A DNA stretch of 64,000 nt from an uncultured Bacilli bacterium (GTDB lineage Bacteria > Bacillota_I > Bacilli_A > RF39 > UBA660): assembly GCA_947623825.1 (NCBI GenBank), contig CANQHQ010000002.1, positions 10,124 to 74,123 of the forward strand, in the 5' to 3' direction. This document shows positions 1 through 64,000 of this stretch, piece after piece. Under the pieces are notes generated by a model. It saw only the letters and a list, made by a program, of their open reading frames with translations. It was not told where the DNA came from and did not search any database. Both the position numbers and the translations under genes were made by a program. Every line of letters starts with the position of its first letter. Positions within the stretch are counted from its first letter, which is position 1.

Positions 1-2
1 GA

Positions 3-275
3 CCTGGTGCGAGAAATGATTCTTTAGAGAACTATATCAAACGGTTAGAACAGTTAGAGTCTATTGGAAATGATATTCCAGGAGTAGACAAGACATTTGC
101 TGTTCAGGCTGGACGAGAATTACGTGTGATTGTCAAACCGGAAGAGGTAGATGATTTAACTTCTCATAAGATTGCTCGTGATATTAAAGAACAAATCGAA
201 TCGACGATGCAGTATCCTGGAACTATTAAAGTTACGGTCATTCGGGAAACAAGGGCACAAGAAGAAGCAAAATAG
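3..275 (+). CDS. rny: Ribonuclease Y, C-terminal fragment. The 5' end lies outside the window.
   Basis: Frame 3 translates to ...[34 protein letters not shown] with TAG at 273-275. This tail is typical of RNase Y C-termini. Confidence 0.75.
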
Positions 276-296
276 AGGTTGCTTCTTTTTTTTGTT
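262..296 (+). terminator. Rho-independent terminator after rny.
   Basis: Stem AGAAGCAA / TTGCTTCT with an 8-nt loop, followed by a T8 tract (286-293). Confidence 0.5.
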
Positions 297-324
297 GACT
301 TTTTGAGAGAAGTTCATATATACT
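295..324 (+). promoter_or_regulatory. Sigma-A type promoter of the first surface-protein gene: TTGACT, 18-nt spacer, TATACT.
   Basis: TTGACT at 295-300, an 18-nt spacer, then TATACT at 319-324. The same hexamers and spacing recur upstream of the paralog at 13205-13234. Confidence 0.5.
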
Positions 325-435
325 GTAGGCATAGGATAGGAACCGTAAATGCAATTTTTATAAATAGAATACGTGTTTCTTTTTCTTTTTTGGTAAAAAA
401 TAAGGTGCCCTTGTTTTTTAGATGGAGGAAAATTT

Positions 436-3400
436 ATGAACCGTTTTTTTTTAAAGATTCATAAGAATTTGAAATTTGTATCTCTTGGGTTACTAGGCTT
501 TTTTATGATTTGTATGGGGCTTTTGATAAACTCATATGCTTTAAGTGAACCAGTACCCAAGATTTCTTTTTCTTCAAAAACGTTAAGTTATGAAGAGAAG
601 GAACCAGGAAGTTGGCAGGTGGAAAAGAGTGCCGAATGGATTGGATTAGGAAAAGCCAGAATTACTTTTCAAGTCGATACGGTTTTGAAGAAAAAAAATC
701 CGAATACGGATGTTATTCTAGTTCTTGATGTTTCAGCGTCTATGTCAGGAAATAAATTGAATCGAGTGAAAGAAGATTCTATTGATTTAATAGATTCGTT
801 ACTCTCGGATCCTAACAATCATGCCGCATTGATTAGTTTTGATACGGATTCGAAATTGATATCGGATTTTACTAATGATAAAGATGGTTTAATAGAAAAA
901 GTTCGTCTTCTTTCTGAAGAAGGTAATACGAATTATTATCAACCTCTTGTAGATGCGGATGAAATCTTAAAAAAGTATCAAAAGAAAGAGGATACGGATT
1001 GTGTTCTCCTATTCTTGACTGATGGGTATCCTAATGTTGATGTTCCAAATCAAATCGGAGAATATTACTATTTGAAGACAGCTTACCCATGGTTAAATAT
1101 TCATGGAATTCAGTATGAAATGGGAAAAGAAATATTGGATCCAATTAAAGCAATTAGTGACAAACAATTCATTGCGGATATGATTACATTGAGAAATGCT
1201 TTAGTTGATGCCTCTGTTGTGCCGACTCTTTATGATAATTTTATATTAACGGATTGGATTAATAATGACTATTTTGATTTAAAAGATGTTTTGAATATTC
1301 AACCTTCTTTTGGAACAGTAAAATTAGAAGATGATAATGGAGTACCCAAAGTCACATGGGATTTGAGTGGTTTAGGATCAGGTCAGAAGGTTACTTTAAC
1401 GATAGATGTTGAATTAAAGGACAATTCTTATACGGGAAGTGAAATTAATCCAACGAATAAGAAGAGTAACGTCGTTTCTCAAATAGAAGAGGATGAAGAA
1501 GATACTACGGTAACCAACAGTCCAAGCTTAAAAACACATTATAAAGTAATTTATGATGGAAACGTACCAGATGGATGCCGTGTGGATAAGGTACCTGAAG
1601 TAAAAGAGTATGCTGTATATGAGACAGTTGGAAAACATGATGATGTTTTAACTTGTGAGGGATATCAATTCAAAGGTTGGAGAATTGCTACGGACGGGGT
1701 AGGAATTATTAATGATGATTATTTCAAAATGCCAGAGAAAGATGTGACGATTAAGGCAGAATGGGGAAAAATGGGTCTATCAAAAACTATGGATGGGACT
1801 GTTTATAGAGAAATTAGACCGATAATACAAAAAATAGGTGTTGATGGTTATGAAGGTGAGTTGTGGCAATATAAAGAATCTATTACAAAGATAGTAATCG
1901 AAGGAGAGCAAACAACGAAAGATGGTTCTACGGATGAACTTACCTGGGATATTTCGGAAGCCAAAGATGGTTCTGTTCGTGGATTATTGATACCGAATCC
2001 AGAAGACCCTTCTACTTATACTGCTTACATTCAAGGATTAGGTGGAAAAGTAATTGCAAATCCGAATAGTTCTTATTTGTTTGGCGGTGGAGATGGATAT
2101 TCTAATTCATTTTTAAAACTAACCACAATTGAGGGATTAGAATTATTAAATACTTCCCAAGTAACCAATATGAGTCATATGTTTTATAGTTGCGAACCCT
2201 TAATTAGTGTTGGAAATCTAAATGGCTGGGACACTAGTAAAGTAGTAAATATGGACTTTATGTTTCAAGGTTGTCATTCTTTAATAGATTTAAATTTTAT
2301 TAGTGAATGGAATACAAGTCAAGTAACGAATATGAGTCAGATGTTTGATGGTTGTCGTGCTTTGACAAGTTTGGAAGCTATTAGAGAATGGGATACGAGT
2401 CAGGTTACCGATATGAGTTATATGTTTGCTTACTGTTATGCTTTAACAAGTTTGGAAGCTATCAGTGAATGGGACACAAGTCAAGTAACTAATATGAGTA
2501 ATATGTTTTATAGCTGTGATTCTATTGAAAGTCTCGAAGGTATTAGCAAATGGGACACAAGACAAGTATTAGATATGAGTGGTATGTTTATTAACTGTAG
2601 TTTTGAAAGTCTTGAAAGTATTAGCGGATGGGACACAGCTCGAGTAACCAATATGAGTTATATGTTTTCTGGCTGTAATTTTATTGAGAGTCTTGAAAGT
2701 ATCAGCGGATGGGATACAAGTCAAGTAACCAATATGCAGAATATGTTTGAAGAATGTGGTTCTCTAACGGATTTGGAAGGTATCAAGGGATGGAATATGA
2801 GTCATGTAACGAATATGAGTTATATGTTTTCAAAGTGCTATTCCTTATTTGATGTAGATTTGAGTAACTGGAATACTCTCAGTGCGGTAAATATGAGTTA
2901 CTTGTTTTCTAATTGTAATTTTTTAAGAAACTTAAATTTGAGTGGATTGAAAACCGGTCAAGTAACCGATATGCGTTCTATGTTTGAAGAATGTAAAGCT
3001 TTGACTAGTTTGGATTTAAGTAGCTGGGATACAAGTAAAGTAGCCAATATGCGTTATATGTTTTCTGGTTGTAACACATTAACTAATTTAGATTTAAATG
3101 GATGGGACACTGGTCGAGTAACCAATATGGAAAGGATGTTTTATAATTGTATCGCCTTAATTAGTTTGGATTTGAGTGGTTGGGATATCAGTTCGGTATC
3201 AGATTGGGACTTTATGTTTTCTGGAACTACTGGTGAGTTAATCGTAAATAATTGGAAAGTTGGTTTGAGTTTAAATGAAGTTTTTTATAGTTTTAAGGGT
3301 ACCGAAATCAAGGGATTAGATACTTGGGATACAAGTCAGGTAACTGATATGAGCCAGATGTTTCTATTTTGTGATTCCTTGACTAGTATAGAGGGTTTGA

Positions 3401-6342
3401 GCGGATGGAACACAGGTCAAGTAACCAGTATGAGTCAGATGTTTTCTAGCTGTAAATCCTTAACCAGTGTGGGAGATTTAAGTCAATGGGATACGAGTCA
3501 TGTAACCAACATGTGGGAAATGTTTTCTTATTGTAAATCTATCAAATCTTTATCCTTAAGTGGTTGGAAAACAGATCAAGTAACCAGTATGGGTGATATG
3601 TTTGATAATTGTTCATCCTTAATCAGTTTAGATTTAAGCGGTTGGGACACAAGTCATGTAACCGATATGAGTAGTATGTTTATCAGTTGTGGAGCCTTGA
3701 CGAGTTTAGAAGGTATTAGTGATTGGGATACACGCCAGGTGAATAACATGCGCTCTGTTTTTTACGGTTGCCAATCCTTAGTGAAGTTAGATTTAAGTAG
3801 TTGGGATACTAGTGAAGTAACCGCCATGAATGGGATGTTTTCTGGATGTACGTCTTTAGAAAGTATCGGAAATATCGAGAGTTGGGATGTGGGTCGAGTA
3901 ACTGATATGAGTTCCATGTTTTCTGAGTGTCATTTTCTTACTACAACAATTAGTATTTTGAATCCGTTGGTAACTTCTTATTCTAAGATGTTTTATAATG
4001 CAGCGACAACCAATGGTGCCCGAATTATTGTTATTTATTCTAGCGGTTCTCTTGATTTAGTAGAGGAAATGATTGCAACTAAAAATAATGAAAACTCGAA
4101 TGTAATGAAAGGAAACCAACAAGAATATCAAAGTCATTCTATAACAATCCAGGGTAGAAATGACATTGTTTCTTCACAATCATCTGCATTCCCATATGTT
4201 GAAATTAAGTTAACGTCGAATCAGGATCATAAATTGATAACTTCCTTTGAGATGAATGGAACTCCAATGGAAGGAAATACTTTCAAGATGCCGAATAAAG
4301 ATGTGATTATTACCAATGTAACGGTTGTGGATGGATGGGAATCAGAACATAATCCGTATGGTGATAATTTGAATGAGGTCTATGAAGCAACGTTTGAAGG
4401 AGCCGGAAGTTTGACTATTATGTTACACTATTCTACAGATGAAGATTATATCTATCTATATGATCGTACTGGCAAACAATATGGGGAATATGAAGGATGG
4501 ATGAATGCGGGAGACATTATCATTATTCCGGGAGATTACGTAAAACTTAATTTTGTTACCAATGGAAGTTTCAATGAACTTTACGGTTTTCAGGCTATTA
4601 TTACTCCTAATGCACCTCATTCTGTTGAATTAAAATCTCCACCATATGATATTGGTTTGAGTAACGATTCGCCTGTATTAGGGGATACAGTGGAGTTAGT
4701 GTCACCTTCAGAAAATTATGTGGTGACATCGTTTAAAATGAATGGTACTTTGGTAGAGGGAGACTCCTTTGTGATGCCAGACGAGGATGTAGAGATTTCC
4801 GATATTATAGCAGTGAAAGGAAAAATTCTTGAGTCAGAGCATTATCCATATGGTGGTAATTTGAATGAAATCTATGAAGCAACATTGGATGGTGCGGGAA
4901 GTTTGACCGTTACTTTAGATTATCAACTCTATGGTTATGGCGATATTTATGGTGATAGTATTTATTTATATGATAAGTTAGATAACAGATATGATATAGA
5001 TGGAATTCATGACGGAACAAGTAACAGAAAAACGACAACGATCGTTATTCCAGGAGATTATGTAAAATTAAATTTTGTTACAGATGACGATTACAATAGT
5101 TATTATGGCTTTAGGGCAATTGTGATTTATAATGAATCTCATCCTATCACGGTAGAATCTCCACCGTATGATATTGTTGCTAATCAAACCTCGACTGGAT
5201 TAGGAGATACAGTGAAGTTGGTATCGCCATCTGGAAAATATGCCGTAACGTCATTTCGAATGAATGGTACTTTGGTAGAGGGAAATTCCTTTATAATGCC
5301 AGACGAACCGGTAACAATTTCAGATATTGAGGCGTTTGAAGGTGCAATTTTTGAATCGGATCATAATCCGTATAAAAATAATCTCAATGAATCATATGTG
5401 AAAAAATTTGCGGGAGCTTCTTCCTTAACAGTCACTCTAGAATACCAGACGGAAACGGACTTTGACTGGGTTTACTTATATGATAAATCCGGAGTGGAAC
5501 TTGGTAAGTATGGAGGTTCGACAAGAACAACGGAAACCATAGTGATTCCAGGAAACTATGTTAAGATTGTTTTTTATACTGATTCCGCCACGAATGCATA
5601 CTATGGATTTAAAGCGGTTATAACGGTTAATGAACCTCATTCTGTTACCCTAGAATCTTCGGTGTATGATATTGTTGCGAATAAGGAACAGACCTCATTA
5701 AAGGACACAGTAACACTGGTGTCGTCCTCTGGAAATTATAGAGTTGTATCGTTTAAAATGAATGGAAAAGAGATACAAGGAAATACGTTTGAAATGCCGG
5801 ATGAAGAAGCTAAAATTACAGATATTGTCGTAGAAAGTAGACATTCGATTGTGGTTACGGGAAATGAGGATATTGAAGCACATCCAGACTCTGCTTTTGT
5901 AGGAGATACTGTGACGTTATCATCTGTTTCTGGAAATAATCTAGTAACTTCGTTTGACATGAATGGAAGTAAGGTGGAAGGAAATTCCTTTGTGATGCCG
6001 GATGGATCCGTATCCATTTCTAACATTGTGGTAGTACAAGGCTTTGCTTTTGAATCTAGTCATAACTCCTATGACAATAATCTAAACGAAGAGTACGAAA
6101 AGACCTTTGCGGGGGCTACTTCTTTGACTGTTACCTTGGAGTATCAAACCGAAGGTATCAATTGGGATTATATTTGTTTATATGACAGAGTTGGAACAGA
6201 GCTTGGAAAGTACGGAGGACATATGAAGAAAACAGAAACGATAGTGATTCCTGGTGAATATGTGAAGATTTTATTCCATACGGATTCTTCTATCAATGAA
6301 TACTATGGCTTCAAAGCAACTATCGTTCCTAATTATGGATAA
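436..6342 (+). CDS. Giant surface protein of 1968 aa. It has an N-terminal signal-anchor TM, a vWA domain (DVILVLDVSASMSG, a DxSxS MIDAS motif), about 20 WDTSQVTNMSxMFxxC repeats (DUF285/BspA-like LRR) and four C-terminal CUB-like repeats.
   Basis: Long uninterrupted ORF with RBS GGAGG at 425-429. The MIDAS motif, the DUF285 repeat periodicity and the CUB-like repeat pattern (LNExYE..F.GA.SLT..L.YQTE...YLYD..G...G.YG.....TIVIPG.YVKL.F.TD....YGFKA) are read directly from the translation. Confidence 0.9.
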   Translation: MNRFFLKIHKNLKFVSLGLLGFFMICMGLLINSYALSEPVPKISFSSKTLSYEEKEPGSWQVEKSAEWIGLGKARITFQVDTVLKKKNPNTDVILVLDVSASMSGNKLNRVKEDSIDLIDSLLSDPNNHAALISFDTDSKLISDFTNDKDGLIEKVRLLSEEGNTNYYQPLVDADEILKKYQKKEDTDCVLLFLTDGYPNVDVPNQIGEYYYLKTAYPWLNIHGIQYEMGKEILDPIKAISDKQFIADMITLRNALVDASVVPTLYDNFILTDWINNDYFDLKDVLNIQPSFGTVKLEDDNGVPKVTWDLSGLGSGQKVTLTIDVELKDNSYTGSEINPTNKKSNVVSQIEEDEEDTTVTNSPSLKTHYKVIYDGNVPDGCRVDKVPEVKEYAVYETVGKHDDVLTCEGYQFKGWRIATDGVGIINDDYFKMPEKDVTIKAEWGKMGLSKTMDGTVYREIRPIIQKIGVDGYEGELWQYKESITKIVIEGEQTTKDGSTDELTWDISEAKDGSVRGLLIPNPEDPSTYTAYIQGLGGKVIANPNSSYLFGGGDGYSNSFLKLTTIEGLELLNTSQVTNMSHMFYSCEPLISVGNLNGWDTSKVVNMDFMFQGCHSLIDLNFISEWNTSQVTNMSQMFDGCRALTSLEAIREWDTSQVTDMSYMFAYCYALTSLEAISEWDTSQVTNMSNMFYSCDSIESLEGISKWDTRQVLDMSGMFINCSFESLESISGWDTARVTNMSYMFSGCNFIESLESISGWDTSQVTNMQNMFEECGSLTDLEGIKGWNMSHVTNMSYMFSKCYSLFDVDLSNWNTLSAVNMSYLFSNCNFLRNLNLSGLKTGQVTDMRSMFEECKALTSLDLSSWDTSKVANMRYMFSGCNTLTNLDLNGWDTGRVTNMERMFYNCIALISLDLSGWDISSVSDWDFMFSGTTGELIVNNWKVGLSLNEVFYSFKGTEIKGLDTWDTSQVTDMSQMFLFCDSLTSIEGLSGWNTGQVTSMSQMFSSCKSLTSVGDLSQWDTSHVTNMWEMFSYCKSIKSLSLSGWKTDQVTSMGDMFDNCSSLISLDLSGWDTSHVTDMSSMFISCGALTSLEGISDWDTRQVNNMRSVFYGCQSLVKLDLSSWDTSEVTAMNGMFSGCTSLESIGNIESWDVGRVTDMSSMFSECHFLTTTISILNPLVTSYSKMFYNAATTNGARIIVIYSSGSLDLVEEMIATKNNENSNVMKGNQQEYQSHSITIQGRNDIVSSQSSAFPYVEIKLTSNQDHKLITSFEMNGTPMEGNTFKMPNKDVIITNVTVVDGWESEHNPYGDNLNEVYEATFEGAGSLTIMLHYSTDEDYIYLYDRTGKQYGEYEGWMNAGDIIIIPGDYVKLNFVTNGSFNELYGFQAIITPNAPHSVELKSPPYDIGLSNDSPVLGDTVELVSPSENYVVTSFKMNGTLVEGDSFVMPDEDVEISDIIAVKGKILESEHYPYGGNLNEIYEATLDGAGSLTVTLDYQLYGYGDIYGDSIYLYDKLDNRYDIDGIHDGTSNRKTTTIVIPGDYVKLNFVTDDDYNSYYGFRAIVIYNESHPITVESPPYDIVANQTSTGLGDTVKLVSPSGKYAVTSFRMNGTLVEGNSFIMPDEPVTISDIEAFEGAIFESDHNPYKNNLNESYVKKFAGASSLTVTLEYQTETDFDWVYLYDKSGVELGKYGGSTRTTETIVIPGNYVKIVFYTDSATNAYYGFKAVITVNEPHSVTLESSVYDIVANKEQTSLKDTVTLVSSSGNYRVVSFKMNGKEIQGNTFEMPDEEAKITDIVVESRHSIVVTGNEDIEAHPDSAFVGDTVTLSSVSGNNLVTSFDMNGSKVEGNSFVMPDGSVSISNIVVVQGFAFESSHNSYDNNLNEEYEKTFAGATSLTVTLEYQTEGINWDYICLYDRVGTELGKYGGHMKKTETIVIPGEYVKILFHTDSSINEYYGFKATIVPNYG
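2158..4020 (+). repeat. Array of coding repeats, each about 72-75 bp (24-25 aa), inside gene 436-6342. They are DUF285/BspA-like leucine-rich repeats.
   Basis: The motif W[DN]TSQVT[ND]MSxMFxxCxSLxSLEGIS recurs about 20 times with similar codons. Confidence 0.7.
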
Positions 6343-6421
6343 GTTATCTAAAAAAACTTGCATGAACACTTTTTAAACTGTATACTGAAAGAAAGTAAAT
6401 AGATTCTATGGAGGTGGAAGA

Positions 6422-7033
6422 ATGAAAAAAATTCCAAAGAAAAATTTAATTATTATCGCAAGTATTTGTTTTGTATGTTCTATTATATTGTTTATTTCAG
6501 CATCTTATTCTTATACGGATGGACAACTTCCTACACCGATTAGTGATGATGGAAATGTCACTTATGAATTATGTAAAAAAGATGGAACTTGTATGCCAGA
6601 AGGAAGAGTTTATGTTGGTAGAGAAGTAGGAAATATTCAAAATCATTTAGATTATACAGCCACTTATGATAGTGAAATTTCTTATGATTACGACTATTAT
6701 GTAAAAGGAAAAATTGTTTATAAAGATGGAAATGGAAATGTCGTTCATGAGGAAGAAGAAATGCTAAATGATAGTCAAAAAGTTACTGGAACTGGTACTT
6801 CTTTTCAAATTCAAAGCGAGGTTACGGTTACTTATTCTGATTATTATGAAAAGGCCAATAATTCTCTTTCCAGTCATGGAGGAGTTACGGCAGACTTAGA
6901 AATTTCCTTGGTTTTGAAAAAACTTGATATGGAAGAAGTGGTGGCGACCGTTCGTTATCCTTTGAAAGAGGATATGTTTACCGTTACGAAAGAAGTTGTT
7001 TCGAGAAGAGTTGGACAGGAAGAAAAGAAATAG
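6422..7033 (+). CDS. Membrane-anchored hypothetical protein of 203 aa, with an N-terminal TM and an extracellular domain.
   Basis: RBS GGAGGTGGAAG then ATG. Hydrophobic N-terminus (IIIASICFVCSIILFISA). No recognisable motif. Confidence 0.65.
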   Translation: MKKIPKKNLIIIASICFVCSIILFISASYSYTDGQLPTPISDDGNVTYELCKKDGTCMPEGRVYVGREVGNIQNHLDYTATYDSEISYDYDYYVKGKIVYKDGNGNVVHEEEEMLNDSQKVTGTGTSFQIQSEVTVTYSDYYEKANNSLSSHGGVTADLEISLVLKKLDMEEVVATVRYPLKEDMFTVTKEVVSRRVGQEEKK

Positions 7034-7066
7034 AAGAAGGAGGAGGAACTCCTTCTTTTCTTTGAA
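7034..7066 (+). terminator. Rho-independent terminator.
   Basis: Stem GAAGAAGGAG / CTCCTTCTTC followed by a T-rich run. Confidence 0.5.
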
Positions 7067-7092
7067 ATCCTACTTGTAACTTTTTCTTTATT

Positions 7093-8037
7093 TTGATATA
7101 TTTATATAGAATAGAAAGGATGATTTCTATGTTTAGTGAAGATCAAGTCTTAGAAAAAGTTTCCAATAAAAAACAAAAACAAATTTTAATCTTTATTATC
7201 GCAATCTGCATCTTTCTTATTGTTGTTTTATTGGTATCTATGTATTTTTATATGGATAATCAACCTTTGATTAGTTTTCCTACTTATCAGTTATCCACAG
7301 AAGAGTGGACAACGGATAATGTGATGATTGAAATTACGAATGATAGTAAGAATATTCAATCTTATTCTTTTGATGGAGGAAAAACTTGGCAAACGAATTC
7401 TACTTATGAAGTAACAGAAAATGGAGAATATGAAATTCAAGTTATGGATATAAAGAATAAGTTAAGTAAGAAGAATCTTGTTGTTGTATCGAATATTGAC
7501 CGTACTCCTCCTACGATGGTGTTTGAAAGTTCTACGACGATACAAATGGGTTCTAATTTTACTCCTTCTTATGGCGTACAAGTATCTGATAAAGAATCGG
7601 GCTTAAGTAATAATTATACAGCAGTTCCTAGTTCGATTGATACCAGTGTCGAAGGAGAATATAAAATTACTTATTCGGCATTCGATCGTGCGGGAAACTT
7701 TGTAGAAAAAGAAAGAACCATTATCGTAAAAGATATTAAAGGTAGAACGTATTATCGTTATCGTGAAGGAACGATTGAGTCTTACGAGTGTGAACCGTAT
7801 CTTTGTCGTTGTGTTTCTTCGAATCTTGCTTCTTCTACAGGAACTTGTCCTACTGGATATACTTTAAATGATGAAGGTCAATGTTGTAACACTTGTTATA
7901 AGACTTGTACGAAAACCAATTGGGGAGAATGGAGTAAGTGGGATCAAAAAAAGGTGACTGCTACTCCTACTCGTGAAGTAGAAAGTATTCTTGTTGAGGA
8001 TGGACAAGAATTAGAAGGGGTGACGGATCAACGATGA
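7093..8037 (+). CDS. Membrane-anchored protein with an Ig-like (DUF5011-like) domain and a C-terminal Cys-rich module that ends in a WGEWSKW tryptophan motif. The start may instead be at 7120 or 7129.
   Basis: TM helix ILIFIIAICIFLIVVLLVSMYF. Segment NIDRTPPTMVFESST..YGVQVSD..SG..NYTA.PSSIDTSVEGEYKITYSAFDRAGN resembles bacterial Ig-like/DUF5011 domains. There are 11 Cys in the last 90 aa. It is paralogous to the next gene. Confidence 0.7.
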   Translation: MIYLYRIERMISMFSEDQVLEKVSNKKQKQILIFIIAICIFLIVVLLVSMYFYMDNQPLISFPTYQLSTEEWTTDNVMIEITNDSKNIQSYSFDGGKTWQTNSTYEVTENGEYEIQVMDIKNKLSKKNLVVVSNIDRTPPTMVFESSTTIQMGSNFTPSYGVQVSDKESGLSNNYTAVPSSIDTSVEGEYKITYSAFDRAGNFVEKERTIIVKDIKGRTYYRYREGTIESYECEPYLCRCVSSNLASSTGTCPTGYTLNDEGQCCNTCYKTCTKTNWGEWSKWDQKKVTATPTREVESILVEDGQELEGVTDQR

Positions 8038-8933
8038 AACAGAAAGTAACGTATCAGGGCCCTATTGATCAATATGGTCGCCCTCTAGAGAATAGGGGAA
8101 ACAAGAATGGCTTGGGAGAGAATCAGAGATTAGGAACCATGATCTTCACTGCTTTGGGTATCGCTCTTATTCTTATTGTAATTGGTTTATTTGTTTATAA
8201 TTATATTTCTCAGAATCGTTTGGAGATTCCAACGGCTTCTCTTTCTACGACAGAATGGACCAATGAGTCAGTGACAGTCACTGTAGATCAAAGTCGTGGA
8301 AAAGGAAACGAATATTCTTTTGATGATGGAAAAACTTGGCAAACGCAAAATACGTTTGTGGTAGATGAAAATCAAGAATTGGTGTTACGAGTACGTAATT
8401 CCAAAGGAAAAGTAAGTAAGCCAGCGACGGTTATTGTTTCAAATATTGATAAAGAGGATCCAGAACTTTATTTTATTTCTCCTTATTATATACAGGTAGG
8501 TTCTACCTTTGATGGAAAATTGAATGTTTCTGCAGATGATTTAGGTTCTGGTATTGAAACCTATACGATTGATACTTCTCGTTTGGATATGAATGTCCCA
8601 GGTACGTATGAAGTTTCTTATCTTCTTACGGATTTGGTTGGTAATACAACAAAGAAGGTCCGTACGGTTGTCGTTCATGAGGGTGAAAAGAATTATTTTT
8701 ATCGTTCTCGTTCTGTAGAATTTGGAGAATCCGATTGTCCTTATGAATGTGAATGTGTTCCTCCTACAGATGGGCTTTGTCCCGCAGGAAAACACGTTTC
8801 AGAAGATAAGACGCAATGTTGTGAAACTTGTACGGAAAAGTGTGAACAATTTACATATGGAAATTGGTCAGAATGGAGTAGTGTACGAATGATTCCATCT
8901 AGTCAATTAGAAGTAGAAATGCGTATGGAATAG
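8034..8933 (+). CDS. Paralog of the preceding gene: TM anchor, Ig-like (DUF5011-like) domain and a Cys-rich C-terminal module with a GNWSEWS motif.
   Basis: ATG overlaps the upstream stop (ATGA). Shares FDDGKTWQT, a VSNID..PP motif and the CP..C.C...C......CC.TC..C cysteine pattern with 7093-8037. Confidence 0.7.
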   Translation: MKQKVTYQGPIDQYGRPLENRGNKNGLGENQRLGTMIFTALGIALILIVIGLFVYNYISQNRLEIPTASLSTTEWTNESVTVTVDQSRGKGNEYSFDDGKTWQTQNTFVVDENQELVLRVRNSKGKVSKPATVIVSNIDKEDPELYFISPYYIQVGSTFDGKLNVSADDLGSGIETYTIDTSRLDMNVPGTYEVSYLLTDLVGNTTKKVRTVVVHEGEKNYFYRSRSVEFGESDCPYECECVPPTDGLCPAGKHVSEDKTQCCETCTEKCEQFTYGNWSEWSSVRMIPSSQLEVEMRME

Positions 8934-8975
8934 GGGTAATCCCTTTTTCTTTTTTTTGGTAGAAAGGAGGATTCT

Positions 8976-11327
8976 ATGGACGAGTACCGGAAAGTAATGC
9001 GAATTCGTTATCATCAAAAACTTTTTGATGTTTATGTCGACGATAGGCATCGTAAGACTTTTTTAGAAGTTCGAGACGATGAAAATTTCTGTCGAAGTCT
9101 TTATCCCTATTTGGATGATTATCTTTCATTGTACGTGAAAATGAATTTTCCTTCTCATATTCTTTATTCCAAAAAATTTCGCTTTCCTAAAAAAGTCTTT
9201 TTTCGAGAAGAAAAGAAACCTACACTACGAAAAGTGGCCGGAACTTTGGGAATGGTTTTATCTTTTGAAATTTTAGGAGCGATTCTCTGTCTCAATCCTA
9301 AATTTCAAAAAAGTATGATGTCTTTTGGAACGGTTTCTTCGTTGGATGAGGAAATAGATAGGGAAATTTCTTATGATACATATGATGGTTCTATTTTTCA
9401 TATCGATGAAATCGCTTCTCTTTCTGAATTTGGAATGGAACCGGTTTCTTTTTATGAAGTACGAAAGACATTAGAAGAAAATATCAACCTTTCTCCTCGT
9501 TTTAAGGAGGAAGCCCGTCTTTTCCTTGATCGATTAGAAGAACGATTCCCACAAGTGGATCTTCGTATTTTGAATCAAAATTTAAAAAAGATGTACGATG
9601 AAATCAATCCATCTTATCCATTGAAAAGAGGAGATGGATTGATGACTGGTTCGTTTTCTCCTTCCTTGGGAAAAGTTTCTTTAGAAGAAAATTATTCTGA
9701 AATGACTGCTTTTCATGAATTGTGTCACGCCTTAAATTCTTTTATTGGAGAAATTTCTTCTTCTAGTTCTTCGGATACGTATCAGATTCATTACTTTTTC
9801 CGAAAAGATTCCTATGGAGAAAGTTTTGTGGAAAGTATGAATACGATTTTAGCGGATTATCTTTTAGCGGAAGATTGGAAGAATTATTTTACTCCTACGG
9901 AAAGAACGTATTCTTCTTATCGTAGTATTTCTTATGAAACGTATCAATTATTGAAACTATTAAAAGGGTATTCTCTTACGGATTTTGTGAATCGAAATGT
10001 GTCTTACTTCGAAGAACAATTGAAAAAAGTTCATTTAGAAGAATATATCGATTATTTAGATACTTTTTATCGTGCGGAATATACCGATATGGAAGTAGTG
10101 GATACGAAGGATTCTTTGAAAGAGGAGTTACAGCATTCTCTTTTAAAGCAAAGAATTCTTGAAGAATGTGGTGATACCGTTACGCCAACGATGGTTTATC
10201 GAATGGCAGGAGCGATTCATCTATGTGAAGACCAAAAACTTGATATTTGTAATGAAATATTAGAGGAGGATGGGCAGGTTTGGTTATTCCGAACGCCTTC
10301 TTCGCCTTTTTATGATGAGGATTCCGATTCTTATGCTTATATTTATCAGGGGGAAGAAAAGATTTTTCAAGGAAAACAGAATGATATTTATATTTACAAA
10401 AGTGTAGAAGAGAATCATACGGTTTTTCATATGGCTTATTATGAGAATGAACAAAGAAAATATTATGATTTGGTAGAAAAAAAAGAGATTGATTTTCCTT
10501 CTTCGATTCTCTATCCGATTCCGTTAAATTCCGTTTGTGGATGGTTCCATATCGATGATTCTCATTTGGATTTTAGTATGGATGTGTTAAAGGAACCTTC
10601 TTTTATCAGTTATTTGAATTCTGAAACGAGAGAGGTACGGTTATATAATCAGGATTCTTTATTGTCACGAGAAAAAGTTGATTCTTTGTATTGGTATAAA
10701 AATTTTGATTCCAAGATGCCGTATTCTTTGACTTCCTATGATTCTTTGAATGATCTTTATTGTGATTATTTTACGAAGAAACCCATTGATTATAAAAAAC
10801 TAGGACCAGTTCGTTCTTTTTGGAATACGATTTATCAGTATACAAATTTTACTTTTGAAGAAGAGGGTACTTTTTCTTCTAGTGACTCGTCTAAAACTTT
10901 AATTCAAAAAGAAAAAAACAGTTACGATTTACGAGTAGATATTCAATTATTACAGGATGTGTCTTTTCTTCATTTTTTGGATCAATGTGCCCCTATTTCG
11001 ATTAATTTTTACGATGGAAAAGAAGTCAAATACTGTTTTGATATCAATCAGATTTTCTTGTATGATGCGTCTTTACAAGGACCATCTCAAATTCGATTTG
11101 GATACTACGATTATGAATCTACTTCTGATGTTGATTTTCTAACTGGAAAACCAGTCGATGTCGATTGCCTTGGTTCCATTAAATATTTTAATGAAATCGT
11201 CGATGCAGGTAGCGAAGATTTAGAGTTTGATTTATCTTCTCTTTCGCAATATCCATTATTGGAATATTACCATTCTTCGGTAGAGGATTTTTCTCTTTCT
11301 ATTCCTAAGATCAAACAAAAAGATTAG
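8976..11327 (+). CDS. Membrane-anchored 783-aa protein with an HExxH motif (FHELCH). It is a putative zinc metallopeptidase-like protein of an unrecognised family.
   Basis: RBS AGGAGG before ATG. Single TM at about aa 88-106 (VAGTLGMVLSFEILGAILCL). HELCH is encoded at 9714-9728. Confidence 0.7.
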   Translation: MDEYRKVMRIRYHQKLFDVYVDDRHRKTFLEVRDDENFCRSLYPYLDDYLSLYVKMNFPSHILYSKKFRFPKKVFFREEKKPTLRKVAGTLGMVLSFEILGAILCLNPKFQKSMMSFGTVSSLDEEIDREISYDTYDGSIFHIDEIASLSEFGMEPVSFYEVRKTLEENINLSPRFKEEARLFLDRLEERFPQVDLRILNQNLKKMYDEINPSYPLKRGDGLMTGSFSPSLGKVSLEENYSEMTAFHELCHALNSFIGEISSSSSSDTYQIHYFFRKDSYGESFVESMNTILADYLLAEDWKNYFTPTERTYSSYRSISYETYQLLKLLKGYSLTDFVNRNVSYFEEQLKKVHLEEYIDYLDTFYRAEYTDMEVVDTKDSLKEELQHSLLKQRILEECGDTVTPTMVYRMAGAIHLCEDQKLDICNEILEEDGQVWLFRTPSSPFYDEDSDSYAYIYQGEEKIFQGKQNDIYIYKSVEENHTVFHMAYYENEQRKYYDLVEKKEIDFPSSILYPIPLNSVCGWFHIDDSHLDFSMDVLKEPSFISYLNSETREVRLYNQDSLLSREKVDSLYWYKNFDSKMPYSLTSYDSLNDLYCDYFTKKPIDYKKLGPVRSFWNTIYQYTNFTFEEEGTFSSSDSSKTLIQKEKNSYDLRVDIQLLQDVSFLHFLDQCAPISINFYDGKEVKYCFDINQIFLYDASLQGPSQIRFGYYDYESTSDVDFLTGKPVDVDCLGSIKYFNEIVDAGSEDLEFDLSSLSQYPLLEYYHSSVEDFSLSIPKIKQKD

Positions 11328-11368
11328 ATGCTTTGGAAAACATCTAATCTTTCTTTATTGATCGATTT

Positions 11369-13051
11369 TTATTTTTTTATATCGATGATGACAGGAAGAA
11401 TAATTGGTCTTCGACCGGTGACCTCTTCCGTAAAGTTGATTAGTTCACTGATTAATTTACTTTTTAGTTCATTGATTTCGTCTTTTGTATTCGTTAGGAA
11501 ATCGTTGATGATTTCGGTAGCGGTTGTTTCAATTTGTTTAATTAATTCTTCGTTTTCGTTTACCAAAATAAATCCTCTCGTTGTAATATTTGGTTTAATG
11601 AGTAATTTTCTTTTTGAAAAATCAATATTTGCGATGACAACAAGGATTCCATCGTTAGACATCATCTTTCGATCACGAATGACAACGCCACCTACTTCTC
11701 CAATTCGATTTCCATCGACGTAGACATCTTCTCCTGATACTTTTTCTCTCGACTTGGTAATGACATGATCTTTTAATGTTAAGACATCTCCATTTTCGAG
11801 AACAAAAGTATTTTCTTTCGGAATTCCACAATCAATGGCGATATTGGCATGTTTTTTCAACATCCGGTAGTCTCCATGGAACGGCATCACATATTTTGGC
11901 ATAATCAGACGAATCATGAGTTTTAGTTCTTCTTCATTCGCATGCCCTGAAGTATGCAAATCCCCATCAAATGTACTATTTGTGAATACTTGAATTCCTT
12001 TTAAATATAATTTGTTGATTGTTTTGGCAATCGATAAGGCGTTTCCTGGAATAGGGGAAGAAGAGAAAATCACAATATCATCTGGTCTAAGTGATACTTG
12101 TTTGTGTGTTCCATCTGCAATTCTAGATAAAGCAGCCAAAGGTTCTCCTTGGGAACCGGTACATAAAACAGTAACTTCTCCTGGTTTCAATGTATTGGCT
12201 ACTTCTGGAGTGATGATTAATTCTTTATGATTGATATATCCTCCATTAATTGAAATTTGGATGTTGTTTTCCATACTTCTTCCGAAAATACAAATTTTAC
12301 GATTGTGTTTGTAACAAGTTTCAAAAATGTGTTTTAGGCGATAAATATTAGAGGCGAATGTGGCAATAATGATTCGACGATTTGGATACTGATTAAAAAT
12401 ATCCATCATTGTATCATCGACTTTGGATTCGCTAATCGACATTCCTTCATTGAGGGCATTGGTCGAGTCACTAATTAATAAATCTACTCCTCTTTTTCCT
12501 AACTCAGCCATTTTATGTAAATCAGCCATCGGTCCAATCGGAGTCAAATCAAATTTAAAGTCTCCGGTTGTGACAACACTTCCATTTGGTGTTTTTAGAT
12601 ATACACCATGAGAGTCTGGAATCGAGTGAGTGGTTCTAAAAAATTCAATTTCAAAATTCTTTAATTTAATTTTTGTTTTATCATCATACGCATAAAGATG
12701 GTCATAACGAATATTTCGGTCTTCTAATTTTAAAGCAATTAATTCCTTTGCTTGATTTGGTGCGTAAATCGCAGGGATTTCCACTGTTTGAAGTAAAAAA
12801 GGAATACTTCCGATATGATCTTCGTGACCGTGCGTAATGATTAAACATTTTATTTTGGATTGATTTTCTTTTAAAAAGGTAAAATCCGGTAGAACATAGT
12901 CAATTCCTAATAGTTCTCCTTCTGGGAAACTAATTCCCGCATCGATAATAACAATTTCGTCTCCATGCATTAAACAATACATGTTTTTTCCAACTTCGCC
13001 TAAACCACCTAAAACAATAATCTTTGTTTCAATTGGTTTATTAAACTTCAT
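11369..13051 (-). CDS. rnj: Ribonuclease J (metallo-beta-lactamase/beta-CASP RNase).
   Basis: Motif IITHGHEDHIGSIPFLL. 560 aa, which fits RNase J length. Conserved N-terminus MKFNKP..TKIIVLGGLGEVGKNMY. Confidence 0.9.
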   Translation of the reverse strand: MKFNKPIETKIIVLGGLGEVGKNMYCLMHGDEIVIIDAGISFPEGELLGIDYVLPDFTFLKENQSKIKCLIITHGHEDHIGSIPFLLQTVEIPAIYAPNQAKELIALKLEDRNIRYDHLYAYDDKTKIKLKNFEIEFFRTTHSIPDSHGVYLKTPNGSVVTTGDFKFDLTPIGPMADLHKMAELGKRGVDLLISDSTNALNEGMSISESKVDDTMMDIFNQYPNRRIIIATFASNIYRLKHIFETCYKHNRKICIFGRSMENNIQISINGGYINHKELIITPEVANTLKPGEVTVLCTGSQGEPLAALSRIADGTHKQVSLRPDDIVIFSSSPIPGNALSIAKTINKLYLKGIQVFTNSTFDGDLHTSGHANEEELKLMIRLIMPKYVMPFHGDYRMLKKHANIAIDCGIPKENTFVLENGDVLTLKDHVITKSREKVSGEDVYVDGNRIGEVGGVVIRDRKMMSNDGILVVIANIDFSKRKLLIKPNITTRGFILVNENEELIKQIETTATEIINDFLTNTKDEINELKSKLISELINFTEEVTGRRPIILPVIIDIKK

Positions 13052-13204
13052 AAAGTCTCCTTTCGTTTTCTATTTTTTTTGGGTCGGAAAGAACTAACCG
13101 ATATGATTATACTAAAAAATAGAGAATTTGTCTATTCTTTTCCTATGTTAATTCCTATTTGACATGATTTATCTTACTCCGCTTGCACCGTGATAAACTC
13201 TATG

Positions 13205-13234
13205 TTGACTTTTCAAGGCGGGGGGGGGTATACT
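13205..13234 (+). promoter_or_regulatory. Promoter of the paralogous surface-protein gene: TTGACT, an 18-nt spacer containing a G9 homopolymer, then TATACT.
   Basis: TTGACT at 13205-13210, spacer tttcaaggcGGGGGGGGG, TATACT at 13229-13234. Same hexamers and spacing as the promoter at 295-324, but with the poly-G inserted. Confidence 0.55.
13220..13228 (+). repeat. Homopolymeric G9 tract inside the promoter spacer.
   Basis: Nine consecutive G directly visible. This is extremely unusual in a sequence of about 33% GC. Confidence 0.9.
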
Positions 13235-13354
13235 AAGAATAGGAGAAAACTAGGAACCGTAAAGGATGGAAGATTTGTATATTTTCTCCTGAGCGTGTTC
13301 CTTTTTTGTAGAAAAAAATGCTCCTTGTTTTTATAATGGAAGGAAGAATGTTGA

Positions 13355-16297
13355 ATGAAAAAAACGTTTCTTTGGATTCATAAAAGAATTGGAGTTCTTA
13401 CGATTGGTTTATTGGCTGTTTTCATGATTGGAATAGGGCTTTTGATGAATTCTTATGCCTTAAATGAACCTGTACCCAAGATTATTTTTTCATCCCAAAC
13501 GTTAAGTTATGAAGAGAATGATTCAGGAAGTTGGAAAGTTGACAAGAGTGCCGAATGGATTGGCGAAGGAAAAGCGAGAATTACCTTTCAAGTTGATACG
13601 GTTTTAAGAACAGGAAATCCAAATACAGATGTCATTTTAGTTCTTGATATTTCAGGGTCTATGTCGGGAAATAAATTAGAGCGCGTGAAACAGGATTCTA
13701 TCAATTTATTAGATTCCTTATTATCGAATCCTAATAATCAAGCAGCATTGATTACATTCGATACAGGATCAGTATTGGTATCGGATTTTACTAATGATAA
13801 GGACAGTTTAATAGGAGAGATAAATCATTTAGAAGCTATAGGAACTACTAATTATTATCAACCGCTTGTCCATGTAGATGAGATTTTAAAAGACTATTCC
13901 AAGAAAGAAGATACAGAGTGTGTTGTTTTATTCTTAACGGATGGATATCCGAATGAGGATATTCCGAATCAGATAGGAGAATACAAATATTTAAAAAGTG
14001 AATATTCATGGTTAAATATTCATGGAGTACAGTACGAAATGGGAGAAGAGGTTCTAGATCCTATCAAAAAAGTTAGTGATAAGCAATTTATTGCGGATAT
14101 GACTACGTTGAACAATGTCTTGTTTGATGCTTCTGTTCTACCTATTCCTTATGACAAGTTTATATTAACGGATTGGATTCATAATGAATATTTTGATTTA
14201 AAGGAGATTTCGAATATCCAACCTTCTTTTGGGGAAGTAAAGTTGGAAGATGATAACGGAGTACCCAAAGTGACATGGGATTTAAGCGGTTTAGTGGCAG
14301 GACAAGGTGCCACGTTAACGATAGATATTGATTTAAAAGGAGATTCTTACACAGGAAGTGAAATTAATCCAACCAACAAGAGTAGTGAAGTGGTTTCTCA
14401 AATAGATGGGGATAAAGAAGATGTTACAACAAAGGAAAGTCCTAGTTTAAAAACACATTATAAAGTGATTTACGATGGAAATGCCCCAAGTGGATGTAGT
14501 GTAGGTGAGGTACCTGAAGCAAAAGATTATGCTGTATACGAAACAGTCGGAAAAAGTGATGCAGTTCCTATTTGTGAAGGTTATCAATTTAAAGGATGGG
14601 AAATTGTAACAGAAGAAGTGAAACAACTGAATGGTGACTATTTTCAAATGCCTGAGAAAGATGTAACATTACGAGCAGAATGGGGAAGAATGGGATTATC
14701 GAAGTCTGTGGAAGGAGAAGTTTATGTCCAAAAAGATCCAATTCTTCAAAAAATAGATTCTGATAGTTATAATAAAGAACTTTGGAAATATAAAAATTCT
14801 ATTACGAAGATAGTCTTTGAAGGGGAACAGACGTCAAAAACAGGTTCTACAGAGGAACTTACTTGGGATATTTCAGAAGCAAAAGATTGGTCGGTACGAG
14901 GATTATTGGTACCGAATTCAGATGATTCTTCGACTTATACTGCCTATATTCAAGGCTTGGAAGGAAGAGTGATTGCGAACTCAGATAGTTCTTACTTATT
15001 TGGTAGCAAAAGTTCTTCTACGTCATTTACAAAGTTAACGGCAATTGAGGGACTAAAGTTATTGGATACAAGTCAAGTAACCGATATGGCTTTTATGTTT
15101 TGCCATTGTGAATCCTTAACCAGTGTTGGAAATATAAGTGGCTGGGACGTGAGACAAGTAACCGATATGGCTTATATGTTTAGTTATTGTTATGCCTTAA
15201 CCAGTTTAGATTTAAGTGGCTGGAACACAAGTCGAGTAAAAGGTATGAGTTATATGTTTATGTATTGTAAAGTCTTAACCAGTGTTGGAGGTATAAGTGG
15301 CTGGGACACACGTCAAGTAACTGCTATGTATTTTTTGTTTGATGGTTGTAGCGCCTTAAAAAGTTTAGATTTAAGTGGTTGGAATACAAGTCTAGTAACC
15401 AATATGGGTGGTATGTTTTCCAGTTGTTCATCCTTAACTAGTGTAGGAGATTTAAGTGGTTGGGAAACCGGCCAAGTAACCAATATGAGTTTTATGTTTG
15501 ATGATTGTGAAGTCTTAACCAGTGTAGGAGATATAAGTGCCTGGGACACACGTCGAGTAACCAATATGAGTTCTATGTTTACTCGGTGTTACGTTTTAAC
15601 TACAACGATTAGTATTTTAAGTAATTCGGTGGCTAGTTATGATTTGATGTTCTATTCTGCTGCTACTAAAAATAATGCCAAGATTACCGTTAATTATTCT
15701 AGTGAATCAGAAGCATTAGTGAATCAAATGATTGCAACAAAGTCTGATGGTTGTAATGTGGTAAAAGCAAGTAGTCCGTATGTGGCACATTCCGTAACGA
15801 TTCAAGGTAGAAATGACATTATTGCGACTCCATCAAATGGAATGATGTTTACCAGAATTACGTTAACTCCAATCAATGAGGATTATATGGTTACTTCATT
15901 TGAAATGAATGGAACGAAAATAGAAGGTAATACCTTTGTTATGCCGAATGGGAATGCCATGATTACGAATGTAACTACTGGAGTGGGAACAGTGTTTGAG
16001 TCTAACCATAATCCATATGATAATAACCTAGATGATGAGTATGAACATACCTTTGAAGGCGCTACTTCTTTGACCGTTACGTTGGAGTATCAAACGGAAG
16101 AACCGGATGAATCGATGTATGATTGGATTGCCTTGTATGATAGAACTGGAAAAGAGTATGGTAAATATGGAAGAGAAACAAAAACAACAGAAACCATCGT
16201 CATCTCAGGAGATTACGTTAAACTTTTATTTCATACGGATGAGTTTGTAGATGGTTACTATGGATTCAAAGCCACTGTGGTCCCAAATTATGAATAA
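13355..16297 (+). CDS. Paralogous surface protein of 980 aa: signal anchor, vWA (DVILVLDISGSMSG), about 7 DUF285-type repeats and one C-terminal CUB-like domain.
   Basis: N-terminal 560 aa is about 75% identical to gene 436-6342. Same repeat motif WDTRQVTxMxxMF. C-terminus YGFKATVVPNYE matches the C-terminus of the first paralog. Confidence 0.9.
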   Translation: MKKTFLWIHKRIGVLTIGLLAVFMIGIGLLMNSYALNEPVPKIIFSSQTLSYEENDSGSWKVDKSAEWIGEGKARITFQVDTVLRTGNPNTDVILVLDISGSMSGNKLERVKQDSINLLDSLLSNPNNQAALITFDTGSVLVSDFTNDKDSLIGEINHLEAIGTTNYYQPLVHVDEILKDYSKKEDTECVVLFLTDGYPNEDIPNQIGEYKYLKSEYSWLNIHGVQYEMGEEVLDPIKKVSDKQFIADMTTLNNVLFDASVLPIPYDKFILTDWIHNEYFDLKEISNIQPSFGEVKLEDDNGVPKVTWDLSGLVAGQGATLTIDIDLKGDSYTGSEINPTNKSSEVVSQIDGDKEDVTTKESPSLKTHYKVIYDGNAPSGCSVGEVPEAKDYAVYETVGKSDAVPICEGYQFKGWEIVTEEVKQLNGDYFQMPEKDVTLRAEWGRMGLSKSVEGEVYVQKDPILQKIDSDSYNKELWKYKNSITKIVFEGEQTSKTGSTEELTWDISEAKDWSVRGLLVPNSDDSSTYTAYIQGLEGRVIANSDSSYLFGSKSSSTSFTKLTAIEGLKLLDTSQVTDMAFMFCHCESLTSVGNISGWDVRQVTDMAYMFSYCYALTSLDLSGWNTSRVKGMSYMFMYCKVLTSVGGISGWDTRQVTAMYFLFDGCSALKSLDLSGWNTSLVTNMGGMFSSCSSLTSVGDLSGWETGQVTNMSFMFDDCEVLTSVGDISAWDTRRVTNMSSMFTRCYVLTTTISILSNSVASYDLMFYSAATKNNAKITVNYSSESEALVNQMIATKSDGCNVVKASSPYVAHSVTIQGRNDIIATPSNGMMFTRITLTPINEDYMVTSFEMNGTKIEGNTFVMPNGNAMITNVTTGVGTVFESNHNPYDNNLDDEYEHTFEGATSLTVTLEYQTEEPDESMYDWIALYDRTGKEYGKYGRETKTTETIVISGDYVKLLFHTDEFVDGYYGFKATVVPNYE

Positions 16298-16298
16298 A

Positions 16299-16342
16299 AA
16301 AGAAGATGATTTTACTTGGATTTCATCTTCTTTCTTTTTTTT
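16299..16342 (+). terminator. Rho-independent terminator.
   Basis: Stem AAGAAGATGA / TCATCTTCTT with a 13-nt loop, followed by a T-rich tract. Confidence 0.6.
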
Positions 16343-16441
16343 CTTGTGGAATGAATTGATAAAATTCGCAGAAAATTCCTTTGGAAAGACTAGGAAATCC
16401 TCTTTTTTTTTGGTATACTTATCTATGATACAGGAGGATTT

Positions 16442-17527
16442 ATGGGACTATTTCAAAAGATTAAAGATATGTTTAAAGGAAATACTACTTCCTTTGATGA
16501 TAAAAATGAGATTCCAGTACAAGAAAAAGAAGAAGAAATAGGGGAAAACGAAGAAGAAAATGTCGAAATTGAGGAAGAACAGGAAACAGTTTCTCCTAAG
16601 AAGGAAGTCAAAATTTATGAGAAAGGACTTACGAAAAGTAGGAAGGGATTCGTTTCTAATTTAATGAGTTTAACGAGTCGCTATTCCAAGGTGAATGAGG
16701 AATATTTTGACGAGTTAGAAGAAATTTTGATTATGGCAGATATCGGAGTTCATACCGTGATGTCTTTTATGGATCGATTACGTGATAGGGTACGGAAGGA
16801 AAAAATAGAAAATCCGGAAGATTTGAGAGAAATCATTGTCGATGAATTATTCATTATTTATGTTGATGATTCTATTATGACAAACAAGATTCATTATGCG
16901 GAAAGTGGACCGACGGTTTTACTTTTTGTTGGAGTGAATGGAGTAGGGAAAACGACCACCATTGCCAAACTTGCATGGAAATTGAAAGAAGAAGGAAAAA
17001 AAGTTTTATTGGTAGCGGGGGATACCTTTCGTGCGGGTGCGACGAAACAATTAGAAGAGTGGAGTCAAAAAGTAGGGGTCGATTTCGTTGGAAAAGAAGA
17101 AGGTGCGGATCCGGCATCGGTTGTCTTTGATGGATTGAAGAAAGCTAAAGCAGAAGATTATGATGTCGTTTTTATCGATACAGCAGGTCGATTACAAAAC
17201 CGTGTGAATTTAATGAATGAACTAGAAAAAATCAATCGTGTGATTGCACGGGAAGTAGAGGGTGCTCCTCATGAAACGCTTTTGGTACTGGATGCCACAA
17301 CGGGACAAAATGGAATTAGTCAAGCGAAAAAGTTTAAAGAAATTACGAATGTTACTGGAATTGTCTTGACGAAGTTGGATGGTACTGCCAAAGGAGGAAT
17401 TGTGCTTGCGATTAAAGAAGAAGTACAACTTCCGGTTAAGTATATTGGTTTAGGAGAAAGAAAAGAAGATTTACAACCGTTTGATATAGAAAAGTATATT
17501 TATGGACTTTTTAAAGACATGATGTAG
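16442..17527 (+). CDS. ftsY: Signal recognition particle receptor FtsY.
   Basis: SRP GTPase motifs GVNGVGKTTTIAKLA and DTAGR. Acidic N-terminal region. RBS CAGGAGG. Confidence 0.9.
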   Translation: MGLFQKIKDMFKGNTTSFDDKNEIPVQEKEEEIGENEEENVEIEEEQETVSPKKEVKIYEKGLTKSRKGFVSNLMSLTSRYSKVNEEYFDELEEILIMADIGVHTVMSFMDRLRDRVRKEKIENPEDLREIIVDELFIIYVDDSIMTNKIHYAESGPTVLLFVGVNGVGKTTTIAKLAWKLKEEGKKVLLVAGDTFRAGATKQLEEWSQKVGVDFVGKEEGADPASVVFDGLKKAKAEDYDVVFIDTAGRLQNRVNLMNELEKINRVIAREVEGAPHETLLVLDATTGQNGISQAKKFKEITNVTGIVLTKLDGTAKGGIVLAIKEEVQLPVKYIGLGERKEDLQPFDIEKYIYGLFKDMM

Positions 17528-17535
17528 GTGAGATT

Positions 17536-17826
17536 GTGGATAGAAAATTTTATTATAACCAATTGTATGATTACTACGGCACTCTATTTACAGAGAAACA
17601 GAGAGCGTATTTTGAAGATTATTACTTTCGTGATTTATCTTTAGGAGAAATTGCCGAGAATAATGATGTTAGTCGAAATGCAGTTCATGGACAAATTAAA
17701 ATTGTGGAAGAAAAACTAGAATATTATGAGGAACATTTAAAACTCTGTGAAAAAGCAGAAAAAATCCGACATCTTCTTTCCTCTGTCGATGAAGATGTTC
17801 GTGAAAAAATAGAAGATTTACTTTAA
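17536..17826 (+). CDS. ylxM: YlxM/UPF0122 family putative DNA-binding protein, the SRP-operon HTH protein, with a GTG start.
   Basis: 96 aa. LF.EKQR.YFEDYYF.DLSLGEIAE...VSRNAV..QIK matches the YlxM consensus. It sits between ftsY and ffh as in Bacillus. Confidence 0.7.
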   Translation: MDRKFYYNQLYDYYGTLFTEKQRAYFEDYYFRDLSLGEIAENNDVSRNAVHGQIKIVEEKLEYYEEHLKLCEKAEKIRHLLSSVDEDVREKIEDLL

Positions 17827-17853
17827 TAAAAAAGAAGAAAAGGGGAAGGAAAT

Positions 17854-19704
17854 ATGTTTGAGAAAATCACATTTATTTCTGATAGTGGGGCTAATATTAA
17901 GATACGTGAAGGTGGAGAAGTGGTCGAAGACTTAATGAATCTCCATGTATTGTTTGAAGATTCAGATAAAAAGGTCGTTGCGGAAATTGAAAATATTAAT
18001 GATGGGATTGTCGGAACGAAATTTTTAGGTGAGATTGCTAATGGAAAGTTTGTGACCGGTATTATTCGAAAACCAGGACTCAATTCTACAGTACGGATTA
18101 TTACGCGAGAAGAGTTTGCGATGCTTGTGACACAAGATAGTGAAGAAGCTATTTTACTTGGGTATAGTCCTTTGTATAATAATTATCCTATTCGGGTAAA
18201 TGTCAACGATTTATTTAGTAACCACTTAGCGATTTTTGGAAATACCGGTAGTGGAAAAAGTTGTGGCGTTGCTAGTATTCTACAAAATTTATTTAATTGT
18301 CCAGGTTTTTTACCTTATAATGCCAACTTTATTATTTTTGATTCTACTGGTGAATATAAAAATGCTTTTTCTAAGATTAATACAGTCGATCCCAATTATC
18401 GGTATAACCTTTATTCTACTTCCGATGAAATCACGGATAAGGCTGAAAAACTACGTATTCCTTTATGGCTTTTGACGGTAGATGATTTTGCTTTGCTTTT
18501 ATCCGCCACTTCTCATACGCAAATTCCGATTATTGAACGAATGATTCAATTAGTGAATATTTTTCAATCTCCGGATATCAATGTGGAGGCTTTTAAAGAC
18601 CATTTGATTGCCAAAGCGATTATGAGTATTCTTTATTCCAACGAAACTTCCGCTAAAAAGAGGGATGATATTTTTTCTATTCTTATTTCTTGTTCGACCC
18701 ATAACTTTAGTTTAGAGTCAGAAATTATGGGAGTTGGATATAGTCGGAAATTCCGTGAATGCTTTGTCATCGATTCCTTAGGACAGTTTGCTGAAAGTGT
18801 GTTAATTACGAAGTATGTGGCTGATTTTATTAATGAAGATTTTGACGATTTGGTTATTACGAAGACAAATTATTTTACACTTGAAGATTTGGAAGTTGCG
18901 TTGAACTTTACATTAATTAGTGAGGGTTGGCTAAAGAATGAGAAAACTTATGGAGACGCTGTAACATTAAAAGTACGCTTACATACGTTGATTATTGGTG
19001 GATACTCTCGTTTCTTCAAACTCGATCGTTTTATTGACAAAAGAACGTATTTACATGACTTGTTATTTGACAATAATGGACGTAAATACCAAGTTATTAA
19101 CTTCAATTTGGAAGATGTCGATGATAATTTTGCGAAAGTACTGGCTAAGATTTTTTCTCGTATCGTATTTGATTTCGCTAAGAAATTGGAACAGAGGGCT
19201 TCCGTTCCGTTTAATATTATTTTGGAAGAAGCCCATCGATATATTCAAAATGATAATGACCAATTCCTCTTAGGATATAATATTTTTGATCGAATTTCTA
19301 AGGAAGGTCGTAAATATGGAGTCATGTTGACCTTAATTTCTCAAAGACCGGTAGAAATTAGTGATACGGTGATTTCTCAATGTAGTAATTTCTTAATTTT
19401 TAAAATGAATCACCCACGAGATGTGGATTATATTAAAAAGATGGTTCCCAATATTAATTCGGAAATTGTCGATAAACAAAAAGTGTTACAAGTAGGGCAC
19501 TGTGTCGGATTTGGACAAGCCTTTAAGGTTCCAACTATTATTCGGATGCAGTTACCGAATCCTTTACCACAAAGTACCAATGCCGATGTTTATGCTCGTT
19601 GGACCTATCGGCATAAACAGCAGGAAGAGGAACATCCTGGACAAAATCCTCTTCCTAATTTAAATATGCGTCCAGAAAATGCGGATTTAGCCAATCATTC
19701 TTAA
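17854..19704 (+). CDS. HerA/FtsK-superfamily P-loop ATPase (DUF87-like) of 616 aa, with an N-terminal HAS-barrel-like domain.
   Basis: Walker A IFGNTGSGKSCGV, Walker B-like ILEEAHRY and LISQRP...ISQCSNFLIFK, which corresponds to the HerA TQRP/arginine-finger region. RBS GGGGAAGG. Confidence 0.8.
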   Translation: MFEKITFISDSGANIKIREGGEVVEDLMNLHVLFEDSDKKVVAEIENINDGIVGTKFLGEIANGKFVTGIIRKPGLNSTVRIITREEFAMLVTQDSEEAILLGYSPLYNNYPIRVNVNDLFSNHLAIFGNTGSGKSCGVASILQNLFNCPGFLPYNANFIIFDSTGEYKNAFSKINTVDPNYRYNLYSTSDEITDKAEKLRIPLWLLTVDDFALLLSATSHTQIPIIERMIQLVNIFQSPDINVEAFKDHLIAKAIMSILYSNETSAKKRDDIFSILISCSTHNFSLESEIMGVGYSRKFRECFVIDSLGQFAESVLITKYVADFINEDFDDLVITKTNYFTLEDLEVALNFTLISEGWLKNEKTYGDAVTLKVRLHTLIIGGYSRFFKLDRFIDKRTYLHDLLFDNNGRKYQVINFNLEDVDDNFAKVLAKIFSRIVFDFAKKLEQRASVPFNIILEEAHRYIQNDNDQFLLGYNIFDRISKEGRKYGVMLTLISQRPVEISDTVISQCSNFLIFKMNHPRDVDYIKKMVPNINSEIVDKQKVLQVGHCVGFGQAFKVPTIIRMQLPNPLPQSTNADVYARWTYRHKQQEEEHPGQNPLPNLNMRPENADLANHS

Positions 19705-19719
19705 AGGAAGTGTATTGTT

Positions 19720-21474
19720 ATGTTTAGTAAGATTTTATATATTGGAGAACATGATGCTCAAATTCAATTGAAGGAAGATGCTTCTCTTGAAACCGATATC
19801 ATGAATATGCCACTTATTTTACAAGATAATGAAAAAACGATTTTGGCAGAAGTAAAGGATTTGTTGGATGGTTCTGTAAAAGTGAAACTTCTAGGAGAAA
19901 TCGAAGATGGAAAATTTGTCGGGGGAGTTCTTCGAAAACCAAGTTTAAATGCGGCTATTCGTCCTTTATCTGTCGAAGAGTTGACGTTGATTGTAGGAAC
20001 ACCGGCTTTTGGCTTTATGGAACTTGGAACGAGTCCGTTTTACTCTAATAAAAAAGTTTATGCGGATATGAATGAACTCTTTAGTTCTCATATGTGTATT
20101 TTTGGAAATACTGGTAGTGGAAAAAGTTGTGGAGTGGCTCGATTGATTCAAAATATTTTTTATAATCCACAATTTGTTCCCTATCGTTCGAATTTTTTGA
20201 TTTTTGATTCTTCGGGAGAGTACTATACGGCTTTTTCTAAAATGAATGAAATTAATCCGAATTATCATTATCGTTTTTTAACGACCAATGTAAATAGTAC
20301 CCATGAAGGGGAAATTCTTAATATTCCGATTTGGTTATTGAATGTCGAAGATATTGCCCTTTTGTTATCCGCTAAAACACATACGCAGTTATCTATCATT
20401 GAAAAAATGATGAAATTGGTGAAAATCTTTTCTCAATCTAGTTCGGATGCGACACAGTATAAAAATCATTTGATTGCGACGGCCATTATGACAATTATGT
20501 ATTCGAATCAAGGTTCTGCGAGTAAGAGAGATGAAATCTTTTCCATTTTGAATACTTGTCCTACGAATGAGTTTAATCTCAATGCCCCTGTGCAAGGAAT
20601 TGGGTATACGAGAAGATTACAGGAGTGCTTTTTAATTGATTCTTCTGATCAGTTTTCGGAACGTGTTTTATTAACAGAATATGTGAATCAATATATTGAT
20701 CCGGATTTAAATCAATATGAACCAAAAGAAGTTCAGTATTTCACTTTGGAAGATATGGAAAAAGCATTGAACTTTGCCTTGATTAGTGAAGGATGGTTAC
20801 GAAACGAAAATGTTTATGCTGATGCTGTATCTTTAAAGGTAAAATTACATGAACTTGTCATTGGTTCTTATGCAAAATATTTTAATTATAAACAATTTAT
20901 TTCTCTCGAACAGTACCTTAGCGGGTTGGTGATTCGGGATGGAAAGAAATATCAGATTGTAAATATTAATTTAGAGGATGTCGATGATGGGTTTGCGAAG
21001 TCGATTGTTAAGATTTTTACAAGATTGATTTTTGAAGTTTCTAGAAAGGTACAGAGGGGGAGTTTTCCATTTAATATTCTGTTAGAGGAAGCCCATCGTT
21101 ATGTTCAAAAAGATCAGGATGACTTCTTGTTCGGTTACAATATTTTTGATCGAGTTGCGAAAGAGGGAAGAAAGTATGGAGTCATTATGTCACTTATTTC
21201 TCAGAGACCAGTTGATTTAAGTGAAACGGTGATTTCTCAATGTAGTAATTTCTTTATTTTTAAGATGAGTCACCCTAGAGATATTGAGTATATTACGAAA
21301 ATGATTCCGAATATTACGGAAGATACGATTGAAAAGCAGAAATCTCTTCAAGTTGGAAATTGTCTTGCTTTTGGAGGTGCTTTTAAGATTCCTATTATTG
21401 TCAAATTGGATATGCCAAATCCGATGCCACAAAGTAGTAGTTGTAATGTTGTTGTTACTTGGACCAGTCATTAG
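19720..21474 (+). CDS. Second HerA/FtsK-superfamily P-loop ATPase of 584 aa, a tandem paralog of the previous gene.
   Basis: Walker A IFGNTGSGKSCGV, LLEEAHRY and LISQRP..SETVISQCSNFFIFK. Roughly 50% identical to the upstream gene over its full length. Confidence 0.8.
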   Translation: MFSKILYIGEHDAQIQLKEDASLETDIMNMPLILQDNEKTILAEVKDLLDGSVKVKLLGEIEDGKFVGGVLRKPSLNAAIRPLSVEELTLIVGTPAFGFMELGTSPFYSNKKVYADMNELFSSHMCIFGNTGSGKSCGVARLIQNIFYNPQFVPYRSNFLIFDSSGEYYTAFSKMNEINPNYHYRFLTTNVNSTHEGEILNIPIWLLNVEDIALLLSAKTHTQLSIIEKMMKLVKIFSQSSSDATQYKNHLIATAIMTIMYSNQGSASKRDEIFSILNTCPTNEFNLNAPVQGIGYTRRLQECFLIDSSDQFSERVLLTEYVNQYIDPDLNQYEPKEVQYFTLEDMEKALNFALISEGWLRNENVYADAVSLKVKLHELVIGSYAKYFNYKQFISLEQYLSGLVIRDGKKYQIVNINLEDVDDGFAKSIVKIFTRLIFEVSRKVQRGSFPFNILLEEAHRYVQKDQDDFLFGYNIFDRVAKEGRKYGVIMSLISQRPVDLSETVISQCSNFFIFKMSHPRDIEYITKMIPNITEDTIEKQKSLQVGNCLAFGGAFKIPIIVKLDMPNPMPQSSSCNVVVTWTSH

Positions 21475-21477
21475 GAG

Positions 21478-22995
21478 GTGTTTAGAATGGGAAAGATTTC
21501 TTCTACCATTTTATTGGTTTCTGGGTTATTTTTCATTATTGTGATTGCTTCTCTTTGGAAAATTTATAAGAAGGCTGAAAAACCTGGATGGGGTTCGTTG
21601 ATTCCTTTTTATAATTACTATTTATTATGTGATATTGTTTATCATAAAAAGATATTATTTCTTTTATTGTTTGTTCCTATTGTTGGTGAAATTTTTATGA
21701 TTGTTTTAATGTATCGTTTGGCTATGGCTTTTGGAAAAGGAACGGGGTTCGGTTTAGGAATTCTTTTCTTGCCATTTATTTTCCTTCCTATTTTGGCTTT
21801 TGGAAATGCCGAATATCAATTTAGAACGATTCAACATGTTTCGGTTGGAACGACTGTTCAGCCTGAGGGTTCTACTTCTGATTCTTCGGCTCCAGCGGAA
21901 GAAAAAAAGATAGATATTCCAGAAAATCCGATGTTAGATTCGCTTCTTCGACCGGTTCATGCACCACAGGTAGCAGAAGAACCAAAGCCAGTGGAGGGAA
22001 TGACGAATCCGCTTCCTTCGCAAAAGAGTACGGCGAGTATGATGGATGCGATTGCTTCAGTTGGATTTATTCCTTCAGAGACTCCTACCAGTCCTTCTCC
22101 TACGGCAGCTCCAGAAACTCCTGAATCTCAGATTTCTGAACCTCCCGTTTCTACTTTGGATTCTAATCCGGTGGTATCTTCGACTCCGAATGTTTCCAAT
22201 CCAGAACCTGTGGTAGGGGCTCCTGTAACGGAAAATTTGATGAATTCATCGGTAGGTTCTGTTCCTCTTCAAACTTCAACGATGGAAAATTCTGGAAATG
22301 GGAATGCGTCTTTTGATTTTATTTCTCCTCTTCCATCTACACCAGAGGCTTCGCCTTTTCAGATCCCTGAGATGACGCCAGTGGTTCCGCAAGTAGAACC
22401 TGTTTCTCCTGTTGCTGTCGTTCAGCAAGAAGAGAATTCTATGCCATCTCCTTCTATGGGAACAGAAAATGTGACTCTTGTTCCGCCTGTAGTGGCTCCT
22501 TCCGTTGTAGAGACCCCAGTGGTTGCAAGTCCGGAAGTAGCACCTGTTCCGGTTCCGCCTGTAGTGAATCTTTCTCCAGTTGTGGAAACTCCAGCGGTTG
22601 CAGCCCCAGAAGTGACTCCTGTTCCAGTTTCACCTGTAGCGACTCCTTCTCCAGTTGTGGAAACTCCAGCGGTTGCAGCCCCAGAAGCGGCGCCTGTTCC
22701 AGTTTCACCTGCAGTGACTCCTTCCGTTGTAGAGACTCCAGTAGTTGCGAGTCCAGAAGTAGCACCTGTACCGGTTCCACCTGTAGTGAATCCGTCCCCA
22801 GTTGTAGAAACTCCAGTTGTTGCAACTCCAGAAGTGGCACCTGTTCCGGTTCCACCTGTAGTGAATCCGTCTCCGGTTGTGGAAACTCCGGTGGTTGCGA
22901 GTCCAGAAGTGGCACCCGTTCCGGTTCCACCTGTGGTGAGTCCTTCTCCGGTTGCAGAAACTCCGGTGGTTGCAAGCCCAGAAAATCCGAACTAG
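21478..22995 (+). CDS. Membrane protein with a DUF5684-like N-terminal TM domain (KAEKPGWGSLIPFYNYYLL) and a long Pro/Val/Ala/Thr-rich low-complexity tail made of tandem repeats.
   Basis: Starts 4 nt after the upstream stop. Three or four TM helices in the first 115 aa, then about 390 aa of low-complexity sequence. Confidence 0.75.
   Translation: MFRMGKISSTILLVSGLFFIIVIASLWKIYKKAEKPGWGSLIPFYNYYLLCDIVYHKKILFLLLFVPIVGEIFMIVLMYRLAMAFGKGTGFGLGILFLPFIFLPILAFGNAEYQFRTIQHVSVGTTVQPEGSTSDSSAPAEEKKIDIPENPMLDSLLRPVHAPQVAEEPKPVEGMTNPLPSQKSTASMMDAIASVGFIPSETPTSPSPTAAPETPESQISEPPVSTLDSNPVVSSTPNVSNPEPVVGAPVTENLMNSSVGSVPLQTSTMENSGNGNASFDFISPLPSTPEASPFQIPEMTPVVPQVEPVSPVAVVQQEENSMPSPSMGTENVTLVPPVVAPSVVETPVVASPEVAPVPVPPVVNLSPVVETPAVAAPEVTPVPVSPVATPSPVVETPAVAAPEAAPVPVSPAVTPSVVETPVVASPEVAPVPVPPVVNPSPVVETPVVATPEVAPVPVPPVVNPSPVVETPVVASPEVAPVPVPPVVSPSPVAETPVVASPENPN
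22490..22980 (+). repeat. Tandem coding repeat of about 72 bp (unit PVVETPVVASPEVAPVPVPPVVNxS), roughly 6.5 copies.
   Basis: Near-identical 72/75-bp units are directly visible. Confidence 0.85.
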
Positions 22996-23075
22996 TAGAA
23001 GTGGTTTCACTTCTTTTTTCTTTGATAAATTTTCAGACTATAGTATAATACTAGTTGATACAAGGAGGGATAAAC

Positions 23076-24383
23076 ATGTTTGAAAGCCTAGGAGATCGAT
23101 TGCAGAGTGTAATGCATAAAATCAAAGGTTATGGAAAAATTACAGAAGAAAATATCAGTGATATGATGAAAGAAATTCGCCTTGCCTTATTGGAAGCGGA
23201 TGTGAATTATAAAGTAGTAAAAGAATTTACGAATGCAGTGAAAGAAAAAGCCTTAGGAGAAGAAGTTCAGAAAAGCATTCAACCGGGAGAATTATTTGTT
23301 AAAATCGTTAAGGACGAATTGACAGAATTATTAGGTGGGGAAAGTAAACCTCTCAATCTTTCAGGAAATCCTGCGATTTTGATGTTAGTAGGGTTACAGG
23401 GTTCTGGTAAGACGACGACCATTGGGAAATTGTCCAATTATCTTCAAAAAAAATGTGCGAAAAAGCCATTGATGGTTGCTTGTGATGTTTATCGTCCTGC
23501 CGCTATTGACCAATTAAAACAACTCGGAAAGCAATTAGGAATCGAAGTCTATGAAGAAGGAAAAAAAGATCCTGTAGAAATTTCTAAGAATGCGATTCAG
23601 TATGCGAAGGAACATCACTATGATTATGTTTTAATCGATACAGCTGGACGACTTCATATCGATGTTGAATTGATGCAGGAACTAAAAGATATTACAGAAA
23701 ATGTTCATCCACAGGAAACGTTACTTGTCATTGATTCGATGATGGGGCAAGATGCGATTCATGTGATTGAAGGATTCCATGAGTCCCTTTCTCTTACGGG
23801 AGTTATTTTGACAAAGTTGGATGGGGATACGCGTGGTGGTGTCGCTTTGTCCGTGCGTCATTTAACGAATGTTCCTATTAAGTTTGTTGGTACGAGTGAA
23901 AAATTAGATGGATTAGATTCTTTTGATCCAGAGCGGATGGCTGGAAGAATTCTTGGTATGGGAGATATTGTTTCCTTGGTAGAGAAGGCTACGGAGGCTA
24001 TCGATGAGAAAGAAGCCATGGATGCCGCTAAAAAGATGCAGTCAGGAAAATATGATTTGGAAGACTTTTTGAAACAGATGAAACAAATTCGAAAATTAGG
24101 ACCTCTTGAAAATCTTTTAAAATTATTGCCAGGTGCTAAGAAAATGAATTTAGATCAAGTAAAAATTGATCCGAAACAAATGGCTCATGTCGAAGCGATT
24201 GTTCTTTCTATGACTCCAAAAGAGAGACGGAATCCGGAAATCATTAAGGCTAGTCGTAAAACGAGAATTGCCAAGGGTTGTGGACGTTCTGTCCAAGAAG
24301 TAAATCAATTACTTTCTCAGTTTGAACAAATGAAAAAAATGATGAAGCAGATGATGAGTGGTAATATGAAATTACCATTTTAA
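23076..24383 (+). CDS. ffh: Signal recognition particle protein Ffh.
   Basis: Starts MFESLGDRLQ. GTPase motifs LVGLQGSGKTTT and DTAGR. Met-rich M domain (MKKMMKQMM). RBS AGGAGGG 8 nt upstream. Confidence 0.9.
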   Translation: MFESLGDRLQSVMHKIKGYGKITEENISDMMKEIRLALLEADVNYKVVKEFTNAVKEKALGEEVQKSIQPGELFVKIVKDELTELLGGESKPLNLSGNPAILMLVGLQGSGKTTTIGKLSNYLQKKCAKKPLMVACDVYRPAAIDQLKQLGKQLGIEVYEEGKKDPVEISKNAIQYAKEHHYDYVLIDTAGRLHIDVELMQELKDITENVHPQETLLVIDSMMGQDAIHVIEGFHESLSLTGVILTKLDGDTRGGVALSVRHLTNVPIKFVGTSEKLDGLDSFDPERMAGRILGMGDIVSLVEKATEAIDEKEAMDAAKKMQSGKYDLEDFLKQMKQIRKLGPLENLLKLLPGAKKMNLDQVKIDPKQMAHVEAIVLSMTPKERRNPEIIKASRKTRIAKGCGRSVQEVNQLLSQFEQMKKMMKQMMSGNMKLPF

Positions 24384-24488
24384 GACATGTCACTAAAAAA
24401 TTTAGGAAGAAAAAACAGATTTCTAGGCGAAGAAATTAGTATACTTTTTCTTATCTGAATATGATAAAGCAGATAGGAGGAATAAAAA

Positions 24489-24707
24489 ATGTTTAGAAAT
24501 GGTTGTTACGATCGTCAGAATGAAATGAATAACACCTTCAATATGAATGGAGATAACATGTCTGTCGATGTCGATGTTTCTATGAACAATAATGAAATGG
24601 CAGGTGCTGCTCCTATGCCAATGGGAACAGTTCAAGGACCTGTTATGGAACCTATGAGAGAAAGACAGGTACATCGTACGATTATGCATGAAGTACAACA
24701 AGTGTGA
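24489..24707 (+). CDS. Small Met/Asn-rich hypothetical protein of 72 aa.
   Basis: Strong RBS AGGAGG 8 nt upstream. Composition-biased sequence with no recognisable motif. Confidence 0.45.
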   Translation: MFRNGCYDRQNEMNNTFNMNGDNMSVDVDVSMNNNEMAGAAPMPMGTVQGPVMEPMRERQVHRTIMHEVQQV

Positions 24708-24919
24708 TAATTTATGATAGACTAAAATTTGAAGATGGATAAGTACAGACTAAAGATATTTTGGTAATCAATGTTAATTTGAAAGGATAATCTATGTGAG
24801 TAATAAATATGAATTTTTTATAGCCGGTAGAGTTAGGAATAAAGAAAATATTTTCAAATGAAACAGAATTAGAAGAGTTTTTAAAAGAGTATAATAAATA
24901 GAATAATAAAAGTTAGAAA

Positions 24920-25684
24920 GTGGGTGAATTTATGAGTATAAATAAAATAAAAAATGAATTAATTAAACAAAAACAATCTAAATTCAAGGGTAATATATAC
25001 CATTATTCACAAGTTAATTTTGCTTATAATTCAAATAAAATCGAAGGTAGTAGATTAACTAGTGAACAGACTGAGGCAATATTTGATACATCTTCTTTTA
25101 TTCCTAAAAGTAATGATTTAATTAAATTAGATGATTTAACTGAATCTAAAAATCATTTTAAACTATTTGATTATATGTTAGATAATGTAGATGAACTCTT
25201 AACTAAAGATATGATAATTGAAATGGATAAGATATTAAAACGAAATACTAGTGATGAAGAAAATCCTAGATATAATGTTGGTGGATTTAAAGTTGTTCCT
25301 AACATTATAGGTGTTGTTAATGTTATTAATACTACTGCACCAGATGATGTTGAAAAAGAAATAGAAAAATTATTAAAGGAATATAATTCTAAAAGCAGTA
25401 TTACTCTAGAAGATATAGTTGATTTTCATTTTAGATTTGAAAGAATTCATCCTTTTGGAGATGGAAATGGGCGTGTAGGCAGAATCATAATGTTTAAAGA
25501 ATGTTTAAAAAATAACATTATGCCATTTATTGTATTTGATGATGATAAACCCTATTACATGAGAGGTTTAAAAGAATATGAGCAGGATAAAATGTTTTTA
25601 ATTGATACTATAAAACATGAACAAGATTTGTTTGAAAAAACTTGTGAAGAACTATTAAATTTTGAAATAGAAGAAAATAAGTAG
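24920..25684 (+). CDS. Fic-family protein, a putative AMPylase/adenylyltransferase.
   Basis: Canonical Fic core motif HPFGDGNGRVGR (HxFx[DE]GNGRxxR) near the C-terminus. Confidence 0.75.
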   Translation: MGEFMSINKIKNELIKQKQSKFKGNIYHYSQVNFAYNSNKIEGSRLTSEQTEAIFDTSSFIPKSNDLIKLDDLTESKNHFKLFDYMLDNVDELLTKDMIIEMDKILKRNTSDEENPRYNVGGFKVVPNIIGVVNVINTTAPDDVEKEIEKLLKEYNSKSSITLEDIVDFHFRFERIHPFGDGNGRVGRIIMFKECLKNNIMPFIVFDDDKPYYMRGLKEYEQDKMFLIDTIKHEQDLFEKTCEELLNFEIEENK

Positions 25685-25691
25685 AAAAATT

Positions 25692-25742
25692 ATCATCCTA
25701 TAAATTGAAATTAAAATTTTAATATAGGATGATTTTTATTTT
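25692..25742 (+). terminator. Rho-independent terminator after the Fic gene.
   Basis: Perfect 11-bp inverted repeat ATCATCCTATA / TATAGGATGAT with a 20-nt loop, followed by TTTTATTTT. Confidence 0.55.
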
Positions 25743-25800
25743 ATTAAAATTGTAGTATTTCTTATGTTACTTCTTAATATCAATCTAGAAATTAGGATGA

Positions 25801-25872
25801 ATTTCGTAAGTACGAAATAAGAATGGTGTATACACGTGCCCTTATTATATAAGAAGAACGTGGATACACCAT
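25801..25872. repeat. Two adjacent palindromic elements: the perfect palindrome ATTTCGTAagTACGAAAT, and the imperfect inverted repeat ATGGTGTATACACG ... CGTGGATACACCAT.
   Basis: Directly visible between the Fic gene and the recombinase gene. Candidate recombinase or regulator binding sites. Confidence 0.5.
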
Positions 25873-26302
25873 CTTCTTATCCTGCTCTTTTATAAATTAA
25901 TATATATTAAGGATTTATAGGATACTAGATGAATTTTTCTATAGTTTAAGACTCGACTCTTTTTCTTAGTAGAGGTAATATGCATCACGAAAAGGATGAT
26001 ATTTATGATATATGAAAGTAAAGTGAATGTTTATAAGTAGTACTAAATTCATGTTTAATTTGATTCTTATACAATTTAGTATTACTAAAATCGATGATTT
26101 ATCCATAAGTTTAAGTGAGGTGCTTAAAATATATGGATAAGTACAAAATTAATTATATTTTCAGTGTAGAAAAGGATATTAATGATATTTTTATAAAAGT
26201 TTTAAATAAAGAACTAAAAAAATATATTTTAATGATTTGTAAAAATAAAAAATACGAGGTACCATCATCATGTACTTACTCATCTCTAGAAGGAGGTAGA
26301 AA

Positions 26303-27868
26303 TTGTTAGAGAGTTTCAATAAGATATATCATGTTGGTCTTTATATCAGATTATCTCGTGAAGATGATGATAAGGTATTGATGAGTGAAAGTATTATAAA
26401 TCAGAAAAGTTTATTACTTCAATATGTAAAAGAGAATCATTTGAGAGTTTACGATATTTATATTGATGATGGTTATTCTGGGACTAATTTTGATAGACCA
26501 GACTTTCATAGATTACTGAAAGATATTGAACTTGGAAAAGTAAATATGGTTATTACCAAGGATATGTCAAGACTTGGAAGGGATTATATTGGAACTGGTA
26601 ATTTTGTAGAAAAATATTTTCCAGAACACAATGTTAGATATATTGCTGTTACAGATAATATAGATACTTTTTTAGATAATTCAAATAATGATATTGCACC
26701 ATTTAAAGCTATAATGAATGACATGTATGCTAAAGATATTTCTAAAAAAATAAAGTCTAGTTTAAAAGCAAAAATGAAAGAAGGAAAATGGGTAGGTGGA
26801 AGATGTCCATTTGGATATAATCAAGATAAAAATGACAAAAATCACTTAGTAATAAATAAAGAACAAGCTGATATTGTAAAAAAAATATTTAATATGTGTT
26901 TAGAAGGTTTATCATTTTATAAAATAGCAAAACGGTTAACGGATGAAAAAATAAAGACTCCTGCAGAGTATTATAGTTTCGAATGGAAAAGTCATTATAA
27001 TTTAAAGTATGGAGAGTGGCATTCTAAGACAATTAGAGATATTTTAACGAACAGAATGTATATAGGTGATCTAGTACAAAACAAAAGAAGCAAGGTAAAT
27101 TATAAAGTTAAAAAGATTGTTAGGAATAATTCTAATGATTATATTGTTGTAGAAAATACCCATGAAGCAATTATTGATAAAGAAACATTTTATGAAGTTC
27201 AAAAAAGAATACCAAAAAATAAGGGAAGAAATGAAAAAAAAGAAAATCATTTACTAGATGGACTTTTGTATTGCGCAGATTGTGGACATCGGATATCAAT
27301 TACATCTAGAAGAAAAAAAGATAATAAATGTTATACTATTTGTAATTACTATCGAACTTATATGAGGCAAAGACTTTGCACAACTCATTCAAATAATTAT
27401 GATGAGTTAGAGAAAATAATTATTCATTCCTTGACTAAAATGTGTTTGAATTATATTAGCAAAGATAAAATTAAAAATGATGTTTTATCTAATTTAGATA
27501 AAATGAGTAAAGTTAATGATAAAAAAGAACTACAGACACTTAATAATGATATTAAACAAATTAACCATAATTTAGATGATATTTATATTGATAAGTTAAA
27601 TAAAAAAATTACTGAAGAACAATTTGAAAGAGTTAAATTAAAACTAGAAACTGAACTTTCTATAAAACAAAAAAAGTATCATGAATTAAATGATAATAGG
27701 AATGATACAATAAATGAAAAATCTAAAAATAAAATGATAACAGAATATATTAATGAATTTTTATCAATGAAAGAACCTCATAGAGAACTTATAATTAATC
27801 TAGTTGATAAAATAGAAATATTTGAAGATAAGAATATAAATATTCATGTTACTTTTAATAAAATCTAA
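26303..27868 (+). CDS. Large serine recombinase with a resolvase/invertase-type catalytic N-domain, a recombinase domain and a zinc ribbon. TTG start.
   Basis: YIRLSREDDD catalytic-serine motif, a DGYSGTNFDRP box, then a CxxC...C cluster (CADCGHRI). 521 aa. RBS GGAGG. Confidence 0.8.
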   Translation: MLESFNKIYHVGLYIRLSREDDDKVLMSESIINQKSLLLQYVKENHLRVYDIYIDDGYSGTNFDRPDFHRLLKDIELGKVNMVITKDMSRLGRDYIGTGNFVEKYFPEHNVRYIAVTDNIDTFLDNSNNDIAPFKAIMNDMYAKDISKKIKSSLKAKMKEGKWVGGRCPFGYNQDKNDKNHLVINKEQADIVKKIFNMCLEGLSFYKIAKRLTDEKIKTPAEYYSFEWKSHYNLKYGEWHSKTIRDILTNRMYIGDLVQNKRSKVNYKVKKIVRNNSNDYIVVENTHEAIIDKETFYEVQKRIPKNKGRNEKKENHLLDGLLYCADCGHRISITSRRKKDNKCYTICNYYRTYMRQRLCTTHSNNYDELEKIIIHSLTKMCLNYISKDKIKNDVLSNLDKMSKVNDKKELQTLNNDIKQINHNLDDIYIDKLNKKITEEQFERVKLKLETELSIKQKKYHELNDNRNDTINEKSKNKMITEYINEFLSMKEPHRELIINLVDKIEIFEDKNINIHVTFNKI

Positions 27869-28129
27869 CAAAAAAGGGCAGTCACATGTTTGTCCAATTC
27901 GTACACGTGTTATTAATCATCATGTATACCGTCATACATATCGTCCATCGTATTCTTGTTGTGAAGAGAATGTATGTAGTCAAATTCAATGTGGTTCTTG
28001 TTGTAATTTTAGATAAAAGTCGCAAGACTTTTTTCTTTTGCAGTTCTTTGTCAACTTTTGTCTAATTTCTGTAAATTACTTGTAATCTTGAAAGAATGAT
28101 TTTATTATTAAAATAGGGAAGGTGATACA

Positions 28130-28330
28130 GTGATTTATCCATCGATTGACAAAATTTTAAACATTATTGATTCTAAGTATGAGTTGGTTCATATCATCAG
28201 TAAACGTAGTAAACAAATGGCAGCGACGGGGCATTATCAAATGCCAGAGTATAAGTATGTTTCGAAAAAAAATCTAGGTAGAGCATTGGAAGAAGTGGCA
28301 GAAAATTTAATTCTTGTGAAGAAGGACTAA
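28130..28330 (+). CDS. rpoZ: DNA-directed RNA polymerase omega subunit, with a GTG start.
   Basis: 66 aa. MIYPSIDKILNIIDSKYELVHIISKRSKQM matches the RpoZ consensus (M.YPSID.LL...DSKY.LV...KRA.Q.). RBS AGGGAAGG. Confidence 0.7.
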   Translation: MIYPSIDKILNIIDSKYELVHIISKRSKQMAATGHYQMPEYKYVSKKNLGRALEEVAENLILVKKD

Positions 28331-28473
28331 GTGTCCTTTTTTCTTTGAATACAAAATGTTGAATTATAAGATTAAGTTTATTCTTTTTCATTATAATAGA
28401 TGGTCATAGGAAATAATTTTTTTCTGAATTGATAGACGAACAAATGTATTATGTTGTATAATAAAGATGATAG

Positions 28474-29226
28474 GTGGTTTGTATGAAAATAGTAAGATAT
28501 CAAAAAAAGAAAGATGGAAAATATCTTCTTCAACTAGAAAATGGAGTGGAAGTAGAGACGTACGAGGATTTAATTTTAAAATATGATTTGTTGATAAAGA
28601 AAGGAATTTCTTCTCAAGAGTTGACTAAAATTCAAGAAGAAAATCAGGAATATGAACTTTATTTTGTGGCTCTTCATTATTTAAAAGTGAAACCACGAAG
28701 TGTACGGGATACTGTTTCGTATCTTCAGAAAAAAGGTTCTTCTTTATTGGCGGATTCTGTCATTAAACGTCTTAAGAAACAAGGGTATCTCGATGATTAT
28801 CGCTATGCGTCTTCTTTGGTACATGAAAAAATTTTGACTACTTCTGAGGGACCTCTTAAAATTTTAGAGCATCTTCAATCTTTGGAAATTCAGGAAGAAG
28901 AGAAGGAAAAACTTCTGAAAGAATTTACTCCTTCTTTAGAGAAAGAACGCATCGAAAAAATCGTTTTAAAATTGGTTCGTTCTAATCATTCTAAAAGTAA
29001 CTATCTGTTACGGCAAAAAATTCGTCAGTATTTGATTCAACAGGGGTATCATGCAGAACAGATTGATGAAAAACTTTCTTTGGTCACGCAAGATGAGACG
29101 TCTATTTATCAAAAAGAGTATCAAAAACTTTATCGAAAATTATGTCGTAAGTATGAAGGAAAAGAGTTGGAGTATCAAATAAAGCAAAAATTATATCAGA
29201 AGGGGTTTCGGGGGGGATTGGAATGA
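28474..29226 (+). CDS. recX: Probable RecX-family regulatory protein.
   Basis: 250 aa, basic and helical repeat-rich. N-terminus KIVRYQKKKDGKYLLQLENGVEVETYEDLILKY resembles RecX. It follows rpoZ. Confidence 0.5.
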   Translation: MVCMKIVRYQKKKDGKYLLQLENGVEVETYEDLILKYDLLIKKGISSQELTKIQEENQEYELYFVALHYLKVKPRSVRDTVSYLQKKGSSLLADSVIKRLKKQGYLDDYRYASSLVHEKILTTSEGPLKILEHLQSLEIQEEEKEKLLKEFTPSLEKERIEKIVLKLVRSNHSKSNYLLRQKIRQYLIQQGYHAEQIDEKLSLVTQDETSIYQKEYQKLYRKLCRKYEGKELEYQIKQKLYQKGFRGGLE

Positions 29227-29525
29227 TTGATCAGGAATTTTTAAGAGTAAAGATGAGACAGAGAGGCATTCCTTCTATCAAAGCACTGGCAGACTGTACG
29301 GGAATTCCTTATACTACTTTAATTTATAATCTAGATAGTCAAAGTGTCCGTATTCAGATTGTTTCTGAATTGGCTCAGTTCTTTGGTGTGTCGTTAGAAA
29401 TGATGATTCAGAAGGAAAAGAGAACTTACATTTGTCTTTTGGAATGTGGAAAAAAAACGCAACGGTACTATCGTTATGACGGCGGAGATGTTCTCTCTTA
29501 TATGGGGTATTTGTTATTGGTGTAA
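29223..29525 (+). CDS. Small HTH-type DNA-binding protein (XRE-like), translationally coupled to the upstream gene.
   Basis: ATG overlaps the upstream stop (ATGA). IKALADCTGIPYTTLIYNL has helix-turn-helix character. Confidence 0.45.
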   Translation: MIDQEFLRVKMRQRGIPSIKALADCTGIPYTTLIYNLDSQSVRIQIVSELAQFFGVSLEMMIQKEKRTYICLLECGKKTQRYYRYDGGDVLSYMGYLLLV

Positions 29526-29591
29526 AAAAATGTTATTTGCTTGGTCTCTTTCCTGGATTATAGTATAATGAAAATAGAGGAGCGTATAAAA

Positions 29592-31688
29592 ATGAAGTAT
29601 CTAGACAACTTAAACGATAGACAGAAAGAGGCTGTGCTTACGACGGAAGGACCTCTTCTTATTTTGGCAGGAGCAGGTAGTGGGAAAACAAGAGTTTTAA
29701 CTACTAGAATTGCTTATTTGATTGAGGAAAAAGGAGTCAGTCCCTTTCAGATTTTAGCGATTACATTTACGAATAAAGCAGCCAAAGAAATGCAATCTCG
29801 GTTGATGCAGATGATTGGTGAAGAAGCGCAAGTCATCCAAGTTTCTACTTTCCATTCCTTTGGATTGAAATTGTTGCGCGAAAATTATCAAATCTTGGGA
29901 TATGAAAGAAATTTCGTGATTATGGATAGTGATGATTCTCTTACGGTTATTAAGAGAATTTTAAAGAGTATGGATTTGGATCCGAAGGAGTATAATCCTA
30001 CCGCGATTAAGAATAAAATTAGTGGTTGTAAGAACGAATTGATGACTCCTGGGATGTATGAGCGGTATGCGACTACGGAATTTGAGAAGGTCGTGTTACG
30101 AGTTTTTTCTGCCTATGAACAGAAATTAAAGGAAAACAATTCGGTGGATTTTGATGATTTATTGCTTTTACCGATTCGTTTATTCCAAGATTTTCCAGTT
30201 GTTTTGGATAAATATCAAGAACGATTTCAGTACATTTTAGTGGATGAGTATCAAGATACGAATGAGGCTCAGTATATTATGACTAAGATGTTGAGTTCCA
30301 AGTATCGGAATCTTTGTGTAGTGGGGGATGAAAATCAAAGTATTTATTCGTTCCGGGGAGCCAATTATCGAAACATTTTAAATTTTGAAAAAGATTATAA
30401 AGAAGCTGTCACGATTAAGTTGGAACAGAATTATCGTTCGACACAAACTATTTTGAATGCCGCGAATCAGGTTATTCGAAACAATCAAAGTCGAAAAGAT
30501 AAAAATCTATGGAGTAACCAAGGAGAAGGGGAAAAAATTACCTATTATCGAGCGTACGATGAAAAGGAAGAGGCTAAGTTTGTAACTTCAACGGTTCAAG
30601 AACTCATTACGACAGGAGTAGAACCGGAAGAGATAGCCGTTCTCTATCGGACTAATGCTCAATCCCGTACGTTAGAAGATTCGTTCTTAAAAGAAAATAT
30701 TCCTTATCGTGTCGTGGGAAGTTTCTACTTTTATGGACGAAAAGAAATTAAAGATTTGATTGCTTACTTACGATTGATTCATAATGAAAAAGATAATATT
30801 TCCTTATTACGTGTTATTAATTCACCAAAGAGAGGAATTGGGGCTAAATCGATTCAAAATTTATCGACCCTAGCAGATATTGAAGGAATGAGTATTTATG
30901 AAGTGATTCAATCTGGGAAAGAACTCGAATTTAAAAATATGATTGAAGATTTAAAAAAGGTAGCTGAAAATATCACTCTAACTGAATTGGTTGATAAAGT
31001 GTTAGATACGACAGGGCTTCGTAGGGAGTTAGAAGCAGAGAAGACGTTGGAGTCGGATATTCGTTTGGAAAACCTTGAGGAGTTTAAATCCATTACCAAA
31101 GCCTTTGAAGAGAGAGAAGGATTGATTTCTTTAGAGGATTTCTTGTTTGAAGTTAGTTTGGTCAGTGACCGAGAAGAGTACAAAGATGGAAGTCACAAAG
31201 TAAGTTTGATGACTGTTCATTCTGTCAAAGGATTGGAGTTTCGCCATGTTTTTGTCGTAGGGTTGGAAGAAGGAATTTTTCCTCATATGAACAGTTTGAT
31301 GGATAATCAAGAACTGGAGGAAGAAAGAAGACTTGCTTATGTTGCCATTACCCGAGCAAAAGAAAAACTTTATTTCGTGAATGCGAGAAAGCGAATGCTT
31401 TTTGGAAAGGATCAGGTCAATCCACCGAGTCGTTTCATTAATGAAATAGAAGATGATCTACTAGAAAAAACACGCGTGGAAAATAAAGAAATTGTCGTTC
31501 CAAAAGAAAAAGAAGAAAAGTTTTATTCGGAAGATGTGGATTGGAACGTTGGGGATTATGCTTACCATGAAGTGTTTGGCGCGGGACGTGTTGTGGAGGT
31601 GTCTAATACCCTTGTTAGTATTGCCTTTAAAATGCCGTATGGAATTAAGAAATTAATGAAAAATCATAAAAGTTTAAAAAAAGTGTAG
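29592..31688 (+). CDS. pcrA: ATP-dependent DNA helicase PcrA (UvrD family).
   Basis: LLILAGAGSGKTRVLTTRIAYL Walker A, VDEYQDTN, QNYRST and the other UvrD motifs. Start taken at MKYLDNLNDRQKEAV with RBS GAGGAG. The ORF-track N-extension is rejected. Confidence 0.9.
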   Translation: MKYLDNLNDRQKEAVLTTEGPLLILAGAGSGKTRVLTTRIAYLIEEKGVSPFQILAITFTNKAAKEMQSRLMQMIGEEAQVIQVSTFHSFGLKLLRENYQILGYERNFVIMDSDDSLTVIKRILKSMDLDPKEYNPTAIKNKISGCKNELMTPGMYERYATTEFEKVVLRVFSAYEQKLKENNSVDFDDLLLLPIRLFQDFPVVLDKYQERFQYILVDEYQDTNEAQYIMTKMLSSKYRNLCVVGDENQSIYSFRGANYRNILNFEKDYKEAVTIKLEQNYRSTQTILNAANQVIRNNQSRKDKNLWSNQGEGEKITYYRAYDEKEEAKFVTSTVQELITTGVEPEEIAVLYRTNAQSRTLEDSFLKENIPYRVVGSFYFYGRKEIKDLIAYLRLIHNEKDNISLLRVINSPKRGIGAKSIQNLSTLADIEGMSIYEVIQSGKELEFKNMIEDLKKVAENITLTELVDKVLDTTGLRRELEAEKTLESDIRLENLEEFKSITKAFEEREGLISLEDFLFEVSLVSDREEYKDGSHKVSLMTVHSVKGLEFRHVFVVGLEEGIFPHMNSLMDNQELEEERRLAYVAITRAKEKLYFVNARKRMLFGKDQVNPPSRFINEIEDDLLEKTRVENKEIVVPKEKEEKFYSEDVDWNVGDYAYHEVFGAGRVVEVSNTLVSIAFKMPYGIKKLMKNHKSLKKV

Positions 31689-31700
31689 TAGGAGTAGGTT

Positions 31701-32129
31701 ATGATTAAATTTGAAGAAGCAGTGCAATCTTTGTCCGGTGAAAATGTAGTAGTTGTGTATTACAACAAAGAAAACGATAGGTATCAGAGTGGTTTGATTC
31801 GGTACGATGGGATGATTCCTCGTGATGTAATCGAAGTCGAATTAGGAAAGAGTATGGAATTGTTTCCAGATATTTGTGCGCAAGTTAAGGAAGGAAATTA
31901 TTTTCAAGTTTCCTATTCTTCTCATTTGGCTGTTTATCAAGTAGCCATTATGGAAGTAGTGAAGAAAGCCGATTATGGTTCTACGGATGACTATGAGGTT
32001 GTCGGTAATTTAATGATAGAGGATTCGAATTGTTCCAGTGCTTTGGTGGAACTAGAGTGCCGAACTAAACAATATGATTCCCAACAGGTAAAACCCATAC
32101 AAAAACGATTATCTTGGGTCTTAGCGTGA
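31701..32129 (+). CDS. Hypothetical protein of 142 aa.
   Basis: RBS GGAGTAGG then ATG. No recognisable motif. Confidence 0.5.
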   Translation: MIKFEEAVQSLSGENVVVVYYNKENDRYQSGLIRYDGMIPRDVIEVELGKSMELFPDICAQVKEGNYFQVSYSSHLAVYQVAIMEVVKKADYGSTDDYEVVGNLMIEDSNCSSALVELECRTKQYDSQQVKPIQKRLSWVLA

Positions 32130-32197
32130 AAAAGGTTTTCTTTTTTCAAGTAGGATAGTATACTATAAATAAACAACGGAATAATAAAGGAGAATTT

Positions 32198-33118
32198 ATG
32201 AAACAAGAGTTAACCTTATTGATTTTAGCGGCCGGGATGGGAAGTCGATTTGGTGGTTTAAAACAAATTGAGCCCTTTGGTCCACACGGTGAATTTTTAA
32301 CGGATTTTTCTATTTATGATGCCATTCAAGCCGGATTTACAAAAGTGGTATTTATGATTAAAGAGGAACATCTTCAAGACTTTCAAGATACCATTGGGAA
32401 AAGAATCGAAAACTTTATTCCTGTGGAATATGCCTTTCAAAAAATGGAAGATATTCCTGTCGATATTGCCATTCCTTCTTCAAGAAAAAAGCCTTGGGGA
32501 ACAGCGCATGCGATTTATTGTGCGAGAAACCATATTCAGGGAAATTTTGTCATGATTAATGCCGATGATTTCTATGGACGAGATGCCTTTATGCAGATTG
32601 CTTCCTTCATGAGAAATGCCAAGGCTTCTAACGGGGTACAACCTTATGGTATGGTAGGGTATTTGGTTGAAAATACGCTTACTGATTATGGAACGGTCAA
32701 AAGAGGAGTTTGCGAAGTACAAGATGGATACTTACATTCGATGATTGAAAGTAGTATTGAAAGAAAAGATGGAGAGATTGTTGCGTCTCCTTTAGATGGA
32801 CGCCCTTCTTTTGTTATCCAAAAAGAAGATTATGTGTCTATGAATTTGTCAGGTTTTACGGATACGATTTTTCATTACATTGAAGAAGATATGACTTCTT
32901 TTTTCGAAAAGAATCGTGATTCTCTTGATACTTGTGAGTTTTTGATACCAGATGTGTTGCAGAAAGCAATCAACGAAAAGAAGGCAACCGTTCGTGTATT
33001 AAGGACGACAGCTAAGTGGATTGGCGTAACCTATAAAGAGGATTCTGAGAATGTGATTCATTCTCTTCAAAAAATGATTCAGGAAGGAGTATATCCAGAG
33101 AATTTATGGGAAAAATAA
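32198..33118 (+). CDS. Sugar-phosphate nucleotidyltransferase-family protein.
   Basis: N-terminal LLILAAGMGSRFGGLKQ is a nucleotidyltransferase G-loop. RBS AAAGGAG. Confidence 0.6.
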   Translation: MKQELTLLILAAGMGSRFGGLKQIEPFGPHGEFLTDFSIYDAIQAGFTKVVFMIKEEHLQDFQDTIGKRIENFIPVEYAFQKMEDIPVDIAIPSSRKKPWGTAHAIYCARNHIQGNFVMINADDFYGRDAFMQIASFMRNAKASNGVQPYGMVGYLVENTLTDYGTVKRGVCEVQDGYLHSMIESSIERKDGEIVASPLDGRPSFVIQKEDYVSMNLSGFTDTIFHYIEEDMTSFFEKNRDSLDTCEFLIPDVLQKAINEKKATVRVLRTTAKWIGVTYKEDSENVIHSLQKMIQEGVYPENLWEK

Positions 33119-33528
33119 AATATTGTATTTTAGGAATTGTTGTATTAAGTCTTACCGTAGGTTGTAGTTTATTTACAAAGACTTGGGTTTATCGGGAACT
33201 ACCGAATGATTACGTGATTCAAAAAGTGAGTGACACTAAAATGATTGTCGGAAAAGATGATGGGAAAAAGACTATCATTACTTCTGGTGAGAAAACGATT
33301 GGCTTTGAATCGTATGTTTCCGAATTTCAAAAAGGAGAGCGGTTTGTTGGATTGAAATGTGCTGCTTCGGGAGATAGTGGACTTGCTTTTCAATTTTATA
33401 TTTTGGATACTAAGTACGAGTATGTTCATGGTCCTTATGATTATGAGTCTACTTATGAGACTGTAAAAAATAGTATTGTTGACGAAGACTTAGGAGAGTG
33501 GATTCCAACTTCTTCCATTGAGTCTTAG
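33106..33528 (+). CDS. Putative lipoprotein.
   Basis: Signal peptide with lipobox LTVGC. 140 aa. Confidence 0.5.
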   Translation: MGKIKYCILGIVVLSLTVGCSLFTKTWVYRELPNDYVIQKVSDTKMIVGKDDGKKTIITSGEKTIGFESYVSEFQKGERFVGLKCAASGDSGLAFQFYILDTKYEYVHGPYDYESTYETVKNSIVDEDLGEWIPTSSIES

Positions 33529-33548
33529 TTGACTTTCTTTTTTTGTAA

Positions 33549-35555
<2,007 letters not shown>

Positions 35556-35697
35556 GAGAGACTTTCTCTCTTTTTGTTTGGATTCCTTTTTCTCCATAAG
35601 AAAAGAGATTCTATAAAAAGAAATTCCAAATAAGAGAAGTCGTGGTATAATTATAAATAGTTATTTGTGGGTGTTTCCATGGAAGGGAGAATAGAGA

Positions 35698-35994
35698 ATG
35701 GAAGATAAATTAGATATTTCTGTCGTAGAACATGTTATGGATCTTGCCAGAATTGAACTTACAGATGAAGAAAAAGAACAGTTTGCCTACGATTTAAAGA
35801 AATTATTTGATGATGTAGATAAAATTACGACGATTAAAAACTATGATGAAGAGAGAATGACATCTCCAGTATCTCATAATGCGGAAGTGCGAGATGATGT
35901 ATGTAAGGAAGAAATCTCGTTTGAAGAAGTAAAGAAGAATGCACCTAGAACGAGTGCAAATTTTGTGGAAGTGCCGGTGGTTATTCATGAGTAA
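35698..35994 (+). CDS. gatC: Glutamyl-tRNA(Gln)/aspartyl-tRNA(Asn) amidotransferase subunit C.
   Basis: 98 aa. ISVVEHVMDLARIELTDEEKEQF is typical of GatC. It precedes gatA and gatB. Confidence 0.85.
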   Translation: MEDKLDISVVEHVMDLARIELTDEEKEQFAYDLKKLFDDVDKITTIKNYDEERMTSPVSHNAEVRDDVCKEEISFEEVKKNAPRTSANFVEVPVVIHE

Positions 35995-37447
35995 ATATTT
36001 AGATCAAAGTATTTTGGAACTTCACGAACAATTAAAAAAGAAAGAAATTCGACCGATCGACTTGGTGGAAGAAGCTTTTGAAAGAATCGAAGCCAATTCC
36101 GATTTGAATTGTTTTATTACTTTGAATAAAGAAGAGGCTATTCGTCAGGCTAAAGCTTTGGAAGAGAAAGAAGTGGATCAACCTCTTTTTGGAATTCCGA
36201 TTGCGATTAAAGACAATATTTCAACGAAAGGGCTTCGGACTACTTGTGCTTCTAAGATGCTTGAGAACTATGTTCCTATTTTCGATGCGACCGTAATAGA
36301 AAAAATCAAAGAAAAGAATATGATTATCATAGGAAAAACCAATATGGATGAATTTGCGATGGGTTCTACGAGTCGGACGAGTTATTTTGGGGCACCAAAA
36401 AATCCTTGGAATCGTTCTCGGATTACGGGTGGTTCTTCTGGAGGAAGTGCTGCGTGTGTTTCTGCGCGATTGGTTCCACTTGCGTTAGGAAGTGATACGG
36501 GTGGTTCCATCCGTCAACCGGCTGGTTATACAGGAATTGTGGGAATGAAGCCGACTTATGGGAGAATTTCTCGTCATGGGTTAGTTGCGTTTGCCTCTAG
36601 TTTGGATCAAATTGGAACTTTTTCTAGAGACACGTATGAGAATGCACTTTTACTTAATATTCTCGTTGGAAAAGATGAGCGAGATTTAACGAGTGCCGAT
36701 CGAGTAGAAGAAGATTTTACGAGGGAAGTTGGAAAAGATATTCAGGGAATGAAGATTGGTATTCCTAACTATTTTGTGAGTGATATTGTGGCGCCTGAGA
36801 TTCGGGAAAAATTTGATGAAGTAGTAGAAATGTTGAAACAACAGGGTGCAACCATCGACTATATCGATATCGATTATATTGAGAACGCTGTTACTTTGTA
36901 TCAGATTATTGCGATGGGAGAGGCCAGCAGTAATTTGGCGCGATTTGATGGGGTTCGATATGGATATTCTTACCCTCATCCAGAATCCATTGAAGATTTG
37001 TATCGTAAAACAAGAAAAGAAGGATTTGGGAAAGAAGTCAAACGTCGAATTATGGTTGGTTCTTATTTACTTAGTGGAGATAATGCGAAAATCTATTGTG
37101 ATAAGGCTTTTCAAATTCGGGATGATATCTTGAAGAGTTTCAAAAAGGCTTTTGAAACGTACGATTTGATTATCGGTCCAACGACGACGACGGTGGCTTA
37201 TTCTCTTGAAGAAAATTTGGACGACCCATTAAAATCTTTTATGGATGATGTGTTGGTTATTCCTGTCAATATGGCAGGACTTCCAGGAATGAATGTTCCG
37301 ATTGGATTTAATTCGGATCATATGCCAATTGGAATGCATATTATTGGAAATCTTTTTGATGAAGCGAAAATGTATCGATTATCTAGTTTTATTGAGAAGC
37401 AATTACAGCTTTCTCTCGTACCGGAAGAAGGTGGAAACAATGAGTGA
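35987..37447 (+). CDS. gatA: Glutamyl-tRNA(Gln) amidotransferase subunit A (amidase).
   Basis: Amidase signature GGSSGGSAA and GSDTGGSIRQPA. Start at MSKYLDQ overlaps the gatC stop. Confidence 0.9.
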   Translation: MSKYLDQSILELHEQLKKKEIRPIDLVEEAFERIEANSDLNCFITLNKEEAIRQAKALEEKEVDQPLFGIPIAIKDNISTKGLRTTCASKMLENYVPIFDATVIEKIKEKNMIIIGKTNMDEFAMGSTSRTSYFGAPKNPWNRSRITGGSSGGSAACVSARLVPLALGSDTGGSIRQPAGYTGIVGMKPTYGRISRHGLVAFASSLDQIGTFSRDTYENALLLNILVGKDERDLTSADRVEEDFTREVGKDIQGMKIGIPNYFVSDIVAPEIREKFDEVVEMLKQQGATIDYIDIDYIENAVTLYQIIAMGEASSNLARFDGVRYGYSYPHPESIEDLYRKTRKEGFGKEVKRRIMVGSYLLSGDNAKIYCDKAFQIRDDILKSFKKAFETYDLIIGPTTTTVAYSLEENLDDPLKSFMDDVLVIPVNMAGLPGMNVPIGFNSDHMPIGMHIIGNLFDEAKMYRLSSFIEKQLQLSLVPEEGGNNE

Positions 37448-38855
37448 GTATCAGATTACTGCTGGAACGGAAGTTCATTGTGAATTAAAAAGTAATACGA
37501 AAATGTTTTCTGATTCTTATAATCGTTTTGGAACATTAGCGAATACGAATATCAATGCGATTGATTTGGCCTATCCAGGAACGCTTCCTACGATTAATCG
37601 TTATGCCGTAGAACTTGCCTTGAAGGCTTGTTTGGCTTTCCATTGTACCATTCATAAAGAAATGTATTTTGATCGTAAAAATTATTTTTATCCAGATTTA
37701 CCAAAAGGATATCAAATTACCCAAGCGAGAACGCCAATTGGAGTCAATGGATACGTCGAAATTGAAGTGGGTGGGGTCAAAAAGAAAATTGGAATTCATG
37801 ATATTCATATCGAAGAAGACACTTGTAAAAGTACCCATTTTAAGAATCAAACTTATCTAGATTTTAATCGTTGTGGGGTTCCATTAATCGAGATTGTATC
37901 AGAACCAGATATGAAAAGCGATCAAGAAGTGATTTTGTATTTGGAAAAATTAAGAGAGATTCTCTTCTATACCAATGTATCGGATTGTAAGATTGAAGAA
38001 GGAAGTATGCGTTGTGATGTCAATGTATCCGTTTCGAAGACGGAGAAATTAGGAACGCGTACCGAAACGAAGAATTTAGGTTCGATTCATAGTTGTGGTG
38101 CCGTAGTTTTGGCAGAAGCCAAAAGACAGATTGAACTTTTGGAACAAGGAAAAGAAATTCATGAAGAAACGCGTCGTTATGATGAAAAAAAGAATGAAAC
38201 CGTGTTGATGCGTGTCAAAGAAACCGGAAATGATTATCGTTATTTTCCAGAACCAAATATTCCACCTTTGGTCCTAACGGATGCTTATATTGAAGAAGTG
38301 CGTTCCAAGATGGAACTTTTACCGGATGAGAGAAGACGTCTTTATTTGGAAAAAGGAGTTTCTCCTGTTCATGCCGATAAAATCATTCAAAATAAACCTC
38401 TCAGTGATTTCCTCATTGGTCTTGAGGATATCGATTTGGTAATCGCTAGTAATTTATTACTTGGAGATATTTCTTCTTATTTAAATAAAACAGAAAAGCA
38501 ACTTTCTGATACCAAGATTACACAGGAAAGATTTCGTGTTTTAGTGAATAAACTAGCTATGAAGGAAATTACAAACAAAGTATTTAAAGATATTTTGATT
38601 GATTTGATGGAGACCGATGCCGATATCGATGCGATTATCCAAGCAAAGGGAATTGAAACCATTAGTGATGAATCTTCTTTATTAGAAGTGATTCGTCAAG
38701 TAATTGCCGATCATTTTGAAAGCGTAGATGATTTTAAAGCCGGAAAAGATCGGGCAGTGAAGTTTCTCATGGGACAAATCATGAAAGAAACAAATGGAAA
38801 AGCGAATCCAAGTTTGGCGAACGAATTATTACTAAAAGAATTATCTCAACGATAA
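37440..38855 (+). CDS. gatB: Glutamyl-tRNA(Gln) amidotransferase subunit B.
   Basis: MSEYQITAGTEVHCELKS...GYQITQ....IHIEEDT are GatB motifs. Start overlaps the gatA stop. Confidence 0.9.
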   Translation: MSEYQITAGTEVHCELKSNTKMFSDSYNRFGTLANTNINAIDLAYPGTLPTINRYAVELALKACLAFHCTIHKEMYFDRKNYFYPDLPKGYQITQARTPIGVNGYVEIEVGGVKKKIGIHDIHIEEDTCKSTHFKNQTYLDFNRCGVPLIEIVSEPDMKSDQEVILYLEKLREILFYTNVSDCKIEEGSMRCDVNVSVSKTEKLGTRTETKNLGSIHSCGAVVLAEAKRQIELLEQGKEIHEETRRYDEKKNETVLMRVKETGNDYRYFPEPNIPPLVLTDAYIEEVRSKMELLPDERRRLYLEKGVSPVHADKIIQNKPLSDFLIGLEDIDLVIASNLLLGDISSYLNKTEKQLSDTKITQERFRVLVNKLAMKEITNKVFKDILIDLMETDADIDAIIQAKGIETISDESSLLEVIRQVIADHFESVDDFKAGKDRAVKFLMGQIMKETNGKANPSLANELLLKELSQR

Positions 38856-38905
38856 CTGATTGCGAAAGTAAAAAAGATATTGTATAATTTACTATATTAA
38901 AGGAG

Positions 38906-39388
38906 TTGGATGCTATGATGAAACTTGTGAAAAAATATAAATTTACTATCATTGCCGTCGTTCTATTTATTATTTTAATGTTTGGAGTTTATCAATTAAA
39001 AGAGTGGTTTTTCCCGAATGAAGGAAAAGCGATTTATGGAGAACGTTTGGTTGGAAAGGTAGAAGTTTCAGAAGAAACTTACCAACAAGTAAAAGAAACT
39101 TTGAATGCCAAAGAAAAGGTTCAAAGTGCAGAGGTTCGTGAGAATGGTCGATTAATTAATATCACGGTTATGGTTCAGAATGATACTTCTTTGGAAGAAG
39201 CAAAAGCTTTACCCTCTGGACTTTTAGACTTGTTTACGGATAGTCAAAAAGGATATTATGATTTTCAAATCTTTGTGAAAAAAGAAGATCCAGCAGAGAA
39301 TAATTTTCCAATCATAGGATATCGTCATCATAACAATACTGAATTTGTTTGGACAAAAGATCGTGAAAAAACAGATATCAGTAATTAG
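38906..39388 (+). CDS. Small membrane-anchored hypothetical protein.
   Basis: N-terminal TM (FTIIAVVLFIILMFGVY). RBS AGGAG. Confidence 0.5.
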   Translation: MDAMMKLVKKYKFTIIAVVLFIILMFGVYQLKEWFFPNEGKAIYGERLVGKVEVSEETYQQVKETLNAKEKVQSAEVRENGRLINITVMVQNDTSLEEAKALPSGLLDLFTDSQKGYYDFQIFVKKEDPAENNFPIIGYRHHNNTEFVWTKDREKTDISN

Positions 39389-39399
39389 GAGAGTAAAAA

Positions 39400-41433
39400 A
39401 TGAAGAAAAAAGTATTTATCATTGCACCTATAGCGATTGCGCTAGTGGTGTTTCTTGGAGTCTATTTCTTTTTCAATTATAAAGATGAAAAGACCAATTT
39501 AACGATTAGTGAAAAGCGATGGATTCAGGCTAATTTAGAGAAAAAATTTGATTTTGAGATTATCAATGATATTCCCGTCTATTCGATGGATGGTTCCGGA
39601 GTGATTTTTGATTTTGTCGGAAGTTTTGAAGTCGATACGGGACTCGAATTTAATAAAATTCCTTATTTAAAGAATGGACAACCTACGGGAACAGGACTTC
39701 GTTTTCGTCTATTGAATAACGATACCAAATTATCTAATAAGGATTTACTGATCTTTGAGGATGGATATGTTGCTGTTAGTAAGGAAGCGATTCGTTTTGA
39801 TGATGTTTCCGAAATTCATGATAAAACTATTGGAGTCTTTTCAGAGGATGTAGGGGAGCTCAGTTATTATTTAAAAAATGCATCAGGAGTAACTTATAAG
39901 ACTTTTGATGATATCGATACCATGATGGCTGATTTTGATGCAGATACAGTTCAAATGATTGTTGTTCCACAAATTTTATATCTTGATCAAACGATTCTTA
40001 GTGATACGTATCATGTGAATTATTATTTTACAGAGTTATCAAAAAAATTGGTTTTGACTTTGTCCGATAATAATGCAGAGTTGAATAATGTCGTTCGTAA
40101 GTACTATGAGAAATGGAAACAAGATAATTATGTCGTGAACTATAATCAAAAATATTTAGATTACTATGCTTCTAAAAATGGAATGACGGATAAGACGAAA
40201 GCAGACTTGGTTTCAAAATCTTACGTGTATGGTTACGTTGAAAATGCTCCTTTTGAAGTAAATGTTGGAGGTATTCCCAATGGAATCGCTAGTGAGTATG
40301 TGGCACGTATGGAACGTCTTACGAGAATCGATTTTACTTATGAAAAGTATGATTCTTTAGAGGATTTGAAAAAAGCCATCGATGCCCAAGAAGTAGATAT
40401 TTATTTCAACTATTTTGGATATGATACATCGAATTATCAAAGAACCAATTCTCCTTATATCGAAGAGTATGTAGTTCTTGGTGTTTCTGGAGAAGGCAAT
40501 GTGATTTCTACTTTTGAAAGTTTAAAGAATAAAGATGTTCGTATGATGAAGGACACCTTGTTAACGAAGTATTTTAGTGAAAATAGTAAAGCGAATATTA
40601 CGGTTGTTGGTACTGTGGATGATCTTACGAAAGATTCCGGATTAATCATTGTAGATAAAGAGGTATATACATATTATCGTAATAGTAAGTTTAAAAACTA
40701 TGAGGTTCTCTATACAGGAAAACAAAATAATGACTACGCTTTTATGGTAGCGAAGGAAGATGGAGAATTCTATCAGTTATTCGATTATATTATTACGACG
40801 AATTCTTATTATAATTATCGAACCAATGGGTTAAATGCGTTGAATTTGTCTTTGGTAGAACGTAGTAGCTTTGAAGAATTGTATTTTATTGCTTTAGGAC
40901 TTGTTTTACTTCCGATTCTAGTGATTCTTGCTTTCTTGATTTTCTTCCGTAAAAAGAAAAAAATTAATGAAGTAAAGAAAGAAGATCGTCGTAAGTATAC
41001 GGATATTTTAACTTCGTTGAAGAACCGTAATTATTTGAATTTAAATATGGAACTTTGGGAAGAGAGTAAGGTTTATCCGCAATCTGTGATTGTTGTCGAT
41101 TTGAATAATGTAAAATACGTCAATGATAATTATGGTCATGAAGCAGGAGATCAGTTGATTGTTTCGGCCGCTTCGATTCTTGTCAATACGCAACTTGAAA
41201 ATAGTGAAATCATTCGAACGGATGGAAATGAATTCTTGATTTACCTCGTTGGATATAGTGAGAAACAAATTGATACGTACTGTAAGAAATTGACAAAAGA
41301 AATGAAAGAATTACCTCATGGATTTGGGGCAGCGATTGGATACAGTATGATTGTCGATGATATTAAGACGATTGATGATGCGATTAATGAAGCTACTTTA
41401 GCGATGAGGACCGTGAAGGAAAAAGTAAAATAA
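39400..41433 (+). CDS. Membrane sensor protein with an extracytoplasmic solute-binding-like domain and a C-terminal degenerate GGDEF domain (RTDGNEF).
   Basis: N-terminal TM, a second TM at about aa 495-515, then VIVVDLNNVKYVNDNYGHEAGDQLI...RTDGNEFLIYL, which aligns to GGDEF with GG[DE]EF replaced by DGNEF. Confidence 0.65.
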   Translation: MKKKVFIIAPIAIALVVFLGVYFFFNYKDEKTNLTISEKRWIQANLEKKFDFEIINDIPVYSMDGSGVIFDFVGSFEVDTGLEFNKIPYLKNGQPTGTGLRFRLLNNDTKLSNKDLLIFEDGYVAVSKEAIRFDDVSEIHDKTIGVFSEDVGELSYYLKNASGVTYKTFDDIDTMMADFDADTVQMIVVPQILYLDQTILSDTYHVNYYFTELSKKLVLTLSDNNAELNNVVRKYYEKWKQDNYVVNYNQKYLDYYASKNGMTDKTKADLVSKSYVYGYVENAPFEVNVGGIPNGIASEYVARMERLTRIDFTYEKYDSLEDLKKAIDAQEVDIYFNYFGYDTSNYQRTNSPYIEEYVVLGVSGEGNVISTFESLKNKDVRMMKDTLLTKYFSENSKANITVVGTVDDLTKDSGLIIVDKEVYTYYRNSKFKNYEVLYTGKQNNDYAFMVAKEDGEFYQLFDYIITTNSYYNYRTNGLNALNLSLVERSSFEELYFIALGLVLLPILVILAFLIFFRKKKKINEVKKEDRRKYTDILTSLKNRNYLNLNMELWEESKVYPQSVIVVDLNNVKYVNDNYGHEAGDQLIVSAASILVNTQLENSEIIRTDGNEFLIYLVGYSEKQIDTYCKKLTKEMKELPHGFGAAIGYSMIVDDIKTIDDAINEATLAMRTVKEKVK

Positions 41434-41449
41434 TAGGAGAAAGAGATGA

Positions 41450-42274
41450 ATGAAAAAGAGATTCCAACGCTTTTTTCGTAAAGTATCAAAAACTATTAAA
41501 AAGCCAGAAATGCGAATTTTACCAGGACAACTGGCTTTTTTTCTTGTGCTTTCTGTCATTCCCTTATTGGCTTTGTTGGCTTCGATTGCTGGACAGTTTT
41601 CGATTTCCGTCGATTTTTTAATGGGAGTCATTGAAGAAAACATTCCTCATGAGGCGGCGACGGTGATTAACCAAGTTTTGGGTGGGAAAGATTTGAACTT
41701 GCATATGAGTATTTTCTATGTTTCCGCTTTTGTTTTGGCGTCGAATGGACCTCATTCGATGATTATCGCGTCGAATCTTTTGTATAAAATCAAGGATAAA
41801 GACTTTTTATCGAGAAGAATTAAGGCTTTACTAATGACAGTCATCTTGGTCGTTTTGCTTGTGTTTTTGTTTGCGGTTCCTGCCTATGGAGATATGATTC
41901 TTTCTCTTATTACGAGTTTTATTTCTTCGGAAACGATTTCTAGTAGTATTCATTTGATTTATTCTATTTTAAAATACCCAATCTCTTTATTTTTAATCTT
42001 TTTCTGTGTAAAACTCTTGTATACGATGGCACCGGATAAAACGATTCCTTCTAGTTCGACTACGTATGGGGCTATGTTTACGACAGTGAGTTGGATTTTA
42101 TCAACGGAAGTTTATTCATTCTATGTCGAACAATTCACGCGATATAATTTATTGTATGGAAGTATCGCTAATATCTTGATTTTCCTATTGTGGATTTATC
42201 TCTTATCGTATATTTTTGTTTTAGGAATGGCTTTTAATGCAAATACGGAGGGAGCGGAAGAGGTCGAAGAATAG
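41450..42274 (+). CDS. YihY/BrkB-family membrane protein.
   Basis: LPGQLAFFLVLSVIPLLALLASIAG N-terminal signature, about 6 TM helices, 274 aa. Confidence 0.65.
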   Translation: MKKRFQRFFRKVSKTIKKPEMRILPGQLAFFLVLSVIPLLALLASIAGQFSISVDFLMGVIEENIPHEAATVINQVLGGKDLNLHMSIFYVSAFVLASNGPHSMIIASNLLYKIKDKDFLSRRIKALLMTVILVVLLVFLFAVPAYGDMILSLITSFISSETISSSIHLIYSILKYPISLFLIFFCVKLLYTMAPDKTIPSSSTTYGAMFTTVSWILSTEVYSFYVEQFTRYNLLYGSIANILIFLLWIYLLSYIFVLGMAFNANTEGAEEVEE

Positions 42275-42432
42275 CGCTTTCTTTTGATGGAAGGCTTTTG
42301 AAAGAAGAAACTTTCTTTTTAGTTTCTTCTTTTTCTTTTGTCAATGTTACAAATTTGTCCTATTTTTGTTGATTATTTGCGTTGTTATTTCATTTTTATA
42401 GTGTTATAATGGTGGGAGAAAGGGTTGTGCTG

Positions 42433-44571
42433 ATGAAAAAAGTAAAGAAACAGTTCAAAAAGTTTTGGGAAAAAACAAAAAAAGTGGTGACGACTATCGT
42501 TTTAAATCCAAAGCGTTCTCTTATTTTTTTGATGAATAGTTTTGTGGAAATGATTAGTCAAAATGTATTATTTTTTGTATATTTAATTGTCAATTTGTTT
42601 GTGACAATCTTATTGAGGTATTTTACCATTCATACGTGGGAAAATGTTTTAAATATTCCTCCTATTTTGGCTGATTTAGCGATTATTACTTTATTGGGAT
42701 CTTTTTGCTTTTTCATGAAGCGGAAACACCAATTTGCTTATTTATTTACTGTAACGATGGTGTTGAGTACCATCTGTCTCATCAATTCTTTGTATTATAC
42801 TTTTTATACTTCTTATGTTTCGGTTTCCTTAATCAATACAGTTAAATATTTGTTTGATGTCAGTGATTCGGTAACGGAGAATGTTTTTCAAACAAAAGAT
42901 TTGTTATACTTTTTTGCGCCAGTTGCCTTGCTTTTGGTTCACTTACGTTTAAAGAAAAAAGCAATGATTGAACCGGAAAAGAGGGAACGACCAAAGGCAA
43001 TTGTGGCACTTTCTAGTGCGGGTGTTCTTGCGTTGGTTTTTGTTTCTTTGTTGGAACCTGTAGATTTTGGAAGACTTGCGAAACAATGGAATCGAGAATA
43101 CGTAGTCATGCAGTTTGGAATTTATACCTATCATGTCAATGACTTTATTAAGAGTTTGCAACCGAAATTTACGAGTATGTTCGGTTATGATAAAGCGATG
43201 AAATCTTTCCGGGAATATTTTCAAGATGTTCCTGATATTCAAACCGCAACCAATGAATATACGGGTATTTTTGAAGGAAAAAATATTATTGTCATTCATG
43301 CGGAAAGTATGCAGGCGATTAACTTAGATTTGAGTTTCAATGGAGAAGAGTTAACGCCTAACTTGAATCGTTTAAGAGAAAAATCGATCTATTTCAATAA
43401 TTTCTATACGCAAGTTAGTTCCGGAACTTCTAGTGATAGTGAATTTACTTTCAATACTTCATTGATGCCAACCAATATTGGAACTGCTTTCGTTAGTTAT
43501 TTCAATCGTGAATATGTATCGATTCCGAAATTGTTGAAACAAAAAGGATATTATACTTTTAGTATGCATGCCAACAATGGGGCTTTTTGGAATCGTAGTG
43601 TGATGCATAAATCTTTAGGATATGATAAATTCTATAGTAAATCCGATTATGATATTGATGAAATTATCGGGTTAGGATTGTCTGATAAATCTTTCTTCCG
43701 TCAATCTATTGAGAAAATCAAAGAGATTAACGAAAAAGGACAACCTTATTATGGAACGGTCATTATGCTTAGTAATCATACTCCTTTTGCGGATGTGGAT
43801 AAATATGGAGATTTTCCAGTCGATATCAAAGAGGATATGTTAGATGAGGAAGGAAATCCTGTTTTAGATGAAGAAACGGGAGAAGTAAAACAAGTAGTTT
43901 ATCCATATATGGAAGGAACATCTTTAGGAAATTATTTCAAATCAGTTCACTATGCGGATGAGGCCCTTGGTGAATTTATGGATGGGTTAGAAGAGGCAGG
44001 ACTTATGGATAATACGGTTCTTGTCCTTTATGGAGATCATGATGCGAGATTACCAAAGGCAGATTATCGAAGATTATTTAATTATGTTAAAGAAACGGAT
44101 AGTGTATTGCCAAAAGATGATCCAAATTATAAAAAAGTCGATTATTTCGAGTATGAATTATTAAGAAAAGTTCCTTTCTTAATCTACAGTAAAGAAACAG
44201 AAGAGAGTTTGCATACAGAAGTATCCAATGTGATGGGAATGTATGATGTTATGCCAACACTTGGAAATATGTTTGGTTTTTATAATAAATATCAATTAGG
44301 AAAAGATATTTTTAGTACGACAGATGATAATATTGTCGTATTCCCAAATGGAAACTGGATGACGAATAAGATTTATTATAATACGCAAAAAGGAACGTTC
44401 TTCCCATTGAAAGAAGAGGAAATTCCAGAAGGATATATTGAAGAATGTCAAGCATACTCAGAAAATTTATTAGAAGCGTCTAATTCATTGATTGTATATG
44501 ATTTAATCAAGAAAGAGAGGGAAATGATAGAGTCAGATTCTGATTATATCGAGGAAAAGGTAGAAGAATAA
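42433..44571 (+). CDS. ltaS: LTA synthase family protein: a polytopic N-domain plus an extracellular sulfatase-like domain.
   Basis: Five TM helices, then IIVIHAESMQA...NNFYTQVSSGTSSDSEFTFNTSLMP...FSMHANNG, typical of LtaS. Start taken at MKKVKKQ. Confidence 0.8.
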   Translation: MKKVKKQFKKFWEKTKKVVTTIVLNPKRSLIFLMNSFVEMISQNVLFFVYLIVNLFVTILLRYFTIHTWENVLNIPPILADLAIITLLGSFCFFMKRKHQFAYLFTVTMVLSTICLINSLYYTFYTSYVSVSLINTVKYLFDVSDSVTENVFQTKDLLYFFAPVALLLVHLRLKKKAMIEPEKRERPKAIVALSSAGVLALVFVSLLEPVDFGRLAKQWNREYVVMQFGIYTYHVNDFIKSLQPKFTSMFGYDKAMKSFREYFQDVPDIQTATNEYTGIFEGKNIIVIHAESMQAINLDLSFNGEELTPNLNRLREKSIYFNNFYTQVSSGTSSDSEFTFNTSLMPTNIGTAFVSYFNREYVSIPKLLKQKGYYTFSMHANNGAFWNRSVMHKSLGYDKFYSKSDYDIDEIIGLGLSDKSFFRQSIEKIKEINEKGQPYYGTVIMLSNHTPFADVDKYGDFPVDIKEDMLDEEGNPVLDEETGEVKQVVYPYMEGTSLGNYFKSVHYADEALGEFMDGLEEAGLMDNTVLVLYGDHDARLPKADYRRLFNYVKETDSVLPKDDPNYKKVDYFEYELLRKVPFLIYSKETEESLHTEVSNVMGMYDVMPTLGNMFGFYNKYQLGKDIFSTTDDNIVVFPNGNWMTNKIYYNTQKGTFFPLKEEEIPEGYIEECQAYSENLLEASNSLIVYDLIKKEREMIESDSDYIEEKVEE

Positions 44572-45215
44572 TGGAAAAGAAAACAAATACGAAACGGAAA
44601 AAGAAAAAGAATCGTAGTTTTGTAGTTTGGTTGATTGCCTTTTTAGTTGTTTTGGTTGTAGGAATTGGCTATTATTGTTATCGAGAGTTTTTCAGTCATG
44701 CGGGGCAGGCGGTAACGGTGGTATCGCAGATGGAAGACTATCCCTATTATTTAAATAGTAATGCGACAAGGATTTATAAAAAGTATTACAAAGAGTTAGA
44801 AAAAGAATTAGAGGATAAAAGAATCGATGAAAAGAATTATGTTTCTCTTCTTGCGAGGCTTTTCGCTATTGATTTTTATACTTTAAGTAATAAAGTTTCG
44901 AATCAAGATGTAGGGGGAGTTCAGTTTGTAGCGTCGAGTCTTGTCGATCGGTTTCGGGCAGAAGCTTCGGATGGATTTTATAAGTACATTGAGAATAATT
45001 TCAATGGAAAAAGAAAACAAGATCTTCCCGAAATCAAACAAGTAGATATTTCGGATGTAAAAATGACTTCCTATGAAAAAGGAGAATTCCAAGATTCTAG
45101 TGCTTATCAGGTTATGGTTTCTCTTACTTATGTAGAAGATTTGGATTATCCGGAAACCGTTACTTTGACGTTTGTTCATCAGAATTCTCTTCTTGTTTTG
45201 GTAAAAGTCGATTAA
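44571..45215 (+). CDS. Membrane-anchored hypothetical protein.
   Basis: ATG overlaps the ltaS stop. N-terminal TM FVVWLIAFLVVLVVGIGYY. Confidence 0.5.
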   Translation: MEKKTNTKRKKKKNRSFVVWLIAFLVVLVVGIGYYCYREFFSHAGQAVTVVSQMEDYPYYLNSNATRIYKKYYKELEKELEDKRIDEKNYVSLLARLFAIDFYTLSNKVSNQDVGGVQFVASSLVDRFRAEASDGFYKYIENNFNGKRKQDLPEIKQVDISDVKMTSYEKGEFQDSSAYQVMVSLTYVEDLDYPETVTLTFVHQNSLLVLVKVD

Positions 45216-45278
45216 ACTTTAAGAAGTATGTGGGGATTAGAATTTCTATTTTAATCCTTTTTTTATCCATTCTTTTTT

Positions 45279-45320
45279 ATTTAAATTTATCTATTCTTTA
45301 TTTAAATTTATCTATTCTTT
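45279..45320. repeat. Tandem direct repeat, two copies of ATTTAAATTTATCTATTCTTT.
   Basis: Directly visible in the convergent intergenic region. Confidence 0.7.
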
Positions 45321-45332
45321 TTTATTTAAAAA

Positions 45333-45362
45333 ATCCAGGAGTTTTGTTGTTCCTGGACTTTT
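45333..45362. terminator. Bidirectional rho-independent terminator between convergent genes.
   Basis: Stem TCCAGGA / TCCTGGA with a 10-nt loop, flanked by A-rich and T-rich runs. Confidence 0.55.
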
Positions 45363-45364
45363 CT

Positions 45365-46894
45365 TTATGGTTCGAAATGGAATGTTTTTATGTATTCTGG
45401 TTCTTTTAATTTCAAATTAATCTTCATTTCATCTGTTACTTCTTTTACACTTTTTTCATCTAAGACATAATTCCATAATTTCATTTTTAGATTATCGTAA
45501 TAGATCATTTTTCCTTGTCCTGATAGACTTAATTGTTTGATATTTAATACATTATCACTTTGGTAACTGTTGGAAGAAATAATTTGTTTAAAAATATTAT
45601 AGAAGGATAAAATTTCATCGGTTGTGAGATTGGTATCTAGGTTATTGGATACCGTATCTAGAAGATCTAGTAGAGTATTGACATCTCTTACCGAGGTTAA
45701 TTTTGTAATCATCGCCCGAACGATTGTCTGTTGATTGTAGCCTCTATCGATGTCTCCTCGTGCCAAATCATATCGATTTCTTGCGAAGACTAAGGCTTGT
45801 TCTCCATTTAATGTTTGCCATCCCTTTTCGATACAGATTTCTCCTTCTCGATTCGAATTATCCGTACAGAGTCTTTTTGGTACTTCGACATCGATTCCGT
45901 GAAGGGCTTCCACTAACCCTACGACTCCTTTAAAGTTAATTTTTACGTAGTAGTTAATGTCAATATCGAAAGCATTTTCAATCGAGTCCATCATACAGTC
46001 CGTTCCATACCATCCTGCTTGGGTTAGTTTCATTTTTTTATTCTTTTTACAAGCAATCGGTAGGTAACTATCTCTCGGAATCGACATCATCGTTGTATTG
46101 AGTGTTTCTGGATTAAAAGTAATTAAAATTAAAGCATCTCCATTGGCATAAGCGTTTTTCTTCAATCCTTCTTTTTCACTATCGACTCCCATTAAAAGAA
46201 CGGTAAATGGTTTTTCCACAGAACTGTTATGATCGACCGCCTCTACTTGATTTTTTTCCACTGTTTTATCTTTCGCAAAGATGACTTTGACTTCGGATTC
46301 TACATTTTCAAATCCTTCAGTGGTTTGAAACATTTCTTTATAATTACTGGAAATCAACATCGCATCAATTTTTTCATCATATAAATCCTGTAACATGACA
46401 TCGACATCTTCATATTCTACGAGTTCATTGTCTTTTTCTAAAGAATGTTCTTCGACTATTTCTCTCGCAATTACATAATTATCTATGGAGAGAGTATTAT
46501 TTAATATTCCAATTTTTAAAGCCGTCACGTCATCGATTGTTTCTATGGTACTACTTTTTTTGGTAATTAAACTAGAAGAGTAGACTGTCTTACTTTTGTT
46601 CATTGAATCAATAGAGGCGTAGGCTTCTCCAATAAAATTTGTGATACACAGATTGATTCCAATGAACGCAATCATTCCGAGGAGTGCCGTTACCTTTTTT
46701 AAACTTTTTTTGTAGTAAAAGAAAAGAAAATCGATTCCTAATAAAAGGAGGACTACCGTGAAGCGAATGAATGGTTCAATCGGTCCTAATTGACTGATTC
46801 TATAGATTAAAAATCCACTCGTGATAATCGAAAGCAGGATGAGTAGATTATTTAGTTTTAATTTGCATTTTTTCTTCTTTTTTGTTTTTTTCAT
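45365..46894 (-). CDS. LCP (LytR-CpsA-Psr) family cell-wall glycopolymer transferase.
   Basis: LCP domain LLMGVDSE...GDALILITFNP......MMSIPRDSY....INYYVKINFKGVVGLVEALHGIDV. Start taken at MKKTKKKKK (ATG at 46894). The ORF-track N-extension is rejected. Confidence 0.8.
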   Translation of the reverse strand: MKKTKKKKKCKLKLNNLLILLSIITSGFLIYRISQLGPIEPFIRFTVVLLLLGIDFLFFYYKKSLKKVTALLGMIAFIGINLCITNFIGEAYASIDSMNKSKTVYSSSLITKKSSTIETIDDVTALKIGILNNTLSIDNYVIAREIVEEHSLEKDNELVEYEDVDVMLQDLYDEKIDAMLISSNYKEMFQTTEGFENVESEVKVIFAKDKTVEKNQVEAVDHNSSVEKPFTVLLMGVDSEKEGLKKNAYANGDALILITFNPETLNTTMMSIPRDSYLPIACKKNKKMKLTQAGWYGTDCMMDSIENAFDIDINYYVKINFKGVVGLVEALHGIDVEVPKRLCTDNSNREGEICIEKGWQTLNGEQALVFARNRYDLARGDIDRGYNQQTIVRAMITKLTSVRDVNTLLDLLDTVSNNLDTNLTTDEILSFYNIFKQIISSNSYQSDNVLNIKQLSLSGQGKMIYYDNLKMKLWNYVLDEKSVKEVTDEMKINLKLKEPEYIKTFHFEP

Positions 46895-47085
46895 AGTACC
46901 ATCTCTAGATTTATTATATCCAAAAAAATTTTGAAAATGAAAAAAAGAGGGAAAAGAAATCTTAGTTGACATAAATTTGTTGGAAAGATTGTCAACTAGG
47001 AAGAAGAAAAAGCCGAAATTTGTAGTTTTATTTTTATATTTGATATAATATAATTGAAGAACTTTAGAAAGGGAGATGGTGAGAG

Positions 47086-49137
47086 ATGAAAAAAGCATGG
47101 GTATGTTTTCTCTTTTGTGTCGCCCTTTTTCCTTTTGTTTCTGTTCAGGCGATGGATGCATGGCAGGTTCGTCAAAGAGGAAGCGATTGTCCGAATATCG
47201 AACTTGCGATAGCGAAAGCAGACGGTAGTTTAGAAAAAGTGGCTTGTTATGATCAGTATACAGATGCGAAGTTAGCGATGGATGCGACCGCGAACGATGA
47301 TTTGGTTCTTCTTCAAGGTGGAATGATTATCGATGCGAAATATGCCTTGATTGATTATGACCAATCGACGAGTATTGGATATACCCGTGTTTATAATAAC
47401 GTTCAGTTATCTACGGAAATTACCTATATCCGTGGAGGAGATAGTGATGATGCCGTCTATTTGGGAATGGATCCTAATACAGGAAGAATTCGTATTAAGG
47501 TAAGCGGTGTCGATGGGTATATTGCCCGATATGAAAACGAAGGTCAAAGACTCAATCAATTATACGATATTGTTCCTCTTGCATGGGTAAAAAGTCCTAG
47601 TTATTATGAAATTACCGATGATACGATTATTCATCATTTACCAGCGAATGTTTACGCTACGAAAGGAGAGTATTCAATTCGCATTGGACGAAAACCTGAG
47701 ATGATGTCACCAGGTAATTATTATAGTTATGATGGAATTTATTTTTATCAAGATATGAAAACGATGATGAACGATTATAAGAATGGAGTTTCGACAGGAG
47801 CTGTTAATGCGAGTCAACCTTTTTATAATTATTACCAATATTTATCTTTCCGTACGAAAACAACTTATAATTCTGCGAACTTAGATCAATTTATCGCCAG
47901 TCGTGTCGGAAGTAGTTCTTCTGTAATGCTTAATACAGGTGCTTCTTTCATCGATGCCCAAGAAAAATACGGAATCAATGCCGCTATGATGTTGGCGATT
48001 GGGGCCAATGAATCCGATTTTGGAACGAGTAGTATCGCGCGGGCGAAGAATAATTTATTTGGACTTAGTGCGGTCGATGCTTCTCCAGGACAGAGTGCCA
48101 GTGTTTATGCTTCTCCAGCTGCTTGTATTGAAAGTTATGCCTATAGTTGGTTGGCTTATGGATACGTTCAACCAGGAGATTATCGTTTCCATGGCGCCCA
48201 ATTCGGTAATAAACAAATTGGTCTTAATATTAAATATGCATCGGACCCTTATTGGGGAGAGAAAGCTGCCCAATATTATTACGCTTTGGATCGGTTCTTT
48301 GGATTCCAAGACTATAATTCTTATACAATTGCCATTTTAAATAATAATTATAATGGGGAAGTATACCCTAAAAAAACACCGGATGGATTCCGTGTTTCTA
48401 GTAGTTTTTATCAATATAAAGATAAAAATAGTTCTGTTGTTGTCTTAGGGGAAGTCAGTGGTCCAGAGGTTGGTGGAAGTACCGTTTGGTACAAAATTAT
48501 GAGTGATCCTACGTTGGATGATACGATGGAGTATTATGGAGATTCTAAATCGAATCCAAGAGTTCTTTATCGTTGGCATCAAAGGGTGTATGTACCTTCG
48601 GTTTACTTTACAAAGATTAATACAGGAACGCTTACCGATATTCCGAATGTAACACCTCCAGTAGAGCCAACTCCTAGTACGACTCCAGAAGAGACGCCTC
48701 CTGCCCAAAAGGAAGAGACAGTGCCGGATAAGCCGATTTCTCAAATCGTGACGGAAGCGGGGTATCGTTATGAAAATGGTTACATTTTGGGAGTAAGTTC
48801 CGGAATGACGATGGATGCGATGGTTCAAAAGTTAACCGCTGCGGGTGGAAGTGTATCGACTTCTTCTACGACGGTGGGTACTGGTACCGTTCTTTCTATT
48901 ACTTCTGGAAAACTTCAAGAAACATTGACGATTTTGATTTATGGTGATGTCGATGGAGACGGTTCGATTTCGGCTGTCGATTATGTACGAGTCAAAAATC
49001 ATATTATGGGAACTTCTATTTTGTCTGGCGCCAATCAACTTGCGGCGGATGTCAATAAAGATGTTTCTATTTCCGCTGTGGATTATGTCAATATTAAAAA
49101 TTATATTATGGGAAATGCCAATGTCATTCAAAATTAA
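47086..49137 (+). CDS. Secreted cell-wall hydrolase with a glucosaminidase (LytD-type) domain and a C-terminal dockerin-type double repeat.
   Basis: Signal peptide MKKAWVCFLFCVALFPFVSVQA. INAAMMLAIGANESDFGTSSIARAKNNLFGL matches the glucosaminidase family. C-terminal repeats are GDVDGDGSISAVDYVRVKNHIMG and ADVNKDVSISAVDYVNIKNYIMG. Confidence 0.75.
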   Translation: MKKAWVCFLFCVALFPFVSVQAMDAWQVRQRGSDCPNIELAIAKADGSLEKVACYDQYTDAKLAMDATANDDLVLLQGGMIIDAKYALIDYDQSTSIGYTRVYNNVQLSTEITYIRGGDSDDAVYLGMDPNTGRIRIKVSGVDGYIARYENEGQRLNQLYDIVPLAWVKSPSYYEITDDTIIHHLPANVYATKGEYSIRIGRKPEMMSPGNYYSYDGIYFYQDMKTMMNDYKNGVSTGAVNASQPFYNYYQYLSFRTKTTYNSANLDQFIASRVGSSSSVMLNTGASFIDAQEKYGINAAMMLAIGANESDFGTSSIARAKNNLFGLSAVDASPGQSASVYASPAACIESYAYSWLAYGYVQPGDYRFHGAQFGNKQIGLNIKYASDPYWGEKAAQYYYALDRFFGFQDYNSYTIAILNNNYNGEVYPKKTPDGFRVSSSFYQYKDKNSSVVVLGEVSGPEVGGSTVWYKIMSDPTLDDTMEYYGDSKSNPRVLYRWHQRVYVPSVYFTKINTGTLTDIPNVTPPVEPTPSTTPEETPPAQKEETVPDKPISQIVTEAGYRYENGYILGVSSGMTMDAMVQKLTAAGGSVSTSSTTVGTGTVLSITSGKLQETLTILIYGDVDGDGSISAVDYVRVKNHIMGTSILSGANQLAADVNKDVSISAVDYVNIKNYIMGNANVIQN

Positions 49138-49150
49138 AAGGGGTATGTGA

Positions 49151-50527
49151 ATGAAAAAAGTTTTTAATTTCTTTGTCGTTGCTTTTGTTTTATTTCTAAT
49201 TTCTCCTACTGTCTATGCGGGAAGTTTAAATATTAGTGCTTCTAGTAAAACGGTTACGCAAGGAGGAAGTGTCAACATTACCGTTTCCGCTTCTGGGCTT
49301 GCGGGAAAGTTTTCTATTTCGAGTTCGAATGGCAACGTTCTTTCTGGTGGGGCTTCCAATGAGTGGTTAGAAAATGAATCGAAAACGTATCGATTTACCG
49401 CTAAGTCTACCGGAAGTGCGACGATTACGGTAACAGCTCTTGATGCGGCCGATAGTTCTTCGAATAGTAAATTTACAGGAAGTCGTTCTGTGACCATTCA
49501 GGTCGTAAAACCGCGAGAAAAATCGAATAATAATTACTTGTCGAATTTATGGGTTGATGGATTTTCGTTGAATCCCGAATTTTCTAAGGATCAAGGTGAA
49601 TATCAATTAGAAGTACCTGCTGAAACAGAAAAGATTCATATTCAGGCTTCTAAAGAAGATTCGTATGCTTCGGTAGAAGGAACAGGGGAATTTGAAGTCA
49701 GTGAAGGAGACCAACGCTTTGAAATTAAAGTTACCTCTGAGACCGGAAAAGAACGGGTCTATGCCATTGTCGTATCCGTAAAGGATGAGAATCCCATTGT
49801 CGTAGAGATGGATGGTGCGTCTTATACGGTTGTGAAGCGCGCTAGTTCTTTGGAATGTCCTTCCTTATTCGAAGAGACGAAAGTAACCATTCAAGATATC
49901 GAAGTACCTGGTTTTTACAATTCCACTTCGGATTTAACACTGGTCGGGTTACGAGGAGAAGAGGGAAACATCTTCTTGGCTATGTACGATTCGAAGGCGA
50001 ATACTTATATGAAATATCAGCCTGTTGTGGCTCCCGCCTTTTCTATCGTTTCTCTTCCGGAAAAACCATGGAAAGATTTCTCTAAAGTGACTTTTCAAAT
50101 AGGAGAAGAAACATATGAAGGATATCAACTTCATGCGAAAAGTTCGTTCGTTTATCTTTATGGTTTGCGAATAGATACAGGAGAAAAAGCATGGTACGTT
50201 TACGATAAAGAAGAGGGAACGCTTCAGAGATATCAAGATGAAGAATTACAGGATGCGAAAGAAACGTACGAAAAGAAATTGGAAGAGAATAAAAAAGTCA
50301 TCTTGTTATTAGGAGGTACTTCTATCTTTTTACTCCTTGTGGTACTTCTTTTAGTATTTACGAGAAAACCTCATTCTAAGAAGAGAAAACGTTCTACTCC
50401 TGTGGTAGAACCTGAGGAAAAGAAGAAAGAAGAGAAAGAAGAAGTCGAGGAGAAAGACGAGGAAGCGTCGACGGAACAGAAAGAAAAAGAGGAGAAAAAG
50501 AAATCTTCTAAGAAAAAGAAAGACTAA
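49151..50527 (+). CDS. Surface protein with a signal peptide, a cadherin-like beta-sandwich domain, a C-terminal TM and a highly charged K/E-rich cytoplasmic tail.
   Basis: NNYLSNLWVDGFSLNPEFSKDQGEYQLEVP...IHIQA resembles the cadherin-like beta-sandwich family. TM ILLLGGTSIFLLLVVLLLVF is followed by a KKRKR...EEKKKEEKEE tail. Confidence 0.6.
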   Translation: MKKVFNFFVVAFVLFLISPTVYAGSLNISASSKTVTQGGSVNITVSASGLAGKFSISSSNGNVLSGGASNEWLENESKTYRFTAKSTGSATITVTALDAADSSSNSKFTGSRSVTIQVVKPREKSNNNYLSNLWVDGFSLNPEFSKDQGEYQLEVPAETEKIHIQASKEDSYASVEGTGEFEVSEGDQRFEIKVTSETGKERVYAIVVSVKDENPIVVEMDGASYTVVKRASSLECPSLFEETKVTIQDIEVPGFYNSTSDLTLVGLRGEEGNIFLAMYDSKANTYMKYQPVVAPAFSIVSLPEKPWKDFSKVTFQIGEETYEGYQLHAKSSFVYLYGLRIDTGEKAWYVYDKEEGTLQRYQDEELQDAKETYEKKLEENKKVILLLGGTSIFLLLVVLLLVFTRKPHSKKRKRSTPVVEPEEKKKEEKEEVEEKDEEASTEQKEKEEKKKSSKKKKD

Positions 50528-50580
50528 AAAAAGAAGTAGGTTTTGGTAAACTTACTTCTTTTATTGTGACATGGAATCGT

Positions 50581-52188
50581 TTAATTTCCTTTGCTGACAG
50601 TTAACGTTATCGTCGTCTGTGTTGGTACTTCGCTTCCTTTTCGCATGGATTGCTTGATGATTCGATCTTTTTCTACGGTTTGACTAGTTTCGTAAGTATA
50701 TTCACAAATGAGATTTGCCTTTTTACAAGCAGTTTCTGCTTCTTTTTTTGTCATGTTACTAAAATCTGGAACGGAAACGGTACTTCCTTGGGATACGACA
50801 ATTTGTACTGTATCTGTATTTTTTATTTTTTGATTTTCTTTATGTGAAGAGGAAATTAATTCACCGATAGGAACGGTTGTACTGAATTCGTATTGAATCG
50901 TATAGGCTATTCCCATTTCTTCTGCCCAAGCCCTAAAGTCTTCAGCGGAAGTGAATTTTATCATGTATACTTGTCCTTTGGAAAGAATTACTTCAATTAA
51001 TTCTCCGACTTCTACGGTTTCTCCTTTTTGTTTTGAAGAAGAAATAACTTTTCCTTTGGCAATCGTATCATCGGCTTCTTCTTTGAAGGTGATTTTTACC
51101 TTGTTTTCTGCACCCCAACTGGTAATTTCGGTCGCGGACATTTCTTTGAAGTTCGGTACGGTAATTTCATGATTTCTGGCGATGGTGATTATCATTGGTT
51201 TTTGGTTTTCTAGATTGACAATTTTTCCTGCTTTGACGCTTTGTTTGCTGATTTTTCCTTCTTCTATTTCTTCACTATAGCCATACTGAATTTCGTATTC
51301 TAAATAGTTTCTTCGTAACCATACACTCGCATGAAATTCATCCATTCCGACGAGGTCTTTCATCGTGACGTACTTGAGTTTTCTTTCTTTTCCTAACGAT
51401 ACTTTGAGTTCAATTTTTTCATTTCGCTTCATGGTACTTTCTAGATTTTGAGAGAAGATGATATCTTTTTCGTAGTCTTCGCGAAATTCGAAGTCGATTG
51501 TGATATTACTTAAATAGTTTTCATCGATGTAATTTAAGGCCTTGTCTAAGTTCCATCCAATCATATTTGGAACGACTGTTTCTTTTTCTGGATTGGGTCC
51601 GTCGGATACGACAACGGTCATACTGTCGATTCCTTTTATAGAAGTTCCTGGGGTGATACTTTGACTGATTACTTTGTATTTTTCGATGGTATCACTATAT
51701 TCGTAAACCTGTTCCATGAGGATATCGTGTTCTTCTGCCCAAGCGACGACTTCCGTTATTTCTTTTCCATAGAAATTTTCTACCAATACCTCTTCCTTTT
51801 TTCCTATCCCACTATTGGAAATGAGATTCCAACTGGCATAAAGAATTAGTAGAAGAGAAGCAATGATGACAAAGATTCTTCCTTTTTTATTATCTGCGAA
51901 TAGGCTGGTGAATAAGAAAAAAACGGTGAAAATACTAAGAAGGAAGGTACTGATAATCGTTGTGGATTGTGACCATACATTTTCACTTTTCATCACTACT
52001 TGAATTGATAAGGCAATCATCAAAACTAAGGCGAGTGAGAGAAGGAGATACGTGATGATTTTGGCAATTCGATTTTTAGGAGTAAAATCATCGATGATTT
52101 TTTCTTCTAGTTTTTCTTTCTTTAATTCTTCGATTTCTTGTAGTCGTTTTTCTTTTTCTTCGGGACTGAGTCCGTTTTGTCTATCCAT
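50581..52188 (-). CDS. Membrane protein with five extracellular PASTA domains and no kinase or transpeptidase domain.
   Basis: Repeated VP[ND][FM]xGxxxxEAxxxxxx......Y....S........VI.QS...G......I.L.VS.G modules. N-terminal coiled-coil region and TM helices. Start taken at the ATG after RBS AGAGGTGA. Confidence 0.75.
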   Translation of the reverse strand: MDRQNGLSPEEKEKRLQEIEELKKEKLEEKIIDDFTPKNRIAKIITYLLLSLALVLMIALSIQVVMKSENVWSQSTTIISTFLLSIFTVFFLFTSLFADNKKGRIFVIIASLLLILYASWNLISNSGIGKKEEVLVENFYGKEITEVVAWAEEHDILMEQVYEYSDTIEKYKVISQSITPGTSIKGIDSMTVVVSDGPNPEKETVVPNMIGWNLDKALNYIDENYLSNITIDFEFREDYEKDIIFSQNLESTMKRNEKIELKVSLGKERKLKYVTMKDLVGMDEFHASVWLRRNYLEYEIQYGYSEEIEEGKISKQSVKAGKIVNLENQKPMIITIARNHEITVPNFKEMSATEITSWGAENKVKITFKEEADDTIAKGKVISSSKQKGETVEVGELIEVILSKGQVYMIKFTSAEDFRAWAEEMGIAYTIQYEFSTTVPIGELISSSHKENQKIKNTDTVQIVVSQGSTVSVPDFSNMTKKEAETACKKANLICEYTYETSQTVEKDRIIKQSMRKGSEVPTQTTITLTVSKGN

Positions 52189-52316
52189 TCGGTTCACCTC
52201 TTATTTTCATTATATAATAGAAATGGTGGAAAAAGAAAAGAAATGCGAGAATTTGACTTGGAAAAGTGTCGAATTTTCAGGAAATATGTTATACTTTTTT
52301 TATCAGGGGTGATACT

Positions 52317-53042
52317 ATGAAAGGAAATTCCAATCCACGGGAAATTCATCTTACGAAGAACTTTGCCCAAAAAGCCGTATCGATGATTTGTGTTTTTCTT
52401 TCCTTTTTTCTTTTAAATTTTTATTTTGTTTCCTTGGTCGGATTTTCTTTTTTTGATCGTTCTTCGTGGGTGACCAATCAATTTTTTACTTTGAGTTGGA
52501 TTCTTTTATTGATTGGAATCATTTATTCTTTTCGTGGTATTTTTCGGACGATTTCTTTTTGTATTTTGTATGTTCTTTTTGTAGTTGTGGCTCATTTAGA
52601 ATCCATTTCTTTCCTTGCGAAAGGGGAATTTTTCCATTTATTTGATGGTTTTTCGGTTCCTTATTCTCAATGGTCTTTTTATACAGGAGAGAATTTTATT
52701 CTTTTTTTGTTTCTTAGTCTTTTCTTTGTGATTCTTGCTTGTTATTTTTTTCATCATGGACATGTTCTTCCTTCTACAGGGTATTCCAAAGCCTTTTTCT
52801 ATTTAGGAATCTTCTGTTCGTTTCTTCTTTGTCGGGGGATTGCTTATTATTCTTTAGGACCCCAAATTATTTATACGAGTGGGAAAGAATCCAATGATTT
52901 TAAGACCATTTATTTAAATTATCAAAAGGAAACAGAAAATTTTAAGATTTCAGGATTATATGATTTTACATTACGTGGATGTTATTACCAAGTGATACAA
53001 CAGTGGGAAGAAACAGATCGCTATCTAAGAAAGGGAGAGTGA
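52317..53042 (+). CDS. Polytopic membrane protein, hypothetical.
   Basis: Multiple hydrophobic segments. Start at MKGNSNP after RBS AGGGGTGA. Confidence 0.45.
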   Translation: MKGNSNPREIHLTKNFAQKAVSMICVFLSFFLLNFYFVSLVGFSFFDRSSWVTNQFFTLSWILLLIGIIYSFRGIFRTISFCILYVLFVVVAHLESISFLAKGEFFHLFDGFSVPYSQWSFYTGENFILFLFLSLFFVILACYFFHHGHVLPSTGYSKAFFYLGIFCSFLLCRGIAYYSLGPQIIYTSGKESNDFKTIYLNYQKETENFKISGLYDFTLRGCYYQVIQQWEETDRYLRKGE

Positions 53043-53046
53043 TAGG

Positions 53047-54705
53047 ATGAAATATTTCAAAGAGAGTAGCTTCCTTCTTTTCTTTTATCTTGTGTTGTTG
53101 TTTATTGGACCGAGTTGTTTGTTCTTTTTGAGAGTACCAATTTTACCAATTAATGCGGTCATGTATTTTCTTCTTGCGGGTCTCGTTTATCATTTTTTTA
53201 CGATCGTTTTAAGAAAGAAAAATCTTCCTTTTTCTCAGTTTCTTCGTGTTTTAGGGCTTTCTTGTGGGGTGGTTCTTTTTTCTCTTGTTCTTTCTTGTTT
53301 TCTTTTTGATCGATCGAGTGATGGAGATACGTATCATAAAGATGCGATTGGAATTTTAAAAGAAGGATGGAATCCGATTTACCAATCGAGTGAAACGTTT
53401 ATTGAAAATCGCTTCGATGATAGTAAAAACTTGGTGACTTACAGTATTTGGGCAGATCATTATGCGAAAGCCAATTGGATTATTTCCGCCAATTTTTATT
53501 CCTTTACTGGGAATATTGAGTCTGGGAAAGCAATCAACTTTTTAAGTCTTTACCTTCTTTTTGGACTTGTTTTCTCTTTCTTTGTGGAAAAATGGGGATG
53601 GGTTCGTTCTCTCTTGTTTTCTGTTGTCGTTACGATGAATCCTATTACGGCGAGTCAACTTTATACTTTCTATAATGATTCTCTTGTTTGTATTTGGTTA
53701 TTTCTTTCTATTTTTCTTCTTTTATTATTAGATCAGAAAGAATCCAAAGCTTTATGGTTCTGTTATGGATGTGCATTTTTTGTTTTATCCAATTTGAAAT
53801 TTAATGGATTAGGTTATCTTCTTGTTTTTAGTTTCTTCTTTATGTGTCGTAAACTCTATTTTGCTTACAAGAACCATTCCTTTATGCCTAAGTTTCGACA
53901 GTTAGTCTTTTTCTTTGTTCCTTTGTTTATCCTTTCGCTTCTTGTTTTTGGTTATCCTACGTATGTGAAAAATACGCTAGAACATCATACGCCTTTCTTT
54001 CCTCTTTATGGAGAAGGGAAAGAAGATATTATGACGGCACAGGAACCAGAGGCTTTTTTGACGATGTCTCCGATTCAAAAACTTTTTTCTTCTACTTTTT
54101 CTAAAGTGAATAATTTAAGAGAAAAAAATGAAACAGAGTGGAAGATTCCTTTTACTGTTTCCAAAGATGAAATCGTACCAGCCACTTCTTACGATTTAAG
54201 AATCAGTGGTTTTGGAGTTTTCTTCAGTGGTTTGTTGTGTATCAGTCTTTTCTTATTGGTTTATTATTATCCTAAATATAAAAAGGATTCTAGAATTTTA
54301 TTTACTCTTTTTATTACGACTCTTTTATTGTTGGTCATGAATGAGAGTTGGTGGGCTAGATACACGCCACATTTTTATTTGTTTGTTGTTTTTGCGGTTT
54401 ATTGTCTTTTCGAATATGGAAGAAAGAAGACATCTATTTTTTCTCTATTCTTCTTTCTCCTTTTACTAGCGAATGTGGCTCTTCCATTCTTCGGAAATAG
54501 TTATTACGTTCTTTCGAATAGTGGAAAAATACATAGTGAGTTATCTTCTTTACGCGGAAAGAATGTAGAACTAAATGTGGGCCCTTATTATGGAATTGTT
54601 TATAATTTTAAAGATTATGGAATTACGTATCAATTGAAGGAGGAAGTTTTGAAAGAGGGTATTTTTTATGATATGGTTTCTTACCAGGTGATCGATGATG
54701 AATAA
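53047..54705 (+). CDS. Large polytopic membrane protein, possibly a GT-C-like glycosyltransferase or polymerase of a cell-surface glycopolymer pathway.
   Basis: More than 10 predicted TM segments. It lies in a cluster with a GT2 gene and an LCP gene. Confidence 0.45.
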   Translation: MKYFKESSFLLFFYLVLLFIGPSCLFFLRVPILPINAVMYFLLAGLVYHFFTIVLRKKNLPFSQFLRVLGLSCGVVLFSLVLSCFLFDRSSDGDTYHKDAIGILKEGWNPIYQSSETFIENRFDDSKNLVTYSIWADHYAKANWIISANFYSFTGNIESGKAINFLSLYLLFGLVFSFFVEKWGWVRSLLFSVVVTMNPITASQLYTFYNDSLVCIWLFLSIFLLLLLDQKESKALWFCYGCAFFVLSNLKFNGLGYLLVFSFFFMCRKLYFAYKNHSFMPKFRQLVFFFVPLFILSLLVFGYPTYVKNTLEHHTPFFPLYGEGKEDIMTAQEPEAFLTMSPIQKLFSSTFSKVNNLREKNETEWKIPFTVSKDEIVPATSYDLRISGFGVFFSGLLCISLFLLVYYYPKYKKDSRILFTLFITTLLLLVMNESWWARYTPHFYLFVVFAVYCLFEYGRKKTSIFSLFFFLLLLANVALPFFGNSYYVLSNSGKIHSELSSLRGKNVELNVGPYYGIVYNFKDYGITYQLKEEVLKEGIFYDMVSYQVIDDE

Positions 54706-55942
54706 GGTTTTTGCTTTTTTTCAAAGTCGAAAAGCAATCGATTGGTTTTATTTCTTTTTACTTTTGGGTCCGTTTCTTGATGTCGCTAGTTATTTAGGAA
54801 TCGGTGGGACTTTTTCTCTTAGTATTCTGGTGCGTACCTTTTATTTAGGGGTATTATTTGTTTTGTTTTTACGAAAGAAGAAAGATCTTGGCTATTTCTT
54901 TTGTTTTACAGGTATCGGCATTCTTTTGTTTTGTTTTTCCGTCTTTTATTTAAAACATTCTTTTTTTGAGAGTGTTTCTTCGACTTTAAAAATCTTATTT
55001 TTACCGCTATCTCTTTTATATTTTCGAGATGTTTCTTATGATGAGAAGCGAGATCGAGTCTTAGAAATGGTTCTTTTTACGTATCTATTGATATTTGTGT
55101 TTTCTTATCTTTTGGGAATTGGTGCGGATGTTTACTTAGAAAGTGATGGAAAATCTGGATTTAAAGGATTATTTTATTCTATTAATGAATTTAGTGCGAT
55201 TGTGGTATCTTTATTCTTTTATGTTTCTTGTCAATTAAAAAAATCTCGCCATTATGGGAGACTAGGCCTTTTGTTTTTCCTTACGATTGTTACAAGTTTG
55301 TTAATTGGAACCAAAGTGTTATTTGGGGGAATTCTTTTTACTGTTTTTTATCTTCTTTACTTAGAACGAGACTTTTTGTTTTTCCAACGAACCAAAATAG
55401 AGAAATTAGGAATCGTAATAGGAATGTGTTTGATTCTTTTTCTTGGGTGTTTCTTCTTTTCAAAGACAAGAATTTATGAAAATATGAAAGTTCAACAAGA
55501 ATTTTTTCAAGTAAATCACGTCTTCTCTTATGATTTTCTTAATCGCGTTATTTTTAATGATCGTCTTACGTTTGTCGGTAGAAATTATGATTATTTTATG
55601 AAACAGCCTCTTCTTTCGCAGTGTTTCGGAATAGGACTTGGAGAAACAGATGTAAAATTGGTGGAATTAGATGGTTTTGATCTTTTGTTCCGCTATGGAA
55701 TTGTTGGGTTTGTTTTCTTTGCTTTTGCACTCGTTCGTTTGATTCCGTGGCAAAGACTAGAACTGGAAGCAGGAATATCGATTGGTTTATTGCTTCTCAT
55801 TTCTTGTCTAAGTGGGCACGTCTTGTTTTATCCAGCGGTCGCTATTTATTTCGTTCCTTTTTCTCTTTGTGCGCCGGTGGTTTCCAAAAAGAGGCAACGC
55901 CCTCGTAAAAAGAAAATTCGTGATTCGAAAGGTTTCTTTTGA
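54695..55942 (+). CDS. Polytopic membrane protein, possibly O-antigen ligase/polymerase-like.
   Basis: About 10 TM segments. Overlaps the upstream gene by 11 nt. The family was not confirmed. Confidence 0.45.
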   Translation: MMNKVFAFFQSRKAIDWFYFFLLLGPFLDVASYLGIGGTFSLSILVRTFYLGVLFVLFLRKKKDLGYFFCFTGIGILLFCFSVFYLKHSFFESVSSTLKILFLPLSLLYFRDVSYDEKRDRVLEMVLFTYLLIFVFSYLLGIGADVYLESDGKSGFKGLFYSINEFSAIVVSLFFYVSCQLKKSRHYGRLGLLFFLTIVTSLLIGTKVLFGGILFTVFYLLYLERDFLFFQRTKIEKLGIVIGMCLILFLGCFFFSKTRIYENMKVQQEFFQVNHVFSYDFLNRVIFNDRLTFVGRNYDYFMKQPLLSQCFGIGLGETDVKLVELDGFDLLFRYGIVGFVFFAFALVRLIPWQRLELEAGISIGLLLLISCLSGHVLFYPAVAIYFVPFSLCAPVVSKKRQRPRKKKIRDSKGFF

Positions 55943-56012
55943 GACCTTTTTTCTTTTGAAACACTTTTTCTTTGGACTAGGAATCTTTTCTATTTTATGG
56001 TAAAATAACGGT

Positions 56013-56882
56013 GTGATTAATATGAAAACGGGAATGTTAATAATTAATTATAATGATTATGAATCAACGAAACATTTACTAAATCAGGTTCGTTCTTATT
56101 CTTATATCGATGCCGTTGTGGTTGTGGATAACTGTTCTACAGATGATTCGGTTCGTTCTTTAAAGCGAATCAAGATGGACCGGTTAACGATTTTACCGAT
56201 GGAAAAGAATGAAGGATATTCGAAAGCCATTAATGAGGGAAGTCGTTATTTGATTCAAAAGTTGGGACCATGTAATCTTATTATTTCGAATGCTGATATC
56301 GTTTTGTGTGAAGAAGATACTTTACAAGAGATGCTTCTTCTTTTAAAGAAGAAAAAGGTGGGAGCAGTTGGACCAACCGTTTTAGAACATGGTGTGATGA
56401 ATCATGGATGGAAAAATCCTTCTCCTTGGTTGGATTGTCTTATGAATTTACCTTATATTCATCGTTTCATTCGGGAGAAATTTATTTTTTATCCGACCAG
56501 TCATTATGATCAAGATACTTCTCAAGTAGAGGTATTATCCGGTTGTTTTTTTGCGATTTCATCGAAGACTTTTGAAACGATTCATTTTTTAGATGAGAAT
56601 CTTTTCTTGTATTATGAAGAGAATGTGTTAGCTAAAAAACTAGAAGAGAAGAACTTGATTTCTCTTATTGATAATCGTGCCGTGGTCATTCATAATCATT
56701 CTGTTTCCATCGATAAAAATATGAAAAAGATTAAGAAGTATCGTGCCCAGAAGGAAAGTCAATATTATTTTCAAACGACTTATCAACATGCCAATGGATT
56801 TCAACGGGGTATGTTGAAGTTGACTTCTTCTTGTTCTGCTGTTGTCTTATCTATTTATTATTTTTTTAAAGATTTATTTTAG
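56013..56882 (+). CDS. Family 2 glycosyltransferase.
   Basis: N-terminal GMLIINYNDYESTKHLLNQV....IDAVVVVDNCSTDDS is a GT-A/GT2 signature. Confidence 0.7.
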   Translation: MINMKTGMLIINYNDYESTKHLLNQVRSYSYIDAVVVVDNCSTDDSVRSLKRIKMDRLTILPMEKNEGYSKAINEGSRYLIQKLGPCNLIISNADIVLCEEDTLQEMLLLLKKKKVGAVGPTVLEHGVMNHGWKNPSPWLDCLMNLPYIHRFIREKFIFYPTSHYDQDTSQVEVLSGCFFAISSKTFETIHFLDENLFLYYEENVLAKKLEEKNLISLIDNRAVVIHNHSVSIDKNMKKIKKYRAQKESQYYFQTTYQHANGFQRGMLKLTSSCSAVVLSIYYFFKDLF

Positions 56883-56912
56883 AAAATGTATCTTTTAAAG
56901 GAGGAAAGATGT

Positions 56913-57548
56913 ATGATTACCGTCAATGAACAAAGTAGTATTCAATTTCGAATGGAAAAAACGATTTATGTGGATCCTTTTCATTTGAAGGAAGCTCTTC
57001 ACGATGCTGATTTTATTTTTATTACGCATCCTCATTATGATCATTTTTGTATGGAGGATATTTTAAAGTGTCGGAAAGAGGATACGGTCGTTTTTACTGT
57101 TTCTGATACTTATGACTCTCTTCTTTCTTCTTTTTCTCCTGAACAGATTCATATTGTTCATCCAGGAGAATCTTTTTCCCTAGGGGATATTTCTGTAGAG
57201 ACGGTTCCTGCTTATAATTTACATCAACCTTTTCATCCCAAAGAAAAAGGGTGGGTAGGTTATTTGTTTACAATCGACGGGTGTACATATTATGTCATGG
57301 GTGATACAGATGTTCTTCCCTTTATGGAGACTGTTTCTTGTGATACGTTATTTATTCCGATTGGTGGAACTTATACGATGACGATGGAAGAAGCCCTTTC
57401 TCTTGTTCGGAAGATGAAGCCTCGTATGGTGGTTCCCATTCATTATGGGACGATTGTTGGAACTCCGTCCTTAGGAGAACAATTCCTTTCTTCTCTTCCT
57501 AAAGGAGTCGAAGGAAAAAATTTGCTTTCTTTTCCTTCTCATTCTTAA
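56913..57548 (+). CDS. MBL-fold metallo-hydrolase.
   Basis: ADFIFITHPHYDHF matches the HxHxDH motif. RBS AGGAGG 8 nt upstream of the ATG at 56913. Confidence 0.65.
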   Translation: MITVNEQSSIQFRMEKTIYVDPFHLKEALHDADFIFITHPHYDHFCMEDILKCRKEDTVVFTVSDTYDSLLSSFSPEQIHIVHPGESFSLGDISVETVPAYNLHQPFHPKEKGWVGYLFTIDGCTYYVMGDTDVLPFMETVSCDTLFIPIGGTYTMTMEEALSLVRKMKPRMVVPIHYGTIVGTPSLGEQFLSSLPKGVEGKNLLSFPSHS

Positions 57549-57676
57549 TCTCTGTCAATTTTTTACTTTTTCTCTTGTCAATTTACGTGTCTAATTTTGT
57601 CATTTCTTTGTCAAATGATTCGGAAGGAGTAGAGAAACTTCTTTGAGTTATGATACGATAATTCTAGGTGAATCAT

Positions 57677-58243
57677 ATGAGTGACGTAATGGATGAATTA
57701 ATCGATATATTGGCAGAGGATGGTACTCCTACGGGACAGGCCGCTACCAAGTATGAGATTTATCAACATGGCTATTGGCATCGTTCTGTTCATGTGTGGA
57801 TTATCAATGAACATCAGGAATTATTGGTTCAAAAAAGAAATCCTCATAAGAAGACTTATCCCAATTTGTGGGCGATTTCTTCGGCGGGGCATGTTCTTAC
57901 TGGAGAAACGAGTGCACAGGCCGCAGTGCGAGAGTTAAAAGAAGAGTTAGATATCGATGTGTCCGAGGGGGAACTCGAATTTTTGTTTACAGTAAAACGA
58001 GAACAGGAGGCTGGCGAATCTCACCTTCGTGTGATTGATGATGTGTACCTTCTTCATCGAAATTTGGATGTAGACCAAACCAAAGTACAAGTAGAGGAAT
58101 TGACGGATGTCAAATATGTATATTACGAATATTTAGAATCTATTTTTAAAAATGGCGATCCTTCCTACGTACCTTACTGTGAAGAGCATAAGAAATTATT
58201 TCGTTTATTAGAAGATCGTTATCATCCGATTGAAATTATTTAA
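57677..58243 (+). CDS. NUDIX hydrolase.
   Basis: Nudix box GHVLTGETSAQAAVRELKEELDI (Gx5Ex7REUxEExGU). Confidence 0.7.
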   Translation: MSDVMDELIDILAEDGTPTGQAATKYEIYQHGYWHRSVHVWIINEHQELLVQKRNPHKKTYPNLWAISSAGHVLTGETSAQAAVRELKEELDIDVSEGELEFLFTVKREQEAGESHLRVIDDVYLLHRNLDVDQTKVQVEELTDVKYVYYEYLESIFKNGDPSYVPYCEEHKKLFRLLEDRYHPIEII

Positions 58244-58467
58244 TCTCATCCGTAGATGGGATTTTTTTATGGAAGTTAATTTTCTTTGTAGAGGAGGTTC
58301 GTGTAAAGGGTTTTGGGGAAAATGAAATTTGGAGAAAGTGAAATTTATAATAAATTTTCTTTTCTTTTTTTATTACAAATAAGATTTATAAAGTGATTAA
58401 GAACCCGGTTTTTTTTGACAAATGAAGAAAAATATGATAAAATAAGCGACGGAAATGAGGGAGAGGT

Positions 58468-59331
58468 ATGGAAAAAGTGACACATTTACAAATCTTTTCC
58501 AGTACAATTCTCGATGGAAATATGAATACGAATGCGAAGTTTTTTGAACCAGGGTTAACCAAAGAACAGATTCGAGCGCAATTTAACCAACACCGAATTC
58601 AATTGGGAAAGCAATATGGGTTTGATGGGATGCATATTTTGACACCGATTCAAAAAGTTCTTCCTTCTTTGGATGGTCTTTCTAAAGAAGCAGCGGAACA
58701 GGCGATGAAAACATACGAGTCTATGTATCCAGATGGTTCTTATGTCCGTATTACAAGGGAAAGATTGGAACAGGTTACTGATCTTTACGATTTGGATATT
58801 TATTCTGATATCTTGATGATTGGGAAAGAGTTACCTGGTATCGTTCTTGCTTATCCAGTAGCGGATTGTCCTGTTGTTTTGGTGGAGGATACCAAACAAG
58901 GTGTCGTTTCGATGGCTCATTGTGGTGCAGAATACATTGATCGTGGACTTCCTGGACAGATGGTCGATTCTTTAAGGGAAGAAGTGGATAGTAAACCATG
59001 TGACATTCGGGTTTTTATTGGACCTCATATCCAAAAAGAAAGTTATATCTATGATGGGTTTCCTAAATTTATTCGTCATCCCGATGCTTGGGGTTCATGT
59101 ATTACGGAATTTCGCGGAATGATTCATATTGATATGACCAGTGCCATTCTAAAACAAATGGCTCTTCGGGGGATTTCAATGGAGAAAATCGAATGTTCTT
59201 CTATTGATACGTATCGTGATGCGAGATACTATTCTCATCGGGCTTCTTCGGTTCTTCAGGAGCCGGAAGGAAGATTTTATACAGGATGTTTTTATCAGGA
59301 AGAAGAAAAAGTGATGTGTAAGAATCGATAA
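58468..59331 (+). CDS. YfiH/PgeF-like (DUF152, laccase-domain) protein.
   Basis: YPVADCPVVLVED....VSMAHCGAEY resembles the DUF152 His/Cys/His motifs. Confidence 0.45.
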   Translation: MEKVTHLQIFSSTILDGNMNTNAKFFEPGLTKEQIRAQFNQHRIQLGKQYGFDGMHILTPIQKVLPSLDGLSKEAAEQAMKTYESMYPDGSYVRITRERLEQVTDLYDLDIYSDILMIGKELPGIVLAYPVADCPVVLVEDTKQGVVSMAHCGAEYIDRGLPGQMVDSLREEVDSKPCDIRVFIGPHIQKESYIYDGFPKFIRHPDAWGSCITEFRGMIHIDMTSAILKQMALRGISMEKIECSSIDTYRDARYYSHRASSVLQEPEGRFYTGCFYQEEEKVMCKNR

Positions 59332-59499
59332 CAATATTGATTTTTTCAGAAACTTACCGATAAATAAAAAGTAAATAAAAAAATTTCGTAAGATGATTTT
59401 TGAAAATGAACGCAATTCTCTTCCACAAACTGTGGTTGAATATTGATAATTTGTGTTTTATATAATATAATGTAATGAGAAATGGTGCATTATTCTAGT

Positions 59500-60020
59500 C
59501 GATAACAATTATTACGAAGACGAGGGTAAAATATCGTTAAAGAGCATATCTGTGAAACATTTGGTGCTTGCTTAGTACGCCCAGTATTGGGTGAGTGCTG
59601 GATGGTAGAAATTATGGGCGCCCATAATGGCATGTGGACCCGACCCATTCTTTCGTGGAGACCTATTCTTGTGGAAATTTTTTTCTACAACTTAGGCTTG
59701 AACCTACTTTGTGGCGAACAGCTATGGGTAGTGTAGCTTGACTTGCGTGATTTGTGGGGATGAAGACAACTTTACTTCAGGTGTACATCTGAGATAAAGT
59801 ATTGCTAACTGAAACATGGATTGCAAAAAAGTATTAGTAATACTTCTGTGTCGCATGAGGAAAACTCCTAGGGTGATATTGATATAGGATTGCAGTGTAT
59901 TCTAAGTGGTAATCAAGTCATAGAATTGGTGACAATCTATTGCTCTCTTTCAAGGGGAACCGCTTACTGGTAACGGTGAGTAGGGAGTAGGGAAATCCAA
60001 CTTGACCTAAGGTACAAAGT
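59500..60020 (+). ncRNA. Candidate structured RNA or long regulatory leader: a GC-enriched, ORF-free segment upstream of the gene at 60065. Its class is not recognised.
   Basis: About 500 nt with clearly higher GC than its surroundings, no ORF of 61 aa or more on either strand, and local hairpins and palindromes (e.g. ATTATGGGCGCCCATAAT at 59611-59628). It does not match the RNase P, tmRNA, SRP RNA or TPP riboswitch consensus sequences I can recall. Confidence 0.25.
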
Positions 60021-60064
60021 TTACTATATGAATTACCATTTCTTATTTTTTATTGGGGTGAAAA

Positions 60065-60661
60065 ATGAAGTCGAAGACTTATAAAGAGAAATATGCCAAA
60101 AAAGCCAAAAAGAAACCAGTAGTGAATCGTAAATTTCGGGATTATCATTGGATTTTTATCGTTACGATTTCTGCTTTTTTTATTTCTTTGTTCTTTTCTT
60201 TTATATCAGAATTAACAATTCCTAATGCGAGTAGTATTCTGGCAACTTTGATTATCATTTGTTTTATTGGAATTGGTATTATTTTTGATATGATTGGAAT
60301 CAGTGTTACCGTCGCTGATCTTCAAACTTTTAATTCTATGGCAACTAAGAAAATACGTGGTGCGCGTCTTGCGGTTCAATTGATTCATCATGCTTCTAGA
60401 ACGTCTAGTTTTTGTAATGATGTAATCGGAGATATTTGTGGAATTATCAGTGGTTCTGCTGGGGTGGCTTTGGCAACCATTCTGTCAAGTACCTTCGGAT
60501 GGAATTTATTTGTTACTTCTCTTTTGATTACAGCCTTGATTGCTGCTTTTACGATTGGAGGGAAGGCTTTAGGAAAGAGTACAGCGATGAATCGAAGTAC
60601 CTATATTTTATATGAATTTTGTAAAGTTGTTTCTCTTTTTTACAGGAAAGACAAGTATTAA
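60065..60661 (+). CDS. Polytopic membrane protein, hypothetical.
   Basis: Basic N-terminus, then 4-5 hydrophobic helices. RBS GGGGTGA. Confidence 0.5.
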   Translation: MKSKTYKEKYAKKAKKKPVVNRKFRDYHWIFIVTISAFFISLFFSFISELTIPNASSILATLIIICFIGIGIIFDMIGISVTVADLQTFNSMATKKIRGARLAVQLIHHASRTSSFCNDVIGDICGIISGSAGVALATILSSTFGWNLFVTSLLITALIAAFTIGGKALGKSTAMNRSTYILYEFCKVVSLFYRKDKY

Positions 60662-60733
60662 AGAAAGGAAAGGATAGTCCTTTACTTCTATTTTAAATTT
60701 TGTTATAATCGATAATAGTTAGGAGAATGAAAC

Positions 60734-61303
60734 ATGAGTAATAAGAGTGTGAAAATTATATTATGTATCGTACTTGGTTTGGTCTTAATTGTATCAGGTA
60801 TCGGTGTATCTGTAGCGATGACTGTGAAAGAAGATCGTCAACAATTACAAGACTTACAAAATGATATTCAAGATAAATATAAAGGATTTAAGAAGGAAGC
60901 GGATTTATTTCCGGAGGCAAGAAAAAATTATCAGACGAATGTAGTGGAAAATTTATATATTGAGGCTGTCACTGAAGAGTATGCAGGTTGGATAGAAGCG
61001 ATAGACGCTTATCGAAAAATAGTGGATGCTGTTCTTGCTGAGGCAGAGCCATTAAAAGATTTATGTATCGAGAAAATTTATCCGGATGTAACAACCAAAA
61101 ATGATTGTGAAGCCTATACCATTAATTATGAAACTGTGATGAATTATTTTGTCAAAGATGTAGAAGCATTCAATGAATTCATGCAGAAATATTATGATGA
61201 ATACGAAGGGGATTCTGAAACATATCCTTTATACCAATTAGAAAAGGAAAAATATCAGTATATTGATATTAATGATGATGGAAAATATATAGGAAAAGAT
61301 TGA
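60734..61303 (+). CDS. Membrane-anchored hypothetical protein.
   Basis: N-terminal TM IILCIVLGLVLIVSGIGVSVAM. RBS AGGAGAA. Confidence 0.5.
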   Translation: MSNKSVKIILCIVLGLVLIVSGIGVSVAMTVKEDRQQLQDLQNDIQDKYKGFKKEADLFPEARKNYQTNVVENLYIEAVTEEYAGWIEAIDAYRKIVDAVLAEAEPLKDLCIEKIYPDVTTKNDCEAYTINYETVMNYFVKDVEAFNEFMQKYYDEYEGDSETYPLYQLEKEKYQYIDINDDGKYIGKD

Positions 61304-61311
61304 GGTAGTGT

Positions 61312-62370
61312 ATGGCAAGTGTGAAAAAGAAAAAGAGATTAAAGGTTAATATTCAAGTAAAAAGAGTTTTTTTACTTCTTTTTTCGTTGTTAATTATGGG
61401 ACTTTCTGCTTCTGCGTTTCTTCTTTATGGACCATGGTCTTGGGTGAGGGAACGTTTGATTACAACGGCGATGACGACGATGTCGCATCAATATTTAGCT
61501 ACGATTTTCTTTGATCAAGATACGATTAATGAAGTGTTAGCGAATAATAAAGTCATTGAAGTCGATGAAGATACGAATCCCGATTTGATTCAACTAGAGG
61601 ATGGACCTACAGGTACCAAATATGCTTCTAAGTATGAGAGAGATATCTTAGAAAGAGAAAATGAGGGAGATTTGTTTAAAGTCATTCGTATTGATGAAAT
61701 GACGTATAAAGGTTACTTAGTAGCGATTTATGATCCTTCCAAAGTAAAACTTGGAGTTACTTCCCGTTTAGGAACGACGGGACAATCGGTTCGTGTAATT
61801 GCGAGAAATAATCAGGCACGTGTCGCAATCAATGCTGGTGGATTCTATGATCCAGATTGGAATAGTAATGGTGCGATTGCCCATGGTACGGTAATTAAAG
61901 ATAGTAAAATTATTTGGGACTACGAAGATGCCAAAGTGGGTGGTGGATTCGTTGGTTTCAATCAAGATAATGTGTTAGTGTTAGCGCGTACAGATAAGTA
62001 TTCTGCTCTTAATAAATATCATCTTCGTGATGCGATTGAATTTGGACCGTTCTTAATTGTAAATGGAAAGGCTTCCTTTGTAAAAGGTGATGGTGGATGG
62101 GGAATCGCTCCTCGTACTGCCATCGGTCAAAGAGCGGACGGAATTGTTTTATTCCTTGTTATCGATGGACGTGGTCACGGTGGAAGTGTTGGTTGTGGAA
62201 TGGTTGAGTTAACGGAAATTATGCAACGTTACGGCGCTGTCAATGCAGCCAATATGGATGGTGGTTCTTCTAGTGGACTCATCATTGATGATGAAATTAT
62301 TAATCACCCAACTGCCGGAGGAGACAATGGTCTTCGTAACCTTCCAACTGCTTGGATTGTTACTGATTAA
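61312..62370 (+). CDS. Phosphodiester glycosidase-family (NAGPA-like) protein with an N-terminal signal anchor.
   Basis: INAGGFYD....AIEFGPFLIVNG....PRTAIGQRADG.VLFLVIDGRG...GM.L.E.......GAVNAANMDGGSSSGL matches the NAGPA/phosphodiester glycosidase family. Confidence 0.65.
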   Translation: MASVKKKKRLKVNIQVKRVFLLLFSLLIMGLSASAFLLYGPWSWVRERLITTAMTTMSHQYLATIFFDQDTINEVLANNKVIEVDEDTNPDLIQLEDGPTGTKYASKYERDILERENEGDLFKVIRIDEMTYKGYLVAIYDPSKVKLGVTSRLGTTGQSVRVIARNNQARVAINAGGFYDPDWNSNGAIAHGTVIKDSKIIWDYEDAKVGGGFVGFNQDNVLVLARTDKYSALNKYHLRDAIEFGPFLIVNGKASFVKGDGGWGIAPRTAIGQRADGIVLFLVIDGRGHGGSVGCGMVELTEIMQRYGAVNAANMDGGSSSGLIIDDEIINHPTAGGDNGLRNLPTAWIVTD

Positions 62371-62501
62371 TTTACAAAAAATGTCGAAATTTCTTTTTTG
62401 ACAAATATAGATAGTAAGAAAAGAAAATATTGGGAAAAGGGGAGACCTTTTTCTTTTTTTTTGACGGGAACTAGGATATAATGAAGTAGAAGGAATGTGA
62501 T

Positions 62502-64000
62502 ATGATGACCTATAGAATTATGGATGGGAATGAGGCTTGTGCAACTGTTTCCTATCAATTTACAGAAGTAGCAGGTATTTACCCCATTACCCCCGCTTCT
62601 CCTATGTCTGAACTTACGGATACTTGGAGTGGGGAGGGCAGAAAGAATTATTTTGGTTCTCCTGTCAAAGTCGTAGAGATGCAATCGGAGGCTGGTGCTG
62701 CAGGAATGGTTCATGGATCATTACAGGCAGGATGTTTGACGACGACCTATACGGCGAGTCAAGGTCTTCTTTTGATGATTCCTAATATGTATAAAATTGC
62801 CGGAGAACTATTGCCTTGTGTGATTCACGTGGCTGCCCGTAGTTTGTCGAGTCATGCTTTATCCATTTTTGGAGATCATCAGGATATTTATGCAGCGCGC
62901 ATGACTGGTTTTGCGATGTTGGCATCTAGTTCTGTTCAACAAGTAATGGATTTGACCGCAGTGGCTCATTTGGCGACGGTTCGAGGACGAGTTCCTTTTC
63001 TTCATTTTTTTGATGGATTTCGTACGAGTCATGAATTAGATAAAGTTCGTGTCATCGATTTAGATGCTTTAAAAGGAATGATAGATGAGAAAGCTTTGGA
63101 GGAATTTCGTGAGCGAAGTTTGAATCCAAGTCATCCTGTCACAAGAGGAACGGCGCAGAATGATGATATTTATTTTCAATCAGTAGAGGTTAGAAATCAG
63201 TATTACGACCAGTTACCTGATGTCGTAATGGACTATATGAAACAAATCAATGAAATAACGGGAGAGGATTATCGTCCCTTTAATTATTATGGAGCCAAAG
63301 ATGCGACGAATGTGATTGTGGCGATGGGTTCCGTATGTGAAACGATTAAAGAAACGATTGATTTTTTGTTAGATCAAGGAGAAAAGGTTGGCTTGATTGA
63401 AGTTCATTTGTATCGTCCTTTCTCTATGAAATATTTTTTAGATGTTCTTCCTGATACCGTTGAAAAAATAGCTGTTTTGGATCGGACCAAGGAATCTGGT
63501 AGTGCCGGAGAACCTTTGTACTTAGATGTCGTTGGGATTATCAATCAAAGTCGGAAGAATATTCAAGTTTTTGGTGGACGTTATGGACTATCTAGTAAGA
63601 ATACCGCTCCGAGAGATATTGCGGGTGTGTATGAATTTTTGAAGAAGAAACCATTCCATAATTTTACGATTGGTATTGTGGATGATGTGACGCATTTGAG
63701 TGTTTCTCCTAAAGAAGTGGAGATGGAAGCAGCGAATGCGGAATTCTTGATTTATGGATATGGTTCGGATGGTATGGTTAGCGCTTGTAAGGATCTCATG
63801 AAAATTACGGGAAATTATAGTAATGCCTATGTTCAAGGATATTTTCAATACGATTCGAAAAAGAGTGGGGGCGTAACGAAATCACATCTTCGCTTTTCGA
63901 AACATCCGATTCGGAGTGCTTATTATGTGGAACATCCTAGTTTGGTTATGTGTACGAAAGAATCTTACTTAGCGAAATATAAGATGTTAGAAGGGATTCG
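62502..64000 (+). CDS. nifJ: Pyruvate:ferredoxin (flavodoxin) oxidoreductase, N-terminal part. It continues beyond the window.
   Basis: MMTYRIMDGNEACATVSYQFTEVAGIYPITPASPMSE..........VVEMQSEAGAAGMVHGSLQAG.LTTTYTASQGLLLMIPNMYKIAGELLP.VIHVAARS is the highly conserved PFOR domain I. The ORF is open to the window end. Confidence 0.85.
   Translation, partial: MMTYRIMDGNEACATVSYQFTEVAGIYPITPASPMSELTDTWSGEGRKNYFGSPVKVVEMQSEAGAAGMVHGSLQAGCLTTTYTASQGLLLMIPNMYKIAGELLPCVIHVAARSLSSHALSIFGDHQDIYAARMTGFAMLASSSVQQVMDLTAVAHLATVRGRVPFLHFFDGFRTSHELDKVRVIDLDALKGMIDEKALEEFRERSLNPSHPVTRGTAQNDDIYFQSVEVRNQYYDQLPDVVMDYMKQINEITGEDYRPFNYYGAKDATNVIVAMGSVCETIKETIDFLLDQGEKVGLIEVHLYRPFSMKYFLDVLPDTVEKIAVLDRTKESGSAGEPLYLDVVGIINQSRKNIQVFGGRYGLSSKNTAPRDIAGVYEFLKKKPFHNFTIGIVDDVTHLSVSPKEVEMEAANAEFLIYGYGSDGMVSACKDLMKITGNYSNAYVQGYFQYDSKKSGGVTKSHLRFSKHPIRSAYYVEHPSLVMCTKESYLAKYKMLEGI

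Follow-up and report, generated by a model that had tools for sequence, protein, structure and literature searches.

Old adhesin-like paralogs around rnj in an uncultured gut Bacilli bacterium, one with a poly-G tract in its promoter

Two genes for very large, putatively exported proteins, here called A and B, lie on either side of a group of smaller genes in the 64-kb window, the whole stretch of DNA that was analyzed (34% GC). The host, an uncultured gut Bacilli related to mycoplasmas, falls close to Clostridium sp. CAG:451 and to Ca. Onthousia and Ca. (Allo)scybalousia (the name "Candidatus Scybalousia" has a homonym in NCBI, and the Bacilli genus is now Ca. Alloscybalousia). A terminator scan placed the intrinsic terminator of rny at 259 to 290 (plus strand), where the first insertion begins on its left side in comparison with the closest relatives, and homology with L007 ends at about position 303. 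Gene A follows at 436 to 6342 (plus strand, 1968 aa) and gene B, with the same architecture, at 13355 to 16297 (plus strand, 980 aa); both open reading frames were confirmed at these coordinates. Between them stand four genes in the same orientation, as an earlier note on this DNA had described, encoding a 203-aa protein, two Cys-rich Ig-like proteins, and an HExxH protein, together with the core gene rnj on the minus strand.

The 203-aa protein (6422 to 7033, plus strand) has an N-terminal hydrophobic segment, and its gene belongs to the same insertion as gene A. The two Ig-like Cys-rich membrane proteins (7093 to 8037 and 8034 to 8933, both plus strand; 8 to 9 Cys) are paralogs that match Pfam Bact_surface_Ig-like (PF16403) with 41.5 and 30.5 bits, respectively; judging from gene calls, the first probably starts at about 7129 rather than at 7093. 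Homologs of the first, with 49 to 73% identity, occur in L004 to L028 and L045, and the second was found in the closest relatives. A thrombospondin-type repeat in the Cys-rich tails of these proteins (WGEWSKW/WSEWS) was considered and dropped for want of Pfam support. The HExxH gene (8976 to 11327, plus strand) encodes a near-orphan of 783 aa with one hydrophobic segment at about aa 88 to 108 and three homologs, all distant (27 to 30% identity). Its FHELCH motif (nt 9714 to 9728) is invariant, as is a Glu 35 residues downstream, so we regard it as a putative membrane-anchored zincin. Neither the 203-aa protein nor the HExxH protein matched any family in Pfam, NCBIfam, or PDB sequences. A palindromic, terminator-like hairpin (11317 to 11354) separates the HExxH gene from the convergent rnj (RNase J; 11369 to 13051, minus strand), which was identified with Pfam, is 72 to 90% identical in 80 genomes, and has a promoter-like site at 13134 to 13106 (minus strand).

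Modules in protein A run from an N-terminal hydrophobic signal or anchor through an Ig-like and vWA head and a B-repeat to 22 PARCEL/DUF285 units, followed by five B-repeat-like and four CUB-fold modules; B has seven PARCEL units, one B-repeat-like module, and one CUB-fold module. The vWA domains, at 709 to 1050 in A (aa 92 to 205, plus strand; Pfam VWA_2, 52.9 bits; VWA, 38.9 bits) and 13628 to 13987 in B (aa 92 to 211, plus strand; VWA_2, 57.4 bits; VWA, 47.2 bits), all score above the Pfam gathering score, bearing out the assignment made in the earlier note. Both carry a complete metal ion-dependent adhesion site (MIDAS) motif, DxSxS...T...D; in B this comprises D98, S100, S102, T165, and D196, of which the first four are invariant among 56 homologs and D196 is conserved in at least 90%. 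Pfam Flg_new_2 (the InlB B-repeat) was matched above threshold in gene B, and GBS104-like_Ig gave a sub-threshold match on the head. A structural model of the N-terminal 560 aa of B (pLDDT, 86.3) had its best Foldseek matches in Mfa5, PitA, SpaC, RrgA, and GBS104 (6to1, 7w6b, 6m3y, 2ww8, and 3txa; E values of 7e-21 to 3e-12). Each protein has a single hydrophobic segment, at its N terminus, and each chain ends with the last CUB strand; no LPXTG-like motif lies near the C terminus of A or B, nor does either have a C-terminal anchor. Pfam and NCBIfam likewise detected no sortase or pilin domains in the genes of positions 1 to 17600. We infer that the N-terminal helix serves as a signal or membrane anchor and places the proteins at the cell surface, where their domains suggest an adhesin and host-interaction function.

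The repeat arrays are unambiguous by profile: Pfam DUF285 (PF03382) scores 500.9 bits in A and 159.1 bits in B against a cut-off of 25, and NCBIfam PARCEL (TIGR02167) scores 522 and 172 bits against a cut-off of 30, over 21 and 6 stretches. Counting motifs with a period of 26 to 27 aa gives 22 units in A (14 + 8) and 7 in B; the earlier DUF285 assignment and the count for B stand, whereas the "roughly 20" units given for A become 22. The array of A, interrupted at about aa 935 to 960, consists of block 1 (2134 to 3273, plus strand; 14 units of 26 to 27 aa) and block 2 (3313 to 3975, plus strand; 8 units). The array of B (15050 to 15634, plus strand) and its C-terminal cap are collinear with block 2 and not with block 1. 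Recent duplication of units inside the arrays was considered and rejected, pairwise nucleotide identity between units reaching at most 79%.

Downstream of its array, A continues (4135 to 6339, plus strand) with three pairs of a B-repeat-like and a CUB-like module, a lone B-repeat-like module, and a final pair, the CUB-like segments lying at 4336 to 4617, 4825 to 5139, 5347 to 5637, and 6046 to 6339 (plus strand); this arrangement is the same in the same-species contigs L086 to L089. The single pair of B (15788 to 16294, plus strand) is made up of a B-repeat-like module at 15788 to 15991 and a CUB-fold module at 15992 to 16294. PF00431 was the only Pfam match on these modules and remained below threshold: of the three modules scanned separately, two scored 17.5 and 19.0 bits against 21.4 and one gave no match. 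An AlphaFold2 model of the C-terminal pair of B (pLDDT, 89.7) gave as its top Foldseek matches in the PDB the CUB domains of TSG-6, C1s, C1r, MASP-1, and neuropilin (TMt, the TM-score normalized to target length, 0.57 to 0.72; rmsd, 2 to 3 Å). A profile built from the five window modules matched 1268 representative proteins, including some with strong Pfam CUB scores (129 bits for P0150) and some in which the module occurs alongside DUF285 or vWA. From the model, the Foldseek matches, and this transitive profile link, the C-terminal modules of A and B are predicted to have a CUB fold; the earlier call of four such domains against one holds for the counts and the fold and fails at the Pfam threshold. 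The five small B-repeat-like domains that A has besides its four CUB modules are an addition to the earlier description. Among the acidic positions that we take to match the Ca2+-binding triad of C1s (aligned by eye), D44 is invariant and the Glu and second Asp are present in most, not all, module copies, making a Ca2+-binding triad plausible in most of the CUB-like copies.

A third paralog, C, is located elsewhere in the genome, after dnaG-rpoD-trmK, and its array holds at least 13 PARCEL units. The promoters of A, B, and C are homologous, with the same hexamers and spacing: TTGACT-N18-TATACT lies at 295 to 324 for A, with no homopolymer in the spacer, and at 13205 to 13234 for B (both plus strand). 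Gene B alone among the three has a G9 homopolymer (13220 to 13228, plus strand), which occupies the 3' half of its spacer and is the only G/C run of at least 8 in the window. Because the tract sits between the -35 and -10 hexamers, a change of a single base alters their spacing. The leader of A (325 to 435, plus strand) contains a hairpin and a T-run before the ribosome-binding site, and that of B (13235 to 13354, plus strand), conserved with A and C, forms two hairpins in succession, the second pairing with the ribosome-binding site (modest z-score of -2.1). The leaders of A and B have in common the exact 13-mer TAGGAACCGTAAA; no Rfam family was matched in either, the sole match in the window being an OLE RNA far away.

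In another sample, contig L002 is otherwise identical and reads G13 where the window has GGCG9, giving a spacer of 19 nt, on a single contig of 2.9x coverage and in Illumina data, where homopolymer G runs are error-prone. Across 1.275 Mb of related loci, seven G/C runs of at least 9 were found against 0.14 expected, an approximately 50-fold enrichment; six of the seven were examined, and each lies upstream of an open reading frame with a signal-like N terminus. Tract length in orthologous pairs from independent assemblies was G9 versus G10 and G11 versus G10. A SipW/TasA-type signal for the proteins behind these tracts was dropped for lack of NCBIfam support. The phase-variable promoter proposed in the earlier note is in keeping with the G9 tract and the G13 allele of one 2.9x contig, and the poly-G promoter of gene B probably mediates ON/OFF switching, although switching itself is our reading of the sequence.

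Unit number also differs within the species. Contig L092 carries a five-unit form of gene B, missing 159 bp (15075 to 15233, plus strand) that are exactly two PARCEL units, in frame, and L090 and L091 have the seven-unit form; the junction falls within the 7-mer ACAAGTC, which occurs at 15068 to 15074 and 15227 to 15233. Coverage of L092 is 3.1x, and the junction could stem from a chimeric read. Apart from the G tract and this deletion, same-species contigs from other samples are 99.85 to 100% identical to the window and collinear wherever they overlap, which indicates little variation in the sampled population; the overlaps include the parts of genes A and B that start at 3243 and 14307, respectively, and run to the gene ends, and none covers 436 to 3242, the head and first array of A. 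Neither the gene B promoter pattern nor its N terminus was matched in JGI metagenomes, and the species was found in neither scan, so the view of variation in tract length and repeat number is confined to eight low-coverage contigs (seven from ENA and one from Logan).

Comparison with 80 related genomes suggests how the locus was assembled. In most of them rny and rnj are adjacent, and in the others only the two Ig-like genes, which occupy this position in the nearer clade, lie between them. None of the 80 related loci contains gene A, gene B, or the genes for the 203-aa and HExxH proteins. The gaps of relatives hold other large proteins, including vWA-DUF285 proteins, Laminin_G_3 proteins, and ALK/LTK-type glycine-rich proteins with F5/8C domains, so that neighborhood content differs between relatives, as expected of the variable locus proposed earlier. 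On this comparison there are three separate insertions (gene A together with the 203-aa gene; the HExxH gene; gene B), and the Ig-like genes are old residents; the previous picture of paralogs bracketing a cassette gives way to three additions around older genes.

One alternative hypothesis is that positions 436 to 16297 encode a single functional system, for example one that assembles, processes, or secretes adhesins, with the HExxH protein acting in their maturation. The six genes are co-oriented, each product has one N-terminal hydrophobic segment, the stretch from gene A to the 203-aa gene shows no terminator consensus, and the HExxH motif is conserved. However, in many relatives the Ig-like genes are accompanied by neither A nor B nor the genes for the 203-aa and HExxH proteins, an HExxH homolog adjoins gatCAB elsewhere, paralog C has none of these neighbors, the vWA-DUF285 genes of relatives stand in unrelated contexts, and the core gene rnj splits the block on the opposite strand, making such a system quite improbable. 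Still less credible, and already largely refuted, is antigenic variation by recombination, with exchange between shared blocks of A and B yielding mosaic adhesins. The two genes do have architecture, promoter, leader, and repeated modules in common, and unit number has changed in one contig. Their N-terminal 565 aa are 72% identical, which together with the domain assignments upholds the earlier description of paralogous mosaic surface proteins, and both terminate, as described, in YGFKAT[IV]VPNY; nucleotide identity is 75% (383 to 2676 versus 13298 to 15589, a stretch given as including promoter and leader). This identity is evenly spread, at 55 to 87% per 100 nt, with a longest identical run of 22 nt, and by these two measures no gene conversion tracts are visible between A and B, contrary to the exchange between copies considered possible before. 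The dS is 0.93 between A and B and 0.54 between B and C (dN/dS, ~0.2), no two repeat units exceed the identity given above, the L092 deletion arose inside gene B at a 7-nt microhomology and not between A and B, and contigs of at least five other samples are collinear with the window. Judged from these divergences, A and B are old, diverged duplicates, two of at least three paralogs in a protein family of more than 500 members. An exact look-up of gene B gave no match, and a word-based search returned it as P0001. Of the earlier proposal of duplication followed by repeat change, paralogy and the change in unit number (two units fewer in L092) survive; the duplication is not recent.

It is also conceivable that A and B are ordinary accessory surface proteins with constitutive expression, that errors of sequencing or assembly produced both the G-length difference and the 159-bp deletion, and that G9 has no regulatory role. 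The low coverage of L002 and L092 and the error-prone nature of G homopolymers speak for this, as does the window allele, which retains the 18-nt spacing common to the paralogs. Against it, the only such tract in 64 kb of 34% GC DNA falls exactly inside a promoter spacer, tracts in relatives are enriched upstream of signal-bearing open reading frames and differ in length between orthologs, and the deletion removes exactly two units in frame. A 7-nt overlap is, moreover, too short for a de Bruijn misjoin, which counts against an artefactual deletion. Overall, we consider an artefact unlikely.

The explanation that we think rather probable is that A and B are accessory, exported, adhesin-like proteins, old paralogs that vary by slippage of the gene B poly-G tract and by changes in PARCEL unit number. 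Both would come from a lineage-specific surface-protein family with at least three old paralogs. An Ig-like and vWA head with its MIDAS, akin to the tip adhesins of Gram-positive and type V pili, would be followed by a PARCEL/DUF285 leucine-rich solenoid of variable length, acting as a stalk or second binding surface, and by one to four CUB-fold modules at the far end, and the proteins may function by binding ligands of the host or other extracellular ligands in a metal-dependent way. The three insertions would have entered different intergenic sites around rnj, gene A arriving with the 203-aa gene and the HExxH gene and gene B each separately. Variation would not arise from exchange between the copies. 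Instead, slippage of the poly-G tract would alter the 18-nt spacing common to the three paralogous promoters, so that transcription of gene B should switch, and, as a second source of variation, whole PARCEL units would occasionally be lost or gained in frame.

We speculate more tentatively, as a possibility that we rate well below this explanation, that poly-G in the spacers of sigma-70 promoters is a lineage-wide contingency device that switches diverse exported proteins. The proteins would include vWA-PARCEL-CUB adhesins built from animal-like domains (vWA, CUB, LamG, F5/8C, and ALK-type glycine-rich) and would turn over fast, their genes would have core genes such as rny, rnj, and ftsY as preferred neighbors of their insertion sites, and the conserved hairpin and T-run leader would act as a second control. 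The hosts would be uncultured, sortase-less gut Bacilli, possibly wall-less.

The organism presumably belongs to the GTDB order RFN20; gut Bacilli of the RFN20 type, none of them cultured, occur commonly in animals and humans. The order has been reported to lack srtA/B, and a genome survey inferred "reduced surface protein expression" because sortases are lacking (PMC10868615). The present locus indicates that at least one organism of this kind has genes for very large, putatively exported proteins whose heads are adhesin-like and which lack a sortase signal, and that at least one gene copy is under probable contingency regulation. The A/B family thereby offers concrete candidates for attachment of these bacteria to host or particles, and poly-G tract length is a simple marker that could be tracked in deep metagenomes. 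The locus is a further case of the known variable surface-protein loci and reveals no new mechanism.

Homopolymers in promoter spacers are known from the poly-A of Mycoplasma hyorhinis vlp and the poly-C/G of Neisseria opc and porA, in which, as in gene B, the tract lies between the -35 and -10 hexamers. Unlike these systems, the gene B case comprises two alleles in a lineage with no cultured member. Like the pilus tip adhesins RrgA, GBS104, SpaC, PitA, and Mfa5, A and B place a vWA domain with MIDAS among Ig-like domains. In contrast, RrgA, GBS104, and SpaC have a C-terminal LPXTG with a hydrophobic tail and adjacent sortase and pilin genes, all lacking at the A/B locus, and the head of A and B leads into a PARCEL array and CUB modules, whereas that of the tip adhesins leads into a pilin stalk. 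The CUB-like modules have the fold and a consensus-like sequence pattern in common with the CUB domains of C1s, C1r, MASP, TSG-6, and neuropilin and of bacterial CUB surface proteins, but differ from PF00431 members in scoring below the gathering score and in lacking the disulfide cysteines, and from known CUB domains in always having a small B-repeat-like domain directly before them.

The closest parallel to the arrays is with the PARCEL surface proteins of Mollicutes and Firmicutes, such as LppQ and MCAP_0268, which likewise carry variable tandem amphipathic repeats of 25 to 27 aa (Roske et al. 2010, PMC2996958). Dyad symmetry (palindromy) of the coding DNA is a further defining feature of PARCEL repeats. 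Similar to A and B, these proteins are membrane targeted, accessory, and patchily distributed, and some of them, PARCEL lipoprotein genes of Mycoplasma, have already been described with 5' homopolymer contingency tracts (PMC2996958). A and B differ from them in setting the array between a vWA/Ig adhesin-like head and a CUB-fold tail, and in having a plain hydrophobic signal or anchor at the N terminus where the known proteins have a lipoprotein signal. Gene B further departs from the described PARCEL cases in that its tract is poly-G, lies inside the -35/-10 spacer, and belongs to an uncultured gut lineage.

Genes A (436-6342, 1968 aa) and B (13355-16297, 980 aa) are plus-strand open reading frames (ORFs) in a window of ~34% GC, set between the 3' end of rny (3-275) and ftsY (start 16442), and by their sequences they appear to encode accessory adhesin-like surface proteins of an uncultured gut lineage, built on PARCEL (DUF285) repeats. 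Their paralogy, proposed in the earlier note from N-terminal halves ~75% identical and common C-termini, holds: identity is 72% over the first 565 aa and 75% in the nucleotide alignment of 383-2676 with 13298-15589, and both proteins end in YGFKAT[IV]VPNY. Because the DNA alignment spans promoter and 5' leader, the duplication took in both. Pfam confirmed the vWA and DUF285 calls, with VWA and VWA_2 above the gathering score in both genes, DUF285 at 501 bits in A and 159 bits in B, and Flg_new_2 (a divergent InlB B-repeat) above threshold in B. NCBIfam labels the repeats PARCEL (TIGR02167; PF03382 in Pfam), with 21 stretches in A and 6 in B. By motif count B has the 7 units first reported and A has 22, instead of about 20. 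The units of A form a block of 14 and a block of 8 separated by a cap-like break, and the second block is collinear with the array and tail of B (BLASTP).

The tail of A comprises four pairs of a small beta domain like the InlB B-repeat and a ~100-aa domain, with a further, unpaired B-repeat-like domain preceding the final one; the tail of B has a single pair. CUB (PF00431) was the sole Pfam family to match the ~100-aa domain, but its score stayed under threshold (17.5-19 versus 21.4 bits). The B tail, modelled confidently with AlphaFold2 (pLDDT 89.7), had as its top PDB matches the CUB domains of TSG-6, C1s, neuropilin, C1r and MASP-1 (TMt, the TM-score normalised to target length, 0.57-0.72; rmsd 2-3 Å). 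A profile from five window modules retrieved 1268 representative proteins at E ≤ 1e-3; some sampled matches scored strongly against Pfam CUB (129 and 74 bits), and others join the module with DUF285, BspA-type LRR, Big_2/3, fn3 or vWA. On this evidence, the reported four CUB-like domains in A and one in B are correctly named for fold and distant homology. Among 139 retrieved vWA-head relatives the CUB tail occurred in none but gene B itself, and a word-based search with the tail found just three fragments close to it; the A and B proteins are therefore true mosaics of shuffled modules.

Four plus-strand genes lie between the paralogs, together with rnj (RNase J; 11369-13051, minus strand), as first described. 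The 203-aa protein (6422-7033) has a hydrophobic segment at its N-terminus and matched no family in Pfam or NCBIfam. The two Ig-like proteins (7093-8037 and 8034-8933) are mutual paralogs; in each, a Bact_surface_Ig-like domain lies between an N-terminal anchor and a Cys-rich tail. The last ~90 aa of each contain 8-9 Cys together with a motif, WGEWSKW or WSEWS, that recalls thrombospondin type-1 repeats; that assignment was rejected for these tails, which gave no Pfam TSP_1 match and only weak CC and IGFBP matches. The 783-aa protein (8976-11327) has a single hydrophobic segment near residues 88-108 and only three distant homologs, one of which adjoins gatCAB elsewhere. All four proteins keep FHELCH and, 35 residues further on, a Glu, and the 783-aa protein is a putative membrane-anchored zincin.

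The arrangement had been read as paralogs bracketing a cassette, and comparison with relatives argues against that. An RNase J search returned 80 loci at 72-90% identity, all from uncultured gut 'Bacilli/Tenericutes' MAGs, including Ca. (Allo)scybalousia, Ca. Onthousia and Clostridium sp. CAG:451; the same species was absent among genome representatives. The window organism itself probably belongs to the GTDB order RFN20. When window proteins were compared with these loci by tblastn, rny and rnj were convergent neighbours in most genomes, with one Ig-like gene between them in the nearer clade and two in the closest relatives; none of the 80 has gene A, the 203-aa gene or the HExxH gene (the 783-aa ORF). 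Between rnj and ftsY, some genomes have no gene (a gap of 186-630 bp), one (L005) has a vWA-DUF285 gene at 41% identity, and others encode different large proteins (Laminin_G_3; ALK/LTK glycine-rich plus F5/8C; low-complexity giants). In DNA alignments, 304-7072, ~8934-11345 and ~13154-16441 had no counterpart in the four closest relatives. Together with the synteny, these stretches show three independent insertions around old residents such as the Ig-like genes, and the rnj neighbourhood turns over its genes. The relatives' large exported proteins in the two gaps around rnj (L020:12737-15439, L029:3498-6098, L020:4344-9818, L023:7631-9826) include one with a triple Laminin_G_3, one that combines ALK/LTK glycine-rich with F5/8 type C, and low-complexity giants whose Pfam matches are spurious. 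Local duplication of the vWA family recurs, since a relative's contig, BRZ_BB NODE_37 (L003:10001-16106), carries two members in tandem, 959 aa and 1060 aa long, whose surroundings are unrelated. Between the gene B stop and ftsY (16298-16441), no promoter or terminator consensus was found; essential ftsY may be transcribed by read-through from the gene B promoter or from its own non-consensus promoter. Elsewhere in the window, GC shifts to 0.44 at 22-24 kb and 0.24-0.28 at 24-28 kb (22000-28000; ~0.34 elsewhere), and an Rfam scan found a full-length OLE (Ornate Large Extremophilic) RNA at 59466-60055 on the plus strand (RF01071, 370 bits; gathering score 50) and nothing besides.

A third copy, C, is encoded by P0002 and P0003, which come from a sample series also yielding 100%-identical rnj contigs, and lies outside the window, downstream of dnaG-rpoD-trmK. 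Its identity is 72-77% with B and 65-68% with A; it shares their TTGACT-N18-TATACT promoter and their leader, and carries at least 13 PARCEL units. A frame break within its array (L084:3660-3690), with at least 6 further units in another frame, may reflect either misassembly at 2.5x coverage or a genuine frameshift. The suggested gene conversion or recombination between copies left no sign: A and B are 55-87% identical per 100 nt with a longest identical run of 22 nt, no two PARCEL units exceed 79% nucleotide identity, and dS is 0.93 for A-B (dN 0.18) and 0.54 for B-C (dN 0.13). By these measures the copies are old and under purifying selection.

The plus-strand promoter of gene B (TTGACT-N18-TATACT, 13205-13234) contains G9 in its spacer (13220-13228), at a place where the spacers of A and C mix G and A. 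This is the sole G/C run of at least 8 in the window; the second longest is G7 at 29210-29216, near the 3' end of ORF 28474-29226. A contig from another sample (L002, ~3x coverage) is identical over 4.5 kb save that GGCG9 becomes G13, giving a 19-nt spacer. Another (L092, ~3x coverage) has a clean 159-bp in-frame deletion of exactly two PARCEL units, with a 7-nt microhomology at the junction and both flanks identical to the window; the 7-unit form occurs in two other contigs. This deletion is the one unit-number variant, the remaining overlapping sequence from other samples being 99.85-100% identical and collinear. In 1.275 Mb of relatives' loci, 7 G/C runs of at least 9 were observed against 0.14 expected. 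Six of the seven were examined (9-11 nt; L013:532-541, L030:4383-4391, L052:17510-17520, L069:17928-17936, L071:16185-16194, L072:16813-16822). In every case an ORF with a signal-like N-terminus, unmatched in Pfam and NCBIfam, follows 85-170 nt downstream. Hexamers resembling -35 and -10 elements flank several of the tracts, and orthologous tracts differ by one G (L069 G9 versus L072 G10; L052 G11 versus L071 G10). The L030 tract lies inside the rny-rnj gap. Taken together, the G9/G13 difference, the unit loss and the relatives' tracts make a contingency role for the gene B tract likely. The phase-variable promoter proposed earlier for the second copy is thus probable. That a lineage-wide poly-G promoter contingency system controls a fast-evolving exported proteome is a rather doubtful extension. 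From -10 to ribosome-binding site, the leaders of A (325-435), B (13235-13354) and C (L084:1294-1415), and those in L030, L052, L069, L071 and L072, carry a hairpin followed by a T-run, which might act as an attenuator; the A and B leaders have their ribosome-binding site paired in a second hairpin. Fold z-scores reach only about -2, and an Rfam scan of the leaders matched no family.

In an alignment of 56 members of the vWA family, the metal site (MIDAS) keeps D98, S100, S102 and T165 without exception, and conservation of D196 is at least 90%. The modelled head of B (residues 1-560; pLDDT 86.3) contains a long N-terminal helix, an Ig-like sandwich bearing the vWA domain, a B-repeat and the LRR start, and its top PDB matches are the pilus tip adhesins Mfa5, PitA, SpaC, RrgA and GBS104. 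The heads of A and B are alike to these in predicted fold and, judging from the model, would work like tip adhesins. Unlike them, A and B have neither LPXTG nor a C-terminal hydrophobic segment in their sequences; the sole hydrophobic stretch of each spans residues ~11-37, and they are predicted not to be sortase substrates. CUB domains, as in the tails of A and B, are already known in other bacterial surface proteins. Among Mollicutes and other microbes, PARCEL repeats are well established as parts of variable membrane proteins, and the paper that defined them describes homopolymer or dinucleotide contingency tracts in sequence flanking some PARCEL lipoprotein genes on the 5' side (PMC2996958). 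A genome survey covering RFN20 and orders related to it reports that sortases, and in some families peptidoglycan too, were lost, and it inferred fewer surface proteins (PMC10868615). Set against that inference, the vWA-PARCEL-CUB family would represent a sortase-independent alternative.

Follow-up and report, generated by a model that had tools for sequence, protein, structure and literature searches.

Divergent CUB-superfamily repeats interleaved with a spacer domain in two vWA-PARCEL proteins of an uncultured Bacilli bacterium

The C-terminal repeats of two paralogous proteins encoded in a 64 kb stretch of DNA from a low-GC, gut-type uncultured Bacilli bacterium (the window) are homologous, cysteine-poor and divergent members of the CUB superfamily. 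An earlier note, made from the sequence alone, had called them CUB-like; the call is correct yet not very surprising, since the units belong to a widespread bacterial CUB lineage that has already been recognised. It is probable that they are eight-stranded CUBs of the Ca2+-binding type, carried on separate spacer domains (B), and serve in a vWA-PARCEL adhesin as modules that bind ligands in a Ca2+-dependent way.

Repeat units and architecture of the two paralogs

A hidden Markov model of the five units, searched against the six-frame translation of the whole 64 kb, detected five copies (per-domain E 1e-45 to 1e-54) and no sixth elsewhere. As the earlier note had proposed, four of them (C1-C4) lie in the giant paralog 1 and one (C5) in paralog 2 (Table 1). 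However, the core of the unit comprises about 92-102 aa (~95 aa) instead of the ~110 aa given there, and the units are not arranged head-to-tail as the description of a tandem array implied. A separate conserved domain of ~65 aa (B) stands directly before every unit, resulting in the order B-C-B-C-B-C-B-B-C with a period of 164-174 aa. Pfam and PDB sequence searches with the B domain returned no match. Pairwise protein identity among C1-C5 is 49-70%, with C5 and C4 sharing 70%. The DNA identity among the copies (60-81%) and their start-to-start spacings (492, 522, and 699 nt) indicate that the repeats are old duplications rather than a product of chance.

Both paralogs have the same layout, with 72% identity across the N-terminal 570 aa, and the order of their domains is signal or anchor segment, vWA, Ig-like, InlB-B-repeat-like, PARCEL LRR, and (B-CUB)n, so that the fusion to vWA and LRR modules described earlier is seen in both. 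A DxSxS MIDAS-type motif (LDVSASMSG) can be read off the translation of the paralog 1 vWA domain. The InlB-B-repeat-like domain scores 20.3 bits on Flg_new_2 in paralog 1, which is below the cutoff of 23.6, versus 27.1 bits in paralog 2. The arrays of ~26-aa PARCEL repeats score 500.9 and 159.1 bits on PF03382 in paralogs 1 and 2, with 22 and 6 TIGR02167 repeats, respectively; that of paralog 1 has a Cys every 26-27 aa and one break near aa 905-979. The C-terminal ~740 aa of paralog 1 are at present without a Pfam domain, as are the equivalent regions in a family of uncultured gut Bacilli proteins, and this part can now be annotated as B-CUB modules.

The only hydrophobic segment of paralog 1 (aa 11-37), followed by a conserved NSYA/L(S/N)EP motif, is predicted to be a signal peptide or N-terminal anchor; a lipobox is unlikely, since paralog 2 does not share the Cys found at aa 26. 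Neither paralog has an LPxTG-like motif or a C-terminal hydrophobic (TM) segment, and NCBIfam and Pfam scans of the proteins gave no sorting-domain family (e.g. T9SS CTD) at E<=1. If the signal peptide is cleaved, the lack of a wall anchor leaves retention on the cell unaccounted for, which counts against the explanation favoured here. The position of the units is not exclusively C-terminal: paralog 1 has only C4 at its end, and C1-C3 are internal.

Table 1. Coordinates of the features discussed, numbered along the window.
Feature	Position	Strand	Basis
Promoter-like site TTGACT-18-TATACT upstream of paralog 1, without homopolymer	295..324	+	
Paralog 1 CDS, 1968-aa putative surface protein	436..6342	+	intact ORF
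Hydrophobic segment, aa 11-37, paralog 1	466..546	+	Kyte-Doolittle scan
vWA domain, aa 92-205, paralog 1	709..1050	+	PF13519 6.6e-14, PF00092 1.4e-9
InlB B-repeat / Listeria-Bacteroides-repeat-like domain, aa 369-444	1540..1767	+	Flg_new_2
PARCEL/DUF285 (BspA-like LRR) array, ~aa 575-1190	2158..4005	+	PF03382 5.7e-153, TIGR02167 2.1e-161
B1, ~65-aa all-beta spacer domain	4132..4326	+	A2 profile, E 4e-33
C1, CUB-like unit, degenerate Ca site	4333..4614	+	
B2	4615..4812	+	
C2, CUB-like unit with longer L5-type loop	4813..5136	+	
B3	5137..5334	+	
C3, CUB-like unit, full Tyr/Glu/Asp/Asp set	5338..5634	+	
B4	5635..5832	+	
B5, last strand continues into first C4 strand	5839..6033	+	B5-C4 AF2 model
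C4, terminal CUB-like unit of paralog 1	6034..6339	+	
C4 candidate Ca-site Y1879	codon 6070-6072	+	
C4 candidate Ca-site E1906	codon 6151-6153	+	
C4 candidate Ca-site D1911	codon 6166-6168	+	
C4 candidate Ca-site D1950	codon 6283-6285	+	
C4 candidate Ca-site S1952	codon 6289-6291	+	
Promoter-like site TTGACT-18-TATACT upstream of paralog 2	13205..13234	+	
Paralog 2 CDS, 980 aa, 6 PARCEL repeats, one B, one CUB-like unit	13355..16297	+	
B6 (paralog 2)	15785..15979	+	
C5, terminal CUB-like unit of paralog 2, full Tyr/Glu/Asp/Asp set	15983..16294	+	

Fold, homology, and distribution of the units

The structure-prediction check suggested in the earlier note gave a CUB-type beta-sandwich in both AF2 models, that of C4 (pLDDT 93.7; eight strands by DSSP) and that of B5-C4 (pLDDT 92.5, pTM 0.79). 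In a Foldseek search of the PDB with the C4 model, ranks 1-24 were all metazoan CUB domains (TMq 0.62-0.83, E from 3.8e-5), including those of C1s, C1r, MAp19, MASP-1/2/3, TSG-6, neuropilin-1/2, and cubilin, and the B5-C4 model gave the same CUB result. The modelled unit thus has a jelly-roll beta-sandwich that superposes on solved CUBs.

Searches from sequence led to the same superfamily. Pfam CUB (PF00431) was the only recurrent match for single units (three of five, best E 0.0015), with a best single-unit score of 17.5 bits (E 0.0055) against a gathering threshold of 21.4, and CUB was absent from the Pfam listing when the whole proteins were scanned. A profile of the close family only matched cubilin CUB5-8 in the PDB (E 7.9e-6) and aligned by hhalign with six solved CUB segments at 97.1% probability (E 6.3e-11, 80 columns), while a broader profile reached cubilin at 5e-30 and MASP-2 at 1.5e-15. 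By BLASTP, C4 showed 35-44% identity (E 1e-13) to the bacterial protein P0028, which itself scores 129.5 bits on PF00431, and 34 of 57 family members match this model at E<=0.01 (best 1.8e-19). Significant homology to bona fide CUB domains is thus present at the superfamily level; profile, profile-profile, and pairwise searches all arrived at CUB, and neither a different fold nor another family, the two outcomes named in advance as refuting, was encountered. The four canonical CUB cysteines (two disulfides) are absent, each unit having 0-1 Cys (the sole one being C1914 in C4), and at least four Cys occur in only 20 of 502 family instances.

The view that bacterial CUBs are rare did not hold, as the family profile hits the representatives of 2,832 clusters at 50% identity, and 972 of these hits reach E<=1e-10. 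Two one-step relatives with bacterial-type surface domains comfortably exceed the Pfam CUB threshold (65-130 bits for one-step relatives); the domains of P0028 are Big_3, BspA LRR_5, and Big_2 with five CUBs, and those of P0031 are CARDB, FN3, and BACON. CUB-type modules with most of the Ca2+-site signature are therefore common in bacterial surface proteins and not a metazoan rarity. The architecture of the paralogs recurs in other gut Bacilli MAGs, with several paralogs per genome. In 85 of 168 retrieved proteins the C-terminal-most unit lies at most six residues from the protein end, and units at the extreme C-terminus typically end in TPNY[D/E/G].

Bacterial CUBs have been reported previously, as in the Bdellovibrio subtilisin-CUB protein NP_967057.1. 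One paper notes CUB in a prokaryotic subtilase and terms the role of the domain in prokaryotes "not clear" (PMC2605481). Pfam-positive bacterial CUBs share with the units the pattern (E)SxHxY.NN ... GA ... TE..[WY]D.I.[IL]YD ... [ST]D.S..YYGF and likewise sit on large surface-type proteins of many domains, some of which include BspA-type LRRs. However, the subfamily in the window has diverged further and does not reach the Pfam threshold, and its close family differs in having a B domain ahead of the unit and a fusion to vWA and PARCEL. PARCEL arrays, which make up the bulk of both paralogs, are known from PARCEL/DUF285 (BspA-like) surface proteins of Mollicutes, Firmicutes, and protists as a variable, horizontally spread surface repeat (PMC2996958). 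That paper is silent on fusions with CUB or vWA; the arrays in the window are flanked by an N-terminal vWA and a C-terminal B-CUB region. This is not a new kind of system; Pfam already includes CUBs from bacteria, and the role of the units here is a putative one.

Candidate calcium-site residues and comparison with metazoan CUBs

The Ca2+-binding subset of CUBs has eight strands in two 4-stranded sheets and lacks beta1/beta2 (PMC8051872, PMC6372009), and the C4 model has this strand number and arrangement. The units were compared with C1s/C1r/MASP CUB1-2, cubilin CUB5-8, neuropilin a1/a2, PCPE-1, and TSG-6 (TM 0.62-0.84 to solved structures). In common with the metazoan Ca2+-binding domains they have a Tyr and two Asp at matching alignment positions and a candidate Glu close by, a C-terminal GF motif, and an SD/TD-x-S motif. 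In contrast to them, the units have no disulfides, only 15-23% identity, a shorter L5-type loop, and an additional conserved ESxH(N)PYxNN motif with a nearly invariant His. They are also bacterial and separated by 65-aa B domains, whereas metazoan CUBs have EGF domains between them or are directly tandem.

The Ca2+-site signature of CUBs comprises a conserved Tyr, three acidic residues (Glu, Asp, Asp), and a Ser or Asn after the last Asp. Most of this signature, for which the earlier note had proposed a check, is present: the Tyr and both Asp align column-for-column with their counterparts in solved CUBs of cubilin and MASP-2, residues that we take to be the Ca2+ ligands of those domains. These positions are among the best conserved in the family (Y in 486 of 494 domain instances, the first D in 481 of 496, and the second D in 388 of 502, with N in a further 73). 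For the Glu the outcome was less definite. A Glu precedes the first Asp by 3-9 residues in 403 of 481 instances, most often by four, but HMMER and hhalign put the Glu of solved CUBs at a distance of 2-4 residues from E1906, where the loop differs in length; E1906 may be the equivalent of the CUB Ca-site Glu, the alignment being ambiguous. In C4, H1876 lies within the conserved ESxHxxY motif. The complete Tyr/Glu/Asp/Asp set occurs in C3, C4, and C5, while C1 and C2 are incomplete: in C1, QTE has become STD (Asp for Glu) and TD has become TN (Asn for Asp), and C2 has lost the Glu (QLY) and kept both Asp. Across the family, the motif is complete in 61% of terminal and 53% of internal copies, which gives no statistical support to the idea of a specialised terminal tip.

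Possible roles and expression

The analysis establishes the repeats, their fold, their CUB homology, the conserved site residues, and the domain order; Ca2+ binding, the type of ligand, surface display, and which end of the protein is distal are inferred, and an adhesin function is a reasonable reading of the domain composition. A surface or adhesin setting agrees with the single, N-terminal hydrophobic segment, the DxSxS-bearing vWA, the PARCEL array, the recurrence of the architecture in gut Bacilli MAGs, and the poly-G tracts in promoters. In the favoured explanation, Tyr, Glu, Asp, and Asp would together bind a Ca2+ ion at one end of the sandwich and so order the loops, as in metazoan Ca2+-binding CUBs. 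The acidic ligands of the ion would then catch a Lys or Arg on a partner protein of the host, of a matrix, or of a bacterial surface. C1 and C2, with their degenerate sites, may act mainly as stalk. Further binding surfaces could come from the PARCEL array and from the vWA with its MIDAS motif, giving a multivalent adhesin. This offers a concrete hypothesis of Ca2+-dependent, lysine-directed binding in which the residues are named.

A mainly structural role for the B-CUB region, as a rigid stalk or spacer with Ca2+ contributing only rigidity while vWA and PARCEL do the binding, is unlikely, although the pTM of the B5-C4 model, the continuation of the last B strand into the CUB sandwich, the degenerate sites of C1 and C2, and the differing copy numbers between the paralogs (B-CUB 4 vs 1; PARCEL 22 vs 6) agree with it. 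RTX adhesins provide a precedent of Ca2+-stiffened beta-sandwich repeats (PMC7493085). However, the best conserved features are not core residues alone but the Ca-site-aligned Tyr/Asp and the ESxHPYxNN loop, and the frequent location of a unit at the very C-terminus would be odd for a pure spacer. It is quite improbable that the units instead drive Ca2+-dependent self-association or binding of other bacterial surface proteins, with retention or aggregation rather than host adhesion as the outcome. The model for this would be the CUB1 domains of C1r, C1s, and MASP, and the top structural matches come from dimer or complex entries. The absence of a wall anchor would also fit, and possible partners are encoded just downstream of paralog 1, where ORFs 7093-8037 and 8034-8933 specify N-terminally (TM) anchored proteins with Bact_surface_Ig-like domains and no terminator-like site was found after the giant gene. 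Paralog 2 has no such neighbours, though, being followed by FtsY.

Protein binding appears better supported than glycan binding, by analogy with known CUBs. That the units are lectin-like or carbohydrate-binding jelly-rolls merely resembling CUB, which would fit the glycan-binding option also raised in the earlier note, is very improbable, given their direct sequence homology to CUB and the absence of CBM, lectin, or galactose-binding-like families from their Pfam scans and of CBM, lectin, or glycan-binding structures from the top 40 structural matches. What can be said for it is that such beta-sandwiches are often carbohydrate-binding modules, that the relatives live in the glycan-rich gut, and that a single carbohydrate-active enzyme (the modular xylanase Xyn30D) is found at Foldseek rank 50. 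A convergent resemblance, with an unrelated beta-sandwich such as a GOLD-like domain or the C-terminal jelly-roll of subtilases, has hardly any likelihood: these folds do occur lower in the Foldseek lists (TM 0.5-0.6), but CUB matches are clearly higher (mostly 0.7-0.84, lowest 0.62), sequence evidence arrives at CUB independently of structure, and the one-step relatives score well on Pfam CUB.

Within the favoured explanation of Ca2+-dependent ligand binding, a more specific proposal must be regarded as doubtful when its parts are taken jointly. It holds that a disulfide-free CUB clade with the Ca2+ signature, widely spread among bacteria, forms the free end of vWA-PARCEL proteins that vary in phase in uncultured gut Bacilli. 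There it would capture host proteins, for example collagen-like stalks or other mucosal ligands that present lysine, by the Ca2+-site/Lys mechanism of complement, cubilin, and PCPE CUBs, and the ESxHPYxNN loop would tune specificity. If true, a mode of recognition regarded as metazoan would have a counterpart, or a mimic, in bacteria.

Homopolymer tracts act as promoter switches of variable surface proteins in other bacteria, as in the poly-A spacers of the Mycoplasma vlp type and the poly-G spacer of Neisseria porA. A G9 tract (13220-13228) closes the spacer of the paralog 2 promoter and adjoins the -10 hexamer, and is a candidate phase-variation switch, through which expression of paralog 2 would probably be turned on and off. 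In contrast to the known switch systems, each locus is represented here by one sequence, and paralog 1 lacks the tract. The length of the poly-G tract varies among paralogs and genomes, and relatives in other MAGs have the same promoter arrangement upstream, with tracts of G8-G11 placed, as in the known switches, within the -35/-10 spacer against the -10 hexamer.

Layout and fold of the CUB-like units

An earlier note had described four tandem CUB-like domains of about 110 aa in the large protein encoded by paralog 1. The motif on which this was based (H.PY..N.N..YE.TF.GA.SLTVTL.YQTE...YLYD...TIVIPG.YVKL.F.TD...YGFKA) is indeed present, and a unit profile searched against the six-frame translation of the window matched exactly five copies (per-domain E 1e-45 to 1e-54), C1 to C4 in paralog 1 and C5 in paralog 2, with no further CUB-like unit elsewhere in the window. 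Pairwise identity among the five units is 49-70%, the highest value being that between the terminal units C4 and C5, and at the DNA level the copies share 60-81% identity, their starts lying 492, 522, and 699 nt apart. The units are not head-to-tail repeats, however, as a second conserved domain, B (consensus xHSITxxG..DI......GDTVTL.S.SGNY.VTSF.MNG..VEGN.F.MP...V.I..I.), stands before every one of them, both here and in the relatives. Since B precedes each unit and is also present once by itself, the arrays read B1-C1-B2-C2-B3-C3-B4-B5-C4 in paralog 1 and B6-C5 in paralog 2.

Features of the two paralogs, with predicted site residues, promoter-like sites, and other elements
Feature	Position	Strand	Description
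Paralog 1 promoter-like site	295-324		same hexamers as paralog 2, no tract
Paralog 1 CDS	436-6342	+	1968 aa
B1	4132-4326		conserved, ~65 aa, all-beta
C1	4333-4614		unit-profile match
B2	4615-4812		conserved, ~65 aa, all-beta
C2	4813-5136		unit-profile match
B3	5137-5334		conserved, ~65 aa, all-beta
C3	5338-5634		unit-profile match
B4	5635-5832		conserved, ~65 aa, all-beta
B5	5839-6033		conserved, ~65 aa, all-beta
C4	6034-6339		unit-profile match
Site Tyr	Y1879 in C4		Tyr of ESxHxxY
Site Asp, first	D1911 in C4		Asp of W/Y-D-Y/W-I
Site Asp, second	D1950 in C4		Asp of T-D-x-S, with S1952
Paralog 2 promoter-like site	13205-13234		G9 at 13220-13228
Paralog 2 CDS	13355-16297	+	980 aa
B6	15785-15979		conserved, ~65 aa, all-beta
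C5	15983-16294		unit-profile match, paralog 2
OLE (ornate large extremophilic) RNA	59466-60055	+	full-length; Rfam RF01071, 370 bits
Poly-G tracts of relatives	L007:49, L008:4475, L009:4300, L011:3460, L013:3296, L013:7448		locus:position in related loci

In whole-protein scans, the C-terminal ~740 aa of paralog 1 received no Pfam or NCBIfam assignment. When the units were scanned singly, Pfam CUB (PF00431) was the sole recurrent match (best E 0.0015), with C4 scoring 17.5 bits, below the gathering threshold of 21.4. The AlphaFold2 model of C4, built from an alignment of the five window units and 20 close homologs, has a mean pLDDT of 93.7 and exactly eight beta strands. Foldseek comparison of this model with the PDB placed CUB domains at all of ranks 1-24 (TM 0.62-0.83, rmsd 2.4-4.0 Å), including those of C1s, C1r, MAp19, MASP-1/-2/-3, TSG-6, neuropilin-1/-2, and cubilin, and GOLD and subtilase jelly-roll domains ranked below all of them (TM 0.5-0.6). 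The B5-C4 model (pLDDT 92.5, pTM 0.79), in which the final B strand continues into the initial CUB strand, gave the same outcome, with CUB domains leading.

Sequence comparisons required more family members than the window provides, as a profile of its five units alone (A1) returned noise from the PDB (best E 0.29; xylanase, LSm3). With close relatives added, and with no classical CUB in the profile, cubilin CUB5-8 became the top PDB sequence (E 7.9e-6), and hhalign of this profile with six solved CUB segments gave 97.1% probability (E 6e-11, 80 columns). A broader family profile reached 5e-30 for cubilin and 1.5e-15 for MASP-2. BLASTP also aligned C4, at 35-44% identity (E 1e-13), with each of five domains of P0028, a bacterial Big_3/BspA-LRR/Big_2 protein whose Pfam CUB score is 129.5 bits. 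The single-unit Pfam, structural, and sequence-only evidence therefore upholds the earlier CUB call, and neither an unrelated fold nor another family turned up; that the units are homologous CUB-fold domains, true members of a divergent branch, is very probable.

No family could be assigned to the B domain. Pfam searches, run with 6 members and later with 29, pointed to Flg_new_2 (InlB B-repeat) alone and weakly (3/29 at E 0.03), and the B profile matched nothing significant in the PDB, a gingipain CTD segment remaining sub-significant at E 0.012. Aligned by hhalign with the Flg_new region of the same protein, B matched in the F.MP..DV.I tail alone (36% probability), and the Foldseek list for B5-C4, dominated by CUB matches, yielded no B family.

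Candidate calcium-site residues and proposed function

In both HMMER and hhalign alignments, a Tyr and two Asp of the units fall on the corresponding Tyr/Asp of solved cubilin and MASP-2 CUBs, positions which we take to be Ca2+ ligands from the literature and the C1s and MASP-2 numbering. Across 502 domain instances in 168 family proteins, these three are among the best-conserved positions (Tyr 486/494; first Asp 481/496; second Asp 388/502, a further 73 having Asn). In 403 of 481 instances the first Asp is preceded by a Glu at a distance of 3-9 residues, most commonly 4, the window candidate being the E of QTE (E1906 in C4). Since metazoan CUBs have a longer loop here and both alignment methods put the Glu of the solved domains 2-4 residues off, this equivalence is inferred. 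By this reading, a complete site is predicted in C3, C4, and C5; C1 has Asp in place of Glu and Asn in place of the last Asp, and C2 has lost the Glu. Most of the calcium-site signature raised in the earlier note is present, with Tyr, Asp, and Asp in register and the full set predicted in three of the five units. Better retention of the motif in terminal than in internal copies found no family-wide support (52/85 vs 19/36).

By function and structure, the closest known domains are the metazoan Ca2+-binding CUBs; by descent, they are the bacterial CUB domains already recognised by Pfam. Unlike classical CUBs, the window units have no disulfide cysteines, at least four Cys occurring in just 20 of the 502 family instances, and the family adds a conserved ESxHPYxNN stretch with an almost invariant His. 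They constitute a divergent, sub-threshold, cysteine-free CUB branch with a characteristic B-domain partner, located mostly at the C-terminus of the protein in close-family members.

Passages of PMC6372009 and PMC8051872 citing Gaboriaud et al. (2011) describe Ca2+-binding CUBs as gripping ligand lysines via the acidic residues of the site. To the demonstrated repeat structure, fold, homology, site-residue conservation, and domain architecture a mechanism may be added, in which the protein would be exported, its vWA (MIDAS), PARCEL, and CUB parts would provide binding surfaces, the complete-site units would bind Ca2+, and the Ca2+-loaded units would take hold of a basic side chain on a protein partner, like their metazoan counterparts. 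A role as Ca2+-dependent ligand-binding adhesin modules is put slightly short of an even chance; the combined reading, CUB-fold homologs and Ca2+-dependent adhesin modules, is somewhat favoured. The CUB modules may instead be chiefly structural, forming a Ca2+-stiffened stalk, or may serve self- or partner-association, as CUB1 of C1r/C1s/MASP does; glycan binding has the least support of these three rivals. The units offer annotation value and a clean experimental hypothesis, and would not surprise a specialist.

Relatives, domain partners, and cell anchoring

At E<=1e-3, the family profile retrieved 2,832 representatives of 50%-identity clusters, of which 972 also pass E<=1e-10. Among the best 150 of the 2,832 are numerous proteins that begin with a signal-like sequence, carriers of bacterial-type Big_3, Big_2, CARDB, FN3, BACON, and BspA LRR domains, and eukaryotic-looking ankyrin-repeat giants. 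A bacterial subtilisin-CUB fusion was recorded in 2008 (PMC2605481). With such a large family and its bacterial-type surface domains, the supposed rarity of CUB in bacteria is not upheld. No paper describing CUB in PARCEL or BspA proteins came up in the literature searches.

The close subfamily is recognised by B followed by CUB, typically with ...TPNY[D/E/G] at the extreme C-terminus (the unit ends <=6 residues from it in 85/168 retrieved proteins), accompanied by PARCEL arrays and/or vWA. Its occurrences in species-representative genomes are in MAGs of uncultured gut 'Bacilli'/'Bacillales' sampled from rabbit, goat, and other sources, frequently as several paralogs per MAG, and precomputed public annotation assigns its proteins no domain. 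A cultured organism, Clostridiaceae bacterium Marseille-Q4145, has a relative at a greater distance (38% identity; L021). Besides Bacilli, the family was seen on contigs of MAGs labelled 'uncultured Muribaculaceae' (Bacteroidota; L001, L004-L006, L008, L017, L019, L022, L023), which could reflect mis-binning or horizontal transfer. ESxHPYxNN-type CUBs also recur in cysteine-rich giants of 4,800-6,400 aa (P0034, P0157, P0119, P0128, P0138, P0139, P0159), probably eukaryotic or intracellular contexts of this branch; P0034, the one scanned, contains ankyrin repeats and LRRs by the dozen and clears the Pfam CUB threshold with 65 bits.

The 1968-aa protein is identical to an unnamed NCBI entry. Its only hydrophobic segment is N-terminal (aa 11-37), and a conserved NSYA/L(S/N)EP comes next. 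The protein further comprises a vWA domain bearing a DxSxS motif, a weak match to tip-pilin-type Ig, an InlB-B-repeat-like domain, and a PARCEL/DUF285 (BspA-like LRR) array of 22 repeats, compared with 6 in paralog 2. No LPxTG-like motif, C-terminal TM segment, or conserved lipobox cysteine was found in either paralog, and lipoprotein anchoring was rejected because the sole candidate Cys (aa 26) is absent from paralog 2.

Promoter-like sites, poly-G tracts, and neighbouring features

Both paralogs have a promoter-like site, TTGACT-18 nt-TATACT. In paralog 2, a G9 at the end of the spacer adjoins the -10 hexamer and is the sole G/C homopolymer >=8 in the 64-kb window. Among 23 related loci, all six G/C homopolymers >=8 (G8-G11) lie upstream of vWA-PARCEL-CUB family genes, one of them before an additional paralog at the end of L013. 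Four of the six adjoin, or nearly adjoin, a -10-like hexamer, AGGGG intervening before TATACT in one, and in L007 a TTGACT -35-like hexamer stands immediately before the tract. Tract length varies between paralogs and genomes, so that the spacer is 18 vs 20 nt in L009 and L011. Such a difference is the classic layout of a slipped-strand ON/OFF switch, and the tract is a candidate phase-variation switch of this type. Judged from sequence, the pattern would lend indirect support to a variable surface role.

The 5' leaders (300-436 and 13235-13355) have common motifs downstream of the -10, TAGGAACCGTAAA and CCTTGTTTTT, ahead of the ribosome-binding site, which points to a conserved element, either a leader or a regulatory one. 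Directly downstream of paralog 1, which has no terminator-like site after it, the genes at 6422-11723 encode a 203-aa and two ~300-aa proteins, each with one N-terminal TM segment and the latter two with Bact_surface_Ig-like domains (PF16403), followed by a 783-aa protein without a Pfam match; these may be co-expressed surface partners. Further along, an adjoining HerA/DUF87-type ATPase gene pair (616 and 584 aa) and then a DUF5684 protein occupy 17854-21474, and GC content falls to 0.24-0.28 at 24000-28000, vs about 0.34 elsewhere. The OLE RNA is consistent with a Firmicutes chromosome.

Follow-up and report, generated by a model that had tools for sequence, protein, structure and literature searches.

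A conserved gene pair of uncultured gut Bacilli predicted to display a Firmicute repeat unit, so far unannotated, that is interrupted by a cysteine-rich insert

In class I cytokine receptors, the F strand is followed by the FG loop and then by the WSXWS motif. In the thrombospondin type 1 repeat (TSR), the first strand carries a WxxWxxW motif and the second carries arginines, which together form a Trp-Arg cation-pi ladder with disulfide caps and a fixed pattern of six cysteines in three disulfides (PMC6954052). The exported proteins of Firmicutes generally exclude cysteine, and those of anaerobic Firmicutes mostly show no bias toward even cysteine counts (PMC2823432). A literature search for a bacterial WSXWS or Trp-Arg-ladder repeat retrieved only work on eukaryotic TSRs and C-mannosylation, along with a ‘cytokine-receptor motif' in an FN3 of Bifidobacterium, which is a different protein. 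The window analysed here, a stretch of 64,000 nucleotides, encodes two membrane proteins, denoted CysA and CysB, that can be compared with both of these systems.

The two proteins are encoded by intact ORFs on one strand (7093-8037 and 8034-8933). The first ORF is open from a TTG at 7093, which is probably not used, and the true start of CysA is most likely the ATG at 7129 (7129..8037, + strand, 302 aa) because it is preceded by a GAAAGGA ribosome-binding site, agrees with the database protein P0001 and aligns with the ortholog N-terminus, M[YF]SE[ED]Q. CysB (8034..8933, + strand, 299 aa) is a paralog of CysA (36% identity over 274 aa, E 5e-53), and, with one strongly hydrophobic segment in each protein, the original prediction of tandem paralogous membrane proteins is borne out. 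The start codon of CysB overlaps the stop codon of CysA within an ATGA at 8034-8037, an arrangement through which the two would be translationally coupled. A promoter-like sequence, TTGTAA-17-TATATT with a TG extension, lies upstream of CysA (7074..7102, + strand), a palindromic, terminator-like hairpin with a T-rich tract separates CysA from the preceding gene, TM203 (7034..7057, + strand), and a weak terminator-like hairpin with a 5-bp stem and a T-run follows CysB (8932..8945, + strand), all these promoter and terminator calls being consensus matches no better, and for the promoter no more numerous, than the shuffled expectation. CysA is under strong purifying selection, and the dN/dS of both genes is well under 1 (0.07-0.20 for CysA and 0.29-0.39 for CysB in comparisons with orthologs). 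There are no stop codons in the orthologs and the ORFs are whole in every relative examined, which rules out the possibility, considered at the outset, that these are pseudogenes. The family search yielded 98 proteins, all from metagenome-assembled genomes or metagenomes of uncultured Bacilli; the host organisms are presumably strict gut anaerobes. A cluster look-up of ten family members yielded no annotation.

The hydrophobic segment, a predicted transmembrane helix, occupies residues 19-37 in CysA (7183..7239, + strand; mean hydropathy 3.6; N-in; also in the AF2 model) and, by hydropathy, residues 36-54 in CysB (8139..8195, + strand). Lysines and arginines are concentrated before this segment (4 compared with 0 after it in CysA, and 6 compared with 1 in CysB), and the AF2 model of CysA (pLDDT 85) has a helix at residues 4-43 followed by beta domains. 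The single hydrophobic segment, the N-terminal charge excess and the modeled helix together indicate that both proteins are bitopic, with the N-in/C-out (type-II) orientation. The first Ig-like domain of CysA (7264..7491, + strand), modeled as beta strands at residues 53-120 with pLDDT >90, shows a sub-threshold match to Big_13 in Pfam and includes an Asp-box-like motif, SFDGGKTWQ (7366-7392, + strand), that is invariant across the family; SFDGGKTWQ and SFDDGKTWQ both literally follow the pattern S-x-D-x-G-x-T-W, and against the BNR family of Pfam the scores are 16.6 and 15.3 bits, below the 27-bit cut-off. The other Ig-like domain matches PF16403 (Bact_surface_Ig-like, formerly DUF5011) above its gathering score of 27 bits in CysA (7525..7728, + strand; E 1.4e-10, 41.5 bits) as well as in CysB (8484..8675, + strand; E 3.7e-7, 30.5 bits), so that the DUF5011-like domain anticipated in both proteins is a bona fide member of this family of PF16403/Big-type surface proteins. 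A Foldseek comparison of the whole AF2 model with PDB gave generic tandem-Ig or cadherin-like matches only and is uninformative on the tip. In a sister family (L028-L036, P0090-P0095), the stalk consisting of the transmembrane segment and two Ig-like domains is shared with CysA and CysB but the tip consists of Big_2 domains, with neither cysteines nor the tryptophan (W) unit.

The C-terminal modules of CysA and CysB have the same order of elements, namely, YYRxR, a cysteine insert, [W/Y]GxWSxW and xEVE[T/S]. In CysA (7741..7998, + strand; residues 205-290), the YYRYR strand (7750-7764) is followed by an insert with eight cysteines (7789..7908, + strand; C221-C260), which contains an EGF-like hairpin, CPTGYTLNDEGQC, at 7846-7884, and then by the W motif and the VE strand, from WGEWSKW (7921-7941) through TREVES (7969-7986), that make up the ‘W/VET' half of one repeat unit (7921..7986, + strand). 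The counterparts in CysB (8691..8930, + strand) are FYRSR (8697-8711), an 8-Cys insert (8736-8843), YGNWSEW (8856-8876) and QLEVEM (8904-8921). The cysteine-rich strings quoted in the original prediction are present as written in both proteins, but its count of 10-11 cysteines within about 80 residues has to be reduced to eight per module, over 40 residues in CysA and 36 in CysB; the ninth cysteine of CysA is located inside the transmembrane helix. The ending W-x-x-W-S-x-W, also predicted, is found in CysA, whereas in CysB (YGNWSEWS) and many orthologs the first aromatic residue is tyrosine, and the invariant core of the motif across the orthologs is W-S-x-W. Ten residues of the module (Y, R, R, C1, C8, W, S, W, V and E) are invariant in ∼80 homolog clusters, and by this measure its conservation is more than chance. 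In the AF2 model of the CysA module alone (pLDDT 87.7), there are about three strands, the long ones being at positions 6-30, 51-65 and 82-90.

No matches to the module were found in Pfam, NCBIfam, PDB or BFVD. When CysA, CysB, TM203, HExxH783 and the multi-repeat proteins described below were scanned with Pfam and NCBIfam, neither the cysteine insert nor the W repeat was covered by a family. Among PDB sequences, the module profile, the unit profile and the repeat protein P0139 had sub-threshold matches only, and Foldseek, which is weak on small elongated domains, reached at best E 0.33 with TM ∼0.2 in PDB and E 0.09 in BFVD when run with the C-terminal module alone. The view that the module is neither a known bacterial zinc ribbon nor another described domain withstood these profile and structure searches, with no zinc-ribbon match in Pfam and no structural neighbor in PDB or BFVD, so that no solved structure anchors the fold.

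The module nevertheless has numerous relatives. A search with the module profile matched 107 proteins, many of them with 3-10 stretches that cover only profile positions ∼60-87. Many of these are Cys-poor proteins that contain 3-10 tandem copies of the 38-aa unit ‘WGxWSxWS..V..S..RxVET..YRYRD', and because the module profile finds such tandem-copy proteins, the W motif of CysA and CysB is, in terms of profile similarity, one unit of an unannotated extracellular repeat of Firmicutes. The relationship holds in the reverse direction: an HMM built from the multi-repeat units matches, among the 352 ORFs of the window, only CysA (1.3e-8) and CysB (7e-6), and hhalign aligns the CysA-type module profile with the repeat-unit profile with 97.4% probability (E 1.2e-11). 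CysA and CysB thus combine the motif triad YRxR ... W-S-x-W ... [VI]-E-[TS] with a significant reciprocal profile match. The number of W motifs in a protein is correlated with the number of YRxR motifs (Spearman 0.74, n=164), and P0101 contains 8 consecutive W/VET units and, later, 8 consecutive YRYR units. The W/VET consensus is nearly identical in the CysA family (WGEWSEWSQEKVTATATREVET) and in the repeat (WGDWSDWSTTAVSASDTREVET; carried by, for example, P0139, P0101, P0105 and P0109), and the YRYR strand is common to both, with significant profile matches in both directions. The differences are that the repeat proteins contain 3-10 tandem units, compared with a single one in CysA and CysB, and that in the latter two the loop leading from the R strand to the W segment is replaced by the Cys-rich insert and the unit is carried on a stalk of Ig domains; in most of the multi-repeat bacterial relatives, cysteine is absent or nearly so. 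The tandem units are found in secreted proteins and in the ectodomains of Hanks Ser/Thr kinases (with Pkinase matches, for example, in P0105 and P0109), in many of which the repeat is the sole ectodomain, and they co-occur with PASTA, SLH, BspA-type LRR and Zn-ribbon anchors; this survey of co-occurring domains found no Pfam family on the repeat itself. PF26918, which appears in the precomputed annotation of some of the matches, is ruled out as the repeat because it is present also in proteins without the W unit (P0090).

The model that we consider moderately probable is that CysA and CysB are a coupled core pair of type-II membrane proteins, in which a stalk of two Ig-like domains carries a tip made of a single repeat unit with a probably disulfide-bonded cysteine insert, and the tip may bind an envelope or glycan ligand. 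Each protein would extend from the membrane as a two-domain stalk with a small rigid tip at its end, the tip being a single unit with the consensus ...YRYR(D)-loop-WGxWSxWS-x3-V-x2-S-x2-R-x-VET..., where the Cys-rich insert takes the place of the loop that connects the R strand to the W segment. The most likely arrangement is a cation-pi Trp-Arg ladder in which the YYRxR strand and the WSxW segment are stacked; the sequence observations that bear on it are the R-x-R and W-x-x-W that are invariant in ∼80 clusters, the 8+8 split of W and YRYR units in P0101 and the correlated motif numbers. CysA and CysB may also associate with each other. Our best guess is that the tip is presented in or through the cell wall and binds an envelope or glycan ligand, because many Hanks kinases have this repeat as their only ectodomain and it co-occurs with PASTA and SLH.

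It is unlikely, in our estimate, that the two proteins are instead ligand-free, passive struts or spacers of the envelope, rigid rods of fixed length with the insert of the B protein tuning that length. Comparable rod-like repeats are the stalks of other Gram-positive surface proteins, the module is elongated, beta-rich and without a pocket-like fold match, the B inserts differ from one another by entire hairpins, and a gene of the core genome with the strong purifying selection seen in CysA is compatible with a structural role. Against a passive rod are the finding that the repeat forms the entire ectodomain of many Hanks kinases, where sensing is expected, and the conservation of the C-terminal module, which is no lower than that of the Ig stalk.

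The state of the cysteines is addressed by their numbers. Between the YRxR and W motifs, the count is even in all 112 single-unit relatives (112/112), the values observed being 4, 8, 12, 14, 16, 18, 20, 22 and 32. Most of these values (4, 8, 12, 16, 20, 32) are also multiples of 4. Because the count is always even and is in some cases not a multiple of four (14 in 5 proteins, 18 in 3 and 22 in 2, with no odd counts), disulfides are favored over zinc sites, and the Cys-rich insert is probably disulfide-bonded. An extracellular, disulfide-bonded, Cys-rich module of a kind uncommon in Gram-positive bacteria had been proposed; given the even counts and the predicted extracytoplasmic topology, the first part of this proposal appears probable, and such a module is unusual for Firmicutes (PMC2823432). 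The spacing between C1 and C3 equals that between C6 and C8 (7 residues), and the residue numbers of C1 and C8 have the same sum as those of C3 and C6, which is what an antiparallel ladder would produce. We infer from these positions a pairing scheme in which the insert would be a two-stranded ribbon with three cross-strand disulfides, capped by an EGF-like, disulfide-closed hairpin (CPxGYxLxxxxC), with C1-C8, C2-C7, C3-C6 and C4-C5 as the candidate pairs. The expanded relatives contain 7-10 CPxG[YF]..C hairpins each, and in the B-type relatives the insert may shrink to 4 cysteines or grow to 32 through the loss or multiplication of hairpins.

The same insert could be read as two Zn(Cys)4 sites, similar to a zinc ribbon or knuckle and stabilized by zinc, as would suit the reducing, anaerobic gut. 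The spacings CxC, CC and CxxC/CxxxC are all present, most family members have one of the cysteine counts divisible by 4, and the exported proteins of anaerobic Firmicutes mostly lack an even-Cys bias (PMC2823432). We nevertheless regard zinc binding as improbable: the counts of 14, 18 and 22 do not fit sets of four and odd counts never occur, the location is predicted to be extracytoplasmic whereas Zn(Cys)4 modules are usually cytoplasmic, the expansions proceed by two-Cys hairpins, CPxG[YF]xxxxxC, that are similar to the C-terminal subdomain of EGF, and no window protein has a zinc-ribbon match in Pfam. The likeness of the hairpin to EGF has its limits. The family pattern C-P-x-G-[YF]-x-L-x4-5-C, closed by two cysteines, resembles the C-terminal subdomain of EGF/cEGF (PF12662 and relatives), and EGF2 of factor IX aligns weakly with the module profile in the search of PDB sequences (E 0.2), but the six-Cys EGF pattern is missing, the hairpins occur singly or arrayed inside the ladder unit, and all the Pfam matches are below cut-off (cEGF in the expanded relatives, 10.7-21.4 bits compared with 26.6, E 2e-4 to 0.5; CC domain in CysA, 15.2 compared with 20.6), so that the insert was not assigned to EGF or cEGF.

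In the window, the 3' end of rny (RNase Y; 3..272, + strand), detected by tblastn with the RNase Y of L002 (94% identity, 90 aa), lies upstream of the pair, and rnj (RNase J; 11369..13051, - strand), the conserved convergent downstream neighbor of the pair in relatives, is here separated from CysB by an inserted gene, HExxH783 (8976-11327, + strand). Synteny of the form rny-A(±B)-rnj extends over ∼24 species-level relatives (L001-L025, L081, L083), and in the nearest of these (84% and 78% identity) the order is rny-A-B-rnj with nothing in between. At the level of sequence and gene order, the CysA-CysB pair belongs to the conserved, vertically inherited core genes of a clade of uncultured gut Bacilli. 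The housekeeping neighborhood itself is uninformative on the function of the pair, and tRNA and Rfam scans of the window produced nothing that bears on it.

The original prediction suggested that the two proteins are part of an accessory surface complex with the neighboring vWA/CUB adhesin and the HExxH protein. A complex with the vWA/DUF285 adhesin, TM203 and the HExxH protein, in which CysA and CysB would be accessory subunits, has in its favor that one strand carries all five genes within a span of 11 kb, both in the window and in the identical contig L080, and that all five products are predicted surface or membrane proteins. Such an assembly is very unlikely, however, and the proposal is unsupported because a tblastn search (E ≤ 1e-2) of the ±10 kb around the CysA ortholog in related loci detected none of the other three genes, being absent even from the 84%- and 78%-identical relatives, and the terminator-like hairpins, at the consensus level, flank the pair. 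A second vWA/DUF285 gene is located between rnj and ftsY, in the window and in L005, so that an accumulation of such genes at these intergenic sites appears to be a sufficient explanation. The ‘CUB' assigned to the vWA protein also failed to materialize, with no Pfam match at E ≤ 1.

With regard to the TSR (TSP_1, PF00090), the likeness is that of a small extracellular module of ∼50-90 residues that combines a WxxW(S)xW segment with an RxR strand. In CysA and CysB, however, the order of these elements is permuted: the R strand comes first, the cysteines follow, and the W segment is at the end; the fixed six cysteines of the TSR contrast with eight in the insert (4-32 in relatives), and most of the bacterial relatives have none. 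TSP_1 is not matched by the window proteins (hmmscan, E ≤ 1) or by the multi-repeat relatives (E ≤ 0.1), and, because of this and the permuted order, the module is not considered to be a thrombospondin repeat. In the search of PDB with the unit profile, seven of the 10 weak matches are TSR proteins (MIC2, F-spondin, UNC5D and properdin among them; E 0.4-4, best 0.42), and P0139 aligns weakly with the TSR of complement C6 (E 1.2); TSRs are absent among the Foldseek matches of the module. The description of the tryptophan motif as TSR-like yet non-canonical therefore stands, the TSR matches being sub-threshold. The resemblance to cytokine receptors is literal in the motif, G-x-W-S-x-W-S (GNWSEWS in CysB, with the family consensus GEWSEWS), and extends to the preceding Y-x-R-x-R strand, the succession of elements being that of the receptors (F strand, FG loop and WSXWS). 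The FnIII domain of the receptors has seven strands, whereas the module has about three, with the 40-residue cysteine insert in the loop, and because fn3 of Pfam is unmatched as well, no FnIII domain is recognized here. The ladder of the CysA/CysB tip would be analogous to the TSR and to the WSXWS motif of cytokine receptors, the proteins themselves being members of neither family.

Acquisition of a true TSR, or of a cytokine-receptor WSXWS domain, from a eukaryotic host for use in mimicry is extremely unlikely: WxxWSxW and WSEWS are present literally and the TSR proteins in PDB and complement C6 come up as weak matches, but none of the PDB matches is significant, TSP_1 and fn3 are unmatched in every family member at E ≤ 0.1-1, the order R strand-Cys-W is permuted relative to the TSR (PMC6954052), the cysteines number 8 rather than 6 and are almost lacking in the multi-repeat bacterial relatives, and the family is broadly bacterial, vertically inherited and at a fixed locus. 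Because the family of bacterial repeats that includes the W motif is widespread and mostly Cys-free, the ‘eukaryote-mimicking' role that had been suggested is itself unlikely, and a eukaryote-mimicking adhesin complex that includes the vWA and HExxH neighbors can be dropped as an explanation.

A broader interpretation, which goes beyond the ligand-binding pair favored here and which we put forward tentatively, as possible rather than probable, is that the YRYR/WSxWS/VET unit represents a new class of Trp-Arg-ladder beta-ribbon folds, either independent of the TSR and WSXWS or anciently related to them, that serves in Firmicutes as a general sensing or wall-binding repeat, for instance, replacing or accompanying PASTA in Hanks kinases, with CysA and CysB forming a heterodimeric core envelope receptor with a four-disulfide tip. 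If the Trp-Arg ladder is real, it would be a bacterial counterpart of the TSR/WSXWS principle, whether convergent or very ancient. An extracellular module with 8, and up to 32, cysteines in strictly even numbers runs contrary to the general exclusion of cysteine from exported Firmicute proteins, in Bacilli that are anaerobic, and disulfide formation in such organisms therefore becomes directly testable; a four-disulfide tip, if true, would imply an unrecognized capacity for oxidative folding in strictly anaerobic gut Bacilli with reduced genomes. More than 100 clusters of Firmicute proteins (at 50% identity) contain the repeat, among them Hanks-type Ser/Thr kinases with the repeat in the sensor ectodomain, so that its definition would annotate many ‘hypothetical' surface proteins of the gut microbiome and give a handle on what the Hanks kinases sense.

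CysA (7093–8037) and CysB (8034–8933) are ORFs on the same strand that encode paralogous proteins (36% identical over 274 residues, E 5e-53), each with a single strongly hydrophobic segment (residues 19–37 in CysA and 36–54 in CysB), in agreement with the original prediction of tandem paralogous membrane proteins. ATG 7129 is the most likely start codon of CysA, with a product of 302 aa, because this codon is preceded by a ribosome-binding site (GAAAGGA), the database protein P0001 (302 aa) is 100% identical to CysA from this position, and the resulting N-terminus aligns with that conserved in the orthologs, M-[YF]-S-E-[ED]-Q. The stop codon of CysA overlaps the start of CysB (ATGA at 8034–8037), which suggests that the two genes are translationally coupled. 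The distribution of Lys and Arg before and after the hydrophobic segment (4 vs 0 in CysA, 6 vs 1 in CysB) indicates a bitopic, N-in/C-out topology for both proteins, and the AF2 model of CysA has a helix at residues 4–43. In the ectodomain, an Ig-like domain containing the Asp-box-like sequence SFDGGKTWQ comes first and is connected by a conserved NID..P linker to another Ig-like domain, a member of PF16403 (formerly DUF5011; 41.5 bits for CysA and 30.5 bits for CysB, both above the gathering score of 27 bits), after which comes a C-terminal module of ~85 residues. The Cys-rich strings previously quoted from this module are correct, as are the motifs WGEWSKW (CysA) and YGNWSEWS (CysB); the accompanying count of 10–11 cysteines is too high, each module having exactly 8, spanning 40 residues in CysA and 36 in CysB.

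A search of 5.8 billion proteins yielded 98 relatives of CysA and CysB, nearly all of them metagenome or MAG proteins without a name, the rare exception being ‘DUF5011 domain-containing protein [Bacilli bacterium]'. In the alignment of 81 of these, the order of elements is fixed: TM, Ig, Ig, G-R-T-Y-Y-R-x-R, x8-C1, Cys insert, C8, x4-[WY]-G-x-W-S-x-W, x9-11-E-V-E-[TS] and the protein end, with invariant Y, R, R, C1, C8, W, S, W, V and E; some B-type relatives (P0082–84) are left with only 4 cysteines. The possibility that the genes are pseudogenes is refuted by the lack of stop codons in the orthologs and by the pairwise NG86 dN/dS values, 0.07–0.20 for CysA and 0.29–0.39 for CysB, which are only approximate because dS is about 1 or higher. 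CysB evolves 2–3 times faster than CysA. In L025, a more divergent relative, both paralogs (3406–4500 and 4515–6278) adjoin rnj, have expanded inserts (14 and 32 Cys) and retain the cytoplasmic N-terminus MYT[DE][ED]Q, which hints at a conserved cytoplasmic contact of the short N-terminal tail. A sister family located at another genomic locus (L028–L036, e.g. L030 9980–11356; P0090–P0095) has CysA's TM helix and pair of N-terminal Ig-like domains, SFDGGKTWQ and NIDK..P included; where CysA has the Cys/W tip, these proteins have two Big_2 domains plus a C-terminal domain lacking Cys. Because the TM-Ig-Ig stalk is shared with this family, the tip is the specific element.

By profile comparison, the ‘terminal tryptophan ladder' of the original prediction is one unit of an unannotated bacterial repeat, and in CysA and CysB, the Cys-rich insert stands in place of the loop that joins the YRxR strand to the WSxW segment. 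The AF2 model, obtained from the 81-sequence alignment, is confident (pLDDT 85 for the whole of CysA and 87.7 for the module alone), the module being modelled with two long strands (6–30 and 51–65), an irregular W segment and a strand at 82–90. Foldseek search with the whole model retrieved tandem-Ig neighbours only, and the module alone had no neighbour in PDB (best E 0.33) or BFVD (best E 0.09); no Pfam or NCBIfam model covers it. The module profile (A4), run against 1.84 billion cluster representatives, detected 107 proteins at E≤1e-3, which fall into two classes. Proteins of the first class combine the TM-Ig-Ig stalk, as in CysA, with a single module in which the size of the Cys insert varies greatly. 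In the second class, the matches are limited to profile positions ~60–87 and occur 3–10 times per protein, as tandem units with the consensus WGDWSDWSTTAVSASDTREVETRTVYRYRD, a period of mostly 38 or 55 residues, and few or no cysteines. This class includes Hanks-type Ser/Thr kinases (P0105 and P0109, with Pkinase matches), where the repeats make up the whole ectodomain, as well as signal-peptide proteins, and in the relatives of P0139, the repeat, not covered by any Pfam family, is found alongside PASTA, SLH, BspA-type LRR or N-terminal zinc-ribbon anchors. Reciprocally, an HMM of 839 repeat units from multi-repeat proteins matched CysA (E 1.3e-8) and CysB (E 7e-6), and no other of the 352 six-frame ORFs of the window, the match consisting of a W/VET part and a weak YYRYR part; hhalign comparison of the unit alignment (A5) with A4 gave a probability of 97.4%. 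Among these proteins (P0105, P0109, P0117, P0118, P0124, P0163, P0248, P0263 and others), many Hanks-type Ser/Thr kinases of gut Firmicutes have the WSxWS/VET/YRYR repeat as the whole ectodomain, and others combine it with PASTA, SLH or BspA-type LRR domains.

The resemblance to the thrombospondin type-1 repeat (TSR) was a reasonable lead; what lies behind it is a new family of bacterial repeats with a Cys-rich insert. In TSRs, the second-strand Arg residues intercalate with the Trp residues of the first-strand WxxWxxW, forming a Trp-Arg ladder, and the fold is stabilised by three disulfides (PMC6954052). The bacterial unit has an invariant R-x-R and an invariant W-x-x-W, but its motifs come in a permuted order (R, then Cys, then W), and its Cys pattern varies and differs from that of TSRs. 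In PDB, the unit has only weak matches, and most of them are to TSRs (MIC2, F-spondin, UNC5D and properdin; E 0.4–4, none significant). Given the permuted order, the Cys pattern, and the lack of TSP_1 or fn3 matches for the family in Pfam, membership in the TSR and WSXWS families was rejected; an analogy to them is plausible. The 741-aa metagenome protein P0101 contains eight consecutive W/VET (WSxWS/VET) units in its first half and, past an intervening region, eight consecutive YYRYRD units near the C-terminus, a natural split that suggests one-to-one pairing of W units with R strands. This pairing is further supported by the correlation of the W and YRxR motif counts (Spearman 0.74, 164 multi-repeat proteins), and we infer a probable Trp-Arg ladder in the bacterial unit.

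The number of cysteines between the YRxR and W motifs is even in all 112 single-module proteins: 4 (3 proteins), 8 (84), 12 (9), 14 (5), 16 (1), 18 (3), 20 (3), 22 (2) and 32 (2). Zn(Cys)4 sites alone are incompatible with counts of 14, 18 and 22. A bias towards even Cys numbers is generally accepted as a sign of disulfide formation, and Cys is excluded from exported proteins in most Firmicutes (PMC2823432). Insert expansion takes the form of arrays of hairpins with two Cys each, C-P-x-G-[YF]-x5-8-C; P0104 and P0106 have 7–10 of these hairpins, and CysA has a single one (CPTGYTLNDEGQC). The hairpins are weakly similar to the EGF C-terminal subdomain (factor IX EGF2, E 0.2; cEGF below the cut-off). 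In CysA, the C1–C3 and C6–C8 spacings are both 7 residues, and the sum of residue numbers is the same for C1+C8 and C3+C6 and differs by one for C2+C7, which is what cross-strand pairing within a single antiparallel ribbon would give; this register fits the long strands 6–30 and 51–65 of the model. From the register and the modelled strands, we infer the pairing C1–C8, C2–C7, C3–C6 and C4–C5. Some repeat units have their own CxxC-containing inserts, e.g. WEYYYFVCPTCGMH in P0109.

A scan of one genome per GTDB species showed the gene in ~24 species-level MAGs labelled Bacilli, Bacillales or ‘Tenericutes', from human, rabbit, chicken and mouse gut, all with the collinear housekeeping order recA, rny (RNase Y), CysA (±CysB), rnj (RNase J, convergent) and ftsY; the 3' end of rny occupies window bases 3–272 (94% identical to the L002 protein). 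The closer relatives (L001–L010, L025) have the CysA–CysB pair and the more distant ones (L011–L024) CysA alone. The vWA/DUF285 gene (436–6342), the 203-aa TM protein gene (6422–7033) and the 783-aa HExxH protein gene (8976–11327) have no counterparts in any related locus (E≤1e-2), being shared only by contig L080, which is identical to the window. Because rny lies directly upstream of CysA and rnj directly downstream of CysB in the two nearest relatives (CysA 84% and 78% identical), these three genes are insertions specific to this genome. Consensus matches alone point to a palindromic terminator-like hairpin (7034–7057) and a promoter-like site (7074–7102) upstream of CysA, and a weak terminator-like site (8932–8945) downstream of CysB. 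Given these flanking sites and the absence of counterparts, the suggested surface complex with the vWA adhesin and the HExxH protein is unsupported; the Pfam scan also showed no match to the ‘CUB' assigned to the vWA protein.

Around rny, rnj and ftsY, the intergenic sites look like hot spots for the acquisition of large surface-protein genes (436–6342, 6422–7033, 8976–11327 and 13355–16297), which encode two vWA+DUF285 (BspA-like LRR) proteins, the 203-aa TM protein and the 783-aa HExxH protein, the latter without a Pfam or NCBIfam match. In the relative L005, a vWA/DUF285 gene is located between rnj and ftsY, and none upstream of CysA. Elsewhere in the window, a tandem pair of paralogous P-loop ATPase ORFs of ~600 aa (17854–19704 and 19720–21474) is followed by a membrane protein (21478–22995) with a long Pro/Val-rich tandem repeat (PVVETPVVA.PEVAPVPVPP), and local GC rises to 0.44 in this region. 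Just downstream of ffh, a low-GC island at 24000–28000 (GC 0.24–0.28 vs ~0.34 elsewhere) that encompasses a Fic-motif protein (24920–25684; HPFGDGNGRVGR) and an ORF similar to large serine recombinases (26303–27868) is probably an integrated mobile element. A full-length OLE RNA (59466–60055, + strand; Rfam RF01071, 370 bits, E 3e-105) is directly followed by a 198-aa multi-TM ORF (60065–60661, + strand) positioned like the OLE-associated protein OapA, which places OLE in an uncultured gut Bacilli lineage.

Across the clade, CysA is single-copy, syntenic and under purifying selection, properties that speak against a host adhesin varying between strains. CysB, which evolves faster and has an insert of 4 to 32 Cys, behaves as a tunable tip or spacer would. 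We favour an envelope- or glycan-binding tip that would be displayed in or through the wall, because many Hanks kinases have this repeat as their only ectodomain and it is also found together with PASTA and SLH; CysA and CysB might act as a heterodimer. The main functional alternative is that of a passive strut. At the domain level, what is new here is an unannotated repeat, a probable Trp-Arg ladder and, in anaerobic Bacilli, a probably disulfide-rich module.

Follow-up and report, generated by a model that had tools for sequence, protein, structure and literature searches.

A run of nine guanines (G9) in the promoter spacer of a gene for a VWA and PARCEL/DUF285 surface protein probably (at roughly 0.62, as judged from sequence comparison) acts as a slippage-prone dial on the expression of that protein. 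The run was located in the window, i.e., the whole 64-kb stretch of DNA analyzed here (34.7% GC), within a promoter whose hexamers matched the consensus at 10 of 12 positions in a promoter scan (TTGACT-18-TATACT at 13205-13234), exactly the sequence that an earlier, sequence-only reading had described. The G9 makes up the 3' half of the 18-nt spacer, next to the -10 hexamer, and the distance from the promoter to the 980-aa gene that it is proposed to serve is 120 nt. The elements of this promoter region, together with the divergent promoter beside it and the paralogous promoter used for comparison, were as follows.

Positions 13205-13210, forward strand: -35 hexamer TTGACT, found by consensus promoter scan; the same hexamer occurs at 295-300 and in loci L094 and L095.
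Positions 13211-13228, forward strand: spacer, tttcaaggc then GGGGGGGGG (the G9), 18 nt and of equal length in all three paralogs.
Positions 13220-13228, forward strand: G9 homopolymer adjoining the -10 hexamer, the proposed slippage-prone tract, from the run count and the comparison with contig L002.
Positions 13229-13234, forward strand: -10 hexamer TATACT, found by promoter scan and kept in all three paralogs.
Positions 13106-13134, reverse strand: candidate promoter of the divergent RNase J gene (TAGACA-17-TATAAT), found by promoter scan.
Positions 295-324, forward strand: comparator promoter, TTGACT-18-TATACT lacking poly-G, which precedes the 1,968-aa gene at 436-6342.

The tract stands out against its genomic background. 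No other G run in the window reaches 8, and C runs of 6 or more are absent from all 64 kb. Runs of at least 9 G are expected 0.04 times per window under an independent-base model and 0.06 times under a first-order Markov model, which bears out the earlier view that such a run is unlikely by chance. The second-longest G run in the window is a G7 at 29210-29216 (forward strand), which belongs to the final codons of a RecX-like gene (28474-29226) and is closely followed by an overlapping ORF of 100 aa; it is probably insignificant. A pattern search for TTGACT-N18-TATACT with at most one mismatch returned two matches in the window only, and these were the promoters of the two paralogs. Other candidates near the surface-protein gene fared less well: (i) a second promoter at 13309-13337 (TAGAAA-17-TATAAT) was rejected because its -10 is not kept in the paralog at 436 and its transcript would start within the Shine-Dalgarno sequence, and (ii) TTGACA at 13158-13163, taken as a -35, had no -10 partner 16-19 nt away. 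The candidate RNase J promoter lies ~70 nt from the -35 of the surface-protein gene and ~85 nt from the G tract, and it is probably unaffected by the latter.

In the mechanism that we propose, the G9 would be a hypermutable simple-sequence repeat placed in the spacer of a sigma-A-type promoter. Slipped-strand mispairing during replication would add or remove G residues; each such change would shift the distance between the -35 and -10 hexamers by 1 bp and rotate the two by ~34 degrees relative to each other, and RNA polymerase binding and promoter strength would change stepwise as the spacer passed through 16, 17, 18, 19 nt and so on. A population would then hold cells with high, low, or no expression of the poly-G paralog, while the two paralogs without a tract would remain normally regulated. 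Given the 18-nt spacer common to all paralogs, G9 and probably G8 are expected to be expressed, and G10 or longer and G7 or shorter would be weak or off. Tracts of ~7 to 8 or more units are long enough to slip, a length reached by the G9 of the window and by the related tracts described below (G13 in contig L002 and G11 in contig L011). The sequences themselves show where the tract sits, that the promoter is conserved, that a low-coverage contig of a second sample differs within the tract, and that the arrangement recurs independently in relatives; the transcription start, the length dependence of expression, the switching rate (which mismatch repair would set), and reversibility are the parts of this scheme that we infer.

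The gene under this promoter had been described as giant; it encodes a protein of 980 aa, and the giant of the pair is the 1,968-aa paralog at 436-6342. The gene and its transcribed flanks were as follows.

Positions 13241-13354, forward strand: predicted 5' leader of 114 nt, from a presumed transcription start at ~13241.
Positions 13355-16297, forward strand: gene for the 980-aa surface protein, from ORF and domain searches.
Positions 16299-16343, forward strand: intrinsic terminator with an 11-bp stem and then a U-rich tail (fold of -13.1 kcal/mol, z = -3.3).

The 980-aa protein runs from an N-terminal signal/anchor through a VWA domain, an InlB-type B-repeat, and PARCEL/DUF285 leucine-rich repeats (PF03382, E = 4.8e-47; TIGR02167, E = 8e-52) to a C-terminal domain, and is probably an adhesin. 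Its N terminus, MKKTFLWIHKRIGVLTIGLLAVFMIGIGLLMNSYALNEP, contains a hydrophobic segment and no Cys; neither a lipobox nor an LPXTG motif was found in the protein, and the signal of the Mollicute variable lipoproteins is absent from it (no lipobox Cys). Since the terminator directly follows the gene, the latter is probably monocistronic; the long loop and low GC content of this terminator had caused a pattern scan to miss it.

A leader of ~110 nt is kept in all three paralogs (window 13241-13354, window 331-435, and L094 1296-1415). In the window copy, a 5' hairpin was predicted to form between GGAGAAAA and UUUUCUCC, followed by a second hairpin in which the pyrimidine stretch UUCCUUUUUU pairs with the Shine-Dalgarno sequence GGAAGGAAG (13338-13346); the fold has a z of about -2.2 to -2.3, and an analogous fold was predicted for the leader of the paralog at 436. 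From these models, the leader may constitute an extra layer of translational control, e.g., thermometer-like or factor-dependent, and such control may dominate expression of the 980-aa gene. An Rfam scan of 13150-13420 by E value gave chance-level snoRNA and lncRNA matches only, and no riboswitch or known leader RNA was identified there; a scan of the whole window at the gathering threshold found OLE (ornate large extremophilic) RNA alone. The latter is full length and lies at 59466-60055 on the forward strand (RF01071, 370 bits, E = 3e-105). Directly downstream of it is a 198-aa ORF (60065-60661) with no Pfam match, which we presume, by its position, could be the OLE-associated protein OapA.

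The genomic surroundings bear on the identity of the host. The window is read with genetic code 11 and includes genes for an LtaS-like sulfatase, an LCP protein, a PASTA kinase, and a glucosaminidase, along with ffh, ligA, pcrA, and gatAB; from the first four, the host appears to be a walled Firmicute. Relatives retrieved from public data were labeled as uncultured Bacilli MAGs, several of them from gut metagenomes. The RNase J gene (11369-13051, reverse strand) is divergent from the surface-protein gene, and ftsY lies downstream of the latter. Farther along the forward strand, between ftsY/ylxM and ffh (17854-22995), two tandem genes for HerA-like (DUF87) ATPases precede a gene for a DUF5684 membrane protein. 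Between ffh and recX (24920-27868, forward strand), a Fic/DOC-family gene (24920-25684) and a gene for a large serine recombinase (26303-27868) may together mark a small integrated element.

Evidence for the promoter itself came from its paralogs. The 980-aa protein is 67% identical to the 1,968-aa paralog over the first 757 residues, and the promoter of that paralog, as the sequence-only reading had noted and the sequence confirmed, has equal hexamers and spacing and no poly-G. Four more genes follow this paralog on the same strand (6422-11327, forward), two of which encode proteins with Ig-like surface domains (7093-8037 and 8034-8933), next to proteins of 203 and 783 aa without a Pfam match; together, these look like a surface-protein operon. 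A third paralog, represented by loci L094 and L095 (P0001 and P0002), was recovered from the same ENA sample series; it lies downstream of dnaG-sigA-trmK, and its promoter is TTGACT-ttctaagatggaggagag-TATACT, again with an 18-nt spacer and then a very similar leader. When the three promoters were aligned, the hexamers and the 18-nt spacing were invariant and the spacer sequence diverged; poly-G was present in one of the three, the copy at 13205-13234. This conservation footprint across three copies is good evidence that the TTGACT and TATACT hexamers are functional. In BLAST comparisons of the L094 and L095 contigs with the window, homology began precisely with the first base of the -35 (13205), and the duplicated unit was therefore promoter, leader, and gene together.

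The same alignment speaks to the origin of the tract. The sequence-only reading had taken the G9 for an inserted element; all three paralogs share a spacer length of 18 nt, and the G tract shares its alignment columns with GATGGAGGAGAG of the closest paralog (78% identical in protein). Because these columns match and the spacer length is unchanged, the comparison indicates that the tract arose in place by substitutions, mainly A to G, in a purine-rich spacer, and that nothing was inserted. By the same comparison, 18 nt is the native spacing of the TTGACT/TATACT promoter family, and in the wider family of homologous genes, spacers of 17 and 18 nt were about equally frequent among recognizable promoters. 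The spacing reported earlier was thus correct at 18 nt, yet its description as one off the optimal 17 was not, since 18 nt is native to this family. The G9 reproduces the ancestral 18-nt geometry and so is probably an expressed state and not an off-optimum one.

Variation at the tract could be viewed in a second sample. Strains were compared through exact-protein look-ups with RNase J, the 980-aa protein, FtsY, the 783-aa protein, and P0129, among which the 980-aa protein itself returned no record. One other public contig spans the tract: L002, from sample ERZ27249187, with a coverage of ~2.9x. Across 4,495 nt, this single ~2.9x contig differs from the window by one substitution and one inserted G, both of which fall in the tract. 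Together these turn GGCG9 into G13 and give a spacer of 19 nt, homopolymer length and C/G calls being error-prone at ~2.9x. A further contig of that sample, L003, agrees with the window across 5,616 nt except at 1 position. A tract that is the sole variable site between near-identical flanks is the pattern predicted for a hypermutable repeat, seen here in one contig at ~2.9x; given that single contig and its low coverage, a homopolymer assembly error in L002 is possible. The spacers observed for tract-bearing promoters were 18 nt (window), 19 nt (L002), and 19 nt (L011, below), none of them the textbook 17 nt.

Few public contigs span the tract, probably because contigs break at the paralogous repeat. 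L001 and L099 stop at window position 13175, 30 nt short of the -35, and L002 itself stops at window position 13355, the start codon of the 980-aa gene; these low-coverage contigs of the same strain probably break through assembly collapse at the repeated promoter, leader, and gene. L097 stops within rnj. In a sister species (L100, with an RNase J 90% identical), the divergent surface-protein gene is absent, and there is therefore no orthologous promoter for comparison.

To place the tract in a wider family, ~70 homologous genes with their upstream DNA were collected with an N-terminal profile from a scan of species-representative genomes and a scan of metagenomes. Poly-G was found in 2 of the ~70 promoters, and most had no repeat of any kind; poly-G is not general to the homolog family. 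Poly-A/T tracts, considered as alternative switches, were rejected, since they amounted to a single T9 among the ~70 upstream regions. The second poly-G case lies on MAG contig CANOBK010000001.1 (L011), which carries two tandem homologs, the first encoding 1,157 aa with ~42% identity to the window protein. The promoter of this first gene reads as follows.

L011 positions 2325-2330, TTGACA; then aaaactgt and G11 (2339-2349); then TATAAT (2350-2355): perfect hexamers with a spacer of 19 nt.

The G11 adjoins the -10 hexamer, as the G9 of the window does. L011 gene 2 and L096, the latter a 57% relative of L011 gene 1, both have TTGACA-18-TATAAT without the tract, i.e., they are likewise spaced at 18 nt; the relatives of L011 gene 1 at 79 to 81% lie on contigs of ~1 kb without upstream DNA. 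A neighbor-joining tree grouped the three window-type paralogs as one clade, apart from another formed by L011 gene 1, L011 gene 2, and L096. Because the nearest relatives lack the tract in both clades, the comparison indicates at least two independent origins of poly-G, both at the same promoter position. Across ~408 kb of related low-GC loci, G or C runs of 7 or more were promoter tracts exclusively.

A third clade carries a different repeat at this place. In VWA-PARCEL homologs on QWCB01 metagenome contigs, (TA)9 (L037, 2378-2395) and (TA)10 (L049, 2437-2456) lead directly into a TATACT box that lies ~25 nt before the ribosome-binding site; in L048, a sister gene to these two, the repeat is absent. 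With TTTACC taken as a weak -35, the spacer would be 17 nt at one unit more in L037 or one unit fewer in L049. We offer only tentatively the broader reading of these cases, namely, that promoter repeats (poly-G in two clades and (TA)n in a third) are convergent in the VWA-PARCEL family of uncultured walled gut Bacilli, and that these commensals run combinatorial surface variation in the style of Mycoplasma and Neisseria by slippage of individual paralogs.

The distribution of the tract also weighs on the alternative that survives best, in which the G9 is a mutational accident of a purine-rich spacer: it would perhaps slip but have no selected regulatory role, the leader or other regulators would set expression, and changes in length would be neutral or mildly deleterious. 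Few A-to-G transitions would make the tract from the GATGGAGGAGAG that occupies the same columns of the closest paralog, poly-G is confined to just 2 of ~70 homolog promoters, and the leader is conserved and, by prediction, structured, all of which an accident would accommodate. We nonetheless consider it unlikely, as another clade has independently acquired this rare feature at the same position of the promoter, such G/C runs are absent from ~400 kb of surrounding low-GC DNA, TA repeats sit at the same place in a third clade, and a 1-bp change in spacer length is expected, on established knowledge, to alter the activity of sigma-70/sigma-A promoters.

It is improbable that the tract works by DNA structure or by binding a protein and not by spacing, e.g., by forming a G-rich structure, by serving as a site for a regulator, or by supplying a partial extended -10 with a G at -14. 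G at -13 to -15 partly fits the TGn motif of an extended -10, and that half of the spacer is purine- or G-rich in all three paralogs; however, the paralog at 295-324 has gttcata adjoining its -10, which makes G-richness dispensable. A canonical intramolecular quadruplex needs at least four G runs, which a lone G9 cannot supply: the forward strand has GG-C-G9 alone, with no further G runs nearby. Tract lengths of 9, 11, and 13 at a constant position also suit a length-variable element better. A sequencing or assembly artifact is very improbable, for although two-color Illumina instruments do produce poly-G calls and contigs of other samples break nearby (L001 30 nt before the -35, L002 at the start codon), artifactual poly-G occurs at read or contig ends, whereas this tract lies inside a 64-kb contig, between correct and conserved flanks on both sides, recurs at the same place in an independent assembly (L002), and has its architecture repeated in an unrelated MAG (L011).

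A slippage-prone promoter spacer therefore remains our preferred reading. The sequence-only reading had likewise proposed a poly-G slippage switch for a surface protein, and this is partly supported by the comparison of sequences (conservation of the paralog promoters, the tract difference in L002, and the recurrence in L011): its core idea is supported at the level of sequence, and four of its subsidiary claims call for correction or adjustment.

Slippage of this kind is best known from pathogens. In Neisseria meningitidis, porA has poly-G between -35 and -10 and the opc and fetA promoters have poly-C; in the porA-type spacer mechanism, 1-bp slippage yields graded high, intermediate, or no expression. 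The window shares with these loci a homopolymeric G/C tract in the core promoter of a surface-protein gene. They belong, however, to a Gram-negative pathogen and encode outer-membrane proteins, whereas the host here is a walled, low-GC, uncultured member of the gut Bacilli and the VWA-PARCEL protein is known from sequence alone. In Mycoplasma hyorhinis, the promoter spacer of vlp contains poly-A. As in loci of the porA and vlp type, the tract of the window lies between -35 and -10 at the level of sequence, its transcription start being predicted. Of the Neisseria genes that the sequence-only reading had cited for poly-G or poly-C spacers, porA is apt, with its G repeat, and nadA is not, as it has TAAA repeats upstream of its promoter (PMC7371114).

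The vlp genes and the Vmm and Vmc genes of M. mycoides and M. capricolum resemble the window in having a simple repeat in the -35/-10 region of surface-protein genes, in belonging to low-GC Firmicute relatives, and in forming multigene families, whose copies switch independently in the mycoplasmas; poly-TA tracts are found in the Vmm/lipoprotein promoters of the latter (PMC3053259). The (TA)9 and (TA)10 promoters of L037 and L049 closely resemble those of Vmm and Vmc. Differences are also evident: (i) only one of three paralogs has a tract here, and (ii) the vlp, Vmm, and Vmc products are lipoproteins of wall-less Mollicutes under A or TA repeats, whereas here the repeat is of G and the protein has no lipobox.

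Protein family and repeat are likewise linked in M. capricolum, where homopolymeric or dinucleotide tracts lie 5' of PARCEL/DUF285 genes (PMC2996958); its PARCEL proteins (Kid) share with the window gene both the TIGR02167/PF03382 repeats and the 5' tracts. The window gene thus combines two features of the Mollicute genes with 5' VNTRs: its product has PARCEL repeats, and its promoter carries a simple repeat. In M. agalactiae, poly-G of up to G13 occurs upstream of the spma surface-protein genes, which was noted there as unusual in a low-GC genome and of unknown function, and the spma family is distinct from the DUF285 proteins (PMC2824730). Compared with these Mollicute PARCEL and spma genes, the tract of the window sits precisely in a consensus -35/-10 spacer, the host is walled, and the protein has an N-terminal VWA domain. 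The earlier remark that such a tract is unusual for a low-GC Gram-positive consequently applies to walled Firmicutes but not to Mollicutes (PMC2996958, PMC3053259, PMC2824730).

Slippage has also been described within coding sequence, as in the BspA-like proteins of “Ca. Mycoplasma girerdii,” which vary via intragenic CA repeats (PMC5476646), and in pilus genes of Bifidobacterium breve, which reportedly switch by repeat slippage (PMC9187656). Both concern surface proteins of host-associated organisms, with slippage detected from metagenome or deep-sequencing reads. Their repeats are coding and cause ON/OFF frameshifts, whereas the repeat here is in a promoter spacer.

Slippage-based contingency promoters are textbook knowledge in a few pathogens (Neisseria, Haemophilus, and mycoplasmas); to our knowledge, there is hardly any record of them in walled commensal gut Firmicutes, and a search of open-access text found no direct precedent, in Firmicutes or other Gram-positives with a wall, for a promoter-spacer switch made of poly-G. 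As the mechanism is known and a link between PARCEL genes and upstream repeats has been noted in Mollicutes, the value of the present case is that of an extension of known biology. If the tract switches, uncultured gut Bacilli would diversify their display of adhesins stochastically, with a bearing on colonization, immune (IgA) evasion, and phage receptor variation, and the distribution of tract lengths would provide a simple, metagenome-readable marker of expression states in vivo.
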